In this document: one piece after another, positions 1 through 64,000 of the stretch | Position numbering within the stretch: the first letter of the stretch is position 1 | How the letters are laid out: every line of letters starts with the position of its first letter | Source: a virus | Virus record (IMG/VR): IMGVR_UViG_3300025009_000054 | Span: 1 to 64,000 of that record | DNA: 64,000 nt | Direction: 5' to 3' (one strand) | The notes under the pieces: model-generated | Seen by the model: the letters and a program-made list of their open reading frames with translations, nothing else | Told to the model about the DNA's origin: nothing | Databases searched by the model: none | Position numbers and translations under genes: made by a program

Positions 1-613
1 TTATTTTCTGACCCTTCAAATAGTTATGATCACGTACATAGTGTCTAATAAGATCAGCTATCTTATCGACATACTGTGAGTGCTGAGGGTGTACTGTAAT
101 ATCAAAATACTGTTCATTAAGACAAGTGGACAGTACATATTTTATTATGTTGCCATCAATACTCGCTGATGAGTGGTAATATGCACCAATCACCATAGTC
201 TCAAACTTCCTATATCTTACCTCGAATTCGGATTGTTGGTATGGAATTTCCCCACCAAATCTGTCCATTCGGTATGGTCCTGCAACCGCATTTGGCATGA
301 CCACAGCATCTATAGCCTTTGCGTAATGTGGGGTTAAATATGCGTCGTACGACACCGTTGATTCATACATGTCGCCATGTGTGCAACCAAGGTATTTTGC
401 CATCCTGATGATAGTGCCATCTGGTTCATCCTCATCATCTTGTGATATTGGTCTTGACATGATCTGTAGCAATTGTGTGAATGTCAGGGTACTCAATGGC
501 TGACTCATAAGATTGTTGATCTCGAACATCGTTTGCTCTTCAGCCTGTCCTATTACCGCAGTAGTAGTGCTCTCTACCGGTGTACATGGCGTTGTTTCAA
601 GTTGTTGCCCCAT
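1..613 (-). CDS. hypothetical protein, truncated at window edge
   Basis: My translation from ATG 613 (MGQQLETTPC...) stays open to base 2 and ends ...HNYLKGQKI. GGAGG at 619-623 and a promoter motif at 643-675 lie upstream. Not in the ORF track. Confidence 0.75.
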   Translation of the reverse strand, partial: MGQQLETTPCTPVESTTTAVIGQAEEQTMFEINNLMSQPLSTLTFTQLLQIMSRPISQDDEDEPDGTIIRMAKYLGCTHGDMYESTVSYDAYLTPHYAKAIDAVVMPNAVAGPYRMDRFGGEIPYQQSEFEVRYRKFETMVIGAYYHSSASIDGNIIKYVLSTCLNEQYFDITVHPQHSQYVDKIADLIRHYVRDHNYLKGQKI

Positions 614-642
614 TATATCCTCCAAGGCGAAGTGTCGCCAAA

Positions 643-675
643 AGTGTAGACGTCTACAGCGACCAAGATGTCGCC
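643..675 (-). promoter_or_regulatory. ECF-type promoter motif copy
   Basis: Plus strand AGTGTAGACG-N17-GTCGCC. Confidence 0.7.
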
Positions 676-679
676 AACT

Positions 680-1036
680 TTATTTCTCTTCATTTTCCAA
701 CATATGTTCCAGTATCGTTCCTTTATAGAAGTCCTCCACTGGTACCCAAAATTTATGCACCATTACGTGATACGATACACCACTAAACGCGTTATATAAT
801 TCTTCTATTTGATTATGAAGTGTGGAATAATGCTCATATAACATGTTCATACGAACGTCGTATGCTATATTATCATCATATATATTAAATGGTATAGGCG
901 CATCGATCATAGCTATAGACTTTTCGTCTATAGCGTTACGCATCCTTTCGCGGTAATTAAACACCTTATTATTACGCTCACTTACAATTATGGTCCATAT
1001 TATAGCAAGGACACACACTACCATGAGTATAGCCAT
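680..1036 (-). CDS. hypothetical protein with N-terminal TM helix
   Basis: ORF track; hydrophobic N-terminus. Confidence 0.7.
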   Translation of the reverse strand: MAILMVVCVLAIIWTIIVSERNNKVFNYRERMRNAIDEKSIAMIDAPIPFNIYDDNIAYDVRMNMLYEHYSTLHNQIEELYNAFSGVSYHVMVHKFWVPVEDFYKGTILEHMLENEEK

Positions 1037-1039
1037 TGT

Positions 1040-1645
1040 TTACCACCCCTTATCTAGACGCTCTTGTTGGGCATCATATATTTCTTGTATTATAATGTCA
1101 AGATTTGCTAGTGCTCCTATACCATCCGCGCCGCATGCAAGTTTTTTTCTCTGCGGTTCAACAACTGTCACAAACATTTCCTCAAGAGCCACTATATTAT
1201 GCATCGTGGGCTTACTATACCACATATTGGTATTCATGGCCGGAGCTACTACTAACGGTACACTCTGTGGCCTTGCGAGTACCACTGATGTCAGTAAATT
1301 ATCGGCGATACCGTTTACTATTTTGGCAATAGTATTTGCGGTTGCTGGTGCGATAACTATAACATCTGCCCATATCGCGAGTTCCACGTGCAACACTTTT
1401 TGATCTTTCACGTATTGATCTAAAATGACTCCATCATTACACCATTCTTCATACTCATGAAATAATCGAAAGTGCAGGTTGGTCTGAGATAGAACATGTA
1501 ACGCTGCCCTATCAGGCAAGAAGAAGTATTCAGCTTTCTCTGTGTAGACCATCTTTACGTCATGGCCTTCCTCAAGCAACATCTTTACAAATTTTAGCGT
1601 AAGGGTAGAGGCTACGCTACCAGTTACTCCAAGCAATATTTTCAT
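1040..1645 (-). CDS. coaC: phosphopantothenoylcysteine decarboxylase-like flavoprotein (HFCD family)
   Basis: KILLGVTGSVA, HVELAIWADVIVIAPATANTIAKIVNGIADNLLT, PAMNTNMW and LACGADGIG motifs. Confidence 0.9.
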   Translation of the reverse strand: MKILLGVTGSVASTLTLKFVKMLLEEGHDVKMVYTEKAEYFFLPDRAALHVLSQTNLHFRLFHEYEEWCNDGVILDQYVKDQKVLHVELAIWADVIVIAPATANTIAKIVNGIADNLLTSVVLARPQSVPLVVAPAMNTNMWYSKPTMHNIVALEEMFVTVVEPQRKKLACGADGIGALANLDIIIQEIYDAQQERLDKGW

Positions 1646-2301
1646 TTTAGATACTCCAACACTACCTTTCTAAGCATGAACGGCAGGTGATTTCGCTTCA
1701 CGTTCATGCAAGCGTCTTTATCGATTATGTACGCTCTCTGTGTGAACCACTCGAAGCAATTTGCAACGATTAGATCAGCATTAGAGTGTTCCATACTCTT
1801 CTTCGCGACGTCTATGAGCTGTTCATCAGTCATACCGGACTGCAACTTAAACTTCACGAGTACCCCTTTGAAGCCCCATCCGCGTATTCGATCGATAATC
1901 TTTGGTAGTTTTACCATAGTCATACGCATGGTATTAAAGTCCGAGCCTATCTTCGTAGATCGGTCTTGTTCTACCCATTCACCGTCCACAAGGGCTTCGA
2001 CAGTACTCACATCGTAGTCATTTACAGCCGCAGAATGAATTACTACGTCCGGTTGGTACTCCACGATACACTTCTTCATAAAGTCATGCAAATGTGTGAA
2101 AGTGTGAAACTTCATCACCTGCACTCCAGGCAAGCTCTCCCTCTTTACTCTATCGTCAGAAGTTAGTAGTATTACTTCATCGCCCTGCTCAGCGAAATAC
2201 TCAGCGATCTGAGTACCTGTCGACCCCCTGAATTTATTCTTAATCACACGAACAGTGTCTATCTCGGACTCTGTCGGTCCACCAGTTACTAGTACTAGCA
2301 T
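1642..2301 (-). CDS. coaB: phosphopantothenate-cysteine ligase-like protein (DFP domain)
   Basis: VLVTGGPTESEIDTVRVIKNKFRGSTG, IHSAAVNDY, VKFKL and ADLIVAN motifs; 4-nt overlap with coaC. Confidence 0.88.
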   Translation of the reverse strand: MLVLVTGGPTESEIDTVRVIKNKFRGSTGTQIAEYFAEQGDEVILLTSDDRVKRESLPGVQVMKFHTFTHLHDFMKKCIVEYQPDVVIHSAAVNDYDVSTVEALVDGEWVEQDRSTKIGSDFNTMRMTMVKLPKIIDRIRGWGFKGVLVKFKLQSGMTDEQLIDVAKKSMEHSNADLIVANCFEWFTQRAYIIDKDACMNVKRNHLPFMLRKVVLEYLK

Positions 2302-2747
2302 TTCTGTTCCTCCTCAGGTTTACGTGGTACAAAATTTGTTGGCCGATCACATTCAGTTATATCCCGTACGGTAACTTGACAGTTCGCACAGGGTCCGCTA
2401 CAATCTTGGAAGTGGGTATGTGCACATGCACATTCTACACAATACTTCACAGCCACTAGATAGGAGTGGGTCCCACCATGATCAATTACAACACGGTTTA
2501 AAACTTGCATACTTGCCTGACCGCCATCTACTGAAGCGACAGGCAAACCTGTAAGTTTTTCAACTACCGATATGAGCTGTAGTATCTCTGAATTAGCGTC
2601 AACTACATCACTTGCAAAATCTCCGGCGTATCCAGCCGCGTCTTCATGGGATATACCATCGGCCATGGCCTCATCATACTTTGAGACATCTTTTCTGCGT
2701 ACCTCTACATTGCGCCTAATATCGTCTAGATTAATCTGCTCTGGCAT
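2295..2747 (-). CDS. hypothetical protein, Cys-rich C-terminus
   Basis: ORF track; RBS upstream. Confidence 0.7.
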   Translation of the reverse strand: MPEQINLDDIRRNVEVRRKDVSKYDEAMADGISHEDAAGYAGDFASDVVDANSEILQLISVVEKLTGLPVASVDGGQASMQVLNRVVIDHGGTHSYLVAVKYCVECACAHTHFQDCSGPCANCQVTVRDITECDRPTNFVPRKPEEEQKC

Positions 2748-2758
2748 AATACCTCCTA

Positions 2759-3115
2759 CTACCTATTGTCGGACCAATACGCACATTTTATTCTCCACGT
2801 CTTACCGCGATGTGTACATGGACCATTAAAATTGACGTGGCATGTTTGGCATCCATGCATATCTGGATTATATTCGCAATCTTTCTGATGATCTTGCATA
2901 GATTCGATAGTCGAATGTGTGCTGTGGCAGTACGGGCATTCAAATTTATGTACGTCACTACTATACATAAATTTGCACACGCAATCTACCTGGGTCTGTG
3001 GCTTACATTTAGGTGGACACGTACTATTACGCATATTGCATGTGATTGCGCCAATACCAAAAGCTTTCCACAAGACCGAACGTTCCATATCTATTTTATT
3101 ATATTTATCTGGCAC
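2759..3115 (-). CDS. Cys-rich hypothetical protein (Zn-finger-like CPYC..H...C)
   Basis: ORF track. Confidence 0.65.
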   Translation of the reverse strand: MPDKYNKIDMERSVLWKAFGIGAITCNMRNSTCPPKCKPQTQVDCVCKFMYSSDVHKFECPYCHSTHSTIESMQDHQKDCEYNPDMHGCQTCHVNFNGPCTHRGKTWRIKCAYWSDNR

Positions 3116-3440
3116 TAGCTACAGCCTCCTCCCACGTCATAGCGGAACATGCGTACGCCCTACACGCATCAGTCATAGCACTAACACTCTTTATCGGTGG
3201 TACACCGTGGTCAATAGACCCTTTATGGGCATATGACGTGCCATCGCTGTACGCGTCTGAGTGTATCCGCACACTAAATTCGCAGCCCTTACACTTACAC
3301 TTAGCTTCCCACCTATTAGTATATATCCGCTTTCCAGCAGTACTTATTATTGTGAGATGTTTATAACTGCCGAGTTCATGCCCTTCCATTAGGAATTCAC
3401 GTAATTTTACATACCTCTTCTTAAGCTCTATTCGTTCCAT
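3105..3440 (-). CDS. hypothetical protein
   Basis: Start reassigned to MERIELKK, with GGAGG at 3449-3453. Confidence 0.65.
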   Translation of the reverse strand: MERIELKKRYVKLREFLMEGHELGSYKHLTIISTAGKRIYTNRWEAKCKCKGCEFSVRIHSDAYSDGTSYAHKGSIDHGVPPIKSVSAMTDACRAYACSAMTWEEAVASAR

Positions 3441-3444
3441 TATC

Positions 3445-3657
3445 TTATCCTCCAGGTCGTTTACATTGAACTGCTTTTGCGATAAAGTTATGGGTAAATA
3501 TCCTAAACTCTTCTGCCAATTCATTACTAACTGGACCTTGGTACCCATATGATCCTCCAATAGGGTTTTGCTCACTATTGTCAAATTGTATAGATACGAG
3601 CATGCGATTATCTTCCTTAGCGGCATTCCTCATATCTCTGGTATACGATATAGCCAT
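3445..3657 (-). CDS. hypothetical protein
   Basis: ORF track; packs between neighbouring genes. Confidence 0.6.
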   Translation of the reverse strand: MAISYTRDMRNAAKEDNRMLVSIQFDNSEQNPIGGSYGYQGPVSNELAEEFRIFTHNFIAKAVQCKRPGG

Positions 3658-3661
3658 TGTC

Positions 3662-4876
3662 CTATCCTTTCACTACTGCTAGTGGCCTGAGTTTAGTAAC
3701 AATACTAACTAAATCTTCCTGGTTAGCCATTACGGTATCTATATCTTTATATGCTGATGGAGCTTCATCTAACTTACTCTGATTGGTTAATGAATGCAGT
3801 ATACCACGCTTATTCAGGCTTTTAGTCTCATCTATAAGAGAAAGCTTCCGAATAGCCTCTTTTCTCCCCATGGTCCTCCCAGCGCCATGTGAACAAGACA
3901 TGAAAGACGCATCGTTCCCAAGGCCACTGACGATATAGCTGTTCGTACCTTGTGAACCTGGTATAATACCAAGCTCTCCAGTACGAGCTCTAGTCGCACC
4001 TTTTCTGTGCACCATAACATCCACACCATCATGATGTTCCATGGCGGCATAATTATGGTGTATATTAACTTCTTGCACAAAACAACACCCTATACTATCA
4101 GCTAGTATGCCCTTGACAACATCTATCATGAACTGTCTATTTGCTTTAGCAAACATTAAACAGTATTCCATTTCACGGATATATGACCGACCAATACCCT
4201 CATTCATAGGTAAAAACGCCAGCTCCCATTCTTTTGGTACCGTTGAATACCAAATTTTATTTAGGTCCATAGCGGCATCATTATAGTAATCGCACACTTT
4301 CTTACCTAGATTACGGGATCCGGAATGTAACATAATCCACAGATTATCTTCTTCATCTGCTTGCAATTCAATAAAGTGATTTCCACCACCAAGTGTACCG
4401 AGAGAGTATCTAGCTTTCTCATATTCTTGTGATACTATCGGATACAGTTCGTGATTTTTAACCATATCCGATTGTGTAAACCATTCAACTGTACGTGGCA
4501 TCAGTGAATGAGAACACGGCTTATCCATGTGGTTGAAGCCCACAGGAATCGTCGTCATTATCTTAGCTTTAATTAATTTAAGTGTTTCTATGTTTGGGAC
4601 CTTTGCATCAGTCTTAACAGCACCCATTCCGCACCCTATGTCTACCCCGACAGCGTTTGGTATGACATATTCACGTGCACCGATTATACCTCCGATTGGC
4701 ATACCGTATCCAGGATGGCCATCTGGTGTTAACGCTACCCGCCCATGAAGAAATGGCAACCTTGCTAGATTCTCGGTTTGCTTAACTAGTACATCATCAT
4801 TAAAATAAGCATGCCTATCCAACCAAACCGAGATAGGTATTTTATGCCCATCTTCCTTATCCATATATGTGAACAT
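3662..4876 (-). CDS. rtcB: RNA-splicing/repair ligase RtcB
   Basis: PDGHPGYGMPIGG, VGVDIGCG, LGTLGGGNHFIE, HSGSR, HHNYA, HRKGAT, SCSHGAGR and DEAPSAYKDI motifs. Confidence 0.97.
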   Translation of the reverse strand: MFTYMDKEDGHKIPISVWLDRHAYFNDDVLVKQTENLARLPFLHGRVALTPDGHPGYGMPIGGIIGAREYVIPNAVGVDIGCGMGAVKTDAKVPNIETLKLIKAKIMTTIPVGFNHMDKPCSHSLMPRTVEWFTQSDMVKNHELYPIVSQEYEKARYSLGTLGGGNHFIELQADEEDNLWIMLHSGSRNLGKKVCDYYNDAAMDLNKIWYSTVPKEWELAFLPMNEGIGRSYIREMEYCLMFAKANRQFMIDVVKGILADSIGCCFVQEVNIHHNYAAMEHHDGVDVMVHRKGATRARTGELGIIPGSQGTNSYIVSGLGNDASFMSCSHGAGRTMGRKEAIRKLSLIDETKSLNKRGILHSLTNQSKLDEAPSAYKDIDTVMANQEDLVSIVTKLRPLAVVKG

Positions 4877-4893
4877 CTTTGACTCCCCACTAC

Positions 4894-5130
4894 CTACGCA
4901 GCACTAGGCGTATCATCGCCGAATCCAAGACGTTTCAATTGATCTTTATCAGATACAAATGCGCCTTGCATATCGAGCCCAAGGCTATCGGTAAATGCTA
5001 CTATCTGTTTGAGCGTCATTTCAGAATCTACCATAGCCTGTGCTAGCTGGTCCGACGTAATAGTTATCGGACCTCTATCATTTGTCAATTCTTCCGGTTT
5101 TACCCACGTAAGCCCCATTACTACCTCCAC
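4894..5130 (-). CDS. hypothetical protein
   Basis: ORF track. Confidence 0.6.
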   Translation of the reverse strand: MEVVMGLTWVKPEELTNDRGPITITSDQLAQAMVDSEMTLKQIVAFTDSLGLDMQGAFVSDKDQLKRLGFGDDTPSAA

Positions 5131-5586
5131 CTATAGCATTTTACTCATTCTAGCCACGAGATTTTGTAACCAAGGGATGTGATGACTCTGATTTGCATTG
5201 ATCAATGACGTATATGCCTTGGTTAATACCTCCTGATCGCTGAGAGGCCAGTCACCACAATCATTGACCGACCTTATTAGCACATACAGAATAAGATCAT
5301 CCCTCTCCTTTTCAGCCTTTTCAGCACGTTCCTGAGCTATTCTATGTCTATCATCTGATGCTATTGCAGCTTTTTCCCACTCGTCAGATCGTATTGTCTC
5401 CTCTTCAAGTTTAATTGTGAGGTTCGCTATTTGCTCTTTTAACTGCGGTATTTGGTTCATGCAGCATTCCGCACCGCCAGTCTCGTGTTTGATCGTGCGA
5501 CAAAAATTGGCACCAAAGTCACCCGTATTGCCTGTGCAATACTCCATTTTCGTCCCACACTTCGGGCATATTTCTTCATTTGCCAT
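5131..5586 (-). CDS. hypothetical protein, N-terminal CPKC Zn ribbon plus coiled coil
   Basis: ORF track. Confidence 0.7.
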   Translation of the reverse strand: MANEEICPKCGTKMEYCTGNTGDFGANFCRTIKHETGGAECCMNQIPQLKEQIANLTIKLEEETIRSDEWEKAAIASDDRHRIAQERAEKAEKERDDLILYVLIRSVNDCGDWPLSDQEVLTKAYTSLINANQSHHIPWLQNLVARMSKML

Positions 5587-6013
5587 TGTTTCTCCACCTC
5601 ATAAACTTCGTCAGGCACATTGCAACTGCTTCTACCTTTGATTCGCTTTCCGCGTCTATATTAAATATGCAGTTACATTCACTATTAAATATAGCTACTG
5701 AACACTCCCAGGTATTATCTTTATGTACGAAAATCGCGTCCATCACATCTTCCTTGAACGCATCGATCACGTCGTCTATCCTTGGTAGAAGGAATATTCC
5801 GGTGGGATTCGTAAACTCACCACCTGTTTTGTACCCGTTAGTATATATGGTAACGTAGTACTCCATATCTGTACGGGACACCCCAGTGATCATTCCTATA
5901 TCGTCCTGGTTAATCCAGTCGGCGTATATTATATCACCTATCTTCCATTTTCTACCAGTCCAGACACCAAGGTCATTAAGCTCCCTCGATTTCTCAATAC
6001 TCAGGTAGTCCAT
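5576..6013 (-). CDS. hypothetical phage protein
   Basis: ORF track; overlaps neighbours. Confidence 0.7.
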   Translation of the reverse strand: MDYLSIEKSRELNDLGVWTGRKWKIGDIIYADWINQDDIGMITGVSRTDMEYYVTIYTNGYKTGGEFTNPTGIFLLPRIDDVIDAFKEDVMDAIFVHKDNTWECSVAIFNSECNCIFNIDAESESKVEAVAMCLTKFMRWRNNGK

Positions 6014-6204
6014 TACCCCTCCCCACCAAGCTCTTTGTTTAGCTTTGCTATAATCGCATCGGACTTTTCTATGGACTTCTCAAGCCTATTTATATGCATT
6101 TGCAAGTGTGCGATAACGATCTTGCTAAGGTTAAATACGGTTATTATTGTTAGTATATGTACTACAAACGATATTGCCAGTAGTAAGAATATCACGTGGT
6201 TCAT
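6013..6204 (-). CDS. small membrane protein
   Basis: MNHVIFLLLAISFVV hydrophobic helix. Confidence 0.6.
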   Translation of the reverse strand: MNHVIFLLLAISFVVHILTIITVFNLSKIVIAHLQMHINRLEKSIEKSDAIIAKLNKELGGEG

Positions 6205-6389
6205 TTCTCTGTCACCACCTTCATCCAATTATCGGTACATTCGGTCACTCTACCTTCGCTAAACTTAAATCCACTTTTTATATCAGTGGCTCTAACGTAG
6301 TCACCGATATTCACTTCTTCCTGTTTTACTTCTACCCAAGTACCGTCAGGATTCCTCTTCTCCACTTTGAACACATTCTTCTTCCGCAT
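6201..6389 (-). CDS. hypothetical protein
   Basis: ORF track. Confidence 0.55.
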   Translation of the reverse strand: MRKKNVFKVEKRNPDGTWVEVKQEEVNIGDYVRATDIKSGFKFSEGRVTECTDNWMKVVTEK

Positions 6390-7026
6390 CTTCTTTACCT
6401 CTCATCTTGCATGGAAACAGCATCTCAGGATGTGTCAGAAGCTCATGCAACCTCTTCTTCTGCCACTCTTTATGCTCCGTTATATCATTTTCAAAATACA
6501 TACTATTCCTAGCACTTCTAACTACGTCGGTAAAGTCTTCTAGTTCGTTGTCATTACAACACGTGAGCCCTTCTATGAGGTAGTACACGGCATCTACTAT
6601 ATAGCTATTTGTATCTAGGCTGTCGATACGTTTTGTAAGGCTTTCTACCGGTCCATCGTATCTGCATAGTTCATCTATATCTATTTTCCCAAGTAGGTAT
6701 TCCTTACATGCATCAACGGCATCTTTGACGAGTTTTACGTCCTCTGCCGTACATTCACGATCACCAGTGCGCTCTTCAAAGTTCTCGTATACATGCTCTA
6801 CGCAGAGATACGCGAACGTTTTTAATATGCGATCGCGCTCCTCTTCCTGGCTTTCGTCTTTAATTTCCGATATTCCCCACATGGTATACTCGGCATCGAA
6901 TTCTAGTGCCTTTTCCACTGGTATAGGCGTATCGTAATCGTAGTTTTCGAGTATTGCGTCTATTGCATCCCTGCCACTATAACACGGCCCAGCATCAAGC
7001 AGCTCTCTCTTAGTTATGCTTAGCAT
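6346..7026 (-). CDS. acidic hypothetical protein, paralogue of 7010..7642
   Basis: Shared MLxITxxEL...PC..GR start and LHExLTHPEMLFPCK end. Confidence 0.8.
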   Translation of the reverse strand: MLSITKRELLDAGPCYSGRDAIDAILENYDYDTPIPVEKALEFDAEYTMWGISEIKDESQEEERDRILKTFAYLCVEHVYENFEERTGDRECTAEDVKLVKDAVDACKEYLLGKIDIDELCRYDGPVESLTKRIDSLDTNSYIVDAVYYLIEGLTCCNDNELEDFTDVVRSARNSMYFENDITEHKEWQKKRLHELLTHPEMLFPCKMRGKEDAEEECVQSGEEES

Positions 7027-7642
7027 CTTCGTCCTCCTTACATGGAAACAGCATTTCTGGGTGTGTTAATATCTCGTGTAGCTTGACCACCTGCCACTTA
7101 TCTTCCGCCTCTATGTCTTCCGCAGCAAGTCTAGCATAGTGCAGCGTACTGTAGAAATCTGTTGGTATACATGCGTAGTCTACGAGATCATCGACAAGGT
7201 GATATACAGAGCTTAGTATGTTACCGTCTATCCCATCAGGGCGACCCCCATATACCAGATCAGACATTATATCCCTCTGATCTACCATATCATCTGCTCT
7301 AGTCTTACCGAGCAGATGATCTTTGCACATCTCCATGGTACTCTTAACCGTTTCTATACACTCAAGTTCATCGCAATCATCAGTCTTCATTGCGATGAGA
7401 CTCGCGCATGCTCTATCCACGCAAAGGTATGCGTACGTCTTCAGGGTGCGGTCACTCTCTTCTTTCTGATCCCCACGGATCTCTGCTATACCCCATGCAG
7501 CCCACTCCGCAGGAAATCCGAGTATGTCATCTGGTGTGAGTACTCTGTCATCGTCATACCCCTCGAACAGTTTGTCCATCATTTCTCTGCCTTCTCTACA
7601 TGGACTGGCGCTGTATAGTTCTTTCACCGTAATTGTAAGCAT
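7010..7642 (-). CDS. acidic hypothetical protein, paralogue of 6346..7026
   Basis: Same shared motifs. Confidence 0.8.
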   Translation of the reverse strand: MLTITVKELYSASPCREGREMMDKLFEGYDDDRVLTPDDILGFPAEWAAWGIAEIRGDQKEESDRTLKTYAYLCVDRACASLIAMKTDDCDELECIETVKSTMEMCKDHLLGKTRADDMVDQRDIMSDLVYGGRPDGIDGNILSSVYHLVDDLVDYACIPTDFYSTLHYARLAAEDIEAEDKWQVVKLHEILTHPEMLFPCKEDEDAKHN

Positions 7643-8148
7643 TGTCTCTTTCCTTTCCTCTCTAGTACATTAATATTCCGGATATATCCGTATATCAATG
7701 GTATATATCCATATACCAATTCTGACTACGAGATCATAACTTCATCAAAGCTCTTTGCTACCTCCTCATTCGCTATTCCGACTATCTCCGGTGCTAGTAT
7801 GCCTATTTCTAGTACATGTATATTCCCAACTGGGTTCCAATACAAAAGCAGCCTAGTATACACTATACGTCATATGGGTCCCCGACACAGATTTTGCTGA
7901 ATAGTATATGTGGGGATTGTCGCTGGGTAGGGAGACGAAGCCCTACCCAGCGTGTGTTGGAGGATCACGACGCGTCAGTGGGATTTGATTCTACGATGCA
8001 CCTTCCATCGCATGAAAATTTGCCACAGTGGGAGCACTGGGGGAAGTGAGTTTCTGCCATCTGAATCATCTTTTCTTCGATAGTCATTTCGTTAGACATT
8101 AACATCTCCTCGTTTTAATTTACCCTAGTGCCCCCAACTTTTGACCGT

Positions 8149-8550
8149 CTACGCGGTCTTGTTTATTGAGTCCATGATTGATTGCGAAATTGCTGCTTCA
8201 TCAACTTTAGTCTTTGTTGCTATTTCTACTGAGTAGTCGCACAGTTCTAACATCACTGTCATAGCTGTCATCGTGGCTACTATGGGTGATGAGCCCATTA
8301 TCATAGCTAGTGCCATTGTTGCCGATACAGTCTCTGCGCATCTCCTGAGTCCAGGTCTATTTCCGTACAGAGACTCTTCGATTTTCTTCTGGTACTCTAT
8401 CATAGCCTCATCACCTTGTGCCATGACTTCCTGCAGTTTCTTTGTACGCTCTTCAGAATACTTTGTGAATTCGTCTAATGCTAAATCTGGTACTTTCACT
8501 ATTTCCTCCAACGCTATATTTGTGGGGTGAGCCTCGTCGACCCACCCCAA
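8149..8550 (-). CDS. hypothetical protein
   Basis: ORF track; start uncertain. Confidence 0.55.
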   Translation of the reverse strand: MGWVDEAHPTNIALEEIVKVPDLALDEFTKYSEERTKKLQEVMAQGDEAMIEYQKKIEESLYGNRPGLRRCAETVSATMALAMIMGSSPIVATMTAMTVMLELCDYSVEIATKTKVDEAAISQSIMDSINKTA

Positions 8551-8588
8551 GGATCGCTAACCCGTTGCCAAACGGGATCACGGCAACC

Positions 8589-8861
8589 CTAAATCGCTAT
8601 ATCTGCCGTGGCTACCGATATCGATTTCGCTACTGACTCTCTACATCTCAGTATCGCCATCCTATCGTGGGTCTGTGCGATAACTAGGTAATCATCGTAG
8701 TCTGCGGTGTTACGGTAGTAGCTAGCCCATGTACCGTAGTCCTTTAGTAGCTCTGGGCAGGTCTGTTCCCGCTCTTCGTCGGGTATTTGGATGAATGTAT
8801 CCTTTTCGAACATGATGAACTTGATATCTGGCTGTTCATTCTCTCTAAACAATCTGGTCAT
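8589..8861 (-). CDS. hypothetical protein
   Basis: ORF track; initiation region GGAGGACATAGACGATG. Confidence 0.7.
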   Translation of the reverse strand: MTRLFRENEQPDIKFIMFEKDTFIQIPDEEREQTCPELLKDYGTWASYYRNTADYDDYLVIAQTHDRMAILRCRESVAKSISVATADIAI

Positions 8862-8884
8862 CGTCTATGTCCTCCAACCATTCT

Positions 8885-9064
8885 CTAAACTTCCTTCTTC
8901 TCTTCTTCGGCCTTAATCTTTTCGACCACACTGTGCAGATCGTCCCTCAGTACCTGCTTTTCGTCTTCTGGCATACTCTTGAAAAAGGCGAATGCTGCTC
9001 TTTCGTTATTGCAGAGTAACTCTTGGAATGTCTGTATGTTCTGAATTCGTGTACTTACTGCCAT
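8885..9064 (-). CDS. hypothetical 59-aa protein (MAVSTRIQ...)
   Basis: My translation; initiation region identical to that of 8589..8861; downstream of promoter 9120. Confidence 0.65.
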   Translation of the reverse strand: MAVSTRIQNIQTFQELLCNNERAAFAFFKSMPEDEKQVLRDDLHSVVEKIKAEEEKKEV

Positions 9065-9119
9065 CGTCTATGTCCTCCAACTAGTGGTGTGCGAGACGAA
9101 AAGTGTTCTCGCCTCCAAG

Positions 9120-9152
9120 AGTGTAGACGGCTGGCACCCCCGAAGTGGTGCC
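9120..9152 (-). promoter_or_regulatory. ECF-type promoter motif copy
   Basis: AGTGTAGACG-N17-GGTGCC. Confidence 0.8.
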
Positions 9153-9165
9153 AGCCGCATGTGTC

Positions 9166-9483
9166 CTAGGCGGTCTGGGCTTCGGCTGCTCTCTTCTCTG
9201 CCAGCTTCGCGGCTCCCTTCGCCCCTGCCTCTTTGAATCTGGCCTTGAGTGCGTCGGATACCACGACTGCTGTGCCTAGCTCCAGCCCCGCTGCCTCTTC
9301 GTATGCGGTGAGGTCCATCGCGTGAACTGACTTGATGTGTGTCACCAGCGAATGTGCCTGATGGTCACAAAGTGCGCACTTCACCATCTCGCCATCCAGC
9401 GAGTATCCGCGCTGTGCGGCTCGTCGGGCTGATGCTCTCTTCTTTGCTCTGTCTTTCTGTTCCTGTGTTTGTTCTGTTGCCAT
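9166..9483 (-). CDS. Ros/MucR-like C2H2 zinc-finger protein (paralogue 1)
   Basis: CALCDHQAHSLVTHIKSVHAMDLTAYEEAAGL; start reassigned to MATEQ after GGAGG. Confidence 0.75.
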   Translation of the reverse strand: MATEQTQEQKDRAKKRASARRAAQRGYSLDGEMVKCALCDHQAHSLVTHIKSVHAMDLTAYEEAAGLELGTAVVVSDALKARFKEAGAKGAAKLAEKRAAEAQTA

Positions 9484-9532
9484 TGTTGCTATCCTCCATC
9501 GCTTGGTGCGGAACACTGTGTCCGCTCCCAAG

Positions 9533-9565
9533 AGTGTAGACGCCCACCGCCCACCGAGCGGTGCC
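9533..9565 (-). promoter_or_regulatory. ECF-type promoter motif copy
   Basis: AGTGTAGACG-N17-GGTGCC. Confidence 0.8.
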
Positions 9566-9621
9566 AACCCCATGTGTCCTGGGCTGTGACCGTCCGGTGT
9601 GGGATTCCGCCCACCTCCGAG

Positions 9622-9654
9622 AGTGTAGACGTCTACCACCGATGGAATGGGGCC
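9622..9654 (-). promoter_or_regulatory. ECF-type promoter motif copy (tandem with 9533)
   Basis: AGTGTAGACG-N17-GGGGCC. Confidence 0.78.
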
Positions 9655-9667
9655 AATATGGCATATC

Positions 9668-10432
9668 TTAATTCATTGTCCCACCAATGTCACTAAGCAT
9701 AGTTATGGTCGCGTCCATACGACTATATTCTTCGCCAAAGAAGGGTTCACCAGTAGCCCCATATTGTTCCAGTAGAGCTGCCATTTGATCATATCCATGG
9801 TCCTTTACAAATCCAAGGATCGCGCTACCAGCACCGAAGGCCGTATCAGGATTGCACCCATTCTTGAGCATTAGCTCTACCAGATCGTAGTTTAGCTTTA
9901 CGACTGCGGCATGGAATGAACTAATTCCGTCGTAGCGGCATTTATTGAAGTTGAACCCAGTTTCTACCAACCACTTAGCAATGTTCTTCCTATCCATGGC
10001 AGTTGCCAACATAAGAACGTTTGTACCATTCTCTTTTGTTAGATTGCGCAGATACGGCATAGTCTCAAACATCTTCTTGATTGTCTCGACATCATCATTG
10101 TGGAGAGCTTCGTCAAACACTCCTATTTCTGGTGTATCGCTTACAGTAGCATCAATGAAGTCGAATGCTGGCTTTTCACCAGTCTCATTGATCTGTTCGA
10201 CCATACGCGTACAGAAAGTGATAAGGTGTGCCTTATCATCGGGATTCTCAACCCGCTCCAATATCGGATTAATATCCTCCATTGTTATTGGACCGTCCTG
10301 TTTCACCCTTGCCATGACTTCTTGTAGAAGCGGTAGTGATTGAATATGCATTTTTACTACTGTGACGTTTTCCCCATCGACTGATGAGTTCTCTGTCTCT
10401 TTCTGTGATAGTTGAGGATTCTTTGATCCCAT
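9668..10432 (-). CDS. ankyrin-repeat protein
   Basis: NGTNVLMLATAMDRKNIAKWLVETG and DGISSFHAAVVKLNYDLVELMLKNGCNPD ankyrin-like repeats. Confidence 0.8.
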   Translation of the reverse strand: MGSKNPQLSQKETENSSVDGENVTVVKMHIQSLPLLQEVMARVKQDGPITMEDINPILERVENPDDKAHLITFCTRMVEQINETGEKPAFDFIDATVSDTPEIGVFDEALHNDDVETIKKMFETMPYLRNLTKENGTNVLMLATAMDRKNIAKWLVETGFNFNKCRYDGISSFHAAVVKLNYDLVELMLKNGCNPDTAFGAGSAILGFVKDHGYDQMAALLEQYGATGEPFFGEEYSRMDATITMLSDIGGTMN

Positions 10433-10665
10433 TACTCATGCCCTCCAGCTCATTATTTTCGCCAAAACTTACTATTACGTTACGCAAATAACCATACACA
10501 CGCACTATCGATTTCATAAATCTCACCGAGAGTGTATTTCTTTTGCTCATATCTATCTCCACACACAGAATTAGAGTGTAGACCCACATTGTGAAGAGGT
10601 GGGTCTTACACCGCTTCTCTCTGGAGGTAGAGACTTGTCAAACTTTTCTTCTCCAGAGACTGTAC

Positions 10666-11004
10666 CTAGTAGATTTCGCGCTTGTCAATGTCGGATTCCA
10701 TCGGTTCTTCACCAAGAATCGCCTTGACATCAATCATAGCACCATCTTCTAGCTCGTCAAAATGCTCCCTGATGTAGTCGTGAGCCGTGGTACGTGTTCG
10801 TGTATTGTCACCCCATTTGTAAGGATCATCTTGTACAGAGTTCATTTCCATGCAGATCATGTAGACTCCGCCATCACGACCCCATCCGGCTTTACCAAGG
10901 AGTTTATCTTCTCTACTCCCTAGTCTAGGATTAACCACCTTGATAGCCAATACTGGCATACAGGTCATATCATCCCTAACCTCAAAAATCTTTATCTCTT
11001 TCAT
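10666..11004 (-). CDS. hypothetical phage protein
   Basis: ORF track. Confidence 0.75.
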   Translation of the reverse strand: MKEIKIFEVRDDMTCMPVLAIKVVNPRLGSREDKLLGKAGWGRDGGVYMICMEMNSVQDDPYKWGDNTRTRTTAHDYIREHFDELEDGAMIDVKAILGEEPMESDIDKREIY

Positions 11005-11225
11005 TGGTTGTTGAACCCCAATTCCTTTGAGAGTCCAGGTGTCATACCGCCAAGAGATTTGAATTTCTCTTGAAAGTACTCATACAATCCCTCGTTCCTT
11101 GAATCGAAGATCGGGTGACCAATAGGAGCAAATCTCTGCAATCGACCCATATCATACTGAGTCATACCATCAATGCTCTTCTTATACTCCTCGATCTGCT
11201 CAGGCGTTAAAGGCTCTTTACTCAT
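11001..11225 (-). CDS. hypothetical phage protein
   Basis: ORF track; GGAGG RBS; first gene after promoter 11258. Confidence 0.75.
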   Translation of the reverse strand: MSKEPLTPEQIEEYKKSIDGMTQYDMGRLQRFAPIGHPIFDSRNEGLYEYFQEKFKSLGGMTPGLSKELGFNNQ

Positions 11226-11257
11226 TCTTACCTCCAGTAAGCGTGTTCGTTCCTAAG

Positions 11258-11290
11258 AGTGTAGACGCATAGCAAGAGCGAAACGGCGCT
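11258..11290 (-). promoter_or_regulatory. ECF-type promoter motif copy
   Basis: AGTGTAGACG-N17-GGCGCT. Confidence 0.72.
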
Positions 11291-11294
11291 CACT

Positions 11295-11615
11295 TTATAC
11301 GCGTTCCATTAGGACGGTGTACATGATAGTCTCGCTCTGTTTATTGATGAGGGTTGATGTGAATTTGCAGATGGAGTATCCGTCTTGCTTACTAGCCCAT
11401 TCTGCAAGAGCGTAGATATTTGATGTTTCATATCCTACGTACCTTGGAATAACTGGTGTTACTATTGTAGTAGCGGTCTTAGCTTTTGCATTACTGTACA
11501 TTCTACCATACCTTTCATGTATGTTTTTAGCCTTACCATCTTTAAAAACGATATCATGTCCTCTTAGTAGAGGAGTAGCCCCACTTTCGTGGGGCTTTAC
11601 CTTTTTGGTGGTCAC
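11295..11615 (-). CDS. hypothetical protein
   Basis: ORF track. Confidence 0.6.
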   Translation of the reverse strand: MTTKKVKPHESGATPLLRGHDIVFKDGKAKNIHERYGRMYSNAKAKTATTIVTPVIPRYVGYETSNIYALAEWASKQDGYSICKFTSTLINKQSETIMYTVLMERV

Positions 11616-11839
11616 TAGCAGCTACCATCACATTCATGCCCACAATCACCGCTACACTTATGAGGTTTGGCATCTGGATTGAGTTGTGGAATAGTCGTAC
11701 CAAACCAAATACCCAGTATCGATCCCATCATAAGGAGTGAACAACCATCATCTATTCGACCATGATTGCACCAGTACATTCCAAGACTGTCGGCCATTAT
11801 AGCCGCGAAGAAGATCATAAACCTATTTAATTTTTGCAT
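11615..11839 (-). CDS. small membrane protein with Cys/His tail
   Basis: Start MQKLNR directly after the promoter and GGAGG; two hydrophobic stretches. Confidence 0.65.
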   Translation of the reverse strand: MQKLNRFMIFFAAIMADSLGMYWCNHGRIDDGCSLLMMGSILGIWFGTTIPQLNPDAKPHKCSGDCGHECDGSC

Positions 11840-11852
11840 TTCCACCTCCAAG

Positions 11853-11885
11853 AGTGTAGACGTTCGGTTCAAGCCAGATGGTGCC
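11853..11885 (-). promoter_or_regulatory. ECF-type promoter motif copy
   Basis: Minus strand TTGGCACC-N17-CGTCTACACTCTTGGAGGTGGAAATG. Confidence 0.82.
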
Positions 11886-11899
11886 AATTCGCGTCACCA

Positions 11900-12091
11900 C
11901 TAGCGCGTGATGATGTCCAATTCGTAGTAATACGTGGCTAACCACCACATTGCTATTGGCCAGATAACTGCCATTGTACCCGATACACCTGCCATTGCCC
12001 ATCTTTTTCTTCGTACTCCGACGATCGCACACCATACCATGAAAATCAATACGGCTATCGATGCTACTGCAAAAACTATTGCTTTTGTCAT
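11900..12091 (-). CDS. small two-TM membrane protein
   Basis: Start MTKAIVF after GGAGG. Confidence 0.7.
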   Translation of the reverse strand: MTKAIVFAVASIAVLIFMVWCAIVGVRRKRWAMAGVSGTMAVIWPIAMWWLATYYYELDIITR

Positions 12092-12143
12092 TTCCTTTAC
12101 CTCCAAAATTGTAGGGGTGGCCGATGCCACCCCCATTTTCATT

Positions 12144-12371
12144 TTAGAACCTGCTGTGCCACATCTTGAGGATATCTCCCTTTTTGAGGTTGAGCACCTC
12201 GCCATCGCTCTCGTCAACGAAAGTGTGGTTTTCTTCAAGGACTACAGTACCAAGCTGGTTGATGTCCTTGCCTTCTCTCTTCGCGGCTTCGTGCATGCAA
12301 GCCGCGTGCCACAGTGACCATCTTAGTTCTAGTGGCTCTCCATCTCGTATGATTTGTGTTGATAACGGCAT
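12144..12371 (-). CDS. hypothetical protein
   Basis: Start MPLSTQ directly after the promoter and GGAGG. Confidence 0.7.
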   Translation of the reverse strand: MPLSTQIIRDGEPLELRWSLWHAACMHEAAKREGKDINQLGTVVLEENHTFVDESDGEVLNLKKGDILKMWHSRF

Positions 12372-12387
12372 TGTTTCCACCTCCAAG

Positions 12388-12420
12388 AGTGTAGACGTTC
12401 AGTTGGGGTCGAGTGGCGCC
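12388..12420 (-). promoter_or_regulatory. ECF-type promoter motif copy
   Basis: AGTGTAGACG-N17-GGCGCC. Confidence 0.8.
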
Positions 12421-12478
12421 AACTCTCTCCGCTTGGTTGCGGAGGGGGCCGCTGGTTCCGGCCCCCTCCCTTGGCTGT

Positions 12479-13090
12479 CTAGCCTGCTTGCTTGTGTGGA
12501 CAGTACCCGAATAGGCCAATTGAACAATTGCAATTCCAACACAATACCCTGAACTCCGATGGATACCCATTCTTTATTAGCCAACGATAGAATATCGCGC
12601 CACTTTTGCCACCAAAATCTTTATCTCTATGCGCTCTACCGCCACCGTTGGTATGGTCGATATTTAGAAATTCATGTCTACTCTCACCACAACACTCACA
12701 CCTACCACCGTAGTGGTCGATAACTTTCTGTTTTAAAGCTCTATATCTTAGTCTCTTCTTTTCTAAACACATTGAACACATACCAGACCCATGCTGAGCC
12801 GACCTAATCCTACAATAGGAGCAGAGATCGTTGTCCTTAGCATTGGAGGTTCTATTTCGTTCTATACTACGACACTCTGGGCACCATATTCCAGGTATGT
12901 TAACTGTAGTCTTTCCGCATTCAACGCAAAGAGACGTCGCTTTACGTTTCATTCGACGATTGGCATGATTTAGGCGTTCATTCTCCAAACATAAGCTACA
13001 CGATTTATGTTTGCCATCAGGAGCATTTTTCCCACATCTAACACAAACACCTAAAGCTATTCTATTATCGATAGTATTCTGACAAGGCAT
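12479..13090 (-). CDS. HNH endonuclease-like protein with repeated CxxC Zn motifs
   Basis: CECCGESRHEFLNIDH...LCWNCN; three N-terminal CxxC...CxxC units. Confidence 0.8.
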   Translation of the reverse strand: MPCQNTIDNRIALGVCVRCGKNAPDGKHKSCSLCLENERLNHANRRMKRKATSLCVECGKTTVNIPGIWCPECRSIERNRTSNAKDNDLCSYCRIRSAQHGSGMCSMCLEKKRLRYRALKQKVIDHYGGRCECCGESRHEFLNIDHTNGGGRAHRDKDFGGKSGAIFYRWLIKNGYPSEFRVLCWNCNCSIGLFGYCPHKQAG

Positions 13091-13132
13091 TATGCCCTCC
13101 TATGCGCCACGCTTACTCACATAGTAGAGCTG

Positions 13133-13170
13133 GAACACGGGGAGGAGCTGGTCTCATCCTCCCCGTGTTC
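13133..13170 (-). terminator. stem-loop downstream of MucR-like gene
   Basis: GAACACGGGGAGGA...TCCTCCCCGTGTTC inverted repeat. Confidence 0.55.
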
Positions 13171-13176
13171 AAAGGG

Positions 13177-13482
13177 CTAGCTAGCCCTTTTGCTTTCTCG
13201 CGTTGCCTCTCCGCCCTTCGCCCCTGCCTTGACGAAGCGTGCGCGGAGTGCCTCGCTGACGAGGTTCGCTGTGCCGAGCTCCAGCCCTGCGGCTTCCTCG
13301 TACCCTGCCGCGTCCAGCGCGTGGGCTGTGCGAAGGTGGCTGACGAGGCTGTGGGCTGTGTGACCGCACAGAGCGCACGAGACGCCCTCGCCCTCCAGCG
13401 TGTAGCCTCGCTTCGCGGCTCTCCTCGCGCTTGCTCTCGCTGCTGCTCTTGCCTTCTGCTCTACTGTCTGCTCTGTTACCAT
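13177..13482 (-). CDS. Ros/MucR-like zinc-finger protein (paralogue 2)
   Basis: CALCGHTAHSLVSHLRTAHALDAAGYEEAAGL; start MVTEQ after GGAGG. Confidence 0.75.
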   Translation of the reverse strand: MVTEQTVEQKARAAARASARRAAKRGYTLEGEGVSCALCGHTAHSLVSHLRTAHALDAAGYEEAAGLELGTANLVSEALRARFVKAGAKGGEATRESKRAS

Positions 13483-13526
13483 TGGTCGTGTCCTCCTGCT
13501 TCGTTTTGGGCGTTTCCGCCTCCAAG

Positions 13527-13559
13527 AGTGTAGACGTCCTGCGCTCCCCACGTGGTGCC
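13527..13559 (-). promoter_or_regulatory. ECF-type promoter motif copy
   Basis: AGTGTAGACG-N17-GGTGCC. Confidence 0.8.
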
Positions 13560-13608
13560 AATCGCGGCGCATCCTCCGTGGTGGTCGCTTGCTCCGTCCA
13601 CCTCCAAG

Positions 13609-13641
13609 AGTGTAGACGTCTGCCGATATCTAGGTGGTGCC
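13609..13641 (-). promoter_or_regulatory. ECF-type promoter motif copy (tandem with 13527)
   Basis: AGTGTAGACG-N17-GGTGCC. Confidence 0.8.
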
Positions 13642-13886
13642 AATATCCGAGGGGTACTCCAGATATACCCCTATGGGAATATATACTAATAGTATAGACG
13701 TATGGTATATCCCGAATGGGGATAATATGGGTATATAGGGATATCTGACGACTTTTCAGTCGTCATGTCGTCATATACGTCATATATGGGATATACTATA
13801 TGGTGGGATGTGCTTAAGGTATGTGGGGTAGCTATTTGTTGGAGTGGGCGGGGTGGTTAGCCCCGCCCGATTCGCTGTGTGGTTGA

Positions 13887-14216
13887 CTATCCGTTGGCTG
13901 ATTGGGCTGCTTTCTTCTCGGCTAGCTTGGCTGCTCCCTTGGCCCCTGCCTCCTTGAATCTCGCCTGGAGTGACGGGCTGATCACAACTGCCGTACCTAG
14001 CGCGAGTCCTGCAGCTTCTTCATATGCTGTTAGGTCCATTGCGTGCGCACTCTTGATGTGCGTTACTAGACTGTGTGCTTCGTATTCGCAAAGTGCGCAC
14101 TTGATCGTATCTGCTCCGAGCTGGTAGCCTCGCTGGGCTGCTCTGCGTGCTGCTGCTCTGGTCTTGCTTCGCTGTTCCTGTGCGATCTGCTCTGCTGTCT
14201 TTGTTGTGTTTGCCAT
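13887..14216 (-). CDS. Ros/MucR-like zinc-finger protein (paralogue 3)
   Basis: CALCEYEAHSLVTHIKSAHAMDLTAYEEAAGL. Confidence 0.75.
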   Translation of the reverse strand: MANTTKTAEQIAQEQRSKTRAAARRAAQRGYQLGADTIKCALCEYEAHSLVTHIKSAHAMDLTAYEEAAGLALGTAVVISPSLQARFKEAGAKGAAKLAEKKAAQSANG

Positions 14217-14281
14217 TTTCGTGTTCCTCCACTTTCTTATTTGCCTAGGTACGGGTCGCGCTGTGCGCTCCCGCCCACAAG

Positions 14282-14314
14282 AGTGTAGACGCCTGGCCCC
14301 GGTTGGGCGGTGCC
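14282..14314 (-). promoter_or_regulatory. ECF-type promoter motif copy
   Basis: AGTGTAGACG-N17-GGTGCC. Confidence 0.8.
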
Positions 14315-14322
14315 GATTCCAG

Positions 14323-14529
14323 CTATATCAGAGTTTCGATCTCAAGCTGGAGATTATATAGCAATGATCCAATCTCCTCCAGCCTCTTTATCTGTCTATC
14401 CATCTTATTTTTATCACAGACTGCCCGATCTAGTCCTCGATTTAGTGCACGTACCAATCCTTCTGCCTGTGCTGTCGCTGTCTTAGCTGCATCTTCTAAT
14501 TCGTACGCGCACCTTATGTTTTTATCCAT
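14323..14529 (-). CDS. small coiled-coil protein
   Basis: ORF track; GGAGG RBS. Confidence 0.65.
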   Translation of the reverse strand: MDKNIRCAYELEDAAKTATAQAEGLVRALNRGLDRAVCDKNKMDRQIKRLEEIGSLLYNLQLEIETLI

Positions 14530-14580
14530 TTATACCTCCTCCACTACGCTTAATTTGATCGCACATTGTTCACCTCCAAG

Positions 14581-14613
14581 AGTGTAGACGTCTGGTGCCG
14601 GATAAACGGTGCT
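14581..14613 (-). promoter_or_regulatory. ECF-type promoter motif copy
   Basis: AGTGTAGACG-N17-GGTGCT. Confidence 0.78.
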
Positions 14614-14784
14614 AATATGGCATATCCTATATCGTTATATGGCATGACGGCTGGAAAGTCGTTATGTCACGTGACGACCAAACTATTAGGCTACGCTTAT
14701 ATATCTTAATTATTTATTATATGGGATGTAATTGGGGATAAAAGTGGGCTGGCTTTTGACCAGCCCTAGTGGAGGTTCGCGCTT

Positions 14785-15171
14785 TTAGGAATTTAATCTT
14801 TTAATGAAGAGATCGCGCAGTTTTTCTTCATCTGTACATTCTGCACCTTCATAGATAACAACTGCACCATGTGGTATGTCATCACCGTATGGTTCGATAT
14901 AGGCAGCGTGTCGACCAGGTTTAACCGCGTCAAATACAAGGCCACGAATTATTCTCACTAACATAGCGTGATCTTTAATACCCGCACCATCATTTATCCA
15001 ACCGACAAAGTCAATATCAATTTTACGGTTCTCACACTCGTCATTATGGCACGTCATAATGAACCTCTCATATATTGGATCGTTACTCTTATCTCTTCTA
15101 CTAGACATTTTATCACACATCATGCATGATCTTGGATCGCGCACCTCTTCTGGTAAAATATCCTTACTCAT
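14785..15171 (-). CDS. hypothetical protein, Zn-ribbon-like
   Basis: Start MSKDIL; CMMC...CHNDEC. Confidence 0.65.
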   Translation of the reverse strand: MSKDILPEEVRDPRSCMMCDKMSSRRDKSNDPIYERFIMTCHNDECENRKIDIDFVGWINDGAGIKDHAMLVRIIRGLVFDAVKPGRHAAYIEPYGDDIPHGAVVIYEGAECTDEEKLRDLFIKRLNS

Positions 15172-15662
15172 TTTGTCTCCTCCGGCCACAGTACCCAATA
15201 CGCATCCATCATCTTGATGATGAAATTACCTATCTCAACGACGGTTTTGAATCCGCGCCACCTACTGGTATTCTCACTCATCGCATCTTCTATATCGTTA
15301 TCAATAATCTTACCAAGCCACAACTTTAGAGCTAACTTATCACCATCTGTCAACCGATGGAACCATGTACCATCCTTATTGATTGTCCATTTAATACGAA
15401 TGATGTCAGGTGATGTGCTATCGTTAGAATAATTGGCATCGTTGATAACCTCTGCCAGAACGTGGATAGCCTGTTTCCTTTTCAAGGAATCAACGTCCTC
15501 TATCACTCCAGGCTCAGTATCGCATTCCAATAAAAGACCCCGTTCCTTGTACAACTCAGGATTTCTCTCAGCAGCGTCGATATAGCTGGTGAGCGGCACC
15601 CAGCTATGATCTTTATAGAATATGCCCCTCAATTCCCTTATTGAAACTATCAAACACTTCAT
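15168..15662 (-). CDS. hypothetical protein
   Basis: ORF track; GGAGG RBS. Confidence 0.7.
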   Translation of the reverse strand: MKCLIVSIRELRGIFYKDHSWVPLTSYIDAAERNPELYKERGLLLECDTEPGVIEDVDSLKRKQAIHVLAEVINDANYSNDSTSPDIIRIKWTINKDGTWFHRLTDGDKLALKLWLGKIIDNDIEDAMSENTSRWRGFKTVVEIGNFIIKMMDAYWVLWPEETK

Positions 15663-15707
15663 ATCCTACCTCCAAAATTGTTGTGGGAGCCGTTTTGCTC
15701 CTCCAAA

Positions 15708-15740
15708 AGTGTAGACGTACGGTGAAGCTAGAGCGGTGCC
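15708..15740 (-). promoter_or_regulatory. ECF-type promoter motif copy
   Basis: AGTGTAGACG-N17-GGTGCC. Confidence 0.8.
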
Positions 15741-15757
15741 AGTCTCGTTTTTACTAC

Positions 15758-16864
15758 CTACGCGGCATGTATGAAATCCGCCCTTATGTCCACACCGATT
15801 CCATTGCTAGGATGGTCAAGATGGATGGTCATCTTACTAAACTGTGTCGGATCCGCCCACGTAGTGAGACAAGGCTGTACAGTCTGTCCAAGTTTGAGAA
15901 ATCCCTTAGCTCTCCAGTATGGTATATTTGATTTTGATATGGACAGTGGTATCGCTCGGTAGTAAACACGGTTACTAGCAAACCCTTCCGGTATTCCAGG
16001 CACTTGTGGAGCAAAGTTCATCTGTACAAAATCTTTATCCATTCCCTTCGGGAGTATCACGAGCCCAACACGCTCTCTCGCAAGTGTCACACTGAAATAC
16101 ATGGCTATCAAGTCATTTATCCTAGACTGTGGAAAATCCGGGTAGATTCTCTCATATTTCCCTTTGTAGAAATCCCTCTGCTCTTTTGGTACGACTCCAA
16201 TCCAGCCCATCCTAAGGAGCTCTTGGTACGCATCGGAGTGATACGCTGAACCCACTCCATTTATATCTGTGTATCTGAGGTAATCCGCCATCACTGGAAA
16301 TATTTGGGCTACACAATTCATATACGCGCTCTCAGTGGTGACCATGCTCTCTCTTATCGGATGAATTATCTGCCCATAACCAAGCACATTGCACAAATTC
16401 TGGTAGTCTGAAATATACTTCTCAATGTCTTGCCTAATCTCTACTTCATGTGCTTCGAGCGCGTACCCTGTCAAATCTTCTAGTCTGACATAGAATTTGC
16501 ATCCTGGTGGGTAGACCTCAGACACTCTGTTGTGCATACACATCATCATGCGCATAGCATACAGTTCTGCAAGGTCTATCGATTCTCCACTATGCGGTTT
16601 CTTCGGTCCAGACGGTACAAGAATTGGTATAGGGCTGTTCTTTTGTACATTAGCGCGGACGATTCTGTGGAGACGATCAAATGTGGCCTCATTAGGTCTA
16701 GGACCAAATCTTACCTGACCAGTACCAATGAGTTCGTTAACTATGAGCGTATAGATAGAGCTACCAGTACTAGTGACTGGCAGTATTATCTCACTCTCGA
16801 TCTGAGCGATGATACCACTGTGATACTGTGGAATTTCGGTGTTGCATGTAGCGATTGTTGCCAT
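15758..16864 (-). CDS. Dit1/PvcA (isocyanide synthase)-like protein
   Basis: PIPILVPSGPKK...DLAELYAM...RVSEVYPPGCKFYVRLED resembles the PvcA pattern PI.FVLP.FP.K...D.AE..AL...I..IYPPGA. Confidence 0.55.
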   Translation of the reverse strand: MATIATCNTEIPQYHSGIIAQIESEIILPVTSTGSSIYTLIVNELIGTGQVRFGPRPNEATFDRLHRIVRANVQKNSPIPILVPSGPKKPHSGESIDLAELYAMRMMMCMHNRVSEVYPPGCKFYVRLEDLTGYALEAHEVEIRQDIEKYISDYQNLCNVLGYGQIIHPIRESMVTTESAYMNCVAQIFPVMADYLRYTDINGVGSAYHSDAYQELLRMGWIGVVPKEQRDFYKGKYERIYPDFPQSRINDLIAMYFSVTLARERVGLVILPKGMDKDFVQMNFAPQVPGIPEGFASNRVYYRAIPLSISKSNIPYWRAKGFLKLGQTVQPCLTTWADPTQFSKMTIHLDHPSNGIGVDIRADFIHAA

Positions 16865-16912
16865 CTTCGTACATACCTCCATGTAGGTCAAGAGCCGTTT
16901 GCTCTTGCTACG

Positions 16913-16945
16913 AGTGTAGACGTACGGTGAGAAACAAATGGTGTC
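16913..16945 (-). promoter_or_regulatory. ECF-type promoter motif copy
   Basis: AGTGTAGACG-N17-GGTGTC. Confidence 0.75.
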
Positions 16946-17009
16946 GACTTTGCCGAGAGGAGCTTTGGGGAGTGACGGGGGTCATTATCACTCCCCAACT
17001 AGCACTATC

Positions 17010-17408
17010 TTATGCCGCTTTAGTCGTAGTGCCTGGTTTGCCAGCGTTGTCGGGATCCTGTGCGGCTTCTTCCTCTGCAAGCTTCTCAAGTCGCTCCTTT
17101 TCCCTTTTCGCGGCCAATGCATCAGCACCACGCTTACCGGCCTCTTTGAATTTCACTTGAAGTGCGTCACTAACGAGCTTCGCCGAACCTACTGGAAGGT
17201 CCAATTCGTTTTCATATCCAGTGGCATCAAGTCCGTGTGCCTGCTTGATATGTGTTACTAGACTGTGTGCCTTAAATCTGCACAACCCGCACTCTACGGG
17301 TTCTCCATCAAGGATTCCACCACGCTTGGCCTGTCGGCGAATGCGTGCACGCTCGATCTTTCGAGCCTCTTCATCTGTAATTGTCTTACCGTTTACTTGA
17401 GCTGACAT
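17010..17408 (-). CDS. Ros/MucR-like zinc-finger protein (paralogue 4)
   Basis: CGLCRFKAHSLVTHIKQAHGLDATGYENELDL. Confidence 0.75.
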   Translation of the reverse strand: MSAQVNGKTITDEEARKIERARIRRQAKRGGILDGEPVECGLCRFKAHSLVTHIKQAHGLDATGYENELDLPVGSAKLVSDALQVKFKEAGKRGADALAAKREKERLEKLAEEEAAQDPDNAGKPGTTTKAA

Positions 17409-17479
17409 TGTTTTTCTCCCATTCTTTAGTTAAAGCGTTCTATTGGGGATGAAATACCCCATCCCCAACCATGAGCGGT

Positions 17480-18118
17480 CTACGCCGCTTTCCCATGATC
17501 TTTCCTTGCAGTCGTCCTTGCATCTTGGGGACCATGTCGGTCCTCATTCTCATGTACGCTGGGATCGTGGGGGCCACGCTCATGTTCGCGCTTCTCAGCT
17601 TCGTCAGCTATTTCTGCGCGGATAACTCCACCTTGATGCCCACTCTCTTTGAATTTTGGCATCAGGTCCGGAGTGACCATCCAAGATCCACCTGGCTCCA
17701 GGCCAAGTTCCTTCTCATATTCCTCTGCAGTCAAGCCGTGTGCCTGGTGAATGTGGGTACTAAGTGCTAGTCCCTTCCATCCGCATAAACCACACTTAAC
17801 TTCCTGCATACCACCCTGGGTTCCGGGTTCCTCATAGACACCACCAGCTTGCGGCTGTCGTCTGGATTCTCTTCTACGAACTCTAGTATTATCTCCAGCT
17901 ATTTCCGCATCGGTGGACCTTGAAATAACTCCACCCTCGACCGATCGGGCTTTCCCAGTCTCGTAGGGAGCAGTAGACTCTTCCTCAGCGTGTTCACGCG
18001 AGGCTTGCGCCATCTGTTCTCCCTGCTCTCGGAACGCTGCATCGCCACGTTTTACTGACTCTGCAGTAGCCGCTCGGAATCGCTGTTCCTCTTGTTCGTC
18101 GTACTTCTCGTTAGCCAT
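17480..18118 (-). CDS. Ros/MucR-like zinc-finger protein with long charged extensions (paralogue 5)
   Basis: CGLCGWKGLALSTHIHQAHGLTAEEYEKELGL. Confidence 0.75.
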   Translation of the reverse strand: MANEKYDEQEEQRFRAATAESVKRGDAAFREQGEQMAQASREHAEEESTAPYETGKARSVEGGVISRSTDAEIAGDNTRVRRRESRRQPQAGGVYEEPGTQGGMQEVKCGLCGWKGLALSTHIHQAHGLTAEEYEKELGLEPGGSWMVTPDLMPKFKESGHQGGVIRAEIADEAEKREHERGPHDPSVHENEDRHGPQDARTTARKDHGKAA

Positions 18119-18175
18119 GGCATTTCCTCCTTATGGTATTGCAACGGACCATAGGAGCCCACACCTGCTTCCAAG

Positions 18176-18208
18176 AGTGTAGACGCACGACACGCGACGA
18201 ACGCTGTT
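18176..18208 (-). promoter_or_regulatory. ECF-type promoter motif copy (degenerate -35)
   Basis: AGTGTAGACG-N17-GCTGTT. Confidence 0.65.
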
Positions 18209-18427
18209 AACGTTCATTCCAGCTAGAACTTGACTAGCTGGTATAGGACCACTGAGGCTGGTAATACCAGCAATGGCGTGTCCCAATGGTCCTATATCAG
18301 CCAGCTTTATCGTGGGCTGGTCATCTTTCAACAACCAGCCCACGTTCAGTGGAGGTTCGCGACAGATGGCAACTGTCGATTTCGCGCTGACACGCGAACT
18401 TGTTCCGCCCTCCACATGCGGCAAACT

Positions 18428-18631
18428 TTACCCTTTTGGCTTCACACGATAGACGTTCAGGCCTACTTTGATTCCCTTGAGTCCTGGTATTGCTGCACCA
18501 GGAGTCTTAGCTATCATGTCGTTACCTGAGCTGGTCTTGCCAGCGTCGTTCGTAAGGTCTACCCTAAGGATAAGCTCATCGCCGTCAACTTCGGCGGTAA
18601 TTCCATCCGCGATTATCATTTTATCGGGCAT
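18428..18631 (-). CDS. small beta-rich hypothetical protein
   Basis: ELILRVDLT...KTSSG...KVGLNVY pattern. Confidence 0.7.
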   Translation of the reverse strand: MPDKMIIADGITAEVDGDELILRVDLTNDAGKTSSGNDMIAKTPGAAIPGLKGIKVGLNVYRVKPKG

Positions 18632-18638
18632 ATCTAAA

Positions 18639-19025
18639 TTATCCTTTCTGCGCTTGTACTATCGCTTCTGCGGAAACGGTGTATATGCGGCAGAGGTCGC
18701 GATGTAGCTTTATCTCCGCCATAAGGTCTGCTTCAAGAATCATAGACTCTCGCCTACTACGTACGAGCTCTTGATACTCTACGTGGTCTATCAGCTTCGA
18801 TTTGTAGAGAGCGTCTCTGGCTTTGTCATTTCCGCCCTCAGAGATTGCCTGGGCACGCATATCAAACTCGATCGGGCCCATAGCCTCTTCTGTACGGACA
18901 CGCTCAGCTATGAGTGCGTTGTATTTCTTAGTGCACTCGTATCGCTGTAGAGTTTCGTGTATCGATTGTAATAATATTGATTGCGTGTCGCCAGATACTA
19001 TCAATTGCTTAAGTTCTTCATTCAC
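18639..19025 (-). CDS. coiled-coil hypothetical protein
   Basis: ORF track; GGAGG RBS. Confidence 0.7.
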   Translation of the reverse strand: MNEELKQLIVSGDTQSILLQSIHETLQRYECTKKYNALIAERVRTEEAMGPIEFDMRAQAISEGGNDKARDALYKSKLIDHVEYQELVRSRRESMILEADLMAEIKLHRDLCRIYTVSAEAIVQAQKG

Positions 19026-19101
19026 TTGACGCTACCTCCACATAAAGTATGCGGTCGGGCTTCAGGTACTTACCACCTACCCGACCGCGCCAGGATCCAT
19101 A

Positions 19102-19461
19102 TTAATCCTGGTCTTCGTCTTCATCAGAATCGCTGACCTCGCCAGCTTCGAGTGCTCTCTTCTCGGCAAGTGCCTTGGCACCCTTGGCTCCCGATGCCGC
19201 AAACTTCTCTTTCAGCTTGTCCGAAACGATCTTGCCGGATCCGGGCTCGATACCCAGAGTCTCTTCATATGCCAGCGCATCCATCGCATGCTCTGTTCTC
19301 AGGTGAGTGACCAGGCTATTTGCCTTGTACTCTTTACCGTTCATCTTGCATATCTCGCACTCGATTGCGCCTTCGATGTCGCCTCGCTGTGCATTCCTAC
19401 GTGCACGAGCACGCTGTTTTCTTCGCTCTTCCTGATCGAGATCTTTTACTTTGTCTGCCAT
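19102..19461 (-). CDS. Ros/MucR-like zinc-finger protein (paralogue 6)
   Basis: CEICKMNGKEYKANSLVTHLRTEHAMDALAYEETLGI. Confidence 0.75.
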   Translation of the reverse strand: MADKVKDLDQEERRKQRARARRNAQRGDIEGAIECEICKMNGKEYKANSLVTHLRTEHAMDALAYEETLGIEPGSGKIVSDKLKEKFAASGAKGAKALAEKRALEAGEVSDSDEDEDQD

Positions 19462-19525
19462 TGTCGTTGGCCTCCTATGTTTTTAATTGAAGGTGCGGAG
19501 CGTCGATACCGTCCGCCCTCCCACG

Positions 19526-19558
19526 AGTGTAGACGTCTAGCAAGAAGTAGGCGGTGCC
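19526..19558 (-). promoter_or_regulatory. ECF-type promoter motif copy
   Basis: AGTGTAGACG-N17-GGTGCC. Confidence 0.8.
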
Positions 19559-19572
19559 GATTCCGGCTGGAT

Positions 19573-19773
19573 TCAGAATTTTCTCTTAAGATCTGATGGT
19601 ATTGGGCGATATACGGTGTTCCCATTTCCTAGCGTAAACCAAATACCCCTATTTCTCTTTCCGTAATCCCAGCTAACTACCTTGAGTTTTGGGTCCGACG
19701 GATCTACATCGCGTTGGATAACCCTACCAACAAACCTATTAGCCCAATTATCGATCTGTTCTCTAGTCATCAC
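19573..19773 (-). CDS. hypothetical protein
   Basis: ORF track. Confidence 0.6.
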   Translation of the reverse strand: MMTREQIDNWANRFVGRVIQRDVDPSDPKLKVVSWDYGKRNRGIWFTLGNGNTVYRPIPSDLKRKF

Positions 19774-20132
19774 TTTCTCCTCTCGCGAGAACGCATGCGA
19801 CGTCGTAAACGGGCACGTACGTCCTTGGCGTCTTCCTTCGCAAGAAGAATAGGCTCTTTATTGGGAACGGGTTCTTGGACATTCTCGACAAAAGGTACGT
19901 CTCTAAGCGGGTGAGTGTCTATATAGTGTTTAGCTGGAGAGATAGGATTATCTGTATCTACCATAACAGACACATCACCTTCCCAGCGTTTCTTGAGTTG
20001 ACAATCTGCAGGGTCTAGTAATACTACAGTCTCGCGTGTTCTCGGATCCATTCCTGTAAGTGGTACAGGATAAGCGCACTTCTTGGTTCGTACGCAGTAT
20101 TGGTGGGAGTGACAGCAACCAAATACAGCCAT
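19770..20132 (-). CDS. hypothetical protein, Cys-rich N-terminus
   Basis: FGCCHSHQYC...C motif; GGAGG RBS. Confidence 0.65.
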   Translation of the reverse strand: MAVFGCCHSHQYCVRTKKCAYPVPLTGMDPRTRETVVLLDPADCQLKKRWEGDVSVMVDTDNPISPAKHYIDTHPLRDVPFVENVQEPVPNKEPILLAKEDAKDVRARLRRRMRSRERRK

Positions 20133-20240
20133 CTGTAACCTCCTTTATATCGTATCGATAATCTGAGGCGACTCGTCGCCTGTTGGTTCTTCTTTCGTTT
20201 CCGAAGGAAACGTGGTTCTTCTTAAAATGGTTTTTCTTCG

Positions 20241-20308
20241 GTTCCGCCCGCGAAACACCTATGTTTCGCCCGCGAAACACCTATATGTTTCGCCCGCGAA
20301 ACACCTAT
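20241..20308. repeat. three 22-bp iteron-like direct repeats
   Basis: GTT(T/C)CGCCCGCGAAACACCTAT at 20241, 20263 and 20287. Confidence 0.85.
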
Positions 20309-20325
20309 GCTTCTTCTGAGAATAT

Positions 20326-20733
20326 CTATTTAGATTTCGATTTAGGCCTTTGAACGCGACTGTAAGTAAGTATCCGATATGTCGCGCTACGTTCAGCGTC
20401 GCCCTTATCGAGTATTTCAATGATACCTGCCTTCACCATTTCGTGTATGTGGATATTTATCCTGCCACGAGATGTGCCGACAATATCAGCGATAGTCTTA
20501 CATGATGGAAAACATGTGCAATTTTCACCCTCAAATGATTTTAGTACTATCCATATATGAACCCACGCGTGTTTCCATCCTTTGAACATACCCTTCTTTA
20601 CAGCGTCGTTATAGAGTGGATTGAAGCCATGGCTGGCGTCACACTCTTCGAGATTGACCGTATTTACCAGTGGTTCTGGTTTTATTGGTATCTCGTATTT
20701 CGTATTATCCTCCTTGAGGAGATAGGTCCGCAT
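20326..20733 (-). CDS. winged-HTH protein (replication-initiator-like N-terminal HTH)
   Basis: CFPSCKTIADIVGTSRGRINIHIHEMVKAGIIE. Confidence 0.7.
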   Translation of the reverse strand: MRTYLLKEDNTKYEIPIKPEPLVNTVNLEECDASHGFNPLYNDAVKKGMFKGWKHAWVHIWIVLKSFEGENCTCFPSCKTIADIVGTSRGRINIHIHEMVKAGIIEILDKGDAERSATYRILTYSRVQRPKSKSK

Positions 20734-20884
20734 CGTAAGCCTCCAAACATGAATGTGGCTCAAACTATTTTACCAGAACTTGGACAGCACAGGATTAGTT
20801 TGAGCCACACGATGTGAATGCTTATTAAGTTTTTGTCCTGACTGTCCACATCCTATATTAGTACGGGACAGTCGTGGGACCTAA

Positions 20885-21181
20885 CTACGCCTGGAAATTG
20901 AGATTTGCGGGATCGATCTGAACTACGTTATCTTCAGCAGGCTTTTCTGCCTTGTTTGATGCTACTTTAGCTGCCCCAGCCTTGCCAAAATCGCTAAACT
21001 TTTTGGTGAGCGATGCCGCTACAAATGGAGCGTTATACTTCTCTGCGTACTCCTTGGCCTTCATGCCATGCACTCTACCAAGGTGTGTGATGATTGACGC
21101 TGCCGTGTACGGTTCAGCGACTCCCTGCTCCACGCAAACCTGGCATACAACTGGATCATCTACTTCTAGTCTTTTCGCCAT
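20885..21181 (-). CDS. Ros/MucR-like zinc-finger protein (paralogue 7, divergent)
   Basis: CQVC...SIITHLGRVHGMKAKEYAEKYNAPFVAASL. Confidence 0.7.
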   Translation of the reverse strand: MAKRLEVDDPVVCQVCVEQGVAEPYTAASIITHLGRVHGMKAKEYAEKYNAPFVAASLTKKFSDFGKAGAAKVASNKAEKPAEDNVVQIDPANLNFQA

Positions 21182-21395
21182 AAGAATCACCTCCTTTCCA
21201 AACCAGATATGGTATAAGGTCGAAGGGAAGAGGGATTCTATCTATGCTTTATCTCAAATTCCCAGGTTCATAAGCTATCGCAAGATGAAACTCCGAAAGG
21301 ATCTATCTTTATATCATAGTTGCCGCTCGATTCGGCAGGTATGCTCCTTTCCAAGGGGACCCGGAATTGCCCCTCCGGGTCCCATCACATATTAA

Positions 21396-22424
21396 CTAGT
21401 AGGTGGTTGTTCCATGCTCTATTTCGTCAAGTATCTTTACAGGTTCACCAGGCTGCTGTTCAAAGACATCTTTCCCAAATTCCGCACCGTACTTTTCGGA
21501 CTCTTCAAGCTCTTTGCGCAGCTTCATATCCCGCTCGCGGTCGTTCTTCGGCACGTCTTTCCAAGCTTCGTTCCGGTTTTCTACCTTCGCGAATGCACAT
21601 GCCCAATCGCTTACGAGATCGTTCCATTTACTCTGGAGTCCAGCGGAATAGTCCGCGTTCTTGGACGCTTTAAGAGCTATCTTTACTTTGTCGATATCTA
21701 CCTGTTCCATGCGGTAGCTATACATCTGCTTATAGCTATTCAGCTCAAAATTGAGCGGTTCGAGTGCCTTATCACGTATGGTAGTAGCACGCTTAACTAT
21801 AGTCTCTAGCCGCTTTAACTGCACTGGATATGTGTCACCGTAAGTGCTGAAGTTCTTTCTAGCGATTGCCACCGTATGTTCGAACCTATCATTAGCCTTC
21901 TGAATTCCGGCGTATACGGTCGGATAGGCTGTCATCAGTCTCTCTTTGAGCTTCTCTTCCATGCTGGTGATTCGTACTTCCATGGCAATTCCAATTAGGT
22001 GCTCGACCTCCCATGGAGTATCTTCTACCATATCACATAGAGCTGAGAAGGACTCGATGCTTTTACGTATGGCCTTGACTTCATTGCTATCGGCATTATT
22101 GTCTAACATTACTTCTAATGAATCGTGGCAATGCATCCCACTGTTATGGAGCCAGTAGACAAGGCCATCTATCGTGCCGATTTTTTCATTATAGTATGCA
22201 TTGATGAGTTCTTTGTCTTCCGGTAACGGATCAAACGCCTTGGATTCGTAGTACCACTGTCTATCTTCCAGATCGAACTCGATCTTGTTACCGTCATCGC
22301 TCCTTAGCCCATGGGACCTGAGTATCGCGTCGTGGCTACTCTCATTCGGTTTTGTGATAATCGCGTCGTGACTACCGGCATATATGTCCCTTAACCTTAC
22401 AATGTTAAACTTATTACTACACAT
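21396..22424 (-). CDS. hypothetical phage protein
   Basis: 342-aa ORF. Confidence 0.75.
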   Translation of the reverse strand: MCSNKFNIVRLRDIYAGSHDAIITKPNESSHDAILRSHGLRSDDGNKIEFDLEDRQWYYESKAFDPLPEDKELINAYYNEKIGTIDGLVYWLHNSGMHCHDSLEVMLDNNADSNEVKAIRKSIESFSALCDMVEDTPWEVEHLIGIAMEVRITSMEEKLKERLMTAYPTVYAGIQKANDRFEHTVAIARKNFSTYGDTYPVQLKRLETIVKRATTIRDKALEPLNFELNSYKQMYSYRMEQVDIDKVKIALKASKNADYSAGLQSKWNDLVSDWACAFAKVENRNEAWKDVPKNDRERDMKLRKELEESEKYGAEFGKDVFEQQPGEPVKILDEIEHGTTTY

Positions 22425-22457
22425 TCTAGAATGCCCCCTGTACCTATGATAGGGTAG

Positions 22458-22892
22458 CTACGCTACCCTTAATGCCTGATGTACCGCTAACCAGAAATTG
22501 TATGTGGTGCAGTTGTTTGTACTAGCGATATCGATACCATCCTTCTGAAACTCTACATCGATGTCGTCTGCTTGAGTATCCCTGTCGTACGTGTCATCTA
22601 CCCAGAACGTAAACAGCAGTACGTAGTCGTTAGGTAAGTTTATATACAACTGCGCTCGATCATGCTTACCATCACGATCATTGATTTCTCCGTCCCACTC
22701 AAGTCCCAGGAATTCCATGATGTCGGCGACAACCGCTACTTCGAACTCTGTACAATGCGCACTAGCTGATATTGTGCCGAATCCTATACCGTTTTCCTTG
22801 GCTTCTTCAATGCTCACTCCGATCATACTTGCTTCTTCTCTGACCAGCTCTTCCCAGTTATCGTTAATGACCTTCTGTGTTCTATCTTTCAT
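22458..22892 (-). CDS. acidic hypothetical protein
   Basis: Start MKDRTQK after GGAGG. Confidence 0.7.
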   Translation of the reverse strand: MKDRTQKVINDNWEELVREEASMIGVSIEEAKENGIGFGTISASAHCTEFEVAVVADIMEFLGLEWDGEINDRDGKHDRAQLYINLPNDYVLLFTFWVDDTYDRDTQADDIDVEFQKDGIDIASTNNCTTYNFWLAVHQALRVA

Positions 22893-22894
22893 TG

Positions 22895-23320
22895 TTATCC
22901 TCCTAACTCTATATCGTCTGCTGCCTCGCGCAACATCTTTACCAGTTCCTCTGCTGGAAGCTCGTCGATGAACCCGTACATGCATGTTAGTAACTTGTCG
23001 GCCTTCTCAGCATAGCTCATCGTTGAGTACTGGTTTAGTACGTAGTCTATGCTTGCTCCTAGCGCATCACCCTTCACATCTTTGTTGGGTATGAAGTTAT
23101 TTAGGTAGTCCTGACCATACCCCACCTTATGGCCACAACAATGATATACCTCAAGTACGATCTCGTTGTAGTCAGGTGATTCTACAATTGCGGCCTCTAT
23201 TGGGCTGCTACCATTTTCCCCGATAATAATTGGAGCGTTATTCCCAATCGCTATCGTCTGCGCTACCAACGAGTCAGCAGTTATCTTCTGCTGACAATTC
23301 GGACATGTTAGTGTTTTCAT
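22895..23320 (-). CDS. hypothetical protein, Zn-ribbon-like
   Basis: CPNC...HCCG. Confidence 0.65.
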   Translation of the reverse strand: MKTLTCPNCQQKITADSLVAQTIAIGNNAPIIIGENGSSPIEAAIVESPDYNEIVLEVYHCCGHKVGYGQDYLNNFIPNKDVKGDALGASIDYVLNQYSTMSYAEKADKLLTCMYGFIDELPAEELVKMLREAADDIELGG

Positions 23321-23649
23321 ATTGCTACCCACTCCTCATTTGATGAATAGTATGCAGTCGCGTCACCACGTTCCCAGTATGGAACGTACCCACCACGGTC
23401 GGCTCCCTCTGGATGATCCTCAAGGTAGCCTTCACCAGAATAGTTGGTTACTACTTCTTCGTGATCCCACGTATCATCTTTGTAGAAGTTCTGTACTAGT
23501 GTTACTTTGCCACGCATAGTCGCTGGGCTGTAATGTCGCTCATTCATCTCTTTTGCCAAATCTTCACTTGTTATCTCCGGTTCGTCTACCGGACATATCG
23601 ATTGGTTCTCGCATTGCTCTGCCGGAACCGGACAATCTTCGCAGTTCAT
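23317..23649 (-). CDS. hypothetical protein, paralogue of the C-terminal module of 49159..50286
   Basis: Shares HPEGADRGGYVPYWE...AYYSSNEEW. Confidence 0.8.
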   Translation of the reverse strand: MNCEDCPVPAEQCENQSICPVDEPEITSEDLAKEMNERHYSPATMRGKVTLVQNFYKDDTWDHEEVVTNYSGEGYLEDHPEGADRGGYVPYWERGDATAYYSSNEEWVAI

Positions 23650-24141
23650 AATCTCCTCCACTATCTCCGCATCCCACTCTCCATCAGTTAAGCGAGATGC
23701 TTTTACTTTCGCCTTGATATCGTCTGATAGTGCGCCCCATGTCGGGATCCTGGTATTCTTCGGATTCTTTTCATAGTCATTGGCGGTAAATTCGCGGTAT
23801 ATGTCGGTATACGCATTTTGTATCTCGCCACTATCAACATCACTTTATATATCACTTGACCAGTACCCTCTACATTCAGTATAGAGGAATCCGTATGTAG
23901 CTACGGTTCCATCCTTAAATACGATCAAGTTTCCTATCGTATTGTCTACCTGTGGACCAATGAAAATGTGATAATCTATTTCACTCCTAAATTTTGTTAT
24001 CATCGCTATCCTCCACACGCATTACAGTACATGCTACTACTCCATCGACACGAACCATTAAGTCTGCAGCATCTCTGACTAAGTCAACTGCATTATGGCT
24101 ACTAATGACCTCAGTATCAAACTCAATCTCTAATTTAATTC

Positions 24142-24417
24142 TCATTTGACACCCTCCACCTTCTGTACAAAGATGCTATCGACTTTCAGTTCGGATGTGG
24201 TGAGTAGGTATTTCAGGTTGCTTAATCTCACCCAACCAATTGCCATCTGCTCAAGTCCATGCTCTATCGTATCTGACACTATCGGACCGTTTGGTCCATC
24301 TTCAGTCTCTACATCTAGGCCACACCATCCGGAGAGTTCGTGCCCTATGTATTCGCGTAACTGCTTTTCATCTGGGACATCTACTACCATCGATATCAGG
24401 TACAGATTCTTTGCCAT
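24142..24417 (-). CDS. hypothetical protein
   Basis: Start MAKNLY after GGAGG. Confidence 0.65.
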   Translation of the reverse strand: MAKNLYLISMVVDVPDEKQLREYIGHELSGWCGLDVETEDGPNGPIVSDTIEHGLEQMAIGWVRLSNLKYLLTTSELKVDSIFVQKVEGVK

Positions 24418-24430
24418 CTTGCTACCTCCA

Positions 24431-24658
24431 CTAATCTTCGTCTTCGGGGTATTCCTTATCAAGGTCGTGTATCTCGATTGTTGCTGGACGAACGATATAT
24501 CGGTGATTTATAGCATCGTTGTCAACGTCCGGTAGTCGGTGCAAGTTCTGATCTCCAGCCTCCTCACCAGCATCGCGTACATCGGTGTAGAACTTTGCCT
24601 CATCGAGGTTTATTTCACCATTTCGTTTCACTATTACTAAGTATCCATCTATTTTCAT
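24431..24658 (-). CDS. hypothetical protein
   Basis: First gene after promoter 24697; GGAGG RBS. Confidence 0.7.
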   Translation of the reverse strand: MKIDGYLVIVKRNGEINLDEAKFYTDVRDAGEEAGDQNLHRLPDVDNDAINHRYIVRPATIEIHDLDKEYPEDED

Positions 24659-24696
24659 TCGCTACCTCCATGTTGGACACACTCCAGCGTCCTACA

Positions 24697-24729
24697 AGTG
24701 TAGACGTTTGGTGCCCCGCAGATGGTGTT
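24697..24729 (-). promoter_or_regulatory. ECF-type promoter motif copy
   Basis: AGTGTAGACG-N17-GGTGTT. Confidence 0.72.
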
Positions 24730-25690
24730 CATTTTATCTCTGTGGGGTATATAGACAGCATATATAGGGTACATGGCGGAGATAAGGATAGGGGAAATAC
24801 TATATACATTGGTTCCACCATATCGTTACTGTCGTCATATACCTTGACGACTTTCTGGCCGTCACTATCGTCACTGTCGTATCTATCGTCATCTCCGTCC
24901 TGTCGTCATGGCCGTCACCTATATATGGGGTATTGGGATATACTATATGGGGGTATACCTATATATGCCTGGGCTTAAGGGATATATGGGTAGTATATGG
25001 TATATGGGGTATATACTCTATCTCTGGGTGATATCTCCTATATATGGGATATAGTATATACTCTATCTGGGAATCTAGGTCAGATATCGACATGAGATAT
25101 CAAATAGATATCGACATATATCAGATGGGATATCGGAGTATACTCAATGTGAGTCGGACTCACACAGTGGGTGATTCCTACCGGGACCGAGACAATCAAT
25201 GATAACTGCTCTACGCGTAAGCATGTGAGTCAGACTCACATCCGATAATTGGCTTTTATAAGCGTAAAGAGCGCCGTAGCCGATATCTGATGAGGGCAAT
25301 TGGAGGGTAGTACATGAGTAATTGGAAAGATAAACACAGGACGCAAGAGAACCGGTTCCGGTGCCTCTGTATGGGTAGTGGTGGGTAGTGGTGGGTAGTG
25401 GTGGATAGTTGTAGTAGCCGTAGTGGTATAATCCGGAGCATGAAGCGATGGCTGTAGTGAGAATCCGGTGTTTATCTAAAGGGGGTCTTTTACGCGTAGA
25501 CAATATCTCTTTTACGCTTGGGATAGTATATCTAACCATCTTCTGATATATACAATTTATGCGGGAACGGTGGGAGTGCTATACACTCTATCCTCACACT
25601 ACGTGAATACACCTTAGTAAGCAGCACTCCCGAATAAATTACTACCTCTAATACACGTTCTCTTACTAATCCTTTACACACTCATCAATC
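24730..25690. other. about 1 kb structured non-coding region
   Basis: No credible ORF; TATA/GGG runs, clustered CGTCA, palindromes and a tandem 10-mer. Confidence 0.65.
25148..25241. repeat. two copies of palindrome TGTGAGTC-N-GACTCACA
   Basis: At 25148-25164 and 25224-25240. Confidence 0.8.
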
Positions 25691-25697
25691 ACCATTA

Positions 25698-25916
25698 TTA
25701 CGTCTTCCTCTCCTTCCGAAGGATTGCGGACTCACATGACTTACAGTGGTTATAAGCATAACCCGCGTAGTCATCCTCGTATACCTTCCTCCCGCAATAT
25801 GTGGTCGCTGGTATAGGTAACGTTTCTCCCCACCCACCAGGCTCTTTAATAGCGTGCCTTATCTTTCCTACCTCGAAGTTCTTATTCCCACTTATAACGC
25901 ACGTCCATCTGATCAC
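25698..25916 (-). CDS. small Zn-binding hypothetical protein
   Basis: H...YCG...CKSC. Confidence 0.6.
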   Translation of the reverse strand: MIRWTCVISGNKNFEVGKIRHAIKEPGGWGETLPIPATTYCGRKVYEDDYAGYAYNHCKSCESAILRKERKT

Positions 25917-26293
25917 TGGTTCTTTCCTTCCGCATATATAATGACCTTATGGACATCTTTCCTTACCGCAATATCAATAAGTAATTCCCACCAAGGCTCT
26001 CCACCGCCCATATCGGCTGTTACCTCCGGAATATGGACTATTCCATGCATAAAAATGTCACATGAGTCCTCGAACGGCAGAGTGAAGACGTAACCTGAGT
26101 CCTCAGCTATGATATCAGGTTCACCTTCTGGGGACTTCCACTGTACTGTAACTTTTGCTCCAGGCATAGGGTTATTACCAACAATCATAATCTTAGATTC
26201 ATCGTATTCCACCTCCAGATCACACGCAGCCAGCTTCTTTACTCTATTTAGTAGTTTAGAGAACTTATCACCCTCAGTAATGCCGTATATCAT
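25913..26293 (-). CDS. hypothetical protein
   Basis: ORF track. Confidence 0.65.
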   Translation of the reverse strand: MIYGITEGDKFSKLLNRVKKLAACDLEVEYDESKIMIVGNNPMPGAKVTVQWKSPEGEPDIIAEDSGYVFTLPFEDSCDIFMHGIVHIPEVTADMGGGEPWWELLIDIAVRKDVHKVIIYAEGKNQ

Positions 26294-26303
26294 AATAATG
26301 CTC

Positions 26304-26642
26304 CTATTCCTTTCTTTCTAGAACTACCTCGAACTTCTGATGAAATCTAGTGGGTGTGTATACCTCTCGCTCTCTTGTTGGTAGAGTTACGATATAATCT
26401 CCAATACGCACATTACGGATAATTCTGTTACCATACTCACGCTCTGTGGTCAGTATAACTGCAGTAATTTGTACGGGTGATGGTAAACTATTACTCATGG
26501 CCTGTTCTATATCGTATCCTGGAGAATCACTCCTTATGACATCGTGTGTAAATCCATATAACGCTGGTGAGTACCGATAACCATCTTCCATTCCTAACTC
26601 AAAAATGACTGCCGTGAGTTCTTCCTTACACCTTACCTTCAT
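26304..26642 (-). CDS. hypothetical protein, paralogue of 26645..27025
   Basis: MKVR...FExGMEDGYRYSP...GDYI. Confidence 0.75.
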   Translation of the reverse strand: MKVRCKEELTAVIFELGMEDGYRYSPALYGFTHDVIRSDSPGYDIEQAMSNSLPSPVQITAVILTTEREYGNRIIRNVRIGDYIVTLPTREREVYTPTRFHQKFEVVLERKE

Positions 26643-26644
26643 AG

Positions 26645-27025
26645 TTAATCCTCCAACAAATGGCGCATGTGCATCGCACTATCACAGCCACCATCGTAAT
26701 AGTGTTCAGGCTTCTCGTCGATTACTTCAAATAACAGATCGAACCTTTCATTCGGCACAACTGACTTAACACCCTCTTCATCTGTTATGATATAATCACC
26801 TTCGTGGATATCTAGAAATGGCAACATGTCACTAATTACTAAAACTGGCCTCACCTCTATGGGAGGTGTACACATCTTTATAGCTATTTGTGGATTATAT
26901 CCTACTGAATCCTTAGTGATGATATCTGATGTGAACCCACCAATCGGTGGTGAGTACCGATAGCCGTCTTCCATGCCCCACTCAAACTTCTGTGCATCAA
27001 ACCTCATATTGAGTCTTACTTTCAC
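26645..27025 (-). CDS. hypothetical protein, paralogue of 26304..26642
   Basis: Same shared motifs. Confidence 0.75.
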   Translation of the reverse strand: MKVRLNMRFDAQKFEWGMEDGYRYSPPIGGFTSDIITKDSVGYNPQIAIKMCTPPIEVRPVLVISDMLPFLDIHEGDYIITDEEGVKSVVPNERFDLLFEVIDEKPEHYYDGGCDSAMHMRHLLED

Positions 27026-27294
27026 TTTATCTCCTCTCGGAACTTTTCTATATCGGCATTACATATCCTGACCTTCCCAAACCAGAATGGGTATACGAAC
27101 CATACCCATATCTTTTCCATTATAGGTCCACCTGTCAATCGTAGTTCTTTACAATTAATACAGTACACACCTTTAAATGGCCAGAACCATATGTAGACAT
27201 CGACTAACTCTGCATTACAGCAGCATACCTTGTTACCTATTATAGCGAGGTTCATTTTAGATTCCTTTTGATAATATCGATAGTCAGTACCCAC
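27022..27294 (-). CDS. hypothetical protein
   Basis: ORF track; start uncertain. Confidence 0.5.
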   Translation of the reverse strand: MGTDYRYYQKESKMNLAIIGNKVCCCNAELVDVYIWFWPFKGVYCINCKELRLTGGPIMEKIWVWFVYPFWFGKVRICNADIEKFREEIK

Positions 27295-27399
27295 AGTAAC
27301 AGCACTAGGATTAATACTACCTTAGTCCTATTTGTATCTGGAGCAACTAGACCCGATACAAATCCAATAATGCTCGTACCTACCCATATTCTCCAATCA

Positions 27400-28233
27400 C
27401 TAATCACTTAACATTTCCTCCTCAAAATCGGTCACTTTTAGATTCATCATGTCTGCGATTTCGTCTGCAGTAGTACCGGTTCCGATCCATTCCAATAATG
27501 TCTTGAAAATCCTTCTCCACTCACTATTTAGATTATCATGCGTAGATAAATGATCTAGGTACATCTTAACTTCTGTTAAGGTATCACCAAACTTATCACC
27601 ACTATATCGTATTTTATACGACAAGTGGTGCAATACCTCATTAAGATGGCTATCCGGCATATCGTCTGAGTTAGCACCACAATTTGAGCAGACATATACT
27701 TCGTGGTATGCTCCAGTAGCCTCGTCCTTGACATGGGTTACGTTTTTGATTGATCTTCTACACATTCCTGAACATGCGTTACTACCATCAGTGCAATGGC
27801 AGTCGAAGTACAATTCGGTTGTTAGAGGGTGCACAAGTTTCTTGCTAGGAGCAAATATCTTATTAACTATGTCTATACCTTTTTCAGTAGGGCACACAAG
27901 TCCACTACACATAGTTACTAACCCTTTGGTCACCAAACTTTTATATATGTCTATTGTCTTAGGTGTTGATCTGCAACTACAATTCTTTAAAACAGCTTTT
28001 CTTAACGCGTACTCTTCGTCGATAGATAGTGGTATATTACTAATAATCTTTCTCAGTTTGATAACCTCAGTAAGCAGAGTATCTCTATCTTCCTCAGCCT
28101 CGGTCATATTATAATCACATGTGTAACACGGAGTAGTCTTATCAGTACAACCATTACAGTACCTGGTGCGCATGATATTCCTATCAATAATAAGGATTAA
28201 CTCTGAATCTGTAAACTCTCTAGGTATTCTCAT
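27400..28233 (-). CDS. Cys-rich hypothetical protein
   Basis: Start MRIPRE after GGAGG. Confidence 0.7.
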   Translation of the reverse strand: MRIPREFTDSELILIIDRNIMRTRYCNGCTDKTTPCYTCDYNMTEAEEDRDTLLTEVIKLRKIISNIPLSIDEEYALRKAVLKNCSCRSTPKTIDIYKSLVTKGLVTMCSGLVCPTEKGIDIVNKIFAPSKKLVHPLTTELYFDCHCTDGSNACSGMCRRSIKNVTHVKDEATGAYHEVYVCSNCGANSDDMPDSHLNEVLHHLSYKIRYSGDKFGDTLTEVKMYLDHLSTHDNLNSEWRRIFKTLLEWIGTGTTADEIADMMNLKVTDFEEEMLSD

Positions 28234-28441
28234 TTTCCACCTCCGAATTGAGTATCTCATTAATAATGCATCTAGCTATATCGATAGACCTAGCTGCTAT
28301 TTGAGTATTGCTATTATTGCCACCAAGATGTACCGCGAGTGGGCCCGCCATACGCGAGGCCATTTTCGCACAGATCATTGGTCCGTTAACGTCTATGGCG
28401 TCTATGAAGTCCGCCATAGAGTGTGCACTAAATTTACTCAT
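28220..28441 (-). CDS. hypothetical protein
   Basis: Start MSKFSAH after GGAGG. Confidence 0.55.
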   Translation of the reverse strand: MSKFSAHSMADFIDAIDVNGPMICAKMASRMAGPLAVHLGGNNSNTQIAARSIDIARCIINEILNSEVENENT

Positions 28442-28835
28442 TTTCTCCTCCACCGTACATGGCGTCTTCTTCTGGTGAGCCATTCTTTGTTATTACTGAT
28501 ACTTCTTCACATCTAGATATCAGACCCTTAACCGGATTATTCTTGAGTATGAAGTTAATCTGGTCTATGATATTTGACATAACACCAGGGATCGATGTTA
28601 CTACAATCTCCATTCTGTAATTCTTAGTCTCATCACTTATCTTGAGTAGACACTCCATGCATGTCTCGGTAAGTGGTATGTGAACCTTCACTGATTGAAA
28701 CGACTTTGCACATTCTGGACACACAACTGTGCTACACGCTGAGCAGGTTGCCTCGGTATTCATTGCGATTCCACCAACTCTACCATGAGTGGTACGAGTA
28801 GTGTCACTAGATAATGGTGTTCCACTAGACATCAT
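28434..28835 (-). CDS. Cys-rich hypothetical protein
   Basis: ORF track; start uncertain. Confidence 0.55.
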   Translation of the reverse strand: MMSSGTPLSSDTTRTTHGRVGGIAMNTEATCSACSTVVCPECAKSFQSVKVHIPLTETCMECLLKISDETKNYRMEIVVTSIPGVMSNIIDQINFILKNNPVKGLISRCEEVSVITKNGSPEEDAMYGGGENE

Positions 28836-29245
28836 TTACCTCTATTCATAGCTATTTGTACCGCCATCAAAAATATATCATCATCTGACATGTTATTAGC
28901 CGTATCTACTAGAAATTTTATGCTAGTGTCGACATGTAACCACACCTGATCAATTATATCCCCTCGCTGTCGGGTACGTTTTACCGCCAGATCTCCACTA
29001 TCGTCCATTCCCCATTCTTCGCCCATAGAGTTAAATGTGCCACCGATAAGAAGATGTTCAAGTAATATAACCGCCTTGGGTCGACCACGCCATTTGGGCT
29101 CTACTACCTCAACTTGCTGCTGTATAGCAGGTTTAGTGGTCGTACTACACTCTTCTCTGCAGTTATCACACATCTCGTACTGTTCAGTCTGACCATTCGA
29201 TACCTGATCAAATAATTTACCACATCGTGGGCATATCAGTATCAT
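28832..29245 (-). CDS. hypothetical protein, N-terminal Zn ribbon
   Basis: CPRC...CDNC. Confidence 0.7.
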   Translation of the reverse strand: MILICPRCGKLFDQVSNGQTEQYEMCDNCREECSTTTKPAIQQQVEVVEPKWRGRPKAVILLEHLLIGGTFNSMGEEWGMDDSGDLAVKRTRQRGDIIDQVWLHVDTSIKFLVDTANNMSDDDIFLMAVQIAMNRGK

Positions 29246-29691
29246 TACTGCACCTCCACCAATGACCCATTAACAATGATAAGAGCGCGTTCATAACGCT
29301 GTCTCAATTTTGGATCAATTTTGTAATTTCCTGGTCGATCGTTTGATAAATTATCTCTCAGGTCTTCTCTTTTAATCTTTGCGGCATTGCGATCTTCGCA
29401 ACACCTAAAGATATAGTCAAAGTACTCTTCATCTTTTCTGCGTGTAAGATGAATGAGTATTACTATATTGGCTACTGGCATTCCCCACTTTTCTAATTCT
29501 TCAAATGTTGTCTTCTCATCCTCTATAGCATCATGTAATAGTGCTACTGTTTGTAGGAACACATCATCTAGTGATAAGGCCACTCTGACTAGGTGATATA
29601 TATAAGGTTGCCCAGCCTTATCAACTTGTCCATTGTGGAGCCGTGCCGCTACGTTAAAATAGCTAGTTATTGAATCTAATTCTATCTCCAT
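29245..29691 (-). CDS. HD-domain small alarmone hydrolase-like protein (RelA/SpoT HD family)
   Basis: AARLHNGQVDKAGQPYIYHLVRVA...ALLHDAIED...KIKREDLRDN. Confidence 0.82.
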   Translation of the reverse strand: MEIELDSITSYFNVAARLHNGQVDKAGQPYIYHLVRVALSLDDVFLQTVALLHDAIEDEKTTFEELEKWGMPVANIVILIHLTRRKDEEYFDYIFRCCEDRNAAKIKREDLRDNLSNDRPGNYKIDPKLRQRYERALIIVNGSLVEVQ

Positions 29692-29711
29692 ATTACACCC
29701 CTACGATATTT

Positions 29712-29796
29712 TGGTGGGGCTAGAGGGGGTCGAACCCTCATGAGTTTCCTCGACAGATTTTAAATCTGTTGTGTATGCCAGTTCCACCATAGCCCC
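29712..29796 (-). tRNA. tRNA-Leu (anticodon UAA)
   Basis: Minus strand GGGGCTA acceptor stem, ACAGA-TTTAAAA-TCTGT anticodon arm, long variable arm, GGTTCGA T-loop, encoded CCA. Confidence 0.93.
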
Positions 29797-30000
29797 TCAT
29801 TTCTATTCAACCACGATCTGCGCATATCCTACTGTATTGCCATTTATATCCATCAGATGATCAGCGCGATATTCACACCCACTTCTAAGGTTATATGCGT
29901 AACTCTCAAGAATACGCGCAATTTCATCTTTATTGAGCATCGCATCATCTTCGAAGTTTAGATTAATCTTTAGTTTTCTCACTACCTACCTCCTGTTTTA

Positions 30001-30040
30001 TTTGGAGAGTACGGAGTATAACAGCTCCGTACTCTCCAAA
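30001..30040 (-). terminator. intrinsic terminator-like hairpin
   Basis: TTTGGAGAGTACGGAG...CTCCGTACTCTCCAAA perfect 16-bp stem just after 30045..30440. Confidence 0.7.
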
Positions 30041-30044
30041 TAGT

Positions 30045-30440
30045 TTACTCGCTTAGTTCAGCAATCCTAGCCTGAAGCTCTTCCACCGAAGCACCCTCAA
30101 GTACTTCACGTTCCTTACGAGCTATGATGCTCTGCAGGTGCTGTATTTCATCTTTACGTGCTTTGGCTTGTAGTGCATCATCTCGCTCTTTCTTCTTGAC
30201 ATCAATGACATACTTCACAATGTCAAATTGTAGTTGAAGCACTGAGTTTGTTTTAGTATCACCATCCACGAAGTCCGGAGTCTCACTATCCTGGAGCTTT
30301 ACATATAGATCTTTTGCGATGTCGTTCAGGTTGGCTCCACCTCTATCAGAAGTAAGTGGAAGATCCCACAAATCCTCAGTACTAACAATACCCTTACTAA
30401 CATTAAACCTGAGCTTAATACGGCTTGCTTTAATAAACAC
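30045..30440 (-). CDS. conserved-type phage coiled-coil protein
   Basis: KLRF..KG..STEDLWDLPL; adjacent to the 678-aa gene. Confidence 0.8.
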   Translation of the reverse strand: MFIKASRIKLRFNVSKGIVSTEDLWDLPLTSDRGGANLNDIAKDLYVKLQDSETPDFVDGDTKTNSVLQLQFDIVKYVIDVKKKERDDALQAKARKDEIQHLQSIIARKEREVLEGASVEELQARIAELSE

Positions 30441-30451
30441 GCTATTCCTCC

Positions 30452-32488
30452 TCAGAACGTTATTTTGATGATTCGGGAGAAACTCCCGCTGACTTTGCAG
30501 AGTATCTTATTTCTCTGCGTAGACGAAAACCCGATGCCGCTTAATTGCTCGGCGGACTCAGGTATCGTAAGTTTAGCTCCGACCATTTCGAAGACTTTTC
30601 CATGTGGTGCTAGTGCACCACTAAGGAATTCATTAAATATTCCTCGTGGCTGGCTATCATTTTTGCAGCCATCTAACATGAAGAAGTAGTGCTTATTGCC
30701 CACTCCATCACCATCCCAGTAATTCGGGGATAGCAGCATGACATTTACTTTGTGGAACGTCTGTGTTTTAAGTCCCCAAATCTCTTTGCCTGACTGCGCT
30801 GAAGGCAGGGACTCCAGGAATACTATACCATTCGCCTTGCTATACTGGAACTTAGCGACTATCACCTTGTCATTTGTATTCATCACTTTTGGATACGCGT
30901 ACCTTGTTACACTACCTTTGAAATCGATCTCGACTTCAAATCCGAAGTCCTTCTGATTTCGCTTTGTATATTGGTGCACGTAAAGGGTGTACACTCCCTC
31001 TTTCATGCTAAATTCATTCTGGTAATAGATATTCTCTGATGGATCAGTCCTATTACCATCACAACCATTGGCATCTAGGTCTAGTATCCCACCACACGCA
31101 GATCTTTGCCTTCTATTCGAGTAGTAGATGTGATATCCATCCGGTTCAATCATGTGCAAATCTAGATCGTCTGTGTTATCCCACGATAGGCGACAGCACA
31201 AGTCGCCAGTTACATTTCCTCCAGCCTTCTTTACCCGTTCCTTAATCGAGTCAGCTAGCTGTCCACTATAGGACCAGCTAAAATTGTTAGACCACTTAAA
31301 TAACTGTCCTGCTGTTGGATCCGCTGGAGCTATCAGACTAACTAGGTTTCCAGCATGTGCATCTTCCAGCATTATCTCTATAGAGTCTACCTTTGGAAGG
31401 ATATCTTCGATAAACTTCTCTATAGTGACTTCTTGAACATTATCAAGCTTTTTCGTATTGACGGGTGCAGATGTAGCAAGGTCGTCGAATACACTACCTT
31501 CCATAATGCTTCTAGTCGTTCGATCGACAAACAGTACATTATTTACCGTTATGTCTGTGAGAGTTGCATATCGTCTATCAAGTGCAGATGTAAGCCCAAG
31601 CCCTTCAATTGTCTGTTTGGCATTTTCCACCATCTTCGGAGTGACTAAAGAAGTTGGACGCTGATAGTTTGTTGGAGCAACTTTCGCCTCAAATGAAGCT
31701 ACAGCTCTCTCAAGGTCTACACCATCCGACAAATCGACGAGTAGTGTTCCTATCACGTCGTTTCTAACCTTACATGCAAACTTATACGGACCGTCAAGCT
31801 GTGCCCATACGTAGAGATCTCTATCGGCATTATCTACACGATCATAATCAGCCTTCATATGCTGGAGTGCTTCTACGAGATTCTTCTTCTCCACGCCTCG
31901 ATACAGCGCATTCTGAGCTATTAGCTCTAGCACCGTATCGATGGAGTCATTAGTTATCTCTTCTAGGCTACGTTTTAATACATCATGTTGGGCACGAGCC
32001 TCTGACAACGCCGGACCAATATCTTTACTCGCTTTATAGAAACATCTGGTGCCACGTGCGCCACTCGGTATGTGCACGAAGAAATGTTCCCACGTCTGCA
32101 TACCAGATGTGAGCTGTGAGAAATTCTTATCTATTCCAGCTACCTTTTCGGAATGCAAAAATATATTTTCTATTGGTTTGGATTTTACTAATGCGGACAT
32201 TGCATTAGCAACGACCTGATATGTATCATCACCAAGCGCGATATCCCAGATGCTCACAAGCTTACCGTCTATAATCGCGACAGTATCACCAACAGTCCGA
32301 ATGAATTGCTTACAAGCCGTACAGTCGTACTCCGCACGTTCCTTGTATATAGGATTCGTACCTTCAGGAAAACTACTTAGGTACGTATCCCATAGGACAT
32401 CCTTATCTACATCAGTTCTTAACATGTTGTACTGCGCCATAAGACTAAACTGTTTTGCTATAGCATCTTTGAAAATCTTGAATTGCAT
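30452..32488 (-). CDS. large conserved-type phage protein with YfaP/DUF2135-like domain
   Basis: YDCTACKQF; LSWDNTDDLDLHMIEPDG...LDLDAN...ENIYY. Confidence 0.75.
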   Translation of the reverse strand: MQFKIFKDAIAKQFSLMAQYNMLRTDVDKDVLWDTYLSSFPEGTNPIYKERAEYDCTACKQFIRTVGDTVAIIDGKLVSIWDIALGDDTYQVVANAMSALVKSKPIENIFLHSEKVAGIDKNFSQLTSGMQTWEHFFVHIPSGARGTRCFYKASKDIGPALSEARAQHDVLKRSLEEITNDSIDTVLELIAQNALYRGVEKKNLVEALQHMKADYDRVDNADRDLYVWAQLDGPYKFACKVRNDVIGTLLVDLSDGVDLERAVASFEAKVAPTNYQRPTSLVTPKMVENAKQTIEGLGLTSALDRRYATLTDITVNNVLFVDRTTRSIMEGSVFDDLATSAPVNTKKLDNVQEVTIEKFIEDILPKVDSIEIMLEDAHAGNLVSLIAPADPTAGQLFKWSNNFSWSYSGQLADSIKERVKKAGGNVTGDLCCRLSWDNTDDLDLHMIEPDGYHIYYSNRRQRSACGGILDLDANGCDGNRTDPSENIYYQNEFSMKEGVYTLYVHQYTKRNQKDFGFEVEIDFKGSVTRYAYPKVMNTNDKVIVAKFQYSKANGIVFLESLPSAQSGKEIWGLKTQTFHKVNVMLLSPNYWDGDGVGNKHYFFMLDGCKNDSQPRGIFNEFLSGALAPHGKVFEMVGAKLTIPESAEQLSGIGFSSTQRNKILCKVSGSFSRIIKITF

Positions 32489-32530
32489 GTGATTACCTTT
32501 CTTAATATTATTTACGTTTTACTAAATATT

Positions 32531-32833
32531 CTATTTCCCGCCAATCTTTATAACCGCGTTGCATGCTGTACAATCCCAATCGCTACTACGTGGGTACTGC
32601 AGCATCGGCTTACCACATATAGAGCATCGAATAGCAGACACCACAACATATTCTACTACGCGTTGTGCGAATTGCACAGTAATCTTCTCCATGTCTGGAG
32701 TCTTTTCTACGATTTGATGGTGAAGAGGTAGTCGTATCTTAAACTCTTCATCGCTGAATAATTCAGTATTTACAATTCTACCATCAACGCCCTTATGCCG
32801 TACACTAAACATTCTATTTGAAATTTCCATCAT
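32531..32833 (-). CDS. hypothetical protein, C-terminal Zn ribbon
   Basis: CSIC...CTAC. Confidence 0.6.
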   Translation of the reverse strand: MMEISNRMFSVRHKGVDGRIVNTELFSDEEFKIRLPLHHQIVEKTPDMEKITVQFAQRVVEYVVVSAIRCSICGKPMLQYPRSSDWDCTACNAVIKIGGK

Positions 32834-32917
32834 TCATCACCATATTCACTAGTAATGTTTATAGCTACAGCAATTAACTCTTGTCTTGCTTTATTCTCAC
32901 TATCTGATAGATCTTCA

Positions 32918-33205
32918 TCATCCAGGTGCCTGACGCAATCCTTCAGGTCGTTCAATGTGTTCTCGAATCTGCAGTAGCCCATGTTCCCCATAGCCTTTTC
33001 TCCCTTCCAGTAATTGTTCTAAAGTCCATGTACCAGGTATTCGATCAGCCCGTATATCGCCACAATCTCTACACTTCTTTAATATTATTGTATACCTCTC
33101 TATCGGCTGATCTAAAATATTTTTCCTTATTTCTTGCTGTGAATCGATGATCTTCCAACTATGTTTATGTAACCACATTAGTAATCTCATTCCCATCTTT
33201 ATCAA
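32918..33205 (-). CDS. hypothetical protein
   Basis: ORF track; start uncertain. Confidence 0.5.
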   Translation of the reverse strand: MIKMGMRLLMWLHKHSWKIIDSQQEIRKNILDQPIERYTIILKKCRDCGDIRADRIPGTWTLEQLLEGRKGYGEHGLLQIREHIERPEGLRQAPG

Positions 33206-33761
33206 GCTCTATATCGATACCAATGCCAAATCGATTCTCAATTATTCTTGGATCCGAAATGCCATTTTGTTTATCGTACCAGGTATTGAATGCCAGATCG
33301 TCTGGTGCTAATACCCATTTAATGAGGTGATCTGTTTCATCTGTATCACCATTGAATCCATCACCAGTCACCTCATAGCAGACTGGCAATTCTTGACCTT
33401 TCGGTAGTTCCTGATTAATACTCATTACCTGTGGCACTATAGTCTCGATATAACCTGCCGCATCCTCAGTCATATTTGATATGCGATATCCGCCATCCGG
33501 CATGAAGTATGCGACTGTATCTCTTCTACTAAATTCCTTTATACTAGCGGCTAGACTACTCAACATTAGCGCGATGCTGTTAACTTCATCACGGAAACCT
33601 CTAATTTCAGCCTCAGCCATTATCTGGTGTCTCTCCTCGGACGTGGGTATAGGTTTGAGATTTCTAGAGAAGCACTCTTTACAGATCGTATCTACGCTAG
33701 AATTTGGGCATCCGCACTTGAGACATTCCATTAATCTATCCACTAGTAGCCATCCTCCCAT
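33165..33761 (-). CDS. hypothetical protein
   Basis: ORF track; start uncertain. Confidence 0.65.
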   Translation of the reverse strand: MGGWLLVDRLMECLKCGCPNSSVDTICKECFSRNLKPIPTSEERHQIMAEAEIRGFRDEVNSIALMLSSLAASIKEFSRRDTVAYFMPDGGYRISNMTEDAAGYIETIVPQVMSINQELPKGQELPVCYEVTGDGFNGDTDETDHLIKWVLAPDDLAFNTWYDKQNGISDPRIIENRFGIGIDIELDKDGNEITNVVT

Positions 33762-33982
33762 CTTTCCCCAGCATATGTGGGGTCAAAGTCTGAGGGAGCA
33801 TTCACCGGATATTTGGTACGCTGTTCCTCATCAAACTTACATCGCTCTTTCCAGTGGTTCTCACAGTACGGGTAGCTTCTATAGCCACTGACCGATGTTG
33901 CACTTTCTACCATTTGATACGTTACAGGACCACTACAATTTCCTCTGTGGTCTTCTCTACATACAAGTGCCTCTTCTCCCAC
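33743..33982 (-). CDS. hypothetical phage protein
   Basis: APSDFDPTYAGERW C-terminus. Confidence 0.65.
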   Translation of the reverse strand: MGEEALVCREDHRGNCSGPVTYQMVESATSVSGYRSYPYCENHWKERCKFDEEQRTKYPVNAPSDFDPTYAGERWEDGY

Positions 33983-34258
33983 TTATTCCTCCATATCTGG
34001 TAAGTCTACCACCATGTTAGCCATAGCATGACCACAATCAGAAAGAAATTTAATCTTACCATCAGTAATATATGAATGGCAATGTACGTCTTGTGGTGTA
34101 TTTGCATTGACATTTATTGATGGCTGAAATGTTGGTTTTTCATAGTCACCATTGAACGTCCATCTATCATCAACCATATGCCATGTGTTACATGCTGGAC
34201 ATTGGATGGCATAGCCAACATGTTTGCCATCCTCTATCATATTTAATACTTTAGACAT
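33983..34258 (-). CDS. DUF6527-like protein
   Basis: CPAC...WTFNGDYEKPTFQPSI...CHSYITDGKIKFLSDCGH. Confidence 0.75.
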   Translation of the reverse strand: MSKVLNMIEDGKHVGYAIQCPACNTWHMVDDRWTFNGDYEKPTFQPSINVNANTPQDVHCHSYITDGKIKFLSDCGHAMANMVVDLPDMEE

Positions 34259-34266
34259 CTGGCCTC

Positions 34267-34476
34267 CTAATTATCAGATTTTGTACGCTCAAGACCCCAG
34301 AAGTATCTACCCCAGTGTCTATCTAGGGTCTGCGTTAATACCTCGTCTGGTACAGAACATTCTTCAAAGCATTTGTTTGCGGTGTTGTAGGAGTCCGTGA
34401 CTACCGATACTCCTAGTGATTCTAGGTGCGGTCCATCAATATCGGGGTCTTGTGAGTAGATCCAGCCTTTGAACAT
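34267..34476 (-). CDS. hypothetical protein
   Basis: ORF track; GGAGG RBS. Confidence 0.65.
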   Translation of the reverse strand: MFKGWIYSQDPDIDGPHLESLGVSVVTDSYNTANKCFEECSVPDEVLTQTLDRHWGRYFWGLERTKSDN

Positions 34477-34484
34477 CGCGCCTC

Positions 34485-35054
34485 CTATGTCGTTTTATTT
34501 ATCTCCGCTGCTATGGCACCCAATCTTTTCTCTACGCCTATGTTGATACGTCTCTGCACCGATAGCTCAATGGCAGCATTAATCATATTATCAAGATCTA
34601 GGCTATCAATCTTCTCTTCGATACGCTTATTGAGTTCGGTGTATTTAGCGGATACTGTCGCATTAAGTTTATCTGGCGAAAACTCAGCATATATATCCTG
34701 CATTTCTGATTTTAGACACTCATTGAACATCTTGATAGCTTCGGCCTTTAGCGTTCTATTCCACGAGTTAGATCTACTTTTTTCGTAGTACAGGCTATCT
34801 ACGTACATCTTAGCTGCATCTGCGGCATTCTGTACCATCTTCGTATTTGCGACACCCTTTAGATATCTTGATGCGAACGATTGTACGATATTGTCTCTGA
34901 GTTCTACTTCCGCCTGTGAATCACCGCCAATGAGATCTACTAAATCCTGGTATCCAAGTTGAATGATAATTTTGGTGCGTCCACGTGGATCTCTTTCATT
35001 TTCTTCCATTAATTTACCCTCCGCGCTATATATATATGGTTCCTGAGATGTCAC
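34485..35054 (-). CDS. hypothetical phage protein
   Basis: ORF track; real start probably MEENE. Confidence 0.7.
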   Translation of the reverse strand: MTSQEPYIYSAEGKLMEENERDPRGRTKIIIQLGYQDLVDLIGGDSQAEVELRDNIVQSFASRYLKGVANTKMVQNAADAAKMYVDSLYYEKSRSNSWNRTLKAEAIKMFNECLKSEMQDIYAEFSPDKLNATVSAKYTELNKRIEEKIDSLDLDNMINAAIELSVQRRINIGVEKRLGAIAAEINKTT

Positions 35055-35265
35055 CGCTTTTATCGTACTTATCGAATATGCGGGTTTTACCGTTCTGTAT
35101 TATCGTTATGGTCTGAGTTCCTTTATCACCATCCGTAAATTCTTTCATTACAATCACTGTCTTTCCATCAGACCCAACGCACTTAGTTTCACGACTGTAA
35201 TCATCACAGCCACCTATAGCAATTAGTGTAAGTATGACAACTATGACAACTATGACACGCTTCAT
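35026..35265 (-). CDS. putative lipoprotein
   Basis: MKRVIVVIVVILTLIAIGGC lipobox-like signal. Confidence 0.6.
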   Translation of the reverse strand: MKRVIVVIVVILTLIAIGGCDDYSRETKCVGSDGKTVIVMKEFTDGDKGTQTITIIQNGKTRIFDKYDKSGDISGTIYI

Positions 35266-35510
35266 GGTTCCTTCTCCAATCCGGCGACAAATTCCTTCAT
35301 AGCCTTCCTAGTATGTGGAATGCCGATCCTCTTACATGTTCTCCTAATAGCTACACTGTATAAATTCGCCGTTCCAGCTATCATAGCATCTACCATTTTC
35401 GCCGCTACTATCGGCATATTTTCTACTGGCCACGCATATTTATCAGGCAGTTCTATTACTACACGTTTCAGCTCTTCCTGGTATATCTGCAGAAATTCCT
35501 GCTTTGTCAT
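35262..35510 (-). CDS. hypothetical phage protein
   Basis: ORF track. Confidence 0.7.
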   Translation of the reverse strand: MTKQEFLQIYQEELKRVVIELPDKYAWPVENMPIVAAKMVDAMIAGTANLYSVAIRRTCKRIGIPHTRKAMKEFVAGLEKEP

Positions 35511-35925
35511 TTAGCCACCTCTACAATCTAGCTATGGCATATTCCTATACCAATTAGTACCGTAAGCCCTCTTATTGACTTCATATTTTAAAATGCCAAT
35601 CAGTACCAATACTGCAACGCAAACGATGATATGGGTAGTTAGATAGTCGCCCATATCAATGATTTTATTTACAATTATACTCATTTAGCCACCTCTACGT
35701 ACAAACCATCAGGCCATGACAGGAATTCACGATTTCTATCTTTATTCCTGAGAACCCTCATGTTGATATTGACCACTTCAAATGGACCGTAATAGTACGG
35801 TTTTAGGTGGTCATTTTTATCACGTCTTTTACCAAGCTCATAAACTTGATCACCCTCACTTAATTCGCACCAAATCTTCGTTTCCATAGTACCAAGTTCT
35901 TCTGGCCAGGGCATTGTCATTCTCC

Positions 35926-36858
35926 TTACGCACGTAATACGCCAAATCCATGGCAATGTGGGCAATCTTCTAGTGGTTCGTTAATATCCACCATGAGATC
36001 GTGTAGGTATGACTCAATCTTTTGCTCTAGATCTCTGTAGTTATCACCTTGGAATATCGGGCACGCTGGATAGCCCTTGTATAGACCATCTCTATTTCTA
36101 ATCGGGGCCATTCTGCACACTTCTATATCTCGATGTGTACGATACTGCGTTTGTTTTCTAGACTTTTTGCCAACTATGACTTCCGTTGTGTATGGTTCGG
36201 GTGAATCCAATCTTATATTCTTGGTCACCGTGAGACAGAAATCATAGTCATTCATCCTGGCGTGATGGCCATCGATATTTTCCCTGATATGATGCCTAAT
36301 GATGGCGTATGACTCCTCTGATGTAAGTTTACATGGCCTAGTCGCCAGCAATATATCTGGGAACAAGACTCGATCAATCACTTGATGAATAGCCGTATTA
36401 TCAGTTATTGTCTTTTTGATATTGCGTTCACCGTAGTCGTTATTTTTTGTAATGCTAAACGAGTATCCACGCAGGTCATCTACACTATCAACTTCCGCTA
36501 TTACAGAGATTGATAGCTGTTCATTGACATACTGTTCGGGAACCACGTCATATACCCTATAATACAAAGCAGATACATTATCATCTGGTGAATCTGATTC
36601 CATTGGTAGTATGTCTGTTGGAACGTAACCTTCTCTAAGACGCCATCCATGGTAATCTCTACTCTCTGGAATAACCAACTGACACGTTTCTGGCATCCCA
36701 TCAAGCGCAAACCACAGTTTATGGAATGTTGGCTGTGGTTTCTTACCATCAAACAAAAATGATGATATTACCGACTTATTGCTAACATAGGTTGCGGTAA
36801 CTTCTGATGTAGACGCGACGAGAACACTGGTTCCCATCTTGATACCAAGTAATTCCAT
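35926..36858 (-). CDS. hypothetical phage protein, C-terminal CPHC motif
   Basis: 310-aa ORF. Confidence 0.75.
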   Translation of the reverse strand: MELLGIKMGTSVLVASTSEVTATYVSNKSVISSFLFDGKKPQPTFHKLWFALDGMPETCQLVIPESRDYHGWRLREGYVPTDILPMESDSPDDNVSALYYRVYDVVPEQYVNEQLSISVIAEVDSVDDLRGYSFSITKNNDYGERNIKKTITDNTAIHQVIDRVLFPDILLATRPCKLTSEESYAIIRHHIRENIDGHHARMNDYDFCLTVTKNIRLDSPEPYTTEVIVGKKSRKQTQYRTHRDIEVCRMAPIRNRDGLYKGYPACPIFQGDNYRDLEQKIESYLHDLMVDINEPLEDCPHCHGFGVLRA

Positions 36859-36870
36859 TCCATGCCCCTC

Positions 36871-37332
36871 TTAGATTCTTCTATGCTTATTTCCAAACTC
36901 AAACCACTGTACTACTGGCTCATCTGGCTGCTCGTCTAATCCCCGTTTCGCAAGCTTATCTGCCATTTCATTTAACAGATTGCCAGAATGTCCCGCAGTC
37001 CATTTAAAATGTGGGTATACATTAAGCTTTTTAAACTCCTTGACATAGCCCTTAGCGCATACCTTGTTCGCTTTCCATTTTCCACTAGCCCAATGCGCAA
37101 CTCCGTTGTAGTCGTGCAAAATTGTGATATTATCACCGGTCACCATTTTAAGTGCTTCTATAACGGCAGTACACTCAGCCGCTACATTCGCGGATTCTGC
37201 CCATGACTGCCTGGTAAGTTTACACCCATAGCACGTGCCGATAATACTGCCATCATCACGTGCTACTACGAATGACCAACCGAACTTACCTTTATAGCTG
37301 CTACCATCAGTCGCTACTGTTATTCCCATCAA
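36871..37332 (-). CDS. rnhA: ribonuclease HI
   Basis: TDGS...NVAAE...HDYNG...KWTAGHSGNLLNEMADKLAK. Confidence 0.88.
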   Translation of the reverse strand: MMGITVATDGSSYKGKFGWSFVVARDDGSIIGTCYGCKLTRQSWAESANVAAECTAVIEALKMVTGDNITILHDYNGVAHWASGKWKANKVCAKGYVKEFKKLNVYPHFKWTAGHSGNLLNEMADKLAKRGLDEQPDEPVVQWFEFGNKHRRI

Positions 37333-37513
37333 TATCCTCGTCGCTCTTTACATTAATATGTAAACGCGAAGCGTACATGGTATTCCAGCAAACTTCCAAT
37401 TGAAGTAGACTCTTTAGTATTTTCTCCTTAATCATTTCATCCTGGCCGTCGATCTTGTTATCGATAGTCATTTCAACATGGATTACTTGTTTCACGAGTT
37501 TCACCTCCAGCAT
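37307..37513 (-). CDS. hypothetical protein
   Basis: ORF track. Confidence 0.5.
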   Translation of the reverse strand: MLEVKLVKQVIHVEMTIDNKIDGQDEMIKEKILKSLLQLEVCWNTMYASRLHINVKSDEDIDGNNSSD

Positions 37514-37688
37514 TCATTAGTCCGCGTATCTTGTCCCACGCTTCTACTATGTCACCGCGATCTTCGGAATCTGGTGGCATTACCATAAGTATAGACCCAA
37601 TAGCGCGGAGCGCGGTCGCCAACGTCTTTCCATCTATGGTGTAGTCAACTGCACTCTGGTCTAGGGGTGATTCACATATATTCGTCAA
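37473..37688 (-). CDS. hypothetical protein
   Basis: ORF track. Confidence 0.55.
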   Translation of the reverse strand: MTNICESPLDQSAVDYTIDGKTLATALRAIGSILMVMPPDSEDRGDIVEAWDKIRGLMNAGGETRETSNPC

Positions 37689-37984
37689 CTGTCTATATCC
37701 TTCCTATGATACTCAAACTCAACCTGTGGGTCACGTGGAATGTTATTTACAACAATCCATGATATTACACAGTGTGCCTCGCGGTATGTCTTCATACCCG
37801 CAATAGCGTCCATTTTACCAGCATATTGTCGGCTAAGTCTTTTGGAGAAATCAGGATTAGTTAATCCTGCTTTATCGTGTATGGTATATACTCTATGCAT
37901 TTTGTTATTCTCACTTTCAAATAATGCCGGTACTACGGAGCAATCATTGGTTTGCTGTTGTATTTTTGGTTGTGTGTTTATCAT
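37685..37984 (-). CDS. hypothetical protein
   Basis: ORF track. Confidence 0.55.
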   Translation of the reverse strand: MINTQPKIQQQTNDCSVVPALFESENNKMHRVYTIHDKAGLTNPDFSKRLSRQYAGKMDAIAGMKTYREAHCVISWIVVNNIPRDPQVEFEYHRKDIDS

Positions 37985-38075
37985 GGTACAGCGTACTTCT
38001 CAAACGCATGCCACGATTTTAATTATGCCAATGTTACCATCCACATTTGACCTTTCAGCCAGTACCGGCAAACTG

Positions 38076-38270
38076 TTAATTACCGCATCTTACACTAATT
38101 GCATCACCACTTACCTTATTTAGTGTGCTTATACGTATAATCATGCCACACTTCCTACATGTTGATGTCCTACCACCAATAACGCACGATAGTGCGCCAA
38201 ATCTCGACATATCATGACCCAGACTTTTTGCTTGATCACGCGCATTACGAGATATTTTCTCATAAGTCAT
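38076..38270 (-). CDS. small Zn-binding protein
   Basis: LGH...CRKCG...C. Confidence 0.6.
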   Translation of the reverse strand: MTYEKISRNARDQAKSLGHDMSRFGALSCVIGGRTSTCRKCGMIIRISTLNKVSGDAISVRCGN

Positions 38271-38481
38271 GTATAACTCCTATCTGAGTATGTATGGAAT
38301 TAGTCTCGACATAGTACCCATTACCACACCCATTATGATCCCGTAGAGCAGATGAATAAAGAGTACTATGATCCGTTGCTTCCATTTATTCTTCTTATAC
38401 CATTCTCTAACTGTGATACTATCCTCATTTAGAGAACGTTGATGATCATTGCCTCTGCATAGTCCACGCGACCATCCTGAC

Positions 38482-39051
38482 TTAATTGGTCGGGGTTGGG
38501 AACGTGATTGTTGGGTCACGCGTGAGTGTGAATTCTGCTCTACCATGGAACTGGTAGCCTCCCAGCATTTCTATTGCTACTGCAGCGTCATCTGATGTCA
38601 TACCAGTATTGCAATCAACTCTTATTAACTCTGGCATGTCAAGCGGAAGGTCATCTAGTACCACAAACATAGAATCCTTTTCGCATAAACTCATGTGCTG
38701 ACGTATTTCATTAACACGCTCTACAAGCCCAACTTCATACAAATTCTTGCATTGTTCTAACTGTTCATCAGATACGTCTACGTCCTCGTCCGAAATAGTA
38801 TAGCCGTGAATCCTACCCTCACAATTTACTCCGCATATGAGTAACATGTGTTCAAATCCAAGTATTGTCATAGATTTTCGTAGTACCATATATCGCCACG
38901 CTGATGATATTACTATTTTCACATCAGGCACCGCATCAATTATCGCATTGAGGTTATCAACACATTCCTTTTTGATACCGGAATAACCGTTAGCATGTGA
39001 TATGTGATCGTTTAATACTCCATCTATATCTAAAAATATATATCTATCCAT
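38482..39051 (-). CDS. HAD-family protein (Swiss-Army-knife RNA-repair-like HAD)
   Basis: IFLDIDGVLN...KIVISSAWR...FVVLDD. Confidence 0.82.
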   Translation of the reverse strand: MDRYIFLDIDGVLNDHISHANGYSGIKKECVDNLNAIIDAVPDVKIVISSAWRYMVLRKSMTILGFEHMLLICGVNCEGRIHGYTISDEDVDVSDEQLEQCKNLYEVGLVERVNEIRQHMSLCEKDSMFVVLDDLPLDMPELIRVDCNTGMTSDDAAVAIEMLGGYQFHGRAEFTLTRDPTITFPTPTN

Positions 39052-39495
39052 TTACATCTCCATACCGATGAGGTTATGCTTCACTATATATTCCCTGAAT
39101 TCGCGCTGCAGTTTCATCATTTCTTTGCCAACTTCTTCTAATGCTACCTCAGCATTATCAATTGCCCCTTGATAATGCGAGATTTGATAACGTGATAGTC
39201 TAGTCTGTGATATCATCTTGCTGAGATCCTGTATGTCGTTAAGTATTGTACGATATTTAGCGCGGACTTCATCGCGCTTCATAGCCATCTTCTTTGCTAC
39301 TTCTGGTGGTGATTCGACATCAGGCTCCGTGACTGTCACATTCTTATTTAGTATATTTATAGCACGAGCTATGCCGTCATGGTGACCTCTATAATACGTG
39401 TGGAGTCCATTGCCACTTGTATCCCGCTTATATCTTGCATGATCTTTTATACCCTGAAGCGCAATTATGATAGTGTCGTACTCCTGCTGTGTCAT
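39052..39495 (-). CDS. coiled-coil hypothetical protein
   Basis: ORF track. Confidence 0.65.
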   Translation of the reverse strand: MTQQEYDTIIIALQGIKDHARYKRDTSGNGLHTYYRGHHDGIARAINILNKNVTVTEPDVESPPEVAKKMAMKRDEVRAKYRTILNDIQDLSKMISQTRLSRYQISHYQGAIDNAEVALEEVGKEMMKLQREFREYIVKHNLIGMEM

Positions 39496-39515
39496 CTAAT
39501 GCCCCCCTATAGTCG

Positions 39516-40025
39516 CTATGATTGCATCGGAGCATCATATTTGTAGGCTCCGATTGCTATTAATATTGCTGCCGTTGTGAGCAGTCTTGGATCTCCAGTT
39601 GTGCATATGGCTCGTACGTAGTCGCCCATATCGTTTAAGGCTATGCCATTTGATGCCGAGTTTATTTCCGTGATATGCAATGCTGCATCGCGGGTTTCAG
39701 CATCCGATAGGATTGTGCGGACCGTATCGCGTGATACCGGTTGTCCAGACTCCGCTAATCTCCCCAAATAGTACGCCACCATGCATGGTCTACAACAAAA
39801 ACTGTGTTCTTCTTCATTATCAATTACAGAGAGCCATCCATCGGGTATGTTTACGTTCTCTACTGGCTGTTCTACATCTAATCCGCAATGATTACAAAAG
39901 TATTCCTCTACTTTTGTATCATCAGACTGTCCTCCATGCAGTACACGGAATATTTGATCAGCCATATTTACACCCCCGACAGCATCTTTACCGATCTTCG
40001 TATCCAGAGTTGGATACTGTGTCAT
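39516..40025 (-). CDS. hypothetical protein with CNHC...FCC..C motif
   Basis: First gene after promoter 40073; GGAGG RBS. Confidence 0.7.
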   Translation of the reverse strand: MTQYPTLDTKIGKDAVGGVNMADQIFRVLHGGQSDDTKVEEYFCNHCGLDVEQPVENVNIPDGWLSVIDNEEEHSFCCRPCMVAYYLGRLAESGQPVSRDTVRTILSDAETRDAALHITEINSASNGIALNDMGDYVRAICTTGDPRLLTTAAILIAIGAYKYDAPMQS

Positions 40026-40072
40026 ACAATTACCTCCGTAAGTTTCAAGGGATGCACACCGCGCCCTCTAAG

Positions 40073-40105
40073 AGTGTAGACGTACAGCAAGGAGCGAATG
40101 GGGCC
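40073..40105 (-). promoter_or_regulatory. ECF-type promoter motif copy
   Basis: AGTGTAGACG-N17-GGGGCC. Confidence 0.78.
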
Positions 40106-40160
40106 AATTTCGGTTCATGTCTGTTACGGCCAGGTCGGACTTCCGTATGTTCTTGAGGAT

Positions 40161-40196
40161 CGTGACGGGAGACCTGACGATGATACTCCCGTCACG
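40161..40196. terminator. hairpin upstream of promoter 40073
   Basis: CGTGACGGGAG...CTCCCGTCACG inverted repeat. Confidence 0.5.
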
Positions 40197-40242
40197 AAGG
40201 ATACAGCTTTTTTATCAAAAAGGACTCTTGAGGTCTTAAGGT

Positions 40243-40707
40243 TTATTGGACATCGTCCTTGCCTTCTTTGAAAAGAGACTCGAAGCTCTTGATATGCAAT
40301 GAACGACTACCCATCGCAAATCCTATGATCCAAGCAAGTGTAACCATATTAAGAGCTACTGCCTCCTCAGATGCCTGTTTATATCCATTCATATCACGCA
40401 TAATTCTTAGTATGAAGTCTAACATCGCGCTAGCATCGGTTCTGTCCATTTTACTACCGTATATTGGAGATGCTATATCAAGTAAATTAGCTGTAGCCTT
40501 ACGACCCTCATTATTAATTATCATCCGATCTGTACCGGTGACCACAGATCGGATGAATGCCACTAACATATCGCGCATAAACACTGTTGGTGGCATTCCT
40601 GTGATATTACTCAAGTGTAATATATACTTATCCATCATTGAACATTTTTCACAGTGGCCTTCGCACATACTACATGATTTGTTTATAGAGTCGAATGTGA
40701 ATGGCAT
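40243..40707 (-). CDS. hypothetical protein
   Basis: Start tentatively MPFTFDS to avoid overlap with the upstream gene. Confidence 0.55.
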   Translation of the reverse strand: MPFTFDSINKSCSMCEGHCEKCSMMDKYILHLSNITGMPPTVFMRDMLVAFIRSVVTGTDRMIINNEGRKATANLLDIASPIYGSKMDRTDASAMLDFILRIMRDMNGYKQASEEAVALNMVTLAWIIGFAMGSRSLHIKSFESLFKEGKDDVQ

Positions 40708-40717
40708 ATCCGCGTCA

Positions 40718-41014
40718 TCAATACTGGTGAATGGCGAACCGTACTCCAGCTTCTCCCTGTAGATTTTCGATTTCTTCATCAGTAAACACATTACTCTTAA
40801 CGATTGCTTCCATCGTGGCAATGGGTTCACTTTCAATCTCGTCGTGGCTTAAGTCAATGCGGTGATTCTTGCGTAGGTATGCATCCTTGTAGATTTGCGC
40901 CATGCATTCTTTTACATCAGAGATTGATGGCTTCCTATTGCCACCGTTATCAATCTCACTTTTATCCATGGATTGCTGCCCTAAATTTTTAAATTCCTGG
41001 GTGTTCTCGGTCAT
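40718..41014 (-). CDS. hypothetical protein
   Basis: Start MTENTQ after GGAGG. Confidence 0.6.
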   Translation of the reverse strand: MTENTQEFKNLGQQSMDKSEIDNGGNRKPSISDVKECMAQIYKDAYLRKNHRIDLSHDEIESEPIATMEAIVKSNVFTDEEIENLQGEAGVRFAIHQY

Positions 41015-41088
41015 TGGACCCCTCCTAAAATTATTCTGGGTGATATATAAGACCGAGAACACCTAAAATGCCAATTCTTTAGAGGTCA

Positions 41089-41514
41089 TCAATGTATAAT
41101 GTGGTATCTACACATAAGAGTTGCATCGTCTACACCTGGTACGGTTGGTATAGAGGCTTCGCTACTCCAAAACTCGGTTTCTGCTTTATATGCTTCACTA
41201 CGCGTATGAAATCTATATGACCTTAATATTTTCACTATGATAGGCAATACAATTCTGCTATTATCAATAAGTGTTATCTCCATTATCGATGTACCAAGTT
41301 TATTATTACTATCGATAGGGTATATTGGAGTAGTTATTTCTAACATGTTTCTAGGATCCACATACCCTAAATAGCTAGAATACGCTTGATGATCCCATTT
41401 TGTGGGCAATGGTTCTTCCATCCCGTTAGGGAATAATACTTCCATCAACATTCTACTCCAGTCTATAATATTTACCATCTTTACATCTGAAGTATCATCG
41501 TCATTATATAGCAT
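41089..41514 (-). CDS. hypothetical protein
   Basis: First gene after promoter 41579. Confidence 0.65.
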   Translation of the reverse strand: MLYNDDDTSDVKMVNIIDWSRMLMEVLFPNGMEEPLPTKWDHQAYSSYLGYVDPRNMLEITTPIYPIDSNNKLGTSIMEITLIDNSRIVLPIIVKILRSYRFHTRSEAYKAETEFWSSEASIPTVPGVDDATLMCRYHIIH

Positions 41515-41578
41515 GATGGACTCCTTACAGTCACTTTAATGTTATTATCAACAAAGTGAACACGTTTTCGTTCCTATC

Positions 41579-41611
41579 AGTGTAGACGTACGGGGAGCAC
41601 TAGACGTCGTT
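41579..41611 (-). promoter_or_regulatory. ECF-type promoter motif copy (degenerate -35)
   Basis: AGTGTAGACG-N17-GTCGTT. Confidence 0.6.
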
Positions 41612-41637
41612 AATTCTATTTCCGCTATCCAAATAAT

Positions 41638-41674
41638 GATAATGGCTAAGTCCGATGTAGACTTAGCCATTATC
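41638..41674 (-). terminator. hairpin ending the cargo/sigma gene run
   Basis: GATAATGGCTAAGTC...GACTTAGCCATTATC 15-bp stem. Confidence 0.65.
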
Positions 41675-41699
41675 AGTGAACAAACCACGAGAAATAAGA

Positions 41700-41966
41700 T
41701 CAAGTCGCGGTTCCTATCTTTTGTTTCTTCGATTCTCGTATTGCCTTTTGTACAAACTCAATCGCTATATAGATAACTCCCCAATATATAGCAATCTTCT
41801 CGTTAGTATTGATTGCGCTATGCAACCAAGTAATCCAATTATCAGAGCAATAAGTCAGCAACGCTGACCCAGCAATAGTGGCAAACCTTCTGAGTATTGC
41901 CCCAGCCGCGATCGCCCACGGCTTCCAGTTTTCCTCACTTTTGAGTAGCTGTACCAACCAGTTCAT
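41700..41966 (-). CDS. small membrane protein, holin-like
   Basis: Two hydrophobic helices and a basic C-terminus. Confidence 0.5.
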   Translation of the reverse strand: MNWLVQLLKSEENWKPWAIAAGAILRRFATIAGSALLTYCSDNWITWLHSAINTNEKIAIYWGVIYIAIEFVQKAIRESKKQKIGTAT

Positions 41967-41981
41967 GGTTGATCACCTCCC

Positions 41982-44444
41982 TTACACCTTCGTTATCTCC
42001 ATAATAGGGAAATTGACAGCATACTCGCCATTTTTCTTCTTCATTTCATCGATACGCTTAGCCCAAGGCGAACTACGTGGTGCTACTCTATCAACTAGGA
42101 CGAGTGCAGTCTCTGTATCTGGGTTAATATTATCGACTATACCACGCAACTGGTATGTAGAACCAGTCTGCGGATCACGTCTATTAATAGCGACTTCATC
42201 ACCAATTTTGAATGGTATACTAGTCTCAGGTTTCGCATTAGGGTCGTACAGATACTGCAACGGTGCCATCTGGTTATTAACGATGTTATTACCCTTACCA
42301 ACAGCATCCTTAACGCGCTCAACTTTCCTCTTATACTCAGTAGAACCTGGCTCTAGTCCATCAGTCATTCCAAGTGCGTCCGCTACCATCTCTCTATTCC
42401 ATGGGTGTGTTGTGCTACTTGGAAAAGTATGATACATAAGCCACGCATCGCGATGATGTTCTGGCATGTTACTAATTGCATCAGATATTGGAGCTATCGT
42501 ATCTTCCCACTCCATCTGTTCCTGCATCTTGTGTGGTGATCTAATAGCATTTGGTCCATTTGCTTCAAATGAATCATTGCCATCATCACCTGGATCACCT
42601 TCGCTACTGTTTCCATGAGGCGCATCAAGTGATATCTGGTTATCTTCGCGTAACTTCTGTTTACGCAGGTAATCCTTTTTCTGATTATGGGCTATCATAA
42701 ATAGCCATGTCTTAAAACTAGAATTGCCCTTGAACGTATCAATCTTTGCGTATGCGTTAACAAACGTTGACTGAGCAACATCATGTGCCATTTCTTGATT
42801 GCAACCTTCACTCACCATTAGGCCGACCACATTATTATAATTCTTAGATATTAGCTCATCCCACGCACCCTGATTACCTTGGCGTGCTGCATCTACCAGT
42901 GCAAGTTCCTTAGGGTCAACGTTGCGGTAGGTCGGGCGTAGACCCTTCTTACCTTTCTTTGCCGTAAGCACGTACACTTCTTGTGCTATCGCATCAACAT
43001 CACCCTTACTAAGTTTAACACCACTAGACCTGATTTCATCGATGAATATACGGAATGCATCGTTAAAATCCTTAACTTCATTCTCATCATACTCTTCGTA
43101 TATTCGATCCTCCTCTGCTAGGAAGTCCTGTGCGAATTCTTCTACTTGGTCGATTGACAGAGTACGATTTACCAGGCTCTTATTTTTAGTACCCTGATCT
43201 TTAGGACGGGGTATACTTCTATCGAATGTATCGCGTTTCCTTATATCCCCATCATGCTGTCTCTGGAATAATTGCTGCAATATGGGATCTTCTTGTATAT
43301 CATCATCGTCTGATTCAACGCTCTCTGGTAGAAGTCTATCATCTTCACCAGTATATGAATCAGTTTGTATATCCGGAGTCTTGCTAGCATCAATATCATC
43401 GACTACAGGAGCTGTCTTACGACGCTTTACACGACGTCTAACGTCAGCTCTGCTCTCGTCACTATCTGTTTCTTTTGTTTTTGGTGTAGATGTTACGCCC
43501 TTTGGCTTCATATCCCAAGTCATAAGTCCAGCATATGACTCCAACTGGTCCATAGCATCCGAGTCACCAATAACATTCTCAAACCGACTTTTATCAGCAT
43601 TATATGATCGACGTGACAGATGAAATCCCATATCTTCTAGGAGCCCTATATTTTCACGTGTAGTCTGTACCCATCCAACATACTTATCGGCCTTGACTCT
43701 TTCGCCATCTTCTTGCGATACTATTGGCCGACCATAGTGGTCTATAGCTACCACTGACTTAGGTTTTTCATTAGGCGCTATATATCCACATTGTACTGTC
43801 GTGACGAATACACCGTAAAATTGGCCACCAGGTATACCAACTTTAGATTTTTGTTCATATTGGTGCATGATCTCTCCTTCATACACCGGTATCTGATCAC
43901 CATACTCATCGAGTTTAGGTTCACCTTTTTTATATTTAATATACTCTCTTCCGTCTTCATCGGTATCCATAACATTTTCATTATATCGCTCATACTTGGG
44001 CTGTTCGGATTCCTGCATTGTGGATGGTGCACTTCCCATCATCCTTGGTGCAGTAGCGGATGGGTCTAATGTGTGTCCAAGTCCTTGATAATACTTGCAC
44101 CTTACACCAGGAATTACTCCAGTTGTCTCATCCCACCGCTCTTCGTCCCATACTAGCACCGATGTTGGTGCCGCCGATATATCAGGTGCCCCACGACATA
44201 TCTTTACGAAATGTCTGTCACGAAGTAACGGGCATTTCACCATCCCAGGATATTGTATTATACGGTCGACGTATGGCTCAATATGATAGCCAGCATCATC
44301 AGCAATACGCTTGAGTTCCGCTACAGTAACTCCAAGAGTTTTAGCCATCTGTACATCATCTGATCTAAGTAGAGTTTTTGATGCACGTTTGGTAAGATAT
44401 GTTCCCATTTCTGGATATCTATGAAGCAATTCACACAATTCCAT
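41982..44444 (-). CDS. 820-aa multidomain protein containing an ECF sigma factor and a C-terminal KOW/SH3-like domain
   Basis: Sigma2: ELALVDAARQGNQGAWDELI...AHDVAQSTFVNAY...FKGNSSFKTWLFMIAHN...DYLRK. Sigma4: ISDAISNMPEHHRDAW...REMVADALGM. Confidence 0.85.
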   Translation of the reverse strand: MELCELLHRYPEMGTYLTKRASKTLLRSDDVQMAKTLGVTVAELKRIADDAGYHIEPYVDRIIQYPGMVKCPLLRDRHFVKICRGAPDISAAPTSVLVWDEERWDETTGVIPGVRCKYYQGLGHTLDPSATAPRMMGSAPSTMQESEQPKYERYNENVMDTDEDGREYIKYKKGEPKLDEYGDQIPVYEGEIMHQYEQKSKVGIPGGQFYGVFVTTVQCGYIAPNEKPKSVVAIDHYGRPIVSQEDGERVKADKYVGWVQTTRENIGLLEDMGFHLSRRSYNADKSRFENVIGDSDAMDQLESYAGLMTWDMKPKGVTSTPKTKETDSDESRADVRRRVKRRKTAPVVDDIDASKTPDIQTDSYTGEDDRLLPESVESDDDDIQEDPILQQLFQRQHDGDIRKRDTFDRSIPRPKDQGTKNKSLVNRTLSIDQVEEFAQDFLAEEDRIYEEYDENEVKDFNDAFRIFIDEIRSSGVKLSKGDVDAIAQEVYVLTAKKGKKGLRPTYRNVDPKELALVDAARQGNQGAWDELISKNYNNVVGLMVSEGCNQEMAHDVAQSTFVNAYAKIDTFKGNSSFKTWLFMIAHNQKKDYLRKQKLREDNQISLDAPHGNSSEGDPGDDGNDSFEANGPNAIRSPHKMQEQMEWEDTIAPISDAISNMPEHHRDAWLMYHTFPSSTTHPWNREMVADALGMTDGLEPGSTEYKRKVERVKDAVGKGNNIVNNQMAPLQYLYDPNAKPETSIPFKIGDEVAINRRDPQTGSTYQLRGIVDNINPDTETALVLVDRVAPRSSPWAKRIDEMKKKNGEYAVNFPIMEITKV

Positions 44445-44481
44445 AGTTGATTTCCCCTTAGCTATAGATCGCGGTCTAATT

Positions 44482-45006
44482 TTATTCGGATTCGTAGCCT
44501 TCTGGTTCTGCTGAAAATACTAGGTTGACGATTAATTCGCCACTGTCTCCGATCCTTGGTACAGTAACAGATGAGAATGTCCAGTTATCACCATAGATAC
44601 CCACGGACCCGCTGATGCTATCGTAAACTTCTGACCATTTGATATAGTCGTTGGCGTTAAGCTCTTCTATTACTACGTCTTGCACTTCCTTCGCATTTGA
44701 AGGATCGTTAATTCCAGGTATCCCACTAAAGGCTAGCGATATATCACCTGTGATATACATCTTTGAGGGCTGATGTTGGGATAGACCAGATTGCGCTTCA
44801 CCATAACATTCGAGTACTGTCATGATATTGGGCAACTGTTCAGTATCTAGTTCAAATTCTTCTGCATTACCCTCCTGAGCACTATGTAAACTCGCATGTG
44901 ATACCATGCTAGTTAGCCATTCCATGTCTTGCCTCCAAAGGCTCAACGAACACGGGGCCGACGGTTCCACACTTCCATTATACCACGAAAAGCCCATTCT
45001 TGTCAA
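44482..45006 (-). CDS. acidic hypothetical protein
   Basis: ORF track; real start probably MEWLTS. Confidence 0.65.
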   Translation of the reverse strand: MTRMGFSWYNGSVEPSAPCSLSLWRQDMEWLTSMVSHASLHSAQEGNAEEFELDTEQLPNIMTVLECYGEAQSGLSQHQPSKMYITGDISLAFSGIPGINDPSNAKEVQDVVIEELNANDYIKWSEVYDSISGSVGIYGDNWTFSSVTVPRIGDSGELIVNLVFSAEPEGYESE

Positions 45007-45062
45007 TAGACGAATGGGTACTAAACAATCAGCCCCACGATCGATCGAGTCCTATTTGTTTA

Positions 45063-47963
45063 CTATACTTGACGTCTCGCAACTCGCTGCTCATATTCCA
45101 CTTCAGCCTCAGCCTGACTACGAGCAGCTATGTAGTCGTTCTCGTCAAATTGACCATCCTGTATATCGTATTTGCTGTAATTGAAGTCATCAATTAGGAT
45201 TTCCTCAGTACGGTCTACAATCTCCTGCGATGCAGTTCTCATAGCCGATGCAGAAAATGGCATTGGATCCTGACTAGGAATACCACTAGTTCCACCTACT
45301 GATGGTCCGCTAGTTTCCCATGGAAGATTTCCGGCACCAGGCTGCCTACCCATCTGCGTGTCGAAGTCATTAGTTTTCTGTTCTTTACTTTTAAGATCCT
45401 CAACACGTCTTTTCTTTTTATCTTCTACGATACTGAGAATCCTCGCGGCTTCATTTGTTGCGTGAGAAGCAAGCCTACTACTTACACCATTGGCAATATC
45501 ATAAGCCCTTACCCACCTATCATATGAGCTGCCACCCATTCTACGTGCCATTGACTCTAGCATAGCAATATATCGCTTGCCATCTTCACCAGCATTCTTA
45601 ATCGTAGTTATGGTAGAAGCTAGATCCTGTACTATATGATCATCACTTGAGCCACGATAATCTGCACCAAGATCATTATATGCTTTCATATAGGCACCCT
45701 CAAGATCGCCTATATATCTCAATTGTGCGGCTCTATCCTCAGCTAATGCCATCTGAGTATTTGCCGGTAATCCCCATCTAGAATCGTGATCACCCATGGG
45801 TTTACCAAGAGTAGTAATAGATTTTTGATGATCTCGACCAAATGGATCACTATCCTCAAGCCCAGCTTCATCTTTATTACTATTCATTTCGTTCATGATT
45901 TGATCGGCAGTTGGACCAGCTTCGTGTGGTCCAACTCCAACATCTTTAAGTGTCATCTTTAAAGCATCTTTAAGGCTATTAGATCTATTTCTATTTGCAA
46001 GCAGTTTATCCGTAAAACGAGTCTTACCACTAGACGACCCATCTACATTAATGGATGAACTTGTACTATGATTTACCGCATCACCAGTTGGTGTACTAAG
46101 TACATCCGACAATTCACCATCAGTCTGTGCGGTTCTCATTCCAGTATCGCCACTAACCTCATGCCAGCCATCACTGTCATATCTATTTTTTACTCTCTGA
46201 CACTCAGCGTCACCATAGCAATCAGTAAGCAATTTGCCAGTCTCGGCATCTATGAAATCAAACCACGCCTCTTCTCCATCATGACTATGATCACTCTTGA
46301 TCATATATCCATTACTTACGTCACCATCCATGTCGCGAGTGGCGTGGCCTTCCAATTGATCTTCATGCCTCTGATCAGCATGAATGTCATCGTATTTATT
46401 ATCGTCTTGTGCTGTACGTCTGCCAGGTGACGGGTCATCATTATCGTCACTATCATATATACCAGCGCACATATTCTGTGCAGCCTCTCTAGACAATCTC
46501 TTTTTATGCCCAGTCTTACCAACGCCACAGCTCATAAGGTGAGCAACATGCCCATCAAATCCGCCTTCAAATGAGCCATCTTCGTTCATATGTCTGCAAT
46601 AGTGCTTCTTCGCTTCTACCTTTACCAGTCTAGCGAATTTATCCATATTGCGGGCACCACTGAAAAATCCACTCTGTGGTATAGATATATGCCCATCCCC
46701 ACGGAATTCTTCATCACTACGTATACCTAACTGCGTATCGGTATCAAAGTCGCGATGCATAGCCGGACTATCGTACTGACTGCGTTCTCTATCCTCATGA
46801 TATCCACACGATACGCATTCCATCTTAGCCCAGTGTGGTCCACCACCAGGAATCTCTTCCATATCATTTCCACACTCTGGACAACTACCCATTTCAGAAG
46901 TATCAGCATGGTACTGACTAGTCTTAATTTTCTTAGATTTACCATCTACACCAGCAGTATCAATCTCTACTATATTGAAATCTTTTATGCTATCTTCATA
47001 TTTCTTATCAGTAGGATTACCAAGATGCTGATTATGAGGTTCGGACAGCTCTACTGGCATGGTAAACGGAAGTGCTTCTCTTCCTTTAGGTGCTGAGACA
47101 TCGAACCCAAGATTTGCAATCTCATCAATAACTTCTTCAACATCATCACTGGACATTGATGAATTCATCTTCATCATACCATTGAAAACAGTCTGTATGT
47201 CCTGTCTCGTTTTTTGAGCTACTCTGAGAACCTCTTCGGCCATTCTAGGTGCCGATAATGGTGCACCAGGGAATACTGGATTTCCCCAAGGTCCACCTTT
47301 AAACCCTGCAGCAGTCTTATTCATAGCTGTTAGCTGGTTATGTACTATACTTTCATCACCATTTGGTGAAATATCGGTGCGGTCTGACATCTTACGTGTA
47401 CCAGATTTAGCTATACCAAGATCAACAGCCATATCTTCAAGACTCGGCTTTTCAAGTTGATCTAGAGCGGATGCAACTACCTCATCAAACTGCTCCGGAT
47501 CCAAGTTTTCCTTGAAATAGGTCATAGCCTTATCACGGTGTGTCCTAAAGAACAGACCTATATCATCGATCAGCTCTGTTCTAGTAAGAGTGTCAGCATC
47601 TTTACCGGTATTAAACGTAGTTAGTGCTTTATTAGTGGTGTCTACCATGCTGTCATCATTAGGATCGTCTACTGCATATCGACCATTTGCATATGTCACT
47701 ACAACCGGCATCTTAGATTGGCCTGTCGGGTTAACATATACAACGTCAAACTGTAGTTTTGCTACCCTAACGTTGCCAACACCACACGCATTGATGTCTA
47801 CGTTGAGCATATCCATGCCAGTAAACGAAGCCTGAGCCCCATCCAGTTTCAGAGACTTACAGTATTCACTTACCTTCTTATATGCACATTCGACTAGTCG
47901 GTGACGCTCATCACTACCAATCGATCTATCACTATTCGTATTGAGCGCGGCTTGTATACGCAT
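45063..47963 (-). CDS. 966-aa acidic modular protein, putative virion internal/cargo polyprotein
   Basis: KTAA, RRTAQ, MRTAQ and MRTAS motifs; internal CPEC...CVSC Zn ribbon. Confidence 0.7.
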   Translation of the reverse strand: MRIQAALNTNSDRSIGSDERHRLVECAYKKVSEYCKSLKLDGAQASFTGMDMLNVDINACGVGNVRVAKLQFDVVYVNPTGQSKMPVVVTYANGRYAVDDPNDDSMVDTTNKALTTFNTGKDADTLTRTELIDDIGLFFRTHRDKAMTYFKENLDPEQFDEVVASALDQLEKPSLEDMAVDLGIAKSGTRKMSDRTDISPNGDESIVHNQLTAMNKTAAGFKGGPWGNPVFPGAPLSAPRMAEEVLRVAQKTRQDIQTVFNGMMKMNSSMSSDDVEEVIDEIANLGFDVSAPKGREALPFTMPVELSEPHNQHLGNPTDKKYEDSIKDFNIVEIDTAGVDGKSKKIKTSQYHADTSEMGSCPECGNDMEEIPGGGPHWAKMECVSCGYHEDRERSQYDSPAMHRDFDTDTQLGIRSDEEFRGDGHISIPQSGFFSGARNMDKFARLVKVEAKKHYCRHMNEDGSFEGGFDGHVAHLMSCGVGKTGHKKRLSREAAQNMCAGIYDSDDNDDPSPGRRTAQDDNKYDDIHADQRHEDQLEGHATRDMDGDVSNGYMIKSDHSHDGEEAWFDFIDAETGKLLTDCYGDAECQRVKNRYDSDGWHEVSGDTGMRTAQTDGELSDVLSTPTGDAVNHSTSSSINVDGSSSGKTRFTDKLLANRNRSNSLKDALKMTLKDVGVGPHEAGPTADQIMNEMNSNKDEAGLEDSDPFGRDHQKSITTLGKPMGDHDSRWGLPANTQMALAEDRAAQLRYIGDLEGAYMKAYNDLGADYRGSSDDHIVQDLASTITTIKNAGEDGKRYIAMLESMARRMGGSSYDRWVRAYDIANGVSSRLASHATNEAARILSIVEDKKKRRVEDLKSKEQKTNDFDTQMGRQPGAGNLPWETSGPSVGGTSGIPSQDPMPFSASAMRTASQEIVDRTEEILIDDFNYSKYDIQDGQFDENDYIAARSQAEAEVEYEQRVARRQV

Positions 47964-48030
47964 TTGTACTCAACCTCCATCCCAACGCGTGTTGGGTATC
48001 ATACTTACACTACCATTAGTATAGTAGAGC

Positions 48031-49140
48031 CTACGACCAGGAATCCACTATCGTAGCACCACCGGACATTGCATTAGCCATGTCCTGTTCCTCGGTATCA
48101 TATACTCTAACAGACGATGGCATCGATTTACGCCCATCATTATATGCAGCCTTGATTGCCATAGAATCTCCATCTTCTACATATGGAAGCCTATCGTAAT
48201 ACTCAGGCGTCTCATCTAGATGAGCAAGAGCTATTTTAGCCGTCTCGATATCATCGTCGTCTGTGATGTTATTTTTACCAGCCTTAGTCCCATGCTCCAG
48301 CTCCACGTTTAGCCCATCGCAGAAGTCTTCTACCGTGAACGGGTTTGTATCCCAATTTATGCCAAGCTTCTCACCGATCTTCTTGGCTTCATCAATAGAG
48401 AATTTAGAGCGATGTTCCTTTTGTGCCGATACAGTCTTACATCTTGGGCATTTCTTACCTGTAAACTTCATACCACACTGTTTACATCTTACTTCTTGCA
48501 CTTCTTCTTCATATGGACCATGAATGCCCTTGTCGTACCGTTCTCCGTTAACCCTAACTTCTCCACCAGGCCATATTGAGACAGCCTTTTCACCATAAGC
48601 ATTCATGAGATATCCGGTAACATCGTTGATCCTTTGATCTTCAGCATGCTCCGCTGCTTCTTCACGCTGCTTCTTCATCTTCATCATGTACCCAAGCCAG
48701 CGTTTATGCTTCTCCTGCTTCTCCTGGTCTGATAGTCCAGCTACTGCGGCCATGCCACTCCGCTCGTGTATGTCCTCTACAATCTCGTCCATTTCAGACT
48801 GTGGGATTTTAGAACGTACACCATGTGGTATGTCATGCTCATGTTTAACCGAAATAACATCGTCACGGTCAACATTCTCGTCAAATAGGTCAATAGCAGT
48901 ATGTATGGGATGCTCAACGTAGTTTGGCATGGATTCACCAGTTGGGTAAACGAACGTGTAGCCACTCCTACCCTTCTTAGTGACCACTACATTATCGTCA
49001 CCCATGACATATATACGAGTATCTCTATCTGGAAGATCGTACCTCTCGCGTACTACAATACCAGGTTCATTATCTGGTCCAAGTTCTGTTGCCCTCATTT
49101 GAGCTATTCTACCTGGACCAGTAAATCGAATACTATCCAT
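48031..49140 (-). CDS. modular protein with DUF5661-like domain
   Basis: GLNVELEHG...TDDD..TAKIALAHLDETPEYYDRL; CKQC..CPRC. Confidence 0.7.
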   Translation of the reverse strand: MDSIRFTGPGRIAQMRATELGPDNEPGIVVRERYDLPDRDTRIYVMGDDNVVVTKKGRSGYTFVYPTGESMPNYVEHPIHTAIDLFDENVDRDDVISVKHEHDIPHGVRSKIPQSEMDEIVEDIHERSGMAAVAGLSDQEKQEKHKRWLGYMMKMKKQREEAAEHAEDQRINDVTGYLMNAYGEKAVSIWPGGEVRVNGERYDKGIHGPYEEEVQEVRCKQCGMKFTGKKCPRCKTVSAQKEHRSKFSIDEAKKIGEKLGINWDTNPFTVEDFCDGLNVELEHGTKAGKNNITDDDDIETAKIALAHLDETPEYYDRLPYVEDGDSMAIKAAYNDGRKSMPSSVRVYDTEEQDMANAMSGGATIVDSWS

Positions 49141-49158
49141 TACTAACTCCAGTCAGCT

Positions 49159-50286
49159 CTATACGCTAGCCCATTCCTCATTAGACGAATAATACGCCTT
49201 AGCTCCATTGCATTCCCAATATGGAACATATCCTCCGCGATCTGCACCCTCTGGGTGGGCGTCAACATATCCAGTTCCAGGGCAGTCAATGGGCTTTTCA
49301 TCTATGCCCAGTATTTGAACCTTACCTTTATTTACATCTGGGAACGCAGACTTCTGATTCAGCTCTTCAGCTAACTCTTCATTAGTCATAGAATCACCGC
49401 CAGAACCTGACATATCGTACTGTGCAGTTCTTGGTTCAGAGTTATCAGAGTAGCCACCCTGCTGTAGGGCATTATCGAATTCTTTTCTATCCCAGGTATG
49501 CTGTTCATTATCTTCTGTGGGCCCACCTACACCATGAATAGCTAGCACTATCGCATTATAGGCATCGCCATCTTGAGATCCAGGCTCAACATCACTGATA
49601 AGACCATTAGGACCGGAGACTTCTATGCTGCCCCACTCTGAATCTGACTCATATGAGACTCCATTGATTAGCCACTCTTGGTGGAAGTTACCATCATTTT
49701 CATCAGTCGATACGAGCCGAATATTGATGGTACCACCCTGCTCTTGTGCGGTTCTTGGTTTACCACTGTTAAGTTCATCCTGATCTGCGGGAGCGGTAGT
49801 CATATCTTGATACTTCACTACATATTTTGGTTTTCCGGTAGTGGGATCAATTGTAGAGCTGTCGATAGTACCGGATTTACCATTATAATTCACCTGCTGG
49901 CCATTACTATAGGTCTGCTGTGCCGTTTTCGACATAGCAACCTTGGCCCCACCAAACGATAGTGGCTTTAGACCTTTCGCTTGCAAGTAGCCACGTACCA
50001 TGTCATCATCGTCATCTTGCGCTCTAACAAGCATTTCGCCATCAACCATCCATATAGCTCCAGTTGACGGATGCTGATATACGCCCTTACCGTGATCTAC
50101 TAGCTGCGCGGTTACAGACCTACTAAACGGCACACTATCCCTGCCCTCTAGAACTACAGAAGTAGGGTCAATTTTATTACTAGCCGTCCTCATGCTGGCT
50201 GTCCGGTTCTCAGCGATAGCATCGGATTCTAAGTCTGTAAGAAAACTTGGCAGTTCATCGTACTGCCGCGCTATTTTTCTAAACAT
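49159..50286 (-). CDS. modular putative virion cargo polyprotein
   Basis: RTASMRTAS, KTAQ and two PRTAQ; last module paralogous to 23317..23649. Confidence 0.75.
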   Translation of the reverse strand: MFRKIARQYDELPSFLTDLESDAIAENRTASMRTASNKIDPTSVVLEGRDSVPFSRSVTAQLVDHGKGVYQHPSTGAIWMVDGEMLVRAQDDDDDMVRGYLQAKGLKPLSFGGAKVAMSKTAQQTYSNGQQVNYNGKSGTIDSSTIDPTTGKPKYVVKYQDMTTAPADQDELNSGKPRTAQEQGGTINIRLVSTDENDGNFHQEWLINGVSYESDSEWGSIEVSGPNGLISDVEPGSQDGDAYNAIVLAIHGVGGPTEDNEQHTWDRKEFDNALQQGGYSDNSEPRTAQYDMSGSGGDSMTNEELAEELNQKSAFPDVNKGKVQILGIDEKPIDCPGTGYVDAHPEGADRGGYVPYWECNGAKAYYSSNEEWASV

Positions 50287-50352
50287 GTGACACCTCCAAA
50301 GTGTTTGCTAATCAATATAGTAGGGTATGAGATATTTACGGTGATGTTCAAA

Positions 50353-50385
50353 AGTGTAGACGCACAACGAGAGCTAGGTGGTGCC
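50353..50385 (-). promoter_or_regulatory. ECF-type promoter motif copy heading the run that includes the ECF sigma gene
   Basis: AGTGTAGACG-N17-GGTGCC. Confidence 0.8.
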
Positions 50386-50393
50386 AATAATAA

Positions 50394-52127
50394 CTACCTG
50401 TAACGACTTCTATTCATGGGCGCACCGCCACCTCCACCAGATAATCCTCTACCCATCGCAGGGGTTCTCGCCCTCTGTCCTCCACCGCCACGGATAACAC
50501 GCTTAATATGCATGAGTTTATCTGCTATATAGCATACCATGGCATCAGCACATGGGTGATCGTCGTGTTCACCATTTGGCGCACAAATCTTCTTATTAGG
50601 AGAGTTTAGCATGGTGTGTTTTTCTAGGTTTTCCCATTGTCTAACCGAATTCTGAAATGGCTTATGGCCACTACCACCATCATACCCATCAATAGCTGAC
50701 CTATCTGGATATTTAAATAGCCCACGGTCAACTTCCATAAGTATGTGGTCAAATATGGCATTTTTCCAGTTTTTGCCAGATTCTGGGTCTGTCCTACTGT
50801 ACATAATACCATATACGCCAATACCCTTCAAACTCTGCCTAGCAAAATCGAGTACAGGCTGTCCGCATCCGGTCATATCAATGATTAACGCTTTACATGG
50901 GAATCTTCCATCTTTTGATATCAGCGACCTAACCCACTCAAGCTGTACGGTGTAGTCAGTGCCGTACCTCTCATCGCTATGCACTTTAGTCTTTAGATCT
51001 TCCACTTTCCTAACAATACTGAGTGCAGACCAGTCATTTTTACCAGTACCATCAGAATCGGTTGATGAACCTCCAGCAGGATCCCATGATGCATAGTATT
51101 CGCCACCATCCCATGATGTGCTACCATGTATTATCGGACCACCACCAAGCATGCCCTCTACCTGCTCTTCACTAAAGAAGAGGTCTGCATCTACAAGCCA
51201 TTCAAGCATATACTGTGTTCGGAAGTCATCTGGTATCATATCTCCAGGTAGATCGTGTATCCTCATTGTACGTCCATCGACTATAACAATCGGGTTATGA
51301 GGATATGTCTCCTGCTTGATAGCTATCGGCATTCGATCAAGTACATATCTAGATGTCTGTGTTCCATCTACATCGATAGTACCAGATCTATTGAGGATCC
51401 CGCACATTTCCCATGGGAATATACACTTCGTATATGTCGGGTCTTTGAACGAGTGATGAAAGTGGTTACGTAGTCTTGGTGTGCCGGACTTTATAATTCT
51501 TGCTCCCCAAGCACCTCCCATTGGGAGGATTACTTCGGAGACGACCTTATCGCTTACTTTCTGCGACTCGTCAATCATTATCAATCCAGCACTAAAACCT
51601 TCGATATTTGCCATTTCACTAGCTGACGCCTGTGAAATCTGAATACCTGGTTCACGTGACCATTTAGTACCCTTATCCTTAAAGACGATTGTACCCTTGG
51701 TAGACGATTTCCAATCAACTATATCATCAAAGTATGGCCTATACCTAGCACGTTCATGTATACGGTTAAGTACTAATGCAGCTTGACCTTCTCTAGGACC
51801 AAATATGAGTATATTACCGTGTTCCTTCTTCGTGTACCTATCGCCAAGAATAAGGGATCCCTGCGCCAGAGAGTCGGTCTTTCCTGTCTGTCTTGTCATA
51901 AGTAGACAGACCTTAGCCAGAGCTCTATTTGCAATGGCGTTTACTGCGGCAATCTGGTTCTCATAGACAACGATGCCCATGTTCTTCTCAACATAGTACC
52001 TATTATCTAATTCAGCCGCAAAGATATTGCCGATATCAGTAGCTGTTATTCCATTATACGCTGGTTGCTGCGACAATTTCTTCACCTTTAGTCTTATAGA
52101 TATACTTCTCGGCGAGTTCATGTCCAA
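50394..52127 (-). CDS. terL: terminase large subunit
   Basis: Walker A MTRQTGKT, Walker B IMIDESQ, SGTP coupling motif, nuclease residues ASWDPAG...IDMTGCG...HDDHPCAD. Confidence 0.9.
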   Translation of the reverse strand: MDMNSPRSISIRLKVKKLSQQPAYNGITATDIGNIFAAELDNRYYVEKNMGIVVYENQIAAVNAIANRALAKVCLLMTRQTGKTDSLAQGSLILGDRYTKKEHGNILIFGPREGQAALVLNRIHERARYRPYFDDIVDWKSSTKGTIVFKDKGTKWSREPGIQISQASASEMANIEGFSAGLIMIDESQKVSDKVVSEVILPMGGAWGARIIKSGTPRLRNHFHHSFKDPTYTKCIFPWEMCGILNRSGTIDVDGTQTSRYVLDRMPIAIKQETYPHNPIVIVDGRTMRIHDLPGDMIPDDFRTQYMLEWLVDADLFFSEEQVEGMLGGGPIIHGSTSWDGGEYYASWDPAGGSSTDSDGTGKNDWSALSIVRKVEDLKTKVHSDERYGTDYTVQLEWVRSLISKDGRFPCKALIIDMTGCGQPVLDFARQSLKGIGVYGIMYSRTDPESGKNWKNAIFDHILMEVDRGLFKYPDRSAIDGYDGGSGHKPFQNSVRQWENLEKHTMLNSPNKKICAPNGEHDDHPCADAMVCYIADKLMHIKRVIRGGGGQRARTPAMGRGLSGGGGGAPMNRSRYR

Positions 52128-52434
52128 TAATACGTTCTGGCTTTACTCCAAGCTTTGCGGCACGTTCAATACCCTGCCCGACGCCTTCTTCCATTTCACC
52201 ATCTGAGAGTGGTCCTTCAGCTAGTGCCTCTGATACGACGTGTGCTTCCTTATTGGCACGATCATCATTACAATAAAATCCTGGTCCAATAAATCTTGTA
52301 GCTACACGACGTGATAGCTGTTTTTCTGTTTTAGTACCACAGGCACATTCCGGTCCATTATTCATTTCAGAAACAGATCTAAATACTTCCTGAGTATCTC
52401 CGCATTTTGTACACTTATATTCATAGAGTGGCAT
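52054..52434 (-). CDS. FmdB-family zinc-ribbon protein
   Basis: MPLYEYKCTKCG...CACG...FIGPGFYCND. Confidence 0.85.
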   Translation of the reverse strand: MPLYEYKCTKCGDTQEVFRSVSEMNNGPECACGTKTEKQLSRRVATRFIGPGFYCNDDRANKEAHVVSEALAEGPLSDGEMEEGVGQGIERAAKLGVKPERIIGHELAEKYIYKTKGEEIVAATSV

Positions 52435-54041
52435 TATCCACACCTCCTAAGGTTTCTTGCTTTTACTATAAATCTACGTGCGGCACCACGCCATTCCCTA
52501 GATGGATCATCATGGAAGTTGCGTGTAGTCTGATGGTTTATATCTTTATCCCACTGTCCGGTGTATTTACCATCAGATAGATCTAATAATTCTTCATTAA
52601 CATTAAATAGATCTGTGTTGGCGAAATTATCTCCATTTGGTGTGTACTCGATGATGGATCCGCCGTTATGGTGGACATGCACACCATAGCTTACTGCAGC
52701 GGCAAGTTGCCCATCATCTTTTGCATTTGTAATCATGTAGTACAGCGTGCTTATTCCAATGGCCGCATCATCGCTAACTGAGTTACCATCTTTACTCCTA
52801 CCTGGTAGCATCGCCGCTGAGTTCATTAAATTTGATATTATCATCATTCCAATAGAGTTGTTTAACAGCGATATCTCCGTAAACAACTCTGACATATACC
52901 ATATATCATCGATGTCACTTTTATATTCCTCAGGTATACGATTTATCGCCCTGTACACGACATCAGGATATTCTTTCTTCAATTGGTCGACGAATCCATG
53001 TACGACGCTCAATTTCCCATTTTGTCTAAGGGCAAATGATATCGATGATATATGGCCTACTGCCCATTCCATACATGCGTTTTCAAATTCATACGCCATA
53101 CGGCTAGTTACGTCCTTGAATTCCGACTGCAACTTATCATAGTCAGCCATAGCATTACCGCCGAACGACAACTTATATTCAAGCTCGTACCACCTTTTGA
53201 TGAGGTCTACATCTATTGAGATGCCATCGGCTTGTGCTGTTCTCATACTAATAGATTCACCTTGACTATCAACCAATATATCCCTAATCGTAGTACCTGT
53301 AGTAATCACAACTCCTGGATTAATATAATATGTCTTACTATTATCACTGTTACTAAACTTCCATATTGACTCAGCCTCATCACTACCGAAATATAATGCA
53401 CTCTCCCCTAATGATGCCTCCAATGCTATTGCTAGATCATCACCACGACCTGGATTATCACTAAAGTCTGGTCTGCCAGGGCATATATATCCAGCCATTA
53501 TATCGTACAGTGTTATAGCGCTATCCCTTGGCTCATCTAGAAAATCATATCCAATATTATGAAACCACTCCTGTATATCATCAAGGTTCGATCTTATCCA
53601 TTGATTAAACGGATCACTCTGTGCTGTTCTCATAGCTGTGGTATTAAACTGGCCAGGCACAGGTATTACTGGCTCTACTACAGGTTGATAATTTGGATTG
53701 TCACCACCGATGGATTCTTCCCACGTTTTCGGCTTATTCTTACCAAAGTATACTGCCGCAGCTAGCGCATGGCTACAGAACCTGTTGCGCAAGTGGAATC
53801 TCTGCATAATCTTGCACCACTGGCCCCACAAACAGTCACAGCTCCACCAGTTTACAGCCTCTGGGTTTGATCTACCACCAGGATATGCGAGTACTATATT
53901 GTATGTACCATGATGGCCATCAACTGTACCCTCAAATCGCTCTGGTGTCATCACACTTGGATGAACAGCACCACTATGGTATAGCTTAAATGCCTTACGC
54001 TTTACATCAGACCACGCGGCCTTACGTTCCATCTCATTCAT
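52434..54041 (-). CDS. SWIM zinc-finger modular protein, putative virion cargo
   Basis: WSCDCLWG...CSHALA; two MRTAQ; N-terminal ERKAA. Confidence 0.75.
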   Translation of the reverse strand: MNEMERKAAWSDVKRKAFKLYHSGAVHPSVMTPERFEGTVDGHHGTYNIVLAYPGGRSNPEAVNWWSCDCLWGQWCKIMQRFHLRNRFCSHALAAAVYFGKNKPKTWEESIGGDNPNYQPVVEPVIPVPGQFNTTAMRTAQSDPFNQWIRSNLDDIQEWFHNIGYDFLDEPRDSAITLYDIMAGYICPGRPDFSDNPGRGDDLAIALEASLGESALYFGSDEAESIWKFSNSDNSKTYYINPGVVITTGTTIRDILVDSQGESISMRTAQADGISIDVDLIKRWYELEYKLSFGGNAMADYDKLQSEFKDVTSRMAYEFENACMEWAVGHISSISFALRQNGKLSVVHGFVDQLKKEYPDVVYRAINRIPEEYKSDIDDIWYMSELFTEISLLNNSIGMMIISNLMNSAAMLPGRSKDGNSVSDDAAIGISTLYYMITNAKDDGQLAAAVSYGVHVHHNGGSIIEYTPNGDNFANTDLFNVNEELLDLSDGKYTGQWDKDINHQTTRNFHDDPSREWRGAARRFIVKARNLRRCG

Positions 54042-54060
54042 ATTATACTCCTATGTGGTA

Positions 54061-55044
54061 CTATCCTTTATTTCTAGTTTGCAACGTATTACGTTCTGGT
54101 ATCTTATAGTAATCGATACCCATATCATCATTATATGCAGACTCAAGTTGTGGCCTATCGATAACATATATCTGGCTATTATCGAACACTATATATGATT
54201 TCCCACCCTCATATTCGTTATCATAGATAATTCCATCATAACCCTTAGACTTAAGGACGCTCACAAAATCTTGTGGAGTTTTTATCGTACCATCAGTAAA
54301 CTCCTCAGATACTCGACTATCACTACCGAACGCATTTTTGAGATTCTGTACCTCGTCCCAATATAAGGGATCACGATTAGTGTACATAGGGTTATTTATA
54401 CGCAAATACGCACGAAATACGTATGGGTCGGTATCACTCTCGTATCTATCATATGACGACTCTACGGCACCAGTCATATTATCGAAAGTACCCTTATCTC
54501 CAAAGTGGAAACCAATATCACCGTGTTCAAAGGTAGTAAAATCCTTATCAGTTATGTGATACACCACCATCGGCTTTCCATTACCATCAACTACCTTTGA
54601 TCCATTAAACCACGCCTCTACATCTGTATCTGTAGTTTGTGATGCTCTCTGTCCTGGAAATCTATTGGTTACAGGTGATCCCACGGTGCTCGGCATGTAA
54701 CCACGTGTAGCATCATTGATTTCCATCCCGCCCATTACAGGACTAACATTAAATAACATTAATAGGTCTGGATTGTCCTTCGATTCTTCTACGATATTTC
54801 CAATAGCTGTTACTCGATCAGGATATGTGTCCGCATTATACAAATCTATAAATAGCGGCTTATACTTGTCTGCGGCCATAGCTGACTGCTCACTACTGTA
54901 GATGATATCGGCGTATCCTATGAGCTGATTATAGAGATCATCAACTAGTTTTGGGTCGAACCATCCTTGTGAATCATTTCTATATAATTCACCAAGCTCA
55001 ATGACGTTAATTTGTTGTGCCGAAGACTTCATTTGTTCCTCCAT
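54061..55044 (-). CDS. protein with ART-PolyVal-like ADP-ribosyltransferase-fold domain
   Basis: WFNGSKVVDGNGKPMVVYH...GFHFG...AYLRINNP...GYDGIIYDNEYEG..SYIVFD. Confidence 0.7.
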   Translation of the reverse strand: MEEQMKSSAQQINVIELGELYRNDSQGWFDPKLVDDLYNQLIGYADIIYSSEQSAMAADKYKPLFIDLYNADTYPDRVTAIGNIVEESKDNPDLLMLFNVSPVMGGMEINDATRGYMPSTVGSPVTNRFPGQRASQTTDTDVEAWFNGSKVVDGNGKPMVVYHITDKDFTTFEHGDIGFHFGDKGTFDNMTGAVESSYDRYESDTDPYVFRAYLRINNPMYTNRDPLYWDEVQNLKNAFGSDSRVSEEFTDGTIKTPQDFVSVLKSKGYDGIIYDNEYEGGKSYIVFDNSQIYVIDRPQLESAYNDDMGIDYYKIPERNTLQTRNKG

Positions 55045-56441
55045 TGCTGAATCCTACTCTCTATATACGCCTTAATCTTCTCGTATGTTGCACGATACAC
55101 TTGATGACCCTTCATATAGGTATTGTAGAATGGGTCACTCTCGTCTTCTTTAGGGCGCACTAGACCCATCTTTTCCATATCCTCAATCTCACCTTCCCAA
55201 GCGATATCGGCAGCGAGTTGTGCGTACTTATATGGGTCTTTAAGCACTCTCTTCGTTGCAGGTGAGTTATCGGTTAGCGCATTTCCAATGAGGTCAAATA
55301 CGTGCCTATCTTCTAGTCTTACAGCAACATCCCCAGGCGTACAATACGCAAAATCTCTACCTTGGGCTGTCATGATATATATCTGGCGTTCGGCATCCCA
55401 TGTTGCTGTATATGGATTCTCGAAATCACCTGGCTCGTACCAATCGTCGTTATCATCACCACCGTATCCACGATCTATATCTATCGGAGTACGCGGTGGT
55501 GCAGTCGTTATCCTTGATTGTGCCTCTCTCCATCCAAATATTTTTGACACATGAGAAAGCATTTCATTGGACATGCCATGCTTCCTTCTCTCTTCCTTCA
55601 ATGTAGATAGTACATGTATATACCCATATCTTTCAAGGATTTTGTATACAATATTGGCTGGTAGCCAATTTCTAGACATCTTAAATATCTCATCATCTGA
55701 TGCGTCCATTGGCATGTTGAAAGCGGATATTCTTTCTTGATGAATCTGTTCATATTGCTTAACCATGCGACGTATATCAGCATCAACCTCGGCCATAGCA
55801 CCAATAAGCCTAAACGTAAACCACTTATCGAGCTGACCATCAGCCTCTGATGCATATTCCCTAAGTAGTCTTAGATCGGTTAAGTCTCTACTAAGTTTGC
55901 CACCTTCAATATCAAACATTCGTGCGTAGTGGATGGCTTTCATCCATATAAAGTCCATTATGCCACGTGGGCTCCATGATATATCAAGATGCGGAGGCAT
56001 CTTTAGCCATACATTACCGTCAATACTGTATATGGCATCGGATTCAAGCTTATTATCAGTCCTCATATAATAATTAATGGGGTGATGTGTTCCTGGTATT
56101 ACTTCACCGTTAATGCCACGAATAATATGAAGTAATGTGGTCCACGCATCCTTCTCATCAGCATCAACCCCATTAGCCATTTCAAACTTATCCCTATCAA
56201 TAATTACAGTGACATCAATATCGCTGTCATTTGTCCACTGTTCAGTTGCTGAGCTACCGATAAGATATAGTAATGTCCACTGATTCGGGTCATTGAAGTA
56301 TCCGGATAAAGCATCGAATATGCGTAGAGTCACCATGCCCTTTATATCATCACGTAGTACTGGCACATCATCAGATGTGTTCCATATATCCGGCGACAGC
56401 TTATTGTGTGGAAGGTCGATAATCGACGCTTTTCTATCCAT
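55029..56441 (-). CDS. pol-beta-superfamily nucleotidyltransferase domain protein
   Basis: LIGSSATEQWTNDSDIDV...HPINYY. Confidence 0.78.
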   Translation of the reverse strand: MDRKASIIDLPHNKLSPDIWNTSDDVPVLRDDIKGMVTLRIFDALSGYFNDPNQWTLLYLIGSSATEQWTNDSDIDVTVIIDRDKFEMANGVDADEKDAWTTLLHIIRGINGEVIPGTHHPINYYMRTDNKLESDAIYSIDGNVWLKMPPHLDISWSPRGIMDFIWMKAIHYARMFDIEGGKLSRDLTDLRLLREYASEADGQLDKWFTFRLIGAMAEVDADIRRMVKQYEQIHQERISAFNMPMDASDDEIFKMSRNWLPANIVYKILERYGYIHVLSTLKEERRKHGMSNEMLSHVSKIFGWREAQSRITTAPPRTPIDIDRGYGGDDNDDWYEPGDFENPYTATWDAERQIYIMTAQGRDFAYCTPGDVAVRLEDRHVFDLIGNALTDNSPATKRVLKDPYKYAQLAADIAWEGEIEDMEKMGLVRPKEDESDPFYNTYMKGHQVYRATYEKIKAYIESRIQQWRNK

Positions 56442-56456
56442 ATCACTCTCCTATAA

Positions 56457-56744
56457 TTAATTCTTTATTCCATCTATCACTGAGGCTACTGCACAATCAA
56501 TCATGCCGCGCCAATCATGTGATTCTACCTGTTTCAAAAATCTCCTAATCGAGAAATCAGTCATATTTATCTTAATGCCGTGGATAGAAATACGTATAGT
56601 CTCAAATTTGCCAGTGAACGTTCCTAATATAAACGACTCAATATCTGTACTCGGCACTTTCGATACTATAGCATCCATCGTTTCTTGCATAAACATCTTA
56701 CCAAGTACTGGTGCTACAATTTTACTGATAAATGATAGATTCAT
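56457..56744 (-). CDS. hypothetical protein
   Basis: ORF track. Confidence 0.6.
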   Translation of the reverse strand: MNLSFISKIVAPVLGKMFMQETMDAIVSKVPSTDIESFILGTFTGKFETIRISIHGIKINMTDFSIRRFLKQVESHDWRGMIDCAVASVIDGIKN

Positions 56745-56757
56745 TTCATTCTTCTTT

Positions 56758-57111
56758 CTATACCCTAAGGTCTATCTCGTCGCCAACCACATAACCATTA
56801 GAGTTGAACCATCCAGCATTAGCCTCTACAGCCCAGCTAGATTCTGGTGGTGCCACGCTCGTGTCCACCTCTGGTCTTACAGTATCTATAGCTGTTATGA
56901 TATTGTCATCACGCACGTAGCAGATATCGATGGAGAAGCGGACGTTTCTCATGTGATATCCCGCGCCACCATGCGTAGGGAATAATAGCCCCTTATCACC
57001 ATCTAAGGAAGCTACGTGCTGTAGCCCACGCATCTGCTTCTCTCGTGTATCCATATACGAAAGATGCATAATGACATCTCCAAACTTATTAGCTATCAGT
57101 GGATTCACCAT
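56758..57111 (-). CDS. DUF192-family protein
   Basis: RGLQ...GLLF...HMRNVRFSIDI...AVEANAGWF...VGD. Confidence 0.85.
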   Translation of the reverse strand: MVNPLIANKFGDVIMHLSYMDTREKQMRGLQHVASLDGDKGLLFPTHGGAGYHMRNVRFSIDICYVRDDNIITAIDTVRPEVDTSVAPPESSWAVEANAGWFNSNGYVVGDEIDLRV

Positions 57112-57775
57112 CTATTATTCCATCCTCATCGTCATTATTGTGTGGTAAAATGTGTGATGTATCTATTATACTCGATTCGATGGATGCTAGTCTCTCCATT
57201 ACACGTCTGGCAAACTCCGGTTCCTGTCCAGGGAACATTTCCTTAACAACTGCGGCTACAGCCCTACTAAACGTGCTAATCTCCATGTTGATGATACTGA
57301 CGTTCATAACGTCTCCGCCAGTTCCGACGCCCTCTAGAGCTGCTAAGTCGCGTACCAGTCCTCGCGCTTCTCCGATATACCCTTGAATTGTTTTATGAGG
57401 CAACTGGTGTGGGGGAATATTCTCTAACATTTCGATAAAACCGATGACTTTGGACAATAGCATGTTCAGTGTAGAAGCCTTGTCGTTCATATCGAGCTTT
57501 CCTATTTTGTATAGCTCATTGATAGACTTCATTTCTGACGATACCATTATTTGATTCGCTACTGCTTCAGTTGTTACTTTTGCATCACCCATATGTTTTT
57601 TCTTATGGGCGTATAGTGCACGTAGATTATACTTAATCGTGAATCGTTCTAGTATCTCTCTTTGTATCTCAGGCATAGATTTATTCAGGAGTATCATACT
57701 CTCAATAAGGTTACGATGTCCTGAATTACATACACTACACGTTGGATTATGTTTTGACATTGCTTTAGTAGCCAT
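57089..57775 (-). CDS. putative terminase small subunit
   Basis: CSVC..H/HTH-like N-terminus, helical core, position upstream of terL; inferred. Confidence 0.5.
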   Translation of the reverse strand: MATKAMSKHNPTCSVCNSGHRNLIESMILLNKSMPEIQREILERFTIKYNLRALYAHKKKHMGDAKVTTEAVANQIMVSSEMKSINELYKIGKLDMNDKASTLNMLLSKVIGFIEMLENIPPHQLPHKTIQGYIGEARGLVRDLAALEGVGTGGDVMNVSIINMEISTFSRAVAAVVKEMFPGQEPEFARRVMERLASIESSIIDTSHILPHNNDDEDGIIDGESTDS

Positions 57776-57814
57776 ATGAAACTCCTATATTCTATTATAA
57801 ATAGTAGCTAGGGA

Positions 57815-58582
57815 TTATAGAACCATGTCGCCAAATACTAATCTCAGATCTTTTTTAATAGTACTAATGCGGTTGACAACACGTGTCTCACTAATACCAA
57901 ACATTGCGCTTATGGTCTTGTAGTTTTGTTCGGGGAGGAAGAAGTAAGCGTGGAATATATCGTAATCAAATTTTGTATAATTATTGAGTATGTGATCTAG
58001 CATTGTATCGACAAGTGACTTCGCATCTAACCTAGCGATTATAGCATCGGTATTGTCATCCACACATGGGCTTAAAGCATCTAAAACTGACGGATCCCCT
58101 ACCAGAACATTTCTATTCTGGTCGCGCATTAGTCGTTCTATTTTATCGAGAGCCCTAATGGACAACATCCTCTTTACAAATACATTATAATATGCAGGAC
58201 CACCAATAGTATAGTCATGTAATGTAAGCTTAGTAAATTCACTACGCGACCACACATATAACTCTTCCCACGATATTAAATTTGCATGACCTATGTAGTA
58301 TTTCTTAGTAACGCTAACAATAAGGGCTTCAAATTGTCTGAGTAGCCACTCCATAGACTCATTATCGCCATCCTGTGACAATGCTACGCGTCTATTTATT
58401 TCCGCTATTAGTGCTTTTTTACCACCGGTGCCGCCCTGTACATGACTAGGCGGCACCACTTCAATGCTATGCTCAGGCGATCTACACATATCGCATAGAC
58501 CCACATCATTATCTGAATCGATTAGATATCTAATTCCACATTCGGCACATGTGCCAAATATACCATCAGGTCCCATCACCAT
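57815..58582 (-). CDS. sigma-70-family RNA polymerase sigma factor with N-terminal Zn ribbon
   Basis: SQDGDNESMEWLLRQFEALIVS (region 2) and QNYKTISAMFGISETRVVNRISTIKKDLR (region 4). Confidence 0.75.
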   Translation of the reverse strand: MVMGPDGIFGTCAECGIRYLIDSDNDVGLCDMCRSPEHSIEVVPPSHVQGGTGGKKALIAEINRRVALSQDGDNESMEWLLRQFEALIVSVTKKYYIGHANLISWEELYVWSRSEFTKLTLHDYTIGGPAYYNVFVKRMLSIRALDKIERLMRDQNRNVLVGDPSVLDALSPCVDDNTDAIIARLDAKSLVDTMLDHILNNYTKFDYDIFHAYFFLPEQNYKTISAMFGISETRVVNRISTIKKDLRLVFGDMVL

Positions 58583-60305
58583 AGCTAACCATCCTCACCG
58601 TACTGGTACTGCCAGTATCGGACACTGTATAAACGTAGTCCATCTGATCGTGAATATCGTCCACATGACTAATTATAAAAACCTGATCGACTGCGCACAA
58701 TGGTGACCTAAATAACGATATCATCAGTTGTCTACGCTCACGGTCCAATGTACTTAATATCTCATCCATAAACATTGAGTGTATGCCCCTGCCAGAATAT
58801 TCGGACAGCACTCTAGATATAGCCAATCTTAGTGACATATTGAACACGTCTATCTCCCCACCGGAGAACGTCGACAGTGGGTGCAATCCATCGCCACTAT
58901 ATATCTGGATATTATAATTATCATCTACTACAACCTGATTATACTTGCCATCAGTCAAGTGAGTAGTGTATTGGCTAGCGTAGTATCCCAGTAATGGTAG
59001 GATTCTACTAGTCACCTCAGATCTAAAACCAGTTAAAAGACGCTCTAATTGTGTTAGTTTGTGTTTATCACATAGTAGCGCATCGACAGTATTTTTATGT
59101 GAGTCGTATTGCGATATAGTTGACGATATTATCACTATCCTATTCTCAATACGAGAGATGTCCTGGCGCAAGGCGGACTGCACCCCCATAGCATTATTAT
59201 ATTCCGCACTTACTTGTCTATAACGATTGGCATGTTCAGACATCATCGCATTAATTCTAGCGGTAATACCATCGGCAGCATCATTATGAGTGTTAACATT
59301 AGTATTGGCAGATTCCCAATCAGCCCTACGTCTATTTATATTCAAATCAAGCACACTATACTTCTCGCTAAGGTCTACTGATGTTTTATTATATTGTTCA
59401 CCCATAGTACCGAAACACGTCGGGCATACGCCATTGGGACCCAATGCATTAATGCCCTGAATCTGTTCATATATAACGTGTTGACGAGACGCTAGACCTG
59501 ATATCTCGTTCATTATGTCGTCACGTACACGCATCCAAGCATGGCATTCACCTTGTTCACGTGCAAGTTCTACCTTAATATCATCAATAAATTGCGGTTG
59601 ACTTGGAAATAGATCAATCTTATTCTTTAGGTCAGATACGACTTGATTACACTCGTCAATAAGTGTCTGATTATTTGTGAGCTGAGTATTTAAATCACTC
59701 AACTCATCTTTCATAGATGATACGTCCGATACTATATATGGCTGGTGTTCCCCAACACGCTGATCTATGGACCTAGATTTGGAACGTGTTTCCGTGATAG
59801 CCTTATCAACACGGTTTACTCCAAGCATCGACATGATGATCTCGCGTCTTTGTGCAGGTTGTAAACTACTTAGGGCATCTATCTCTTTCTGTTTACAAAA
59901 CATTGATACCATGAATGGCTTATATCCCATTCCAAGTATGCTAGCCATCGACTTACCTACAGCATCAACGCCATGTGCTATCTCTACTCCTCCGGTGATT
60001 ATTGATGCTGTTATGGTATCATTAGTACCCTTCATTTCACGCAGGACTGTATAATCAATTCCATCTATGGAGAATGTAATTGATACTGATACGGGTTGTT
60101 TAGATGTTGACCCTCTCTTACGTAAGGCTGACTTTACATCTTTACCACTCTGCTGGATACCATATAGTGCCCATGCTATTGCACCCATAAAATTACTTTT
60201 ACCACTACCATTAGGACCAGTTATGCCTATTAGTCCACATGGCACGTCCATGTCTACCTCAGTGAATTGACAAAAATTAGCAATTTGTATGTGTTTAATA
60301 ATCAC
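58566..60305 (-). CDS. sbcC: Rad50/SbcC-like SMC ATPase
   Basis: GPNGSGKS Walker A, CPTC Zn hook, FSGGE signature, MFMDE Walker B, ISH. Confidence 0.93.
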   Translation of the reverse strand: MIIKHIQIANFCQFTEVDMDVPCGLIGITGPNGSGKSNFMGAIAWALYGIQQSGKDVKSALRKRGSTSKQPVSVSITFSIDGIDYTVLREMKGTNDTITASIITGGVEIAHGVDAVGKSMASILGMGYKPFMVSMFCKQKEIDALSSLQPAQRREIIMSMLGVNRVDKAITETRSKSRSIDQRVGEHQPYIVSDVSSMKDELSDLNTQLTNNQTLIDECNQVVSDLKNKIDLFPSQPQFIDDIKVELAREQGECHAWMRVRDDIMNEISGLASRQHVIYEQIQGINALGPNGVCPTCFGTMGEQYNKTSVDLSEKYSVLDLNINRRRADWESANTNVNTHNDAADGITARINAMMSEHANRYRQVSAEYNNAMGVQSALRQDISRIENRIVIISSTISQYDSHKNTVDALLCDKHKLTQLERLLTGFRSEVTSRILPLLGYYASQYTTHLTDGKYNQVVVDDNYNIQIYSGDGLHPLSTFSGGEIDVFNMSLRLAISRVLSEYSGRGIHSMFMDEILSTLDRERRQLMISLFRSPLCAVDQVFIISHVDDIHDQMDYVYTVSDTGSTSTVRMVSYGDGT

Positions 60306-61432
60306 TTATCATCTTCCTCCATCATAGACGTTCCCATGTCAATTATTTCCTGAGGTTGACCAGCACTATATTCCATCCACATCGATACCAGATCAACTCT
60401 ACTGGATGTACCATTACCTATCATTTCCATGTCGATAGTCTTGATATTGAACTTGTAATACGGTGATCCCATCAATACACTCTTAATCTGGCCCCAGTTT
60501 ATTGAGGCATGTAAATCCTTTCGCATACCGATTATATTAATTCTAAGTAATAAATCTTTACTTGGCAAAGATTCTATATAATTGCATATGGAGTCGGTTG
60601 CCTCTGCGGGATTTAGGGTACTAAGATCTATCGGTGGTGAATCGATCATTGGACGTGTTGGTATTGGTATGGCGTCAATTGATATGCTATCCATAGCTGC
60701 ACTATACTTGATGTGATATGCATAACATGGTGCCGCCTCATCAAACCCACCACGCTCCGTACCACCTGGTATCAATACCAGCTTATCGGTGCCAGGATTC
60801 GGATATATGTAATGTTGATTATGATTATGTCCAACGATAGTAAGCCTTGCATTGTCCGGTATTTTATCCATGCGAAGTACGCATTGTGCACCACTTACAG
60901 GACAATCAGGAGTGGCTACATTAGTATGTGCTACGATTATATTATAGCACTCTTTTACTGTTACTATGGAATCCATATACTGATCGAACTGTTCCTGTGT
61001 ATCTACGTATGGAATAACGTGTACAACCACATCTATTGACGAGATCGGTATCACCCTCATATCACCATGAACAAATACCACGTTCTGTTGGAAATGGAAA
61101 GCTTCATCCATCACTGAGAATATGTGTCCAGTAGACGTAGTTTTCGGTGTACAATGGTTTCCAGCATCGACAATAACCATCTTCGCCACTTTTCCCATAA
61201 TTCTGTGCTGGTTTATGGCGAATGTTGTGGTACGTGAACTTGGTCTAACGCGCTCAAACAGATCGCCAGCATTTATGACAAAATCAGGCTTTAATTCCTG
61301 TACCTTCTGTGTACAGAATGCGAATGCATCCCTAAAGTCTAATTCCCTCATGTTAACGCCGTCTATGGTCTTATATCCCGCGCTATAATCTAGGTGCGGG
61401 TCTGAAAATACTATTGCCGTCCAATCTTTCAT
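60302..61432 (-). CDS. sbcD: Mre11/SbcD-like nuclease
   Basis: SDPH, AGDLFE, AGNH, VAH and GHNH metallophosphoesterase motifs. Confidence 0.9.
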   Translation of the reverse strand: MKDWTAIVFSDPHLDYSAGYKTIDGVNMRELDFRDAFAFCTQKVQELKPDFVINAGDLFERVRPSSRTTTFAINQHRIMGKVAKMVIVDAGNHCTPKTTSTGHIFSVMDEAFHFQQNVVFVHGDMRVIPISSIDVVVHVIPYVDTQEQFDQYMDSIVTVKECYNIIVAHTNVATPDCPVSGAQCVLRMDKIPDNARLTIVGHNHNQHYIYPNPGTDKLVLIPGGTERGGFDEAAPCYAYHIKYSAAMDSISIDAIPIPTRPMIDSPPIDLSTLNPAEATDSICNYIESLPSKDLLLRINIIGMRKDLHASINWGQIKSVLMGSPYYKFNIKTIDMEMIGNGTSSRVDLVSMWMEYSAGQPQEIIDMGTSMMEEDDK

Positions 61433-61442
61433 AATCTCCTCT

Positions 61443-62792
61443 TTAATCTATCCCATCGCAGTCGATATCATCCTGTATTGCACTAAACCTAGTGAACTTA
61501 TCGCCACCCTGAAACTTTTTATATGATTGCATCTGATCTACATAGCCCCTACTAGAGTCAAATAATGGGTCTGGATGGTAATATGTGATATCACCCTCAG
61601 GCTGAAGATGATTTTGTATATCCGGCATCGCATCCTGCATCTCCTCGGATATGATATTATATATATCAGTAATGCGTCCACTAAGGTTAATTATACGGTC
61701 TTCATATTCCTCTTTAAGAACATTATACTCTTTTCGTAGATCATCAAGCTCATCTTTATGAGAAGCAATTACCTCATTACGTGTCGATCGTAATTCATTT
61801 ACAAGATCGGTACGCGATTCCTCAGTATTACTCTCCAAGTTTTCATCTTGAAATTTAGCTACCCATGACCTAACCAACCTACGTAATACGCCAGGGTGTA
61901 ACGCCTCAAGTGCGTCGAGTTCTACAGCTCCAGTACCAAATTCTAGTTCAAATCTAGCTTTCCTACGTTCAGTTTCCTTTATAGGAATACGTGGCAGATG
62001 ATATTGCTGTATTTGCTCCTGCGTCAACATGATAGGAATAAGTTGTATGTCTTGATCTAATCCTCTATCTTTAATAAAGTACTCAAGCTTCCTCGACACT
62101 GATACTGGCATCGTCTGTCCTGCAGGGTCAAAATCACTTATGTACAAAATGCGAGTTGGTTTTCCTACATCTTCAATCCTCTTAACGGCATTTAATGTCG
62201 CTGTAAGGGATAACTCACCGAGCCCCGTCACAAGGTTAACACTACGACCCTGACAGATTGGTAATAGTATATCATTCATGGTGGATTTCTCACACCATAT
62301 CTCTATATTTATTGGCTGGATTGTGTCATAATCGTATATGGTATATCTTGGCATATCAGGAAACTGAGGGAGCGTTACATCGCTAAACCCATATGTATCA
62401 ACATTTATCGATGGTTCGGCTGGTGGATTACTATATATATGCGGATCCGGATTGCGCCTATCGACAAATGCACCTGGGTCTACTAATCCTAGATATCTAG
62501 CAGCTTTAGCGGCTTCACTAATAAATCCCCAACATTTCTCAGTGTTATGATATGGATCACCATTGGGCATCATTGGTGGTGGTGACTGACTGACGAGTTG
62601 ATAATGCACACGTCTAATGTGTACACCGTAATCATAACCATATTCATCCCACAAACCTTTAAACCATCTAGCTAACGTCTTGTCACTCTCTGTACCGACA
62701 TAGAATGGATCATTATTGGGCGATAATGCGACTAGATCGCCTACACGGCACCCAATATCCTTAGCCATTCTCTTGATATCATCGTAATTCAT
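61443..62792 (-). CDS. Toprim-domain protein (TopoVI-A/Spo11/JetD-like) with C-terminal coiled coil
   Basis: IRRVHYQL, EIWCEKST, ILYISDFDPAG and ELDAL motifs. Confidence 0.72.
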   Translation of the reverse strand: MNYDDIKRMAKDIGCRVGDLVALSPNNDPFYVGTESDKTLARWFKGLWDEYGYDYGVHIRRVHYQLVSQSPPPMMPNGDPYHNTEKCWGFISEAAKAARYLGLVDPGAFVDRRNPDPHIYSNPPAEPSINVDTYGFSDVTLPQFPDMPRYTIYDYDTIQPINIEIWCEKSTMNDILLPICQGRSVNLVTGLGELSLTATLNAVKRIEDVGKPTRILYISDFDPAGQTMPVSVSRKLEYFIKDRGLDQDIQLIPIMLTQEQIQQYHLPRIPIKETERRKARFELEFGTGAVELDALEALHPGVLRRLVRSWVAKFQDENLESNTEESRTDLVNELRSTRNEVIASHKDELDDLRKEYNVLKEEYEDRIINLSGRITDIYNIISEEMQDAMPDIQNHLQPEGDITYYHPDPLFDSSRGYVDQMQSYKKFQGGDKFTRFSAIQDDIDCDGID

Positions 62793-62807
62793 ATTATTTA
62801 ACCCTTT

Positions 62808-63026
62808 CTACTGATATCCATGCACATACATCGTAAACATGCTCTGTGTCCACTCATCGATACGAGCCCTACCAGCACTAAGTGGGCACGCACTGAATAG
62901 CGTGCCCTTCTTATGTGCGGTAAGCCATGCCTCATACTGCGCAGATTTCTTATTATACACTATTTCCAGTAGAGGCATTATTCCATCAACAGGACCACTC
63001 ATTCTAGTCCTACTATGACTAATCAT
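62808..63026 (-). CDS. hypothetical protein
   Basis: ORF track. Confidence 0.5.
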   Translation of the reverse strand: MISHSRTRMSGPVDGIMPLLEIVYNKKSAQYEAWLTAHKKGTLFSACPLSAGRARIDEWTQSMFTMYVHGYQ

Positions 63027-64000
63027 TATCCAGCACCCTCAATTAACGTAATATTGGACACTACCAGTTGTGGCTTATCCCTATTATTCGATACCTTACC
63101 TCGCATCATGCAAATAACACCGTTCTTAGCATATTCACCACAATTGATATATGCCTTGGGGAATATTACAAAGTCTAGTGTCTGTTCATCATCAGCAATA
63201 ACTCCCATACACATATCTTCTTTCTTCGCATGTGTCTTAACAATACGCGCCGATGAAATTCGCCCTAAGACGGTTAATTCACAGCCCTCATTGGCTAGGG
63301 CAGTATCCATGCTTACAGCTTCATGCGTGAGAACCTGGTATCTCTCTTTGTAATAGACGAGCGATGATACCGTTAGCTCATTACCGAGTAAACTACGCTC
63401 AGCATTTGCTATTTCTACATGTGACATGCCAGCCGCAATTCTACAACCTGGATTTACTACCTCAAATGCTCCAGCTTTAAATAGTGCTTCTCTCATCGCG
63501 GAGTTAACTATCTTGGCAGGCATCCTGGCCTTTAGATCATCGATTGAAGTGAATGGACCGTTGGCATCACGTTCCACTATGATTTTCTCTGCGCATCCAG
63601 ATATACCTCTAACTGACTGCAATCCTAGATATATAGACCCATCAGTTGGTGTATATTCACATAACGATGAATTGATATCCGGTGGCCTGAGATGGATTCC
63701 ACGTTTTCTACATTCCAGAATGAGTGTGGGCTTTCTATCTTCCTTCGCGTGATTGAGCATCGCCGCGAAGAACTGCGATGGGTATTTTGCTGATAGCCAT
63801 GCTGTCCAGCATGTAATTACTGCATAACTTGAAGCGTGTGCCCTATTGAATGAGTATCCTGCGAAGAGCTCTATGTTGTCCCATAGGGCAGTCGCCTTCT
63901 CCCTGGACATACCTCTCTCGACTGCTCCATTAGTAAACGCTTCCCTATAAGGCTGTATTATTTCTTTCTTTTTCTTCGATACAGCCTTAACGATCTTATA
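63026..64000 (-). CDS. dnaE: DNA polymerase III alpha subunit, C-terminal part (5' end outside window)
   Basis: FAGYSFNRAHASSY, PPDINSS, GLQSVRGI and OB fold; frame open to 64000. Confidence 0.93.
   Translation of the reverse strand, partial: YKIVKAVSKKKKEIIQPYREAFTNGAVERGMSREKATALWDNIELFAGYSFNRAHASSYAVITCWTAWLSAKYPSQFFAAMLNHAKEDRKPTLILECRKRGIHLRPPDINSSLCEYTPTDGSIYLGLQSVRGISGCAEKIIVERDANGPFTSIDDLKARMPAKIVNSAMREALFKAGAFEVVNPGCRIAAGMSHVEIANAERSLLGNELTVSSLVYYKERYQVLTHEAVSMDTALANEGCELTVLGRISSARIVKTHAKKEDMCMGVIADDEQTLDFVIFPKAYINCGEYAKNGVICMMRGKVSNNRDKPQLVVSNITLIEGAG

Follow-up and report, generated by a model that had tools for sequence, protein, structure and literature searches.

The genome of this uncultured phage carries 22 copies of a two-block element, GGCACC-N17-CGTC, which are likely to constitute a single phage-specific promoter class read by host core RNA polymerase together with P0001, a phage-encoded sigma factor of the ECF type. 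We infer from the sequence that these sites fire, where their transcripts start, which sigma factor reads them, and when. The initial annotation had proposed a phage-specific ECF regulon, and that proposal gains support from the strict spacer, the CGTC element, a pyrimidine tract, the tight consensus, a phage-encoded ECF core, and a perfect host-type promoter ahead of the gene for that core.

Distribution of the class I sites

The window analyzed is a 64,000-nt stretch of the 142,704-bp genome. It contains 19 exact matches to the core AGTGTAGACG, all on the plus strand (0.13 expected; maximum of 1 in shuffled sequences), reproducing position by position the 19 copies reported in the initial annotation. 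The full 33-nt pattern, in which GGTGCC lies exactly 17 nt from the core, is matched with at most two mismatches by 17 of the 19 (0.01 expected), and the other two, at 18176 and 41579, have three hexamer mismatches each. A position weight matrix scan of the whole 142.7-kb genome separated the sites cleanly from the background, scoring 22 sites at 37 to 59 bits, with shuffled genomes peaking at 0.6 bits. Three of these class I sites lie outside the window, those at 119106 and 140457 being exact and that at 101506 having one core mismatch. The fixed 17-nt spacing claimed for the window copies holds in 22/22 sites, the register being kept even at 18176 and 41579. The weaker variants claimed at 13691 and 10575 fared less well: the first, the next-best match in the genome, is doubtful at 12.9 bits, and the second falls below 8 bits, nothing else in the genome scan exceeding that value. 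Searches of viral, metagenome, and genome collections returned only single matches to the motif, compatible with chance, and no related phage has it. The window sites are as follows.

643..675, minus strand: class I, GGCGAC-N17-CGTCTACACT; 46 bits; upstream of ORF 2-625
9120..9152, minus strand: class I; 55 nt upstream of 59-aa ORF 8885-9064
9533..9565, minus strand: class I; 49 nt upstream of Ros/MucR-like ORF 9166-9483
9622..9654, minus strand: class I; paired in tandem with site 9533, 89 nt farther upstream
11258..11290, minus strand: class I; upstream of ORF 11001-11225
11853..11885, minus strand: class I; conserved GGAGG is the Shine-Dalgarno of ORF 11615-11839; 13 nt to start
12388..12420, minus strand: class I; GGAGG is the Shine-Dalgarno of ORF 12144-12371; 16 nt to start
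13527..13559, minus strand: class I; upstream of Ros/MucR paralogue, about 13181-13476
13609..13641, minus strand: class I; paired in tandem with site 13527, 82 nt farther upstream
13691..13723, minus strand: weak variant ATCCCC-N17-CGTCTATACT, doubtful; 12.9 bits
14282..14314, minus strand: class I; upstream of Ros/MucR-like ORF 13887-14216
14581..14613, minus strand: class I; upstream of ORF 14323-14529
15708..15740, minus strand: class I; upstream of ORF 15168-15662
16913..16945, minus strand: class I; upstream of 368-aa ORF 15758-16864
18176..18208, minus strand: class I, degenerate -35 (AACAGC); 49 bits; upstream of Ros/MucR-like ORF 17480-18118
19526..19558, minus strand: class I; upstream of Ros/MucR-like ORF 19102-19461
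24697..24729, minus strand: class I; upstream of ORF 24431-24658
40073..40105, minus strand: class I; upstream of ORF 39516-40025
41579..41611, minus strand: class I, degenerate -35 (AACGAC); 37 bits; just past the sigma-operon terminator, upstream of ORF 41089-41514
50353..50385, minus strand: class I; between the terminase gene and 375-aa ORF 49159-50286; heads the co-directional run containing the sigma gene

Of 197 crude gene calls, 185 are on the minus strand, and with nearly all genes oriented this way every copy faces the gene direction. All sites are intergenic, as originally described, and in nearly all cases the core ends 13 to 66 nt ahead of a start codon that has GGAGG before it; only the upstream members of the two tandem pairs, 9622 (over 9533) and 13609 (over 13527), depart from this. 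The proposed regulon would comprise 14 small transcription units at 9 to 20 kb and 8 scattered units, and its predicted targets include about five to seven Ros/MucR-like DNA-binding zinc-finger paralogues. A GerE-type helix-turn-helix protein is encoded downstream of site 101506. Between 8 and 26 kb, sigma70-like promoters are not enriched (25 found, 28 expected), and the genes there are thus without an evident host promoter.

Motif anatomy and promoter classes

On the gene (minus) strand, the consensus reads rTT-GGCACC-rYYY-N13-CGTCTACACT-yTTGGrGG, so that the conserved block is wider than first described, with rTT ahead of the hexamer, R-Y-Y-Y behind it, and yTTGGrGG past the core. T is found at -25 in 20/22 sites and C at both -21 and -18 in 22/22. 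The last three positions of the -35 GGCACC are A in 16, C in 19, and C in all 22, and the adjoining pyrimidines are present at -16 in 22/22, at -15 in 21/22, and at -14 in 22/22. The CGTC -10 element is invariant (22/22), and the invariant stretch continues 6 nt beyond it (TACACT) and then into the start region. The spacer itself is variable in sequence and the core 100% conserved, while adjacent paralogous coding DNA falls to 61 to 73% identity.

ECF promoters have a fixed spacer of 14 to 17 bp, a range that includes the 17 nt found in 22/22 class I sites, together with AAC in the -35 element, CGTC or CGTA at -10, a tight consensus, and a T or pyrimidine tract adjoining the -35 element, as in tGAAACnTTTt (PMC5758882). 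The promoters of the Bacillus subtilis ECF sigma factors (sigmaW, TGAAAC-N16-CGTA; sigmaM/X/V, CGTC) and of Escherichia coli sigmaE have in common with class I the two-block layout with a rigid 16- to 17-nt spacer, and likewise the CGTC -10 element, the pyrimidine or T tract at -35, and the tight consensus (PMC5758882). Unlike these promoters, class I has a -35 GGCACC without AAC, and its invariance extends through TACACT into the start region. The assignment to an ECF promoter class therefore stands with respect to spacer and CGTC; the -35 element is as unusual as the initial annotation had it, CACC occupying in the 22-site consensus the place of the AAC that is the hallmark of the family. 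The invariance past CGTC exceeds the conservation usual in ECF promoters, and a further factor could be involved.

Two other promoter types were considered and rejected. A sigma-54 promoter (TGGCAC-N5-TTGC, in which GG at -24 is 10 nt from GC at -12) would account for TGGCAC, but the TTGC consensus is missing 5 nt on. For a housekeeping sigma-70/sigmaA promoter (TTGACA-N16-18-TATAAT), the candidate elements of the motif, TTGGCA and TACACT, lie 23 nt apart.

The core might instead be mainly a protein-binding operator, bound by a phage regulator such as a Ros/MucR-like paralogue. Cluster A mycobacteriophage stoperators likewise repeat one short, asymmetric sequence many times between genes, with a bias in orientation; they are single 13- to 14-bp repressor sites, have no second block at fixed spacing, and lie at no constant distance from start codons. 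An operator would suit the large number of intergenic copies, each asymmetric and all strictly in one orientation, as well as their invariant core of 10 nt, the presence of about five to seven zinc-finger paralogues encoded downstream, and an invariance past CGTC that is otherwise unexplained. The second block at a fixed 17 nt, the constant short distance to the Shine-Dalgarno sequence and start, and the lack of any other promoter fit a promoter better, and we regard a mainly operator role as decidedly improbable; operator and promoter functions could nevertheless coexist at the same sites.

We also considered that the motif works in RNA, as a shared leader, processing site, or stabilizer, and was spread by gene duplication. 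The conserved yTTGGrGG, the hairpins that are frequent directly downstream, and the paralogy of several flanking genes are compatible with this idea. No Rfam family was found for the motif, however. Moreover, GGCACC at a fixed distance upstream would have no role at the RNA level, unrelated genes across 140 kb are also preceded by the motif, and the spacers have fully diverged while the core has not, making an RNA element exceedingly improbable. A promoter remains the reading that we follow below.

Candidate sigma factors and the sigma operon

The candidate reader of class I sites, P0001, consists of an orphan N-terminal region of about 500 aa, an ECF sigma2-sigma4 core (residues about 510 to 720), and a small beta-rich C-terminal domain. 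Both profile and fold comparisons identify residues about 510 to 720 as a genuine ECF core. P0001 scores 48.5 bits against Pfam Sigma70_r2 (PF04542; cutoff, 24) and 56 bits against TIGR02937 (cutoff, 42.9; profile positions 2 to 146 of 165), and searches against PDB match sigmaH/E/W with E values down to 6e-12. Foldseek aligns about 205 to 222 columns of its AF2 model with full-length sigmaE, AlgU, and SigW, spanning sigma2 and sigma4, and its sigma2 superimposes on 4lup (sigmaE on -10 DNA) with a TM score of 0.91 and an rmsd of 1.2 Å. In the alignment, the sigma2 region keeps the consensus FxGxSxFxTWLxxIAxN. The sigma4 helix STEYKRKVERVK, compared with the consensus GTVKSRLxRAR, is preceded by a 7-residue insertion, and the Pfam sigma4 models score below their cutoffs on P0001. 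The linker between sigma2 and sigma4 is about 35 residues long with low pLDDT, and neither sigma1.1 nor sigma3 is present. Unlike the B. subtilis and E. coli ECF sigma factors, P0001 is phage encoded, 820 aa long, and extended by the orphan 500-aa N terminus and the extra C-terminal domain. No relatives of P0001 or of the terminase were found among viral contigs. The sigma gene, with its 500-aa orphan N-terminal region, sits among terminase-side genes, beside one for an ART-PolyVal-type protein; such domains occur in injected polyvalent proteins.

P0001 is encoded in a three-gene operon with the following features.

44977..45006, minus strand: host-type promoter TTGACA-N18-(TGg)TATAAT, heading the sigma operon
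44482..44925, minus strand: P0154, 147-aa acidic orphan, gene 1 of the sigma operon
41982..44444, minus strand: P0001, 820 aa, candidate class I reader
41700..41966, minus strand: P0153, 88 aa, two hydrophobic segments, in the usual position of an anti-sigma gene
41637..41675, minus strand: intrinsic terminator closing the sigma operon; 17-bp stem, then TTATTT

The promoter is the only sigma70 promoter in 142.7 kb to match 12/12 consensus positions (with an extended TG), and it is intergenic, directly upstream of the operon. An anti-sigma gene usually occupies the position relative to the sigma gene that P0153 has here; no anti-sigma partner was recognized. As to a possible autoregulatory class I copy, the first promoter met upstream of P0001 is of the sigma70 type, and class I site 50353 lies 5.9 kb upstream, at the head of the same co-directional run. 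The location of the sigma gene behind the sole perfect host-type promoter suggests an ordered handover of transcription from host to phage.

P0001 probably reads the class I sites, although another sigma-like protein encoded by the phage keeps this assignment provisional.

57815..58582, minus strand: P0002, 255 aa, the second sigma-like protein; N-terminal Cys4 motif

P0002 matches the phage sigma families phrog_351 and phrog_1025 and is 26% identical to a Bacillus phage sigma-70-family protein. These matches would allow the class I promoters to be read by P0002, and since a CGTC -10 element is common to many cellular ECF sigma factors with overlapping specificity (PMC5758882), an exploited host ECF sigma might also serve. 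However, the sigma2 and sigma4 signals of P0002 are marginal, it lacks an ECF signature, and a second motif, CTACTAT, a single -10-like element ahead of late genes, suits it better; P0002 is more likely the reader of CTACTAT than an alternative reader of class I. A host ECF sigma, for its part, would be expected to require AAC in the -35 element, and the phage would gain little by keeping its own ECF core intact and under the control of a perfect host promoter. A reader other than P0001 is thus unlikely.

The sites could also be promoters of a phage-encoded RNA polymerase, divergent single-subunit or multisubunit, acting without a sigma-directed host enzyme. The invariant block from -12 to about +5 resembles T7-type promoters, and the genome encodes several large orphan proteins (966, 1423, 1273, 803, and 760 aa), the 966-aa one combining a DMDGD motif with a weak zinc-ribbon match of the RPB9 type. 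No protein of the genome matches the RNA_pol, Rpb1_2, or Rpb2_6 families (the absence of a PF00940 match says little, control genomes also having given none), and for the proteins of 966, 1273, and 1423 aa neither PDB nor the atlas gave a meaningful match. A T7-like single-subunit polymerase promoter was rejected as the class, being one continuous block of about 20 nt, whereas class I consists of two parts around a variable spacer and no polymerase family is matched. Two blocks separated by a variable 17-nt spacer are the signature of recognition by sigma2 and sigma4, and the phage retains two sigma-like genes, which argues against a polymerase of its own and leaves this alternative very improbable.

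A proposed transcription cascade

With P0001 as the favored reader, the order of events would most likely be the following. Once the DNA has entered the cell, the housekeeping (sigma-A) holoenzyme of the host would use the TTGACA-N18-TGnTATAAT promoter at 45006 to transcribe the genes for P0154, P0001, and the hydrophobic P0153 up to the strong terminator. P0001 would then bring core polymerase to the GGCACC-N17-CGTC sites, its canonical sigma2 reading the CGTC -10 element and its divergent sigma4 helix the GGCACC -35 element. Transcription is predicted to start about 6 to 8 nt past CGTCTA, and the RNAs would therefore begin near (U)GGAGG, this 5' GGAGG being either the ribosome-binding site itself, in three short leaders, or part of a 5' hairpin that precedes a second GGAGG. 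Counting against this reading, the 5' hairpins are only weakly better than those of shuffled sequences (mean z, -0.7). The 22-site regulon would include the gene run that carries the sigma gene, and the separate CTACTAT late class may come next.

In phage SPO1, host sigmaA serves early genes, gp28 middle genes, and gp33/34 late genes. The SPO1 sigma factors are not ECF-like, and SPO1 promoter sequences are unrelated to class I. The two systems would be alike in that a host sigma transcribes a phage sigma gene whose product redirects host core polymerase to private bipartite promoters before many small genes, with a further promoter class for late genes (PMC13401047). Compared with SPO1, only one perfect host promoter is evident here, and the timing is a prediction. 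Phage phiEco32, with gp36, and Salmonella phage 7-11 also have phage sigma-family proteins and over-represented private motifs recovered by genome scanning, but their promoters differ in being single -10-like elements (TAATGTATA, TGATGT) with no -35 block (PMC4331800). Their sigma factors are small proteins, and both phages are unrelated to the present one. The present system would belong with such known phage sigma cascades.

ECF sigma2 captures the flipped cytosine of CGTC, whereas housekeeping sigma factors must recognize adenine; with a private class of C-reading promoters, most transcription of the phage would no longer depend on the recognition of adenine at -10. It is conceivable, though quite unlikely, that the giant ECF sigma is packaged and delivered with the DNA, as the ART-PolyVal-type neighbor and the orphan N-terminal region might suggest, provides a means of transcribing a 2-aminoadenine (Z) genome, or both. 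If so, its role would exceed that of a middle-gene switch.

Class I sites and their gene context

The 10-mer AGTGTAGACG occurs 19 times in the window, always on the plus strand, against a mean of 0.13 and a maximum of 1 in dinucleotide-preserving shuffles, and each of the 19 copies reported in the initial annotation was an exact match. A GGTGCC hexamer with no more than two mismatches lies exactly 17 nt away at 17 of the 19, where 0.01 would be expected. Because the genes run on the minus strand (185 of 197 in a crude gene call) and GC skew is negative throughout, the motif is read here as its reverse complement, GGCACC-N17-CGTCTACACT, which points the same way as the genes. The window covers the first 64 kb of a 142,704-bp viral contig, and three further sites lie beyond it: two have exact cores (119106 and 140457), and the third, at 101506, has a perfect hexamer and differs from the core at one base. 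From these 22 sites, hereafter class I, a position weight matrix was derived; in a scan of the whole genome it gave them 37 to 59 bits, with shuffled genomes scoring at most 0.6 bits. Among the weaker variants that had been suggested, 13691 did rank next after the 22 (12.9 bits), but no other position exceeded 8 bits. The class I sites form a class of their own and are not the upper end of a continuous range of scores.

When the 22 sites are aligned and positions are counted from the first base of CGTC, the 5' block of the motif reads r-T-T followed by GGCACC, with C-21 and C-18 each present in 22/22. Directly 3' of the hexamer lies R-Y-Y-Y, its three Y positions being pyrimidines in 22/22, 21/22 and 22/22, followed by about 13 variable positions, the invariant CGTCTACACT, and y-T-T-G-G-r-G-G. 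The 17-nt spacing first described for the 19 copies is kept by all 22 sites, since the poor-hexamer copies at 643, 18176 and 41579 retain TT and RYYY in register. The expectation that the sites would be intergenic, gene directed and ahead of GGAGG and a start codon was also borne out: all are intergenic, and a start codon with a preceding GGAGG lies 13 to 66 nt past the core end, except at 9622 (above 9533) and 13609 (above 13527), the upstream halves of tandem pairs. At 11853, 12388 and probably 14581, the ribosome-binding site is the motif's own GGAGG; in most other units, a short hairpin begins no more than a few nucleotides beyond the predicted start and is followed by a second GGAGG. Such 5' leader hairpins, seen at about 16 of the 22 sites, are suggestive only, because they are barely stabler than shuffled controls (mean z of -0.7).

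The stretch from 9.1 to 19.6 kb contains 14 of the 22 sites, each ahead of small genes, many of which are followed by GC-rich hairpins. Several of these genes are paralogues, with Ros/MucR zinc-finger matches below the Pfam cut-off; besides these sub-threshold matches, the regulon genes are orphans only. The coding DNA of the paralogues is 61 to 73% identical and their promoter spacers cannot be aligned, and the core is 100% conserved. As the core was kept while paralogues and spacers drifted, this comparison indicates selection on the core rather than recent copying. Less probably, the invariant core might be a stoperator-like operator, perhaps alongside a promoter function; an operator role would explain the conservation of TACACT past CGTC. 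Sigma70 promoters are not enriched in the small-gene region (25 found versus 28 expected), and the class I units there have no other evident promoter.

Several other elements lie at or near class I sites. Several sites (among them 9120-9152, 9533-9565 and 643-675) contain a hairpin whose 5' arm is the -35 hexamer and whose 3' arm falls in the spacer (TGGCACC...GGTGCCA at 9120); it may also serve as a terminator for the gene upstream. Directly 3' of site 101506, genome positions 100305-101459 encode a 384-aa protein with a C-terminal GerE/LuxR-type helix-turn-helix match (22 bits, slightly below the cut-off) that may be an additional transcription factor inside the regulon. Class I sites 13609, 14581 and 24697 each have an unusually long intergenic region on their upstream side, and these three regions contain clustered members of an AT-rich repeat family (roughly ATATAGTATATCCCATATAT on the minus strand; window 13782-13809, 14613-14640 and 24786-25059), which may be regulator binding sites or iterons. 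Elsewhere, window 20241-20322 holds three tandem units of about 22 to 24 nt, each with the palindrome GTTTCGC-CCGCGAAAC, in the 193-nt intergenic region 20133-20325, and three tandem copies of the 10-mer TGGGTAGTGG occupy 25372-25411, within or adjoining the ORF at 25144-25539.

P0001, the candidate reader of class I sites

41982-44444, minus strand: P0001, an 820-aa ORF holding the one clear Sigma70_r2 match of the genome

A six-frame search of the genome for Sigma70_r2 returned one clear match (53 bits), within the phage protein P0001. The Pfam Sigma70_r2 profile matches residues 531-597 (48.5 bits; cut-off, 24), and TIGR02937, which models the ECF superfamily, matches residues 527-694 (56 bits; cut-off, 42.9); the top specific models are SigY, RpoE and SigW, and comparison with PDB sequences returned ECF sigmas exclusively (E as low as 6e-12). 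An AlphaFold model of residues 500-820, made with an alignment of 31 ECF sigmas, had a pLDDT of 94 to 98 across sigma2. With Foldseek, it aligned over 205 to 222 columns, covering both sigma2 and sigma4, with full-length sigmaE, AlgU, SigW and SigH, and its sigma2 superimposed on 4lup (sigmaE sigma2 bound to -10 DNA) with a TM-score of 0.91 and an rmsd of 1.2 Å. Together, the profile, PDB and fold matches therefore identify a genuine group 4 sigma core in P0001, followed in the predicted structure by a small beta-rich domain.

Against 1.8 billion representatives, an exhaustive HMMER search gave more than 12,000 matches; among the matches listed, all fall within residues about 480-720, and none is a relative of the first ~480 residues. 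No full-length homologue was found in 5.8 billion clustered proteins or in the 1.8 billion representatives, in which the sigma core alone matches, and viral contigs contained no relatives of P0001 or of the terminase. We know of no other sigma factor with an N-terminal extension of this kind (500 aa).

ECF promoters adhere tightly to consensus, with a -35 element that bears AAC and spacers of 14 to 17 bp; their -10 elements are group specific (sigmaM, X and V, and in some cases W, recognise CGTC), and a T tract adjoining the -35 can be stimulatory, as in tGAAACnTTTt (Gaballa et al., PMC5758882). The class I sites agree with this grammar on all points but AAC, and their GGCACC-r-YYY parallels the TGAAAC-n-TTT of ECF promoters. 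In the alignment, sigma2 of P0001 is near the family consensus, and its sigma4 recognition helix, preceded by a 7-residue insertion, reads STEYKRKVERVK against the aligned ECF consensus GTVKSRLxRAR. An ordinary sigma2 and a divergent sigma4 thus mirror an ordinary CGTC -10 and an unusual GGCACC -35 in place of the AAC-containing motif. We infer that the divergence of sigma4 matches that of the -35, a specific and testable proposal, and the GGCACC specificity would apparently come from the remodelled sigma4 helix. The phage-specific ECF regulon envisaged in the initial annotation agrees with all available computational tests, and P0001 can now be named as its candidate sigma.

Other readers were considered. 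A sigma-54 reading of TGGCAC is ruled out by the absence of a -12 GC element from the 22-site alignment, and a sigmaA reading (TTGGCA ... TACACT) is ruled out by the 23 nt between the blocks. A phage RNA polymerase was rejected as reader, the genome having no matches to such families: Rpb1 and Rpb2 domains were found in every control genome and not in the phage. A T7-type polymerase model likewise had no match in the phage, a weak negative because the control genomes gave none either. No Rfam family covers the class I motif, and the sole known RNA found is a tRNA-Leu (anticodon TAA; window 29712-29796), the only tRNA of the genome. Just upstream of the sigma operon, a 966-aa orphan (window 45063-47963) has the motif RDMDGD at residue 544, as well as a weak zinc-ribbon match of the RPB9 type; it yielded no polymerase evidence and no informative atlas or PDB match (the atlas model is poor, with a pTM of 0.22). 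Informative matches were also absent for the 1423-aa and 1273-aa orphans.

The sigma operon and a proposed transcription programme

44977-45006, minus strand: host-type promoter, 12/12 TTGACA-N18-TGnTATAAT, unique in the 142.7-kb genome
41675-41637, minus strand: terminator-like structure, a 17-bp stem then TTATTT, the strongest in the region, directly after P0153
57815-58582, minus strand: P0002, a 255-aa second sigma-like protein

A search of the whole genome, on either strand, for TTGACA-N16-18-TATAAT gave a single perfect match, TTGACA-N18-TATAAT with an extended TG, running from 45006 to 44977 on the gene strand; a simple base-frequency estimate puts the chance expectation at about 0.05 per 285 kb of two-strand sequence. 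This promoter lies in the intergenic gap immediately 5' of P0154, a 147-aa orphan, which is followed by P0001 and P0153 (88 aa, with two hydrophobic segments). Given the unique promoter 5' and the terminator 3', the sigma gene therefore stands as a unit of its own behind an ideal host promoter, as expected if production of the phage sigma by the host holoenzyme has to come first. Class I site 41579 comes after the sigma-operon terminator, and class I site 50353 heads a longer co-directional run that includes the operon, so that its position would make positive feedback on the operon possible. The terminase-side gene block that contains the sigma gene also contains a gene (window 54061-55032) for a 323-aa protein to which the precomputed Pfam table assigns an ART-PolyVal domain, an ADP-ribosyltransferase type known from injected polyvalent proteins.

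P0002 has weak matches to phage sigma families and 26% identity to a Bacillus phage sigma-70-family protein, and a profile search found no ECF signature in it. A second element and candidate promoter class, CTACTAT(A), shows 8-fold enrichment within 70 nt upstream of start codons (10 observed versus 1.2 expected), at distances of 11 to 60 nt. Most copies precede genes around the portal and large orphan proteins (genome 114-137 kb), and it is also found before four window genes (12479-13127, 45063-48027, 49159-50323 and 57089-57807). As a single -10-like element before late genes, it resembles the late promoters of T4 and phiEco32 (PMC4331800), and P0002 may be the reader of the CTACTAT(A) class, its natural target.

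In the programme proposed here, the host holoenzyme would use one host promoter to make the phage sigma, the phage ECF sigma would drive the class I regulon, and the CTACTAT late class would follow. Such a three-step programme is plausible, and its logic is comparable to that of SPO1. Overall, the computational tests support class I and P0001 as parts of a probable phage sigma cascade that has promoters of its own, a system of a known kind; notable here are a canonical ECF grammar with a new -35, a giant sigma fusion and a lone perfect host promoter feeding the sigma.

Relatives, genome form and significance

In a viral collection, the 33-nt class I pattern gave only single-copy matches at the chance rate and no second multi-copy genome; among the matches listed for metagenome and genome collections, there were again only single copies at the chance rate and no multi-copy contig. 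At least five independent assemblies of this phage exist, 142.7 to 142.8 kb long with differing start points, and they are 100% identical over the regions retrieved, leaving no SNPs to exploit. Given this near-constant length and the different start points, the genome is probably complete, and either circular or circularly permuted, against a completeness estimate of 82%. The pervasive GGAGG and the extended -10 promoter give only a hint of a Gram-positive-like translation and transcription apparatus. The lineage carries PurA/PurZ-family and Pol III genes; the former (genome 98094-99296) matches PurZ0 (7vf6, E of 9e-37) and archaeal PurA, and any Z-base specificity is putative.

If confirmed, the class I sites and P0001 would constitute a complete, orthogonal sigma-promoter pair of phage origin: 22 naturally occurring promoters whose match is graded, together with an ECF core of new -35 specificity (GGCACC). 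Such a pair would help to show how ECF sigmas shift specificity, and it would serve synthetic biology, which seeks orthogonal ECF sigma-promoter sets. For a 143-kb phage lineage that is otherwise an orphan, it would also provide a three-step transcription programme open to direct testing.

Follow-up and report, generated by a model that had tools for sequence, protein, structure and literature searches.

Phage-encoded sigma factors that take over the host RNA polymerase are a textbook theme, and it is well established that sigmas transcribed early by the host, such as SPO1 gp28 and phiEco32 gp36, switch on later genes of the phage. These proteins, like the sigmas of crAss-like phages, are free-standing factors that redirect the host core polymerase. 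In bacteria, ECF (group 4) sigmas such as RpoE, AlgU and SigW are proteins of ~190 aa with a two-domain sigma2-sigma4 core that lacks region 3. The ECF core of Streptomyces BldN is preceded by an extension of ~86 aa. In the re-classification of ECF sigmas published in 2021, N-terminal extensions are described as rare and generally short, and those of BldN (ECF121) and of M. tuberculosis SigC (ECF36s4) possibly gate activity (PMC7826278). Transcription machinery may also enter the cell together with the DNA, as is the case for the virion RNA polymerases of N4-like, crAss-like and phiKZ-like phages, which are complete enzymes described in the literature as virion-borne.

An uncultured groundwater phage with a genome of 142.7 kb (IMG/VR record IMGVR_UViG_3300025009_000054, whose first 64,000 nucleotides constitute the window analysed here) carries an ECF-type sigma within a protein of 820 aa (Table 1). 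The likeliest reading of the product is a phage ECF-type (group 4) sigma factor embedded in a far larger protein. The original prediction of a giant ORF on the minus strand containing an ECF sigma module was borne out, as the ORF and the metagenome gene callers agree and the fusion is supported by the domain evidence described below. The location that it assigned to the gene, a "head region", was not confirmed: the portal, protease and capsid genes are found ~80 kb away, at 125-133 kb. The terminase gene is nearby. The predicted acidic character stood only in a mild form (pI 4.96 vs a proteome median of 5.39). A search of 5.8e9 proteins with the full-length sequence returned solely the protein itself, scans of IMG/VR found no relatives of the sigma protein or of the terminase, and a 20-kb megablast query gave no match among the phages of GenBank. 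Neither were paralogous modules detected in the phage's own proteome and genome (phmmer, tblastn), nor Rfam matches between 40 and 52 kb. The nearest phage matches in GenBank were sigma genes of crAss-like phages, which encode small proteins (188 aa in cr55_1 and, in MT835510, an ORF that does not exceed 218 aa) in contrast to the giant fusion found here; redirection of the host core polymerase, a property of those free-standing sigmas, is for this protein a prediction. Judged by terminase and portal, the closest relative in culture is Bacillus phage G, which also bears a sigma gene, two genes past its terminase. This synteny was rejected as evidence because BLASTP detected no similarity of the phage G sigma and the neighbouring peptidase to the 820-aa protein or to the second sigma-like protein (255 aa) of the phage.

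Table 1. Positions in the window of the sigma gene, its protein regions and the surrounding elements.
Feature	Position	Strand	Evidence or remark
Sigma fusion ORF P0001, 820 aa	41982..44444	-	Same ORF called by metagenome gene callers
Small helical bundle with helix-turn-helix-like pair, residues 1-60	44265..44444	-	Single-sequence model, pLDDT 61-75, low weight
Orphan region, residues 61-430	43155..44264	-	Homology searches, charge, model
Acidic helical segment directly N-terminal of sigma2, residues 431-500	42945..43154	-	Helices, pLDDT 50-62
ECF sigma2 domain, regions 2.1-2.4, residues 513-608	42621..42908	-	Pfam, PDB phmmer, TIGR02937, AlphaFold, Foldseek
Diverged sigma4, residues ~637-721	42282..42536	-	TIGR02937, MAFFT, AlphaFold, Foldseek; weak by sequence alone
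Beta-rich C-terminal domain and one helix, residues 750-820	41985..42197	-	AlphaFold, pLDDT 75-86
First gene of the unit, 147 aa, GGAGG ribosome-binding site	44482..44925	-	Gene call
Third gene of the unit, 88 aa, two hydrophobic segments	41700..41966	-	Strong ribosome-binding site 15 nt past the sigma stop codon
Intrinsic-terminator-like hairpin, U-rich tail	41637..41675	-	17-bp stem, -29.5 kcal/mol, z -6.4
Perfect extended-minus-10 sigma70-type promoter, TTGACA-18-TGnTATAAT	44977..45006	-	Sole 12/12 match of the genome (142.7 kb)
Upstream ECF-like promoter copy (50362)	50353..50385	-	Heads the 375/369/966-aa genes

The protein had been proposed to contain a full sigma2-sigma4 unit. Of this claim, the sigma2 part was confirmed by the agreement of Pfam, PDB matches and structure model, and the sigma4 part only in part. 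Pfam PF04542 matched residues 531-597 (E 7.8e-13; 48.5 bits with a cut-off of 24), residues 513-608 matched AlgU, RpoE and SigW in a phmmer search of the PDB (E 6e-12), and TIGR02937 scored 56.2 bits vs a cut-off of 42.9. AlphaFold modelled the domain with a pLDDT of 96-98, and in Foldseek this model overlaid region 2 of E. coli sigmaE bound to minus-10 DNA (4lup) with a TM of 0.90 and an rmsd of 1.3 A, at a sequence identity of 33-36%. In a MAFFT alignment of 48 sequences (the query and 47 ECF sigmas) the 820-aa protein kept all the alignment-invariant columns of regions 2 and 4 alike. The sigma2 domain is near-canonical for an ECF sigma and closest to RpoE, AlgU and SigW.

The region that follows is less conserved. 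Pfam models of sigma4 (region 4) did not match the 820-aa protein even at E<=10, and residues 610-736, when aligned by themselves to an ECF profile with hhalign, gave a weak match (E 0.073). TIGR02937, on the other hand, aligned residues 527-694 to its positions 2-146 of 165, AlphaFold predicted four helices in sigma4 (pLDDT 58-73) and Foldseek aligned 203-214 columns to the whole of sigmaE, AlgU and SigW, that is, to both domains. A 6-residue insert separates 4.1 from 4.2 and the recognition helix is altered. The alignments and the model suggest a sigma4 that is strongly diverged yet recognisable; its promoter specificity is not predictable because the recognition helix has diverged too far. 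Region 3 is absent, as in bacterial ECF sigmas, and the sigma2-sigma4 linker, ~18 aa longer than in these proteins, is unstructured in the AlphaFold model. The compact size of the family (~170-250 aa) is not matched by a protein of 820 aa that includes a 500-aa N-terminal region and an additional C-terminal domain of ~70 aa. Judging from its model, the latter is possibly KOW/SH3-like, with weak NusG matches; Pfam searches with the last 225 and the last 111 residues gave no match.

The ~500 aa of unfamiliar sequence preceding the sigma module were indeed found to be an orphan, as exhaustive phmmer with residues 1-500 revealed no real relatives among 1.84e9 representative proteins. The sole match, to a repeat in a 3463-aa protein, was spurious and was discarded. 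Pfam, PHROG and Atlas provided no leads for the N-terminal region, and no usable match to residues 1-320 was obtained in the ESM Atlas. The single-sequence AlphaFold model of residues 1-510 had a mean pLDDT of 38, with only residues 1-60 and 431-497 weakly modelled; residues 61-310 gave no confident structure, a high charge and probable disorder characterise residues 311-430, and residues 431-510 have a pI of 4.49 and a net charge of -8. Ahead of the sigma module there is no internal start that has a ribosome-binding site, so the module is made only within the 820-aa protein. This extension is far longer than those of BldN and SigC and unrelated to them in sequence. It probably modulates the activity of the sigma, for which tethering and inhibition of the pro-sigma or autoinhibitory type are both conceivable.

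The sigma gene is the second of three genes (147 aa, sigma, 88 aa) in a unit that starts at the promoter at 45006-44977 and is closed by the hairpin at 41675-41637, a predicted element whose stem energy and z-score show it to be real. The promoter sits in the 137-nt gap that follows the 966-aa ORF, directly upstream of the unit. Shuffled genomes contained 0.14 perfect matches per genome, and 0.013 when TG was included; this search used the sigma70 consensus, from which that of the host may differ. The 88-aa protein matched no family, and an anti-sigma domain or partner such as those of bacterial ECF sigmas was not recognised. A promoter of this quality of its own fits de novo synthesis of the sigma by the host polymerase, in which case virion delivery would not be needed. 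Altogether, the surrounding DNA suggests that the sigma is made early in infection by the host.

With regard to the first gene of the unit, its 147-aa product had no Pfam or PHROG match, and a longer frame of 174 aa has a pI of 4.06. A language model detected resemblance to Baseplate_J_C-like clusters, which represents a candidate lead; the Baseplate_J Pfam model gave no match anywhere in the genome. If real, this resemblance would hint at a virion-related unit and would count against the explanation favoured here.

The likely targets of an ECF-type sigma are also present in the genome. A promoter motif, GGCACC-N17-CGTCTACACT (also written TTGGCACC-N17-CGTCTACACT), is followed directly by a GGAGG ribosome-binding site and occurs in 22 good copies genome-wide, all on the coding strand; in the window, where 0.02 matches would be expected, there are 17, each of them on the minus strand. 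The copy predicted upstream of the sigma unit is real, and the proposal that the repeated promoter is ECF-like was supported, as its minus-10 core GTC and its GG-AC minus-35 resemble E. coli sigmaE promoters and are shared with the targets of bacterial ECF sigmas. The sigmaE elements are GGAACTT and GGTCAAAA (PMC1312014, PMC1540707). The phage motif differs in a minus-35 with CAC in place of AAC, the signature normally needed by ECF sigma4 domains (PMC1540707), and in a spacing ~2 nt over the sigmaE optimum. We discarded sigma54 as an interpretation of TGGCAC, since a conserved TTGC at the required spacing is lacking, and a k-mer search of the intergenic regions did not reveal a convincing second promoter class. 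Contrary to what had been proposed, the motif promoters also occur outside 8.5-24.7 kb: the blocks headed by the copies at 140466, 119115, 101515 and 50362 include giant ORFs, candidate cargo genes and the genes for portal, protease and capsid. Between the copy at 50362 and position 45006 no convincing terminator was found, and read-through from this copy could provide the autoregulation suggested for the sigma gene.

Based on the available evidence, the best explanation, to which we assign a probability of about 0.5, is a classical cascade in which the 820-aa sigma is made early by the host and then activates the ECF-like promoters. After DNA entry, host sigma70 polymerase would transcribe the three-gene unit, and the newly made protein would bind the host core polymerase and redirect it to these promoters. 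The redirected polymerase would drive the small-gene array at 8.5-24.7 kb as well as the portal/protease/capsid blocks, the giant ORFs and the candidate cargo genes, while read-through from the copy at 50362 would add positive feedback. The pairing of the 820-aa sigma with the 22 motif promoters is plausible, although unproven; it is consistent with the fact that sigmaE-type proteins are the best matches of its sigma2 in both sequence and structure. Virion packaging is neither needed nor indicated in this cascade.

Two rival explanations accept the 820-aa protein as a sigma and bear on its targets or its timing. Either the 255-aa sigma-like protein or an ECF sigma of the host might instead read the motif promoters, with the 820-aa protein serving other promoters or mainly titrating the host core polymerase, an alternative that we hold to be rather unlikely. 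It draws on the second, very divergent sigma-like gene at 57815-58582, which matches PHROG sigma families (E 2.5e-7 and 6.8e-5) and, weakly, region 4 and TIGR02937, and also on the atypical sigma4 of the 820-aa protein and on a motif minus-35 devoid of the AAC signature of ECF sigma4 targets (PMC1540707). Nevertheless, an ECF sigma2 is not detectable in the 255-aa protein, the GTC core of the minus-10 is a hallmark of sigma2 domains like that of the 820-aa protein, and no second over-represented intergenic motif was found that the latter could read. The other explanation is a variant in which the sigma stays inactive for as long as the 500-aa N-terminal region is in place, so that removal or displacement of this region would time the switch. 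The only well-described extension, that of BldN, is degraded to yield the mature sigma, and for SigC an inhibition of DNA contact by the extension has been proposed (PMC7826278). Ahead of sigma2, a linker that is charged and probably disordered (311-430) and an acidic helical segment (431-500) would suit such a pro-sigma, as does the lack of an internal translation start for the sigma module. In turn, no protease site was recognised in the 820-aa protein, and its extension, without homologues, is around six times as long as that of BldN. We consider this variant of the cascade unlikely.

The original prediction had gone further, proposing that the 820-aa protein is packaged along with neighbouring candidate cargo and injected with the DNA, so that the motif promoters fire before phage protein synthesis. 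The genomic context recalls T4 IPI-III/Alt-type capsid cargo and polyvalent proteins: the sigma gene lies just downstream of three genes whose products are rich in RTA[QS] sites, an ART-PolyVal domain protein is encoded nearby, and read-through from the promoter at 50362 could co-express the sigma with candidate cargo genes. In addition, KRAS at residues 19-22 is positioned near the RTAS of the protease (residue 25) and of the 375-aa protein (residues 28-37). The "TKRAS" read as a cargo motif did not withstand scrutiny, however. The strict pattern [KR]TA[QS] occurs at 12 sites in the proteome, all of them in the three terminase-flanking proteins and in the prohead-protease fusion (twice in the latter), and does not occur in the sigma protein. 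When windows were scored with a matrix derived from these 12 sites, true sites obtained at least 22 bits, the best window of the sigma protein 4.3 bits and the KRAS window -7.0 bits, which places the latter 1493rd, no better than chance; the loose pattern [KR].A[QS] is found 53 times in 42,339 aa (~one per 800 aa), a chance frequency. Furthermore, no N-terminal leader common to the sigma protein and the candidate cargo was seen, paralogous modules were not found in the phage, and the sigma gene has its own perfect sigma70-type promoter. Polyvalent proteins are strings of effector or conflict domains, often MuF-anchored and encoded near portal and terminase genes (Iyer et al., 2017); in the 820-aa protein neither MuF nor effector domains were found and only the sigma module was recognised, so that it does not classify as polyvalent. 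The word "sigma" is absent from the text of the polyvalent-protein survey (PMC5512222), and our literature searches did not find a published case of a virion-delivered sigma factor. In contrast to the virion RNA polymerases, the protein is a sigma subunit only, and its packaging is not indicated. The delivery reading is therefore not supported and we consider it improbable.

A particular form of delivery takes into account the PurA-family gene carried by the phage. If this gene is a PurZ, the incoming DNA may carry 2-aminoadenine, which could weaken the recognition by sigma70 of the A at position -11, given that, at a weak promoter, recognition of the -11 A is weakened by 2-aminopurine substitution (PMC4496690). 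If incoming DNA of this kind hampers host sigma70, this would count against the cascade and in favour of delivery. The sigma would then be made late as well, through read-through from 50362, loaded into the capsid by means of its N-terminal region and injected with the possibly modified DNA. The ECF promoters, at which recognition of the minus-10 would depend on a flipped cytosine instead of an adenine, could fire without host sigma70. We regard this sequence of events as very improbable; if true, it would represent the first virion-delivered sigma factor.

Under the early, host-made cascade that we favour, the takeover of the host polymerase by this phage would follow a textbook scheme; an ECF core inside an 820-residue orphan protein, in contrast, is not textbook. 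The locus constitutes a testable circuit consisting of one consensus host promoter, one phage sigma and 22 near-identical promoters that bear a ribosome-binding site and are distributed over a genome in which 2-aminoadenine may be present. If the pairing holds, it would provide an orthogonal sigma-promoter pair as well as a case for asking what effect a 500-residue extension has on an ECF sigma.

The 820-aa product proposed to be a giant ECF-sigma fusion is real and unusual. Metagenome gene callers returned the identical ORF, which carries the ribosome-binding site AAGGGGA; no in-frame internal start with a ribosome-binding site was found ahead of the sigma module, so that the module is made only within the long protein. 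Sigma2 was recognized by Pfam Sigma70_r2 (residues 531-597, E 7.8e-13), by phmmer against PDB sequences (AlgU, RpoE and SigW over residues 513-608, E down to 6e-12) and by the NCBIfam SigY, RpoE and SigW models; TIGR02937, which models the ECF superfamily, exceeded its own cut-off and aligned residues 527-694 with model positions 2-146 of 165. From a MAFFT alignment of the protein and 47 bacterial ECF sigmas, AlphaFold2 predicted sigma2 with pLDDT 96-98, and this predicted model was superposed by Foldseek on region 2 of E. coli sigmaE bound to minus-10 DNA (TM 0.90, 1.3 A).

The original prediction of a full sigma2-sigma4 unit stands in part: the ECF core is judged to be complete, with Foldseek alignments of 203-214 columns to entire E. 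coli sigmaE, AlgU and SigW, but its sigma4 is non-canonical. Pfam region-4 models gave no match to the protein even at E<=10, and residues 610-736 alone matched the ECF profile at only E 0.073, yet in the correct register. In the MAFFT alignment, the invariant columns of regions 4.1 and 4.2 could be placed in the protein; its sigma4 carries a six-residue insert and the linker is ~18 aa longer than usual. AlphaFold2 on the same alignment gave four helices for sigma4 (pLDDT 58-73) and, at residues 750-820, a beta-rich C-terminal domain (pLDDT 75-86); weak NusG matches in the Foldseek search of the sigma model probably reflect this predicted barrel.

The N-terminal ~500 aa, described earlier as acidic and of unknown kind, remained without relatives, as evidenced by no family match, a single spurious repeat match when 1.84 billion representatives were searched exhaustively with phmmer, and nothing in the ESM Atlas; the phage itself encodes no paralogue of the sigma protein. 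Single-sequence AlphaFold modelled this region poorly, showing no more than a small bundle of helices at residues 1-60 and further helices at 431-497, and composition suggests that residues 311-430 are a charged, disordered stretch. The acidity is present, only modestly (protein pI 4.96; proteome median 5.39). The 2021 ECF re-classification, which largely left out phage sigmas, describes N-terminal extensions as uncommon and short, with BldN the one well-described case: there the extension is degraded, giving the mature sigma (PMC7826278).

Positions of the features discussed
Feature	Coordinates	Remarks
Sigma fusion ORF	41982-44444	minus strand; 820 aa
Sigma70-type promoter, TTGACA-18-TGgTATAAT	45006-44977	perfect; in 137-nt gap between 966-aa and 147-aa ORFs
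147-aa ORF	window 44482-44925	directly precedes sigma gene
Terminator hairpin	41675-41637	17-bp stem, -29.5 kcal/mol, z -6.4
Motif promoter	50362	heads candidate cargo genes
Motif promoter	101515	heads 384-aa gene
Motif promoter	119115	heads giant 1273-aa and 1423-aa genes
Motif promoter	140466	upstream of block with portal, protease and capsid genes
966-aa protein	window 45063-47963	[KR]TA[QS]; flanks terminase
375-aa protein	window 49159-50286	[KR]TA[QS]; flanks terminase
535-aa protein	window 52434-54041	[KR]TA[QS]; flanks terminase
1162-aa protein	genome 126854-130342	[KR]TA[QS]; N-terminus (residues 81-214) matches head-maturation protease family
255-aa sigma-like protein	57815-58582	
384-aa protein	genome 100305-101459	just downstream of 101515
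Repeat-rich region	window 23662-25143	adjoins promoter array
Gad1-like protein	window 35926-36858	downstream of terminase
ART-PolyVal domain	window 54061-55044	upstream of terminase
PurA-family protein	genome 98094-99296	PF00709, E 8.9e-48
Portal	genome 130572-133235	887 aa

A unique perfect promoter lies directly upstream of the 147-aa ORF, and the sigma gene is therefore the second of three genes in a self-contained unit, which runs from this consensus host promoter through the 147-aa gene, the sigma gene and an 88-aa gene encoding two hydrophobic segments to the terminator. The promoter is the sole 12/12 match in the whole genome; shuffled genomes yielded 0.14 perfect matches each, or 0.013 when the TG extension was required. 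The predicted closing hairpin was confirmed. A language-model score of 0.96 related the 147-aa protein to clusters of small 'Baseplate_J C-terminal domain' proteins, a likeness for which no HMM support was found. The sigma protein is probably made early, from its host-type promoter. The proposed ECF autoregulation is retained as a possible addition to that promoter: no convincing terminator was found between 50362 and 45006, and read-through could therefore add it.

The repeated promoter motif was upheld, GGCACC-N17-CGTCTACACT matching 17 times in the window, always on the minus strand, vs 0.02 expected. With 22 good copies genome-wide, it is not confined to the 8.5-24.7 kb region as had been supposed. 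A GGAGG ribosome-binding site comes directly after each copy; for almost all copies at window 9120-24729 and at 101515, 119115 and 140466, TTGGAGG follows within ~3 nt, so that transcripts would start practically at the ribosome-binding site, making compact promoter-plus-RBS cassettes. The 384-aa protein shows a weak GerE/LuxR-type helix-turn-helix (residues 318-352, E 1.1e-4, narrowly missing the Pfam cut-off), which makes it a possible further transcription factor in this circuit. The repeat-rich region, 1.5 kb lacking any minus-strand ORF >=60 aa in our own ORF call and rich in TATATACC / CCATATA-type repeats, may be an origin or regulatory region.

It had also been proposed that the sigma factor is packaged in the virion and injected, its N-terminal TKRAS being read as a cargo motif. 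In a search of all predicted proteins (42,339 aa), the 12 strict [KR]TA[QS] sites fell exclusively in four proteins, the three flanking the terminase and the one resembling a head-maturation protease, which strongly suggests, at the sequence level, a prohead-protease site common to enzyme and neighbors and supports the candidate-cargo reading of the latter. The sigma protein has no strict site. Its KRAS (residues 19-22) agrees with the loose pattern alone, found 53 times or about once per 800 aa, and on a matrix from the 12 strict sites it scored -7.0 (rank 1493), vs 22-28 bits for true sites and 11.9 for the best other proteome site; no N-terminal leader common to the sigma and candidate cargo proteins was seen. 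Together with the sigma gene's own sigma70-type promoter, this leaves delivery unsupported and improbable. A literature search found no published virion-delivered sigma factor, and the polyvalent-protein survey (PMC5512222) nowhere uses the word 'sigma' in its text.

Of a 142.7-kb IMG/VR phage record, the window covers the first 64 kb. A greedy ORF call places 159 of 176 ORFs on the minus strand. Several assemblies of this phage exist from Rifle aquifer metagenomes; their contigs break at different places, which makes a circular or permuted map probable. The PurA-family gene is consistent with 2-aminoadenine phage DNA; to our knowledge, the phages known to have Z genomes do without packaged transcription factors. 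By analogy with 2-aminopurine, which weakens sigma70 recognition of A at -11 at a weak promoter (PMC4496690), 2-aminoadenine DNA might weaken this recognition. Precomputed Pfam labels on a metagenome contig place ART-PolyVal and Gad1-like (anti-Gabija) genes, likely for counter-defence, on either side of the terminase. No close relatives were found among GenBank phages and IMG/VR, the nearest cultured one being Bacillus phage G (terminase 31.6% identity, portal 35%). Phage G gp14 matches two separate pieces of the portal, whose middle ~370-400 aa (roughly residues 290-690) resemble mycobacteriophage 'nucleotidyltransferase/HNH' genes and may be an intein or inserted mobile domain. Positions 1-3839 of phage G (NC_023719.1) include, two genes past its terminase, the gene for a small 208-aa sigma factor, gp3, in which no similarity to the two sigmas of the present phage was detected.

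The motif promoters might be read by another sigma, either a host ECF sigma or the 255-aa protein, which is a second, very divergent sigma-like protein. Sequence likeness makes pairing with the 820-aa protein plausible: in its GTC minus-10 core and GG-AC minus-35 the motif resembles E. coli sigmaE promoters (GGAACTT and GGTCAAAA; PMC1312014; PMC1540707), and the best matches of that protein's sigma2 are sigmaE-type proteins too. The phage motif differs from those promoters in CAC replacing AAC and in a spacing ~2 nt longer, features that may go with the diverged sigma4 and longer linker. The 820-aa protein is probably the cognate sigma of these promoters, and the simplest reading is a classical cascade: host holoenzyme would make the phage sigma, which would redirect core polymerase to the promoters of this phage-specific class, with read-through from 50362 possibly adding autoregulation.

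What the first reader, a model, noticed from the sequence alone, without database searches (positions are those of the whole stretch)
45063..56441. Recurring (M/P/R)RTA(Q/S) linker motif partitions several large proteins into modules: candidate protease-processed capsid cargo polyproteins
Seen: MRTAQ at 46125-46139, 53232-53246 and 53619-53633; PRTAQ at 49420-49434 and 49744-49758; RRTAQ, MRTAS and KTAA in 45063..47963; RTASMRTAS and KTAQ in 49159..50286. Looser versions occur near N-termini (RKAS, RKAA, KIAR, RIAQ, KRAS). The full motifs are confined to genes around the terminase and separate unrelated-looking domains (SWIM finger, Zn ribbon, SH3-like, acidic modules). Codons vary between copies, so conservation is at the protein level. 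Known: T4 gp21 and phiKZ gp175 prohead proteases cut internal head proteins at short motifs (after Glu in those cases). Inference: a basic-x-Ala cleavage or capsid-targeting code lets the phage load many independent effector domains as polyproteins.
Basis: partly seen in the sequence, partly recalled or inferred. Interest (0 to 1): 0.82.

Follow-up and report, generated by a model that had tools for sequence, protein, structure and literature searches.

The report
Phage protein modules joined by RTAQ
Three multi-part proteins next to the DNA-packaging gene of an uncultured 143-kb phage are punctuated by a short peptide, Arg-Thr-Ala-Gln/Ser, whose only other copies in the genome sit in the phage's own capsid-maturation protease, so it is most likely that protease's cutting site, although no cut has been measured.

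Summary
Every coordinate checks. RTA[Q/S] occurs 11 times in the 45,142-aa proteome (0.85 expected; maximum 5 in 2000 shuffles), and the codons differ between copies.

Nine copies lie in the three flagged proteins (966, 375 and 535 aa). The other two lie outside the window, both in a 1162-aa protease-scaffold fusion between the portal and capsid genes (chance of two or more: 3.5e-4). Both are kept in its only homolog (about 50% identical), although the flanks of one have diverged.

The motif marks true module borders:
- Pieces of the 966-aa protein are separate genes in related phages.
- One homolog starts exactly after MRTAQ.
- The last module of the 375-aa protein duplicates a free-standing gene.
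- Homologs only 24-29% identical keep [KR]-[TQ]-A-Q at the same spot.

No other protease is detectable, and nested translation starts are excluded.

The best reading is a cleavage code read by the prohead protease, probably cutting after Ala as herpesvirus assemblin does. Cleavage, packaging and effector roles remain inferred. The "looser N-terminal versions" are not supported.

This scan has already found similar linker-punctuated phage polyproteins with other motifs on other DNA, so I class it as a new variant of a known kind.

The parts
45063..47963 (-). 966-aa multi-module protein with four motif copies (KTAA at aa 216, RRTAQ 515-519, MRTAQ 609-613, MRTAS 908-912). It is a fusion of units that are separate genes in related phages.
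   Evidence: HMMER hits P0013-15 (N-terminal part), P0018 (aa 450-502) and P0016 (aa 615-742 onward). Contig-length linkage.
47307..47321 (-). NKTAA site. It aligns with MKTAQ, MRQAQ and VRQAQ in homologs 24-29% identical; the Ala is invariant.
46407..46421 (-). RRTAQ site, after the P0018-like module and before an acidic 94-aa module.
46125..46139 (-). MRTAQ site. The free-standing homolog P0016 begins to align 2 residues after it.
45228..45242 (-). MRTAS site, just after the GPSVGGTSGI block that lies near the C-terminus of P0016. It is followed by a 55-aa acidic tail.
49159..50286 (-). 375-aa protein with five motif copies. If cut after Ala, the predicted pieces are 30, 5, 87, 58, 108 and 87 aa.
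50179..50208 (-). Tandem NRTAS-MRTAS, 27 residues from the N-terminus, which suggests a short N-terminal peptide like the one on the protease.
49918..49932 (-). SKTAQ site.
49744..49758 (-). PRTAQ site.
49420..49434 (-). PRTAQ site. The module starting 10 residues later (aa 300-375) is 46% identical to the free-standing gene product of 23317-23661.
52434..54041 (-). 535-aa protein: a SWIM-type Zn module (aa 1 to about 100), then two further modules separated by two MRTAQ sites.
53619..53633 (-). MRTAQ site, after the SWIM module and its linker.
53232..53246 (-). MRTAQ site, before the 266-aa C-terminal module.
50394..52127 (-). Large terminase (context). Nearest deposited relative is Bacillus phage G gp1 at 31.6%; metagenomic relatives are 49-53% identical.
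23317..23661 (-). Free-standing 114-aa paralog of the last module of the 375-aa protein.
54061..55044 (-). 327-aa protein with an ART-PolyVal ADP-ribosyltransferase domain (context; no strict motif).
50353..50392 (-). Copy of the phage's private ECF-type promoter motif, 67 nt upstream of the 375-aa gene. It drives the 375/369/966 operon.

Best explanation
[R/K]-T-A-[Q/S] is a proteolytic processing site read by the phage's own prohead (capsid-maturation) protease.

That protease is the N-terminal domain of a 1162-aa protease-scaffold fusion encoded between the portal and major capsid genes (genome 126854-130342, outside the window). It carries the motif twice. One copy is 24 residues from its N-terminus, ahead of the protease domain. 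The other is 124 residues from its C-terminus, ahead of an acidic tail, a position like the herpesvirus 'M-site' that frees the scaffold from the capsid shell.

The same motif joins the modules of three proteins flanking the terminase gene. Cutting at it would turn them into about 14 separate small, mostly acidic proteins.

What is shown: the motif's extreme enrichment and restriction to these four proteins; its conservation in homologs; its position at real module borders; and the absence of another recognisable protease.

What is inferred: that it is cut at all; that the prohead protease does the cutting; that the bond is after Ala (by analogy with assemblin A|S and A|T sites); and that the three proteins are loaded into the procapsid before cutting.
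For: 1. Enrichment: 11 copies against 0.85 expected (maximum 5 in 2000 shuffles), all in 4 of 194 proteins.

2. Out-of-sample test: of 24,519 aa encoded outside the window, the only two copies are both in the protein with the head-maturation-protease domain (phrog_18299, E 8.9e-15). The chance of two or more there is 3.5e-4.

3. Both protease-scaffold copies are conserved in its only homolog, P0011 (about 50-55% identical). The flanks of the C-terminal copy have diverged.

4. An N-terminal [RK]-T-A-[SA] element ahead of the protease domain also aligns in phage G gp19, which a preprint annotates as the head maturation protease (10.1101/2024.12.16.628780).

5. Module borders:
- P0016 aligns from its residue 6 to residue 615 of the 966-aa protein, right after MRTAQ.
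- P0018 is a free-standing form of aa 450-502.
- The last module of the 375-aa protein is a paralog of a separate gene.
- Contig lengths show that relatives carry the pieces as separate genes beside the terminase.

6. Homologs 24-29% identical keep MKTAQ, MRQAQ or VRQAQ at the position of the window's NKTAA, with the Ala invariant.

7. Flanks are linker-like, and codons vary between copies.

8. No MPTase-PolyVal, S78, ClpP or S77 match and no HExxH anywhere in the genome.

9. Precedent: prohead proteases cut themselves and many head proteins at one short motif (SPN3US A-X-E: PMC10052503, PMC5694885). Assemblin cuts its protease-scaffold fusion after Ala (PMC4498786).
Against: - No cleavage, virion or expression data exist for this uncultured phage.
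- The major capsid protein and the portal have no strict copy.
- No copy lies between the protease domain and the scaffold, where an assemblin-type release site would be.
- The junction between the P0014-like and P0018-like parts of the 966-aa protein has no motif.
- The 375/369/966 operon is driven by a promoter class found mostly before small non-structural genes, and none lies directly before the head genes.
- The protease family is assigned only by a PHROG profile and distant BLAST hits. Pfam gives nothing, and the structure prediction failed (pLDDT 27.7).
- The contig is only about 82% complete, so another protease could be missing.
- Phage E3, which has a related protease, shows no such RTA[QS] concentration, so the code is lineage-specific.
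Confidence: 0.55

Rival explanations
1. The motif is a cleavage site, but it is read by another protease: a host enzyme, or a phage enzyme in the missing 18% of the genome. Processing would then be cytoplasmic and unrelated to capsid loading.
For: - The contig is about 82% complete.
- The cargo operon is not obviously co-regulated with the head genes.
- The capsid and portal proteins lack the motif.
- An earlier follow-up on another phage (e1-5645143) favoured a neighbouring zinc protease for a similar linker.
Against: - No other protease family and no HExxH signature is detectable in 142.7 kb.
- This reading would leave unexplained why the only other carrier of the motif is the prohead protease-scaffold protein, at two conserved positions typical of self-processing.
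Confidence: 0.15
2. The motif is not cut. It is a short docking or targeting peptide, for example one bound by the scaffold, the capsid interior or the protease as an exosite, repeated so that multi-module proteins are tethered inside the procapsid.
For: - The enrichment, conservation and co-occurrence with the scaffold protein fit it as well as they fit cleavage.
- P1 DarB uses a capsid localisation signal (PMC9024508).
Against: - The motif sits exactly at module borders, in polar linkers.
- It occurs where relatives have gene boundaries, which points to separation rather than tethering.
- Its position before the protease domain and before the scaffold's C-terminal tail matches known self-processing sites (PMC4498786, PMC5694885).
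Confidence: 0.15
3. The motif is a site of covalent modification, not of cleavage: for example Arg ADP-ribosylation by the neighbouring ART-PolyVal enzyme, or Thr phosphorylation.
For: - An ART-PolyVal gene lies two genes away.
- Arg or Lys, and Thr, are the conserved residues of the motif.
Against: - Lys replaces Arg in two window copies and in homologs, and Gln replaces Thr in homologs, while the Ala is invariant. That pattern suits a protease subsite better than a modified residue.
- Modification does not explain the module-border positions or the copies in the protease-scaffold.
Confidence: 0.05
4. There is no function: the motif is a chance or compositional repeat, a DNA-level repeat, or the N-termini of nested internal translation starts (Met-Arg-Thr-Ala-Gln).
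For: - Five of the 13 [RK]TA[QSA] copies are preceded by Met.
- The MRTAQ at aa 609-613 aligns with the start Met of the free-standing homolog P0016.
Against: - Shuffles never reach the observed count, and codons differ between copies.
- Real genes have GGAG-type ribosome-binding sites, and the internal Met sites have none. Pro, Asn, Arg and Ser replace Met in eight copies.
- The motif is conserved in distant homologs.
Confidence: 0.03

Closest known systems
Prohead-protease processing of internal head and ejection proteins in T4 (gp21; IPI-III, Alt), phiKZ (gp175) and SPN3US (gp245)
   Same: One short motif is shared by the protease itself (self-cleavage) and by several head proteins. Some proteins carry several sites, and some have short N-terminal peptides of about 20-25 residues (PMC5694885, PMC10052503). 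Here the motif is likewise shared by the protease-scaffold protein and three multi-site proteins, two of them with a site 24-27 residues from the N-terminus.
   Different: - Those proteases cut after Glu (L/I-x-E, S/A/G-x-E, A-x-E) and belong to the T4 gp21 family. This genome has no S77 match, and the motif has no Glu.
- There, cleavage mostly removes N-terminal propeptides. Here the sites separate whole modules that are independent genes in relatives.
- Capsid and portal proteins are substrates there but carry no strict motif here.
Herpesvirus assemblin and scaffold (pUL26: N-terminal protease, scaffold, C-terminal capsid-binding tail, cut at the R- and M-sites after Ala)
   Same: The domain order is the same in one polypeptide. 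One site lies near the C-terminus, ahead of a tail (RTAS at 1039-1042 of 1162, against the M-site VQA|S). A small residue (Ala) is followed by Ser, Thr or Gln (PMC4498786).
   Different: - No site lies between the protease and the scaffold, so there is no R-site equivalent.
- An extra site precedes the protease domain.
- Arg/Lys and Thr are required upstream.
- Fold and catalytic residues are not established here; only an invariant His101 and Ser156 are seen in a three-sequence alignment.
- Herpesvirus assemblin is not known to process cargo polyproteins.
Polyvalent proteins of phages and conjugative elements (Iyer et al. 2017, PMC5512222)
   Same: - Multi-module proteins with shuffled, swappable domains, encoded beside terminase and portal packaging genes and predicted to be packaged and injected.
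- A neighbouring gene has the ART-PolyVal domain.
- The SWIM and ART modules match internal stretches of PHROG profiles 824-1664 positions long.
   Different: - The three motif proteins contain none of the signature polyvalent domains.
- There is no built-in MPTase or other peptidase. In the passages I read, processing is attributed to such built-in peptidases, and I saw no mention of a short linker motif shared with the prohead protease.
Protease-scaffold fusions of phage G (gp19), Rhodococcus phage E3 (gp77) and Cluster C mycobacteriophages
   Same: - These are the nearest sequence relatives of the protease domain (24-34% identity), with the same Cys-rich insert and invariant His and Ser.
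- E3 has the same gene order, and a SWIM-module protein lies directly upstream of its protease.
- Phage G gp19 has K-T-A-A aligned to the N-terminal RTAS.
   Different: - E3 shows no concentration of RTA[QS] in head proteins: 6 scattered single copies against about 2 expected.
- No cleavage sites have been published for these phages in the papers I could search.

Membership tests
Prohead-protease-processed head/cargo proteins (T4, phiKZ, SPN3US type) | The phage encodes a prohead maturation protease in its head module. | tested here: met
   phrog_18299 'head maturation protease' at E 3.5e-13 (whole protein) and 8.9e-15 (domain alone). The gene lies between the portal and the major head protein. 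Relatives are annotated as prohead protease in E3 and phage G.
Prohead-protease-processed head/cargo proteins (T4, phiKZ, SPN3US type) | The substrates share one short motif with the protease's own self-processing sites. | tested here: met
   RTA[QS] occurs only in the three flagged proteins and in the protease-scaffold protein (2 copies, P 3.5e-4, conserved in P0011).
Prohead-protease-processed head/cargo proteins (T4, phiKZ, SPN3US type) | The major capsid protein and the portal are also substrates. | tested here: not met
   Neither has a strict motif. There are only R-A-Q near the capsid protein's N-terminus and one REAQ in the portal.
Prohead-protease-processed head/cargo proteins (T4, phiKZ, SPN3US type) | Cleavage after Glu by a T4 gp21-family (S77) protease. 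| tested here: not met
   No PF03420 match, and the motif has no Glu.
Prohead-protease-processed head/cargo proteins (T4, phiKZ, SPN3US type) | Cleaved products are demonstrated in virions (semi-specific peptides, Edman sequencing). | not testable with these tools
   This is an uncultured phage known only as an IMG/VR contig.
Polyvalent proteins (Iyer et al. 2017) | Two to 15 unrelated, shuffled domains in one polypeptide. | tested here: met
   Modules have free-standing homologs or a paralog, and are separate genes in relatives. The SWIM module occurs in other architectures.
Polyvalent proteins (Iyer et al. 2017) | Signature domains are present (ART-PolyVal, MPTase-PolyVal, LPDs, DdrB-ParB and others). 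| tested here: not met
   No such domain occurs in the three motif proteins. ART-PolyVal is in a separate neighbouring gene. MPTase-PolyVal is absent from the genome.
Polyvalent proteins (Iyer et al. 2017) | Encoded next to terminase or portal packaging genes. | tested here: met
   The three genes flank the large terminase gene. The portal, however, is about 75 kb away.
Assemblin-type protease-scaffold fusion | An N-terminal serine protease followed by a scaffold in one polypeptide, with a processing site ahead of a C-terminal tail. | tested here: met
   Protease domain at aa 48-214; about 900 aa of repeat-rich, acidic sequence follows; RTAS at 1039-1042 of 1162 is conserved in P0011.
Assemblin-type protease-scaffold fusion | A release site between the protease domain and the scaffold. 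| tested here: not met
   No [RK]TA[QSA] lies between aa 28 and 1039.
Assemblin-type protease-scaffold fusion | Assemblin/HK97-protease fold with catalytic Ser and His. | tested here: inconclusive
   His101 and Ser156 are invariant in a three-way alignment. However, Pfam S78 gives no hit, PDB has no sequence hit, and the AlphaFold model is unusable (pLDDT 27.7).

The most novel reading that the evidence does not exclude
A phage lineage related to phage G and the Cluster C/E3 actinophages uses an Ala-type cleavage code, R-T-A|Q/S, that has not been described before. The code is read by an N-terminal protease fused to its scaffold. The same code lets neighbouring cargo genes fuse into polyproteins and split again during evolution without loss of the individual products: the 966-aa protein equals at least three separate genes in relatives. 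That would make short protease linkers a general evolutionary 'glue' for capsid cargo, with a specificity closer to herpesvirus assemblin than to the Glu-specific T4-type proteases.
Probability: 0.45. Interest if true: 0.65.

Novelty: new variant of a known kind. Interest (0 to 1): 0.55.

Why it matters
If this reading is right, it predicts the substrate specificity of an uncharacterised prohead-protease family, the one shared with phage G, the only cultivated megaphage, and with the large Cluster C group of mycobacteriophages.

The motif also gives a sequence rule for finding cargo proteins in the many uncultured relatives.

The fused and unfused states in related phages would show gene fusion and fission of virion cargo being tolerated because a protease restores the separate products.

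The specificity (Ala, not Glu) would tie phage and herpesvirus maturation proteases together by substrate as well as by fold.

In practice, the site and protease pair could serve as a packaging-and-release tag. This scan has met similar linker-punctuated polyproteins with other motifs in other phages, so the value lies in adding a well-controlled case with a distinct code, not in a new principle.

Tried and rejected
- **Nested internal starts at Met-RTAQ:** rejected. The internal sites have no ribosome-binding site, and real genes have strong ones.
- **DNA-level repeat:** rejected. Codons differ between copies.
- **Homologous N-terminal propeptide shared by the 375-aa protein and the protease:** not significant. 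p = 0.13, and many unrelated N-termini score higher.
- **Loose N-terminal motif [RK]-x-A-[QSAR]:** 18 of 194 proteins genome-wide, so weak and post hoc. RKAA in the 535-aa protein is part of the SWIM domain.
- **Generalised non-Thr motif:** only about 2.8-fold enriched in the four proteins.
- **My eyeballed alignment of E3 gp76 'RRTSMQSD' with the window's 'MRTAQSD':** not supported by BLAST.
- **E3 proteome scan:** no RTA[QS] concentration. My simple ORF caller is unreliable on that high-GC genome.
- **Related contigs:** not obtainable.
  - IMG/VR and GTDB genomes gave no relative.
  - JGI metagenomes gave only a 1.5-kb fragment.
- **Search with the 535-aa protein:** found only itself at near length.
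- **AlphaFold:** the protease domain (pLDDT 27.7) and the 375-aa protein (pLDDT 34) were both unusable, so no fold search was run.
- **ESM Atlas:** no usable leads for two large modules.
- **PDB sequence search of the protease domain:** nothing.
- **Other protease families and HExxH:** none.

Full report
**Setting.** The window is the first 64 kb of a single 142,704-bp IMG/VR phage contig that CheckV estimates to be 82% complete. Almost every gene is on the minus strand. The finding covers the genes around the large terminase (50394-52127). That terminase's nearest deposited relative is Bacillus phage G gp1 at 31.6% identity. Metagenomic relatives reach 49-53%.

- In the called proteome of the whole genome (194 ORFs, 45,142 aa), RTA[QS] occurs 11 times. 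Residue shuffles give a mean of 0.85 and a maximum of 5 in 2000.
- With Lys allowed at the first position and Ala at the last, there are 13 copies.
- Codons differ freely between copies (four Arg codons, all four Thr and all four Ala codons), so this is not a DNA repeat.
- The eight residues on either side are enriched in small and polar residues, 64% against 52% for random positions in the same proteins (p about 0.001).
- Nine strict copies lie in three proteins: 966 aa (45063-47963), 375 aa (49159-50286) and 535 aa (52434-54041).

**The decisive extra fact lies outside the window.**
Of the 24,519 aa encoded beyond base 64,000, exactly two RTA[QS] copies exist, and both are in one protein of 1162 aa at genome 126854-130342.
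- That protein sits between the portal (phrog_16240, E 4.5e-42) and the major head protein (phrog_2522, E 6.8e-55).
- Its N-terminal domain matches the PHROG 'head maturation protease' family: E 3.5e-13 for the whole protein and 8.9e-15 for the domain alone, at aa 48-214.
- The remaining roughly 900 residues are acidic and repeat-rich, and end in an acidic tail. This is a protease-scaffold fusion.
- The chance that this protein carries two or more copies is 3.5e-4.
- The copies sit at aa 25-28, just ahead of the protease domain, and at aa 1039-1042, 124 residues from the C-terminus.
- The protein's only detectable homolog, P0011 (1119 aa, about 50-55% identical), keeps both copies. Around the C-terminal copy the flanks have diverged.

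**The protease family.**
- The nearest annotated relatives of the domain are phage G gp19 (34%), the Cluster C mycobacteriophages, and Rhodococcus phage E3 gp77. The last is an 895-aa protein annotated 'prohead protease' with the same protease-scaffold layout.
- A three-way alignment shows an invariant His101, an invariant Ser156 in a V-S-M-G-C block, and a conserved Cys-rich insert.
- In the same alignment, phage G gp19 has K-T-A-A aligned to the N-terminal RTAS. A preprint annotates gp19 as the head maturation protease but reports no cleavage sites.
- Pfam models for S78, S77 and ClpP, and the polyvalent-protein MPTase, find nothing in the genome. No called ORF contains HExxH.
- So within the available 82% of the genome, this is the only recognisable protease.
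- Its fold could not be checked. PDB has no sequence match, and the AlphaFold model from a two-sequence alignment is unusable (pLDDT 27.7).

**The motif marks real module borders.**
- An exhaustive HMMER search with the 966-aa protein found seven proteins in all, and they map to separate parts of it:
  - P0013, P0014 and P0015 (24-29% identical) cover the N-terminal 330 residues.
  - The 92-aa P0018 matches aa 450-502 (54% identical).
  - P0016 (418 aa) aligns from its residue 6 to residue 615, two residues after MRTAQ. It also shares a G-P-S-V-G-G-T-S-G-I block near its own C-terminus with the stretch just before MRTAS at aa 908-912.
One 76,634-bp contig holds a related terminase, a P0014-type protein and a P0016-type protein. 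One 160,512-bp contig holds the same trio. So in relatives these are separate genes beside the terminase, and in the window phage they are fused, with RRTAQ and MRTAQ in the junction.
- In the 375-aa protein, residues 300-375, starting ten residues after the last PRTAQ, are 46% identical (E 3e-22) to the free-standing product of 23317-23661.
- In the 535-aa protein, the first module is a SWIM-type CxC...CxH domain that occurs in other architectures in actinophages. In phage E3 it lies in the gene directly upstream of the prohead protease.

**The motif is conserved in distant homologs.** Where the window protein has N-K-T-A-A (aa 215-219), the three N-terminal homologs have MKTAQ, MRQAQ and VRQAQ. 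The Ala is one of the few invariant columns in that alignment. The wider family consensus is therefore [KR]-[TQ]-A-Q, and this phage strongly prefers Thr.

**What was excluded.**
- Nested translation starts are unlikely. Real genes have GGAG-type ribosome-binding sites 6-10 nt upstream, the internal Met sites have none, and eight of the 13 copies have Pro, Asn, Arg or Ser instead of Met.
The pattern occurs in 18 of 194 N-termini genome-wide against about 6% expected. The RKAA of the 535-aa protein aligns with R-Q-A-A-W at the start of the SWIM domain in E3 gp76.
- Non-Thr variants are only about 2.8-fold enriched in the four proteins.
- An apparent similarity between the N-terminal peptides of the 375-aa protein and the protease is not significant (p = 0.13).
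- Phage E3 served as a control genome. There RTA[QS] occurs six times against about two expected, scattered singly over unrelated ORFs. So the clustering seen here is neither generic nor shared by the whole protease family.

**Mechanism proposed.**
- The simplest account is that [R/K]-T-A-[Q/S] is the recognition site of the prohead protease.
- The protease would trim its own 27-residue N-terminal peptide. It would also detach the scaffold from a 121-residue acidic C-terminal tail. This is the arrangement of the herpesvirus protease-scaffold protein, which is cut after Ala at Y-L-Q-A|T and V-Q-A|S (PMC4498786).
- By that analogy, and because the Ala is the invariant residue, I place the cut after Ala.
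- The three terminase-flanking proteins would then give about 14 products of 3.5 to 33 kDa plus one pentapeptide. All but the SWIM module and the pentapeptide are acidic or near neutral.
- Sharing one short motif between a prohead protease and many head proteins is established for T4, phiKZ and SPN3US, where the motif ends in Glu (PMC5694885, PMC10052503).
- Packaging of multi-domain 'polyvalent' proteins encoded beside terminase and portal genes has been predicted (PMC5512222). A neighbouring gene here carries that paper's ART-PolyVal domain.

**What remains inferred, and what argues against.**
- Nothing shows cleavage, virion location or any activity of the modules. Two Atlas look-ups gave no leads.
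- The capsid and portal proteins have no strict copy.
- There is no site between the protease domain and the scaffold.
- One fusion junction in the 966-aa protein has no motif.
- The 375/369/966 operon lies 67 nt downstream of a copy of the phage's private ECF-type promoter. Its other copies mostly precede small genes at 9-25 kb, and none lies directly before the portal, protease or capsid genes. So late, head-coupled expression is not evident.
- The missing 18% of the genome could hide another protease.

**Relation to the rest of the scan.** Earlier follow-ups report similar linker-punctuated phage polyproteins with other motifs (L/F-S-S-G, E-S-L-x-E, D-G-F-A-S-R-G, L-x-K) in other genomes. 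I did not test those. They suggest that the phenomenon recurs, and that this is one more instance with its own code.

**Verdict.**
- My confidence falls step by step:

| Claim | Confidence |
|---|---|
| The motif is functional and under selection | about 0.9 |
| It is a cleavage site | about 0.7 |
| The prohead protease reads it | about 0.55 |
| The three proteins are capsid cargo | about 0.45 |

- It is a new variant of a known kind.

Noticed in passing
L004:6572-9235 (genome 130572-133235), minus strand: The 887-aa portal protein appears to carry an intein. Portal homology covers aa 49-312. Residues of about 313-672 then match intein-bearing PHROGs (thymidylate synthase, RNR, PhoH) and a LAGLIDADG_3 domain at 552-601.
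   Followed up: no
L004:2854-6342 (genome 126854-130342), aa 449-660 of the protease-scaffold protein: Four tandem repeats of about 52-60 aa in the scaffold part. Each starts I-P-S-[AG] and ends near H-S-x-x-I-P. They are conserved in the homolog P0011. Their role is unknown, and they contain Ala-Ser or Ala-Thr pairs that could be weaker protease sites.
   Followed up: partly
L004:5608-6342 (protease domain), aa 166-182: A Cys-rich, zinc-ribbon-like insert (CxxC...CxC) inside the prohead protease domain, conserved in phage G gp19 and E3 gp77.
   Followed up: partly
window 50394-52127: The terminase ORF as listed starts at a TTG. The database copy (P0003) is 563 aa, so the true start is probably 14 codons downstream. 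That also reduces the overlap with the 129-aa Zn_ribbon_8 gene at 52054-52443.
   Followed up: no
L003:498-3725 (genome 104498-107725): Two collagen-like tail fibre proteins (450 and 614 aa) rich in G-x-Q-G repeats. These dominate the list of over-represented tetrapeptides in the proteome.
   Followed up: no
P0021 (relative on the 160.5-kb contig), aa 1-10: An alternative upstream start call adds nine residues ending in R-T-A directly before the Met that starts the sister protein P0014. This is either a chance match or a very short N-terminal peptide with the same motif.
   Followed up: no
Rhodococcus phage E3 (L008-L010) compared with this genome: E3 and this phage share several features: genome size (about 142.5 kb), a DnaE-type polymerase, phage sigma factors, a SWIM-module protein and a protease-scaffold fusion in the head module. 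This suggests a distant common lineage despite very different G+C content.
   Followed up: partly
window 48031-49140: The 369-aa protein between the 375-aa and 966-aa genes has a DUF5661 domain (E 1.5e-13) and a CxxC...CxxC ribbon, but no strict motif. It has only G-R-I-A-Q at aa 10-14, which resembles the S-R-I-A-Q found in P0011 where the window's protease-scaffold has S-R-Q-A-Q.
   Followed up: partly
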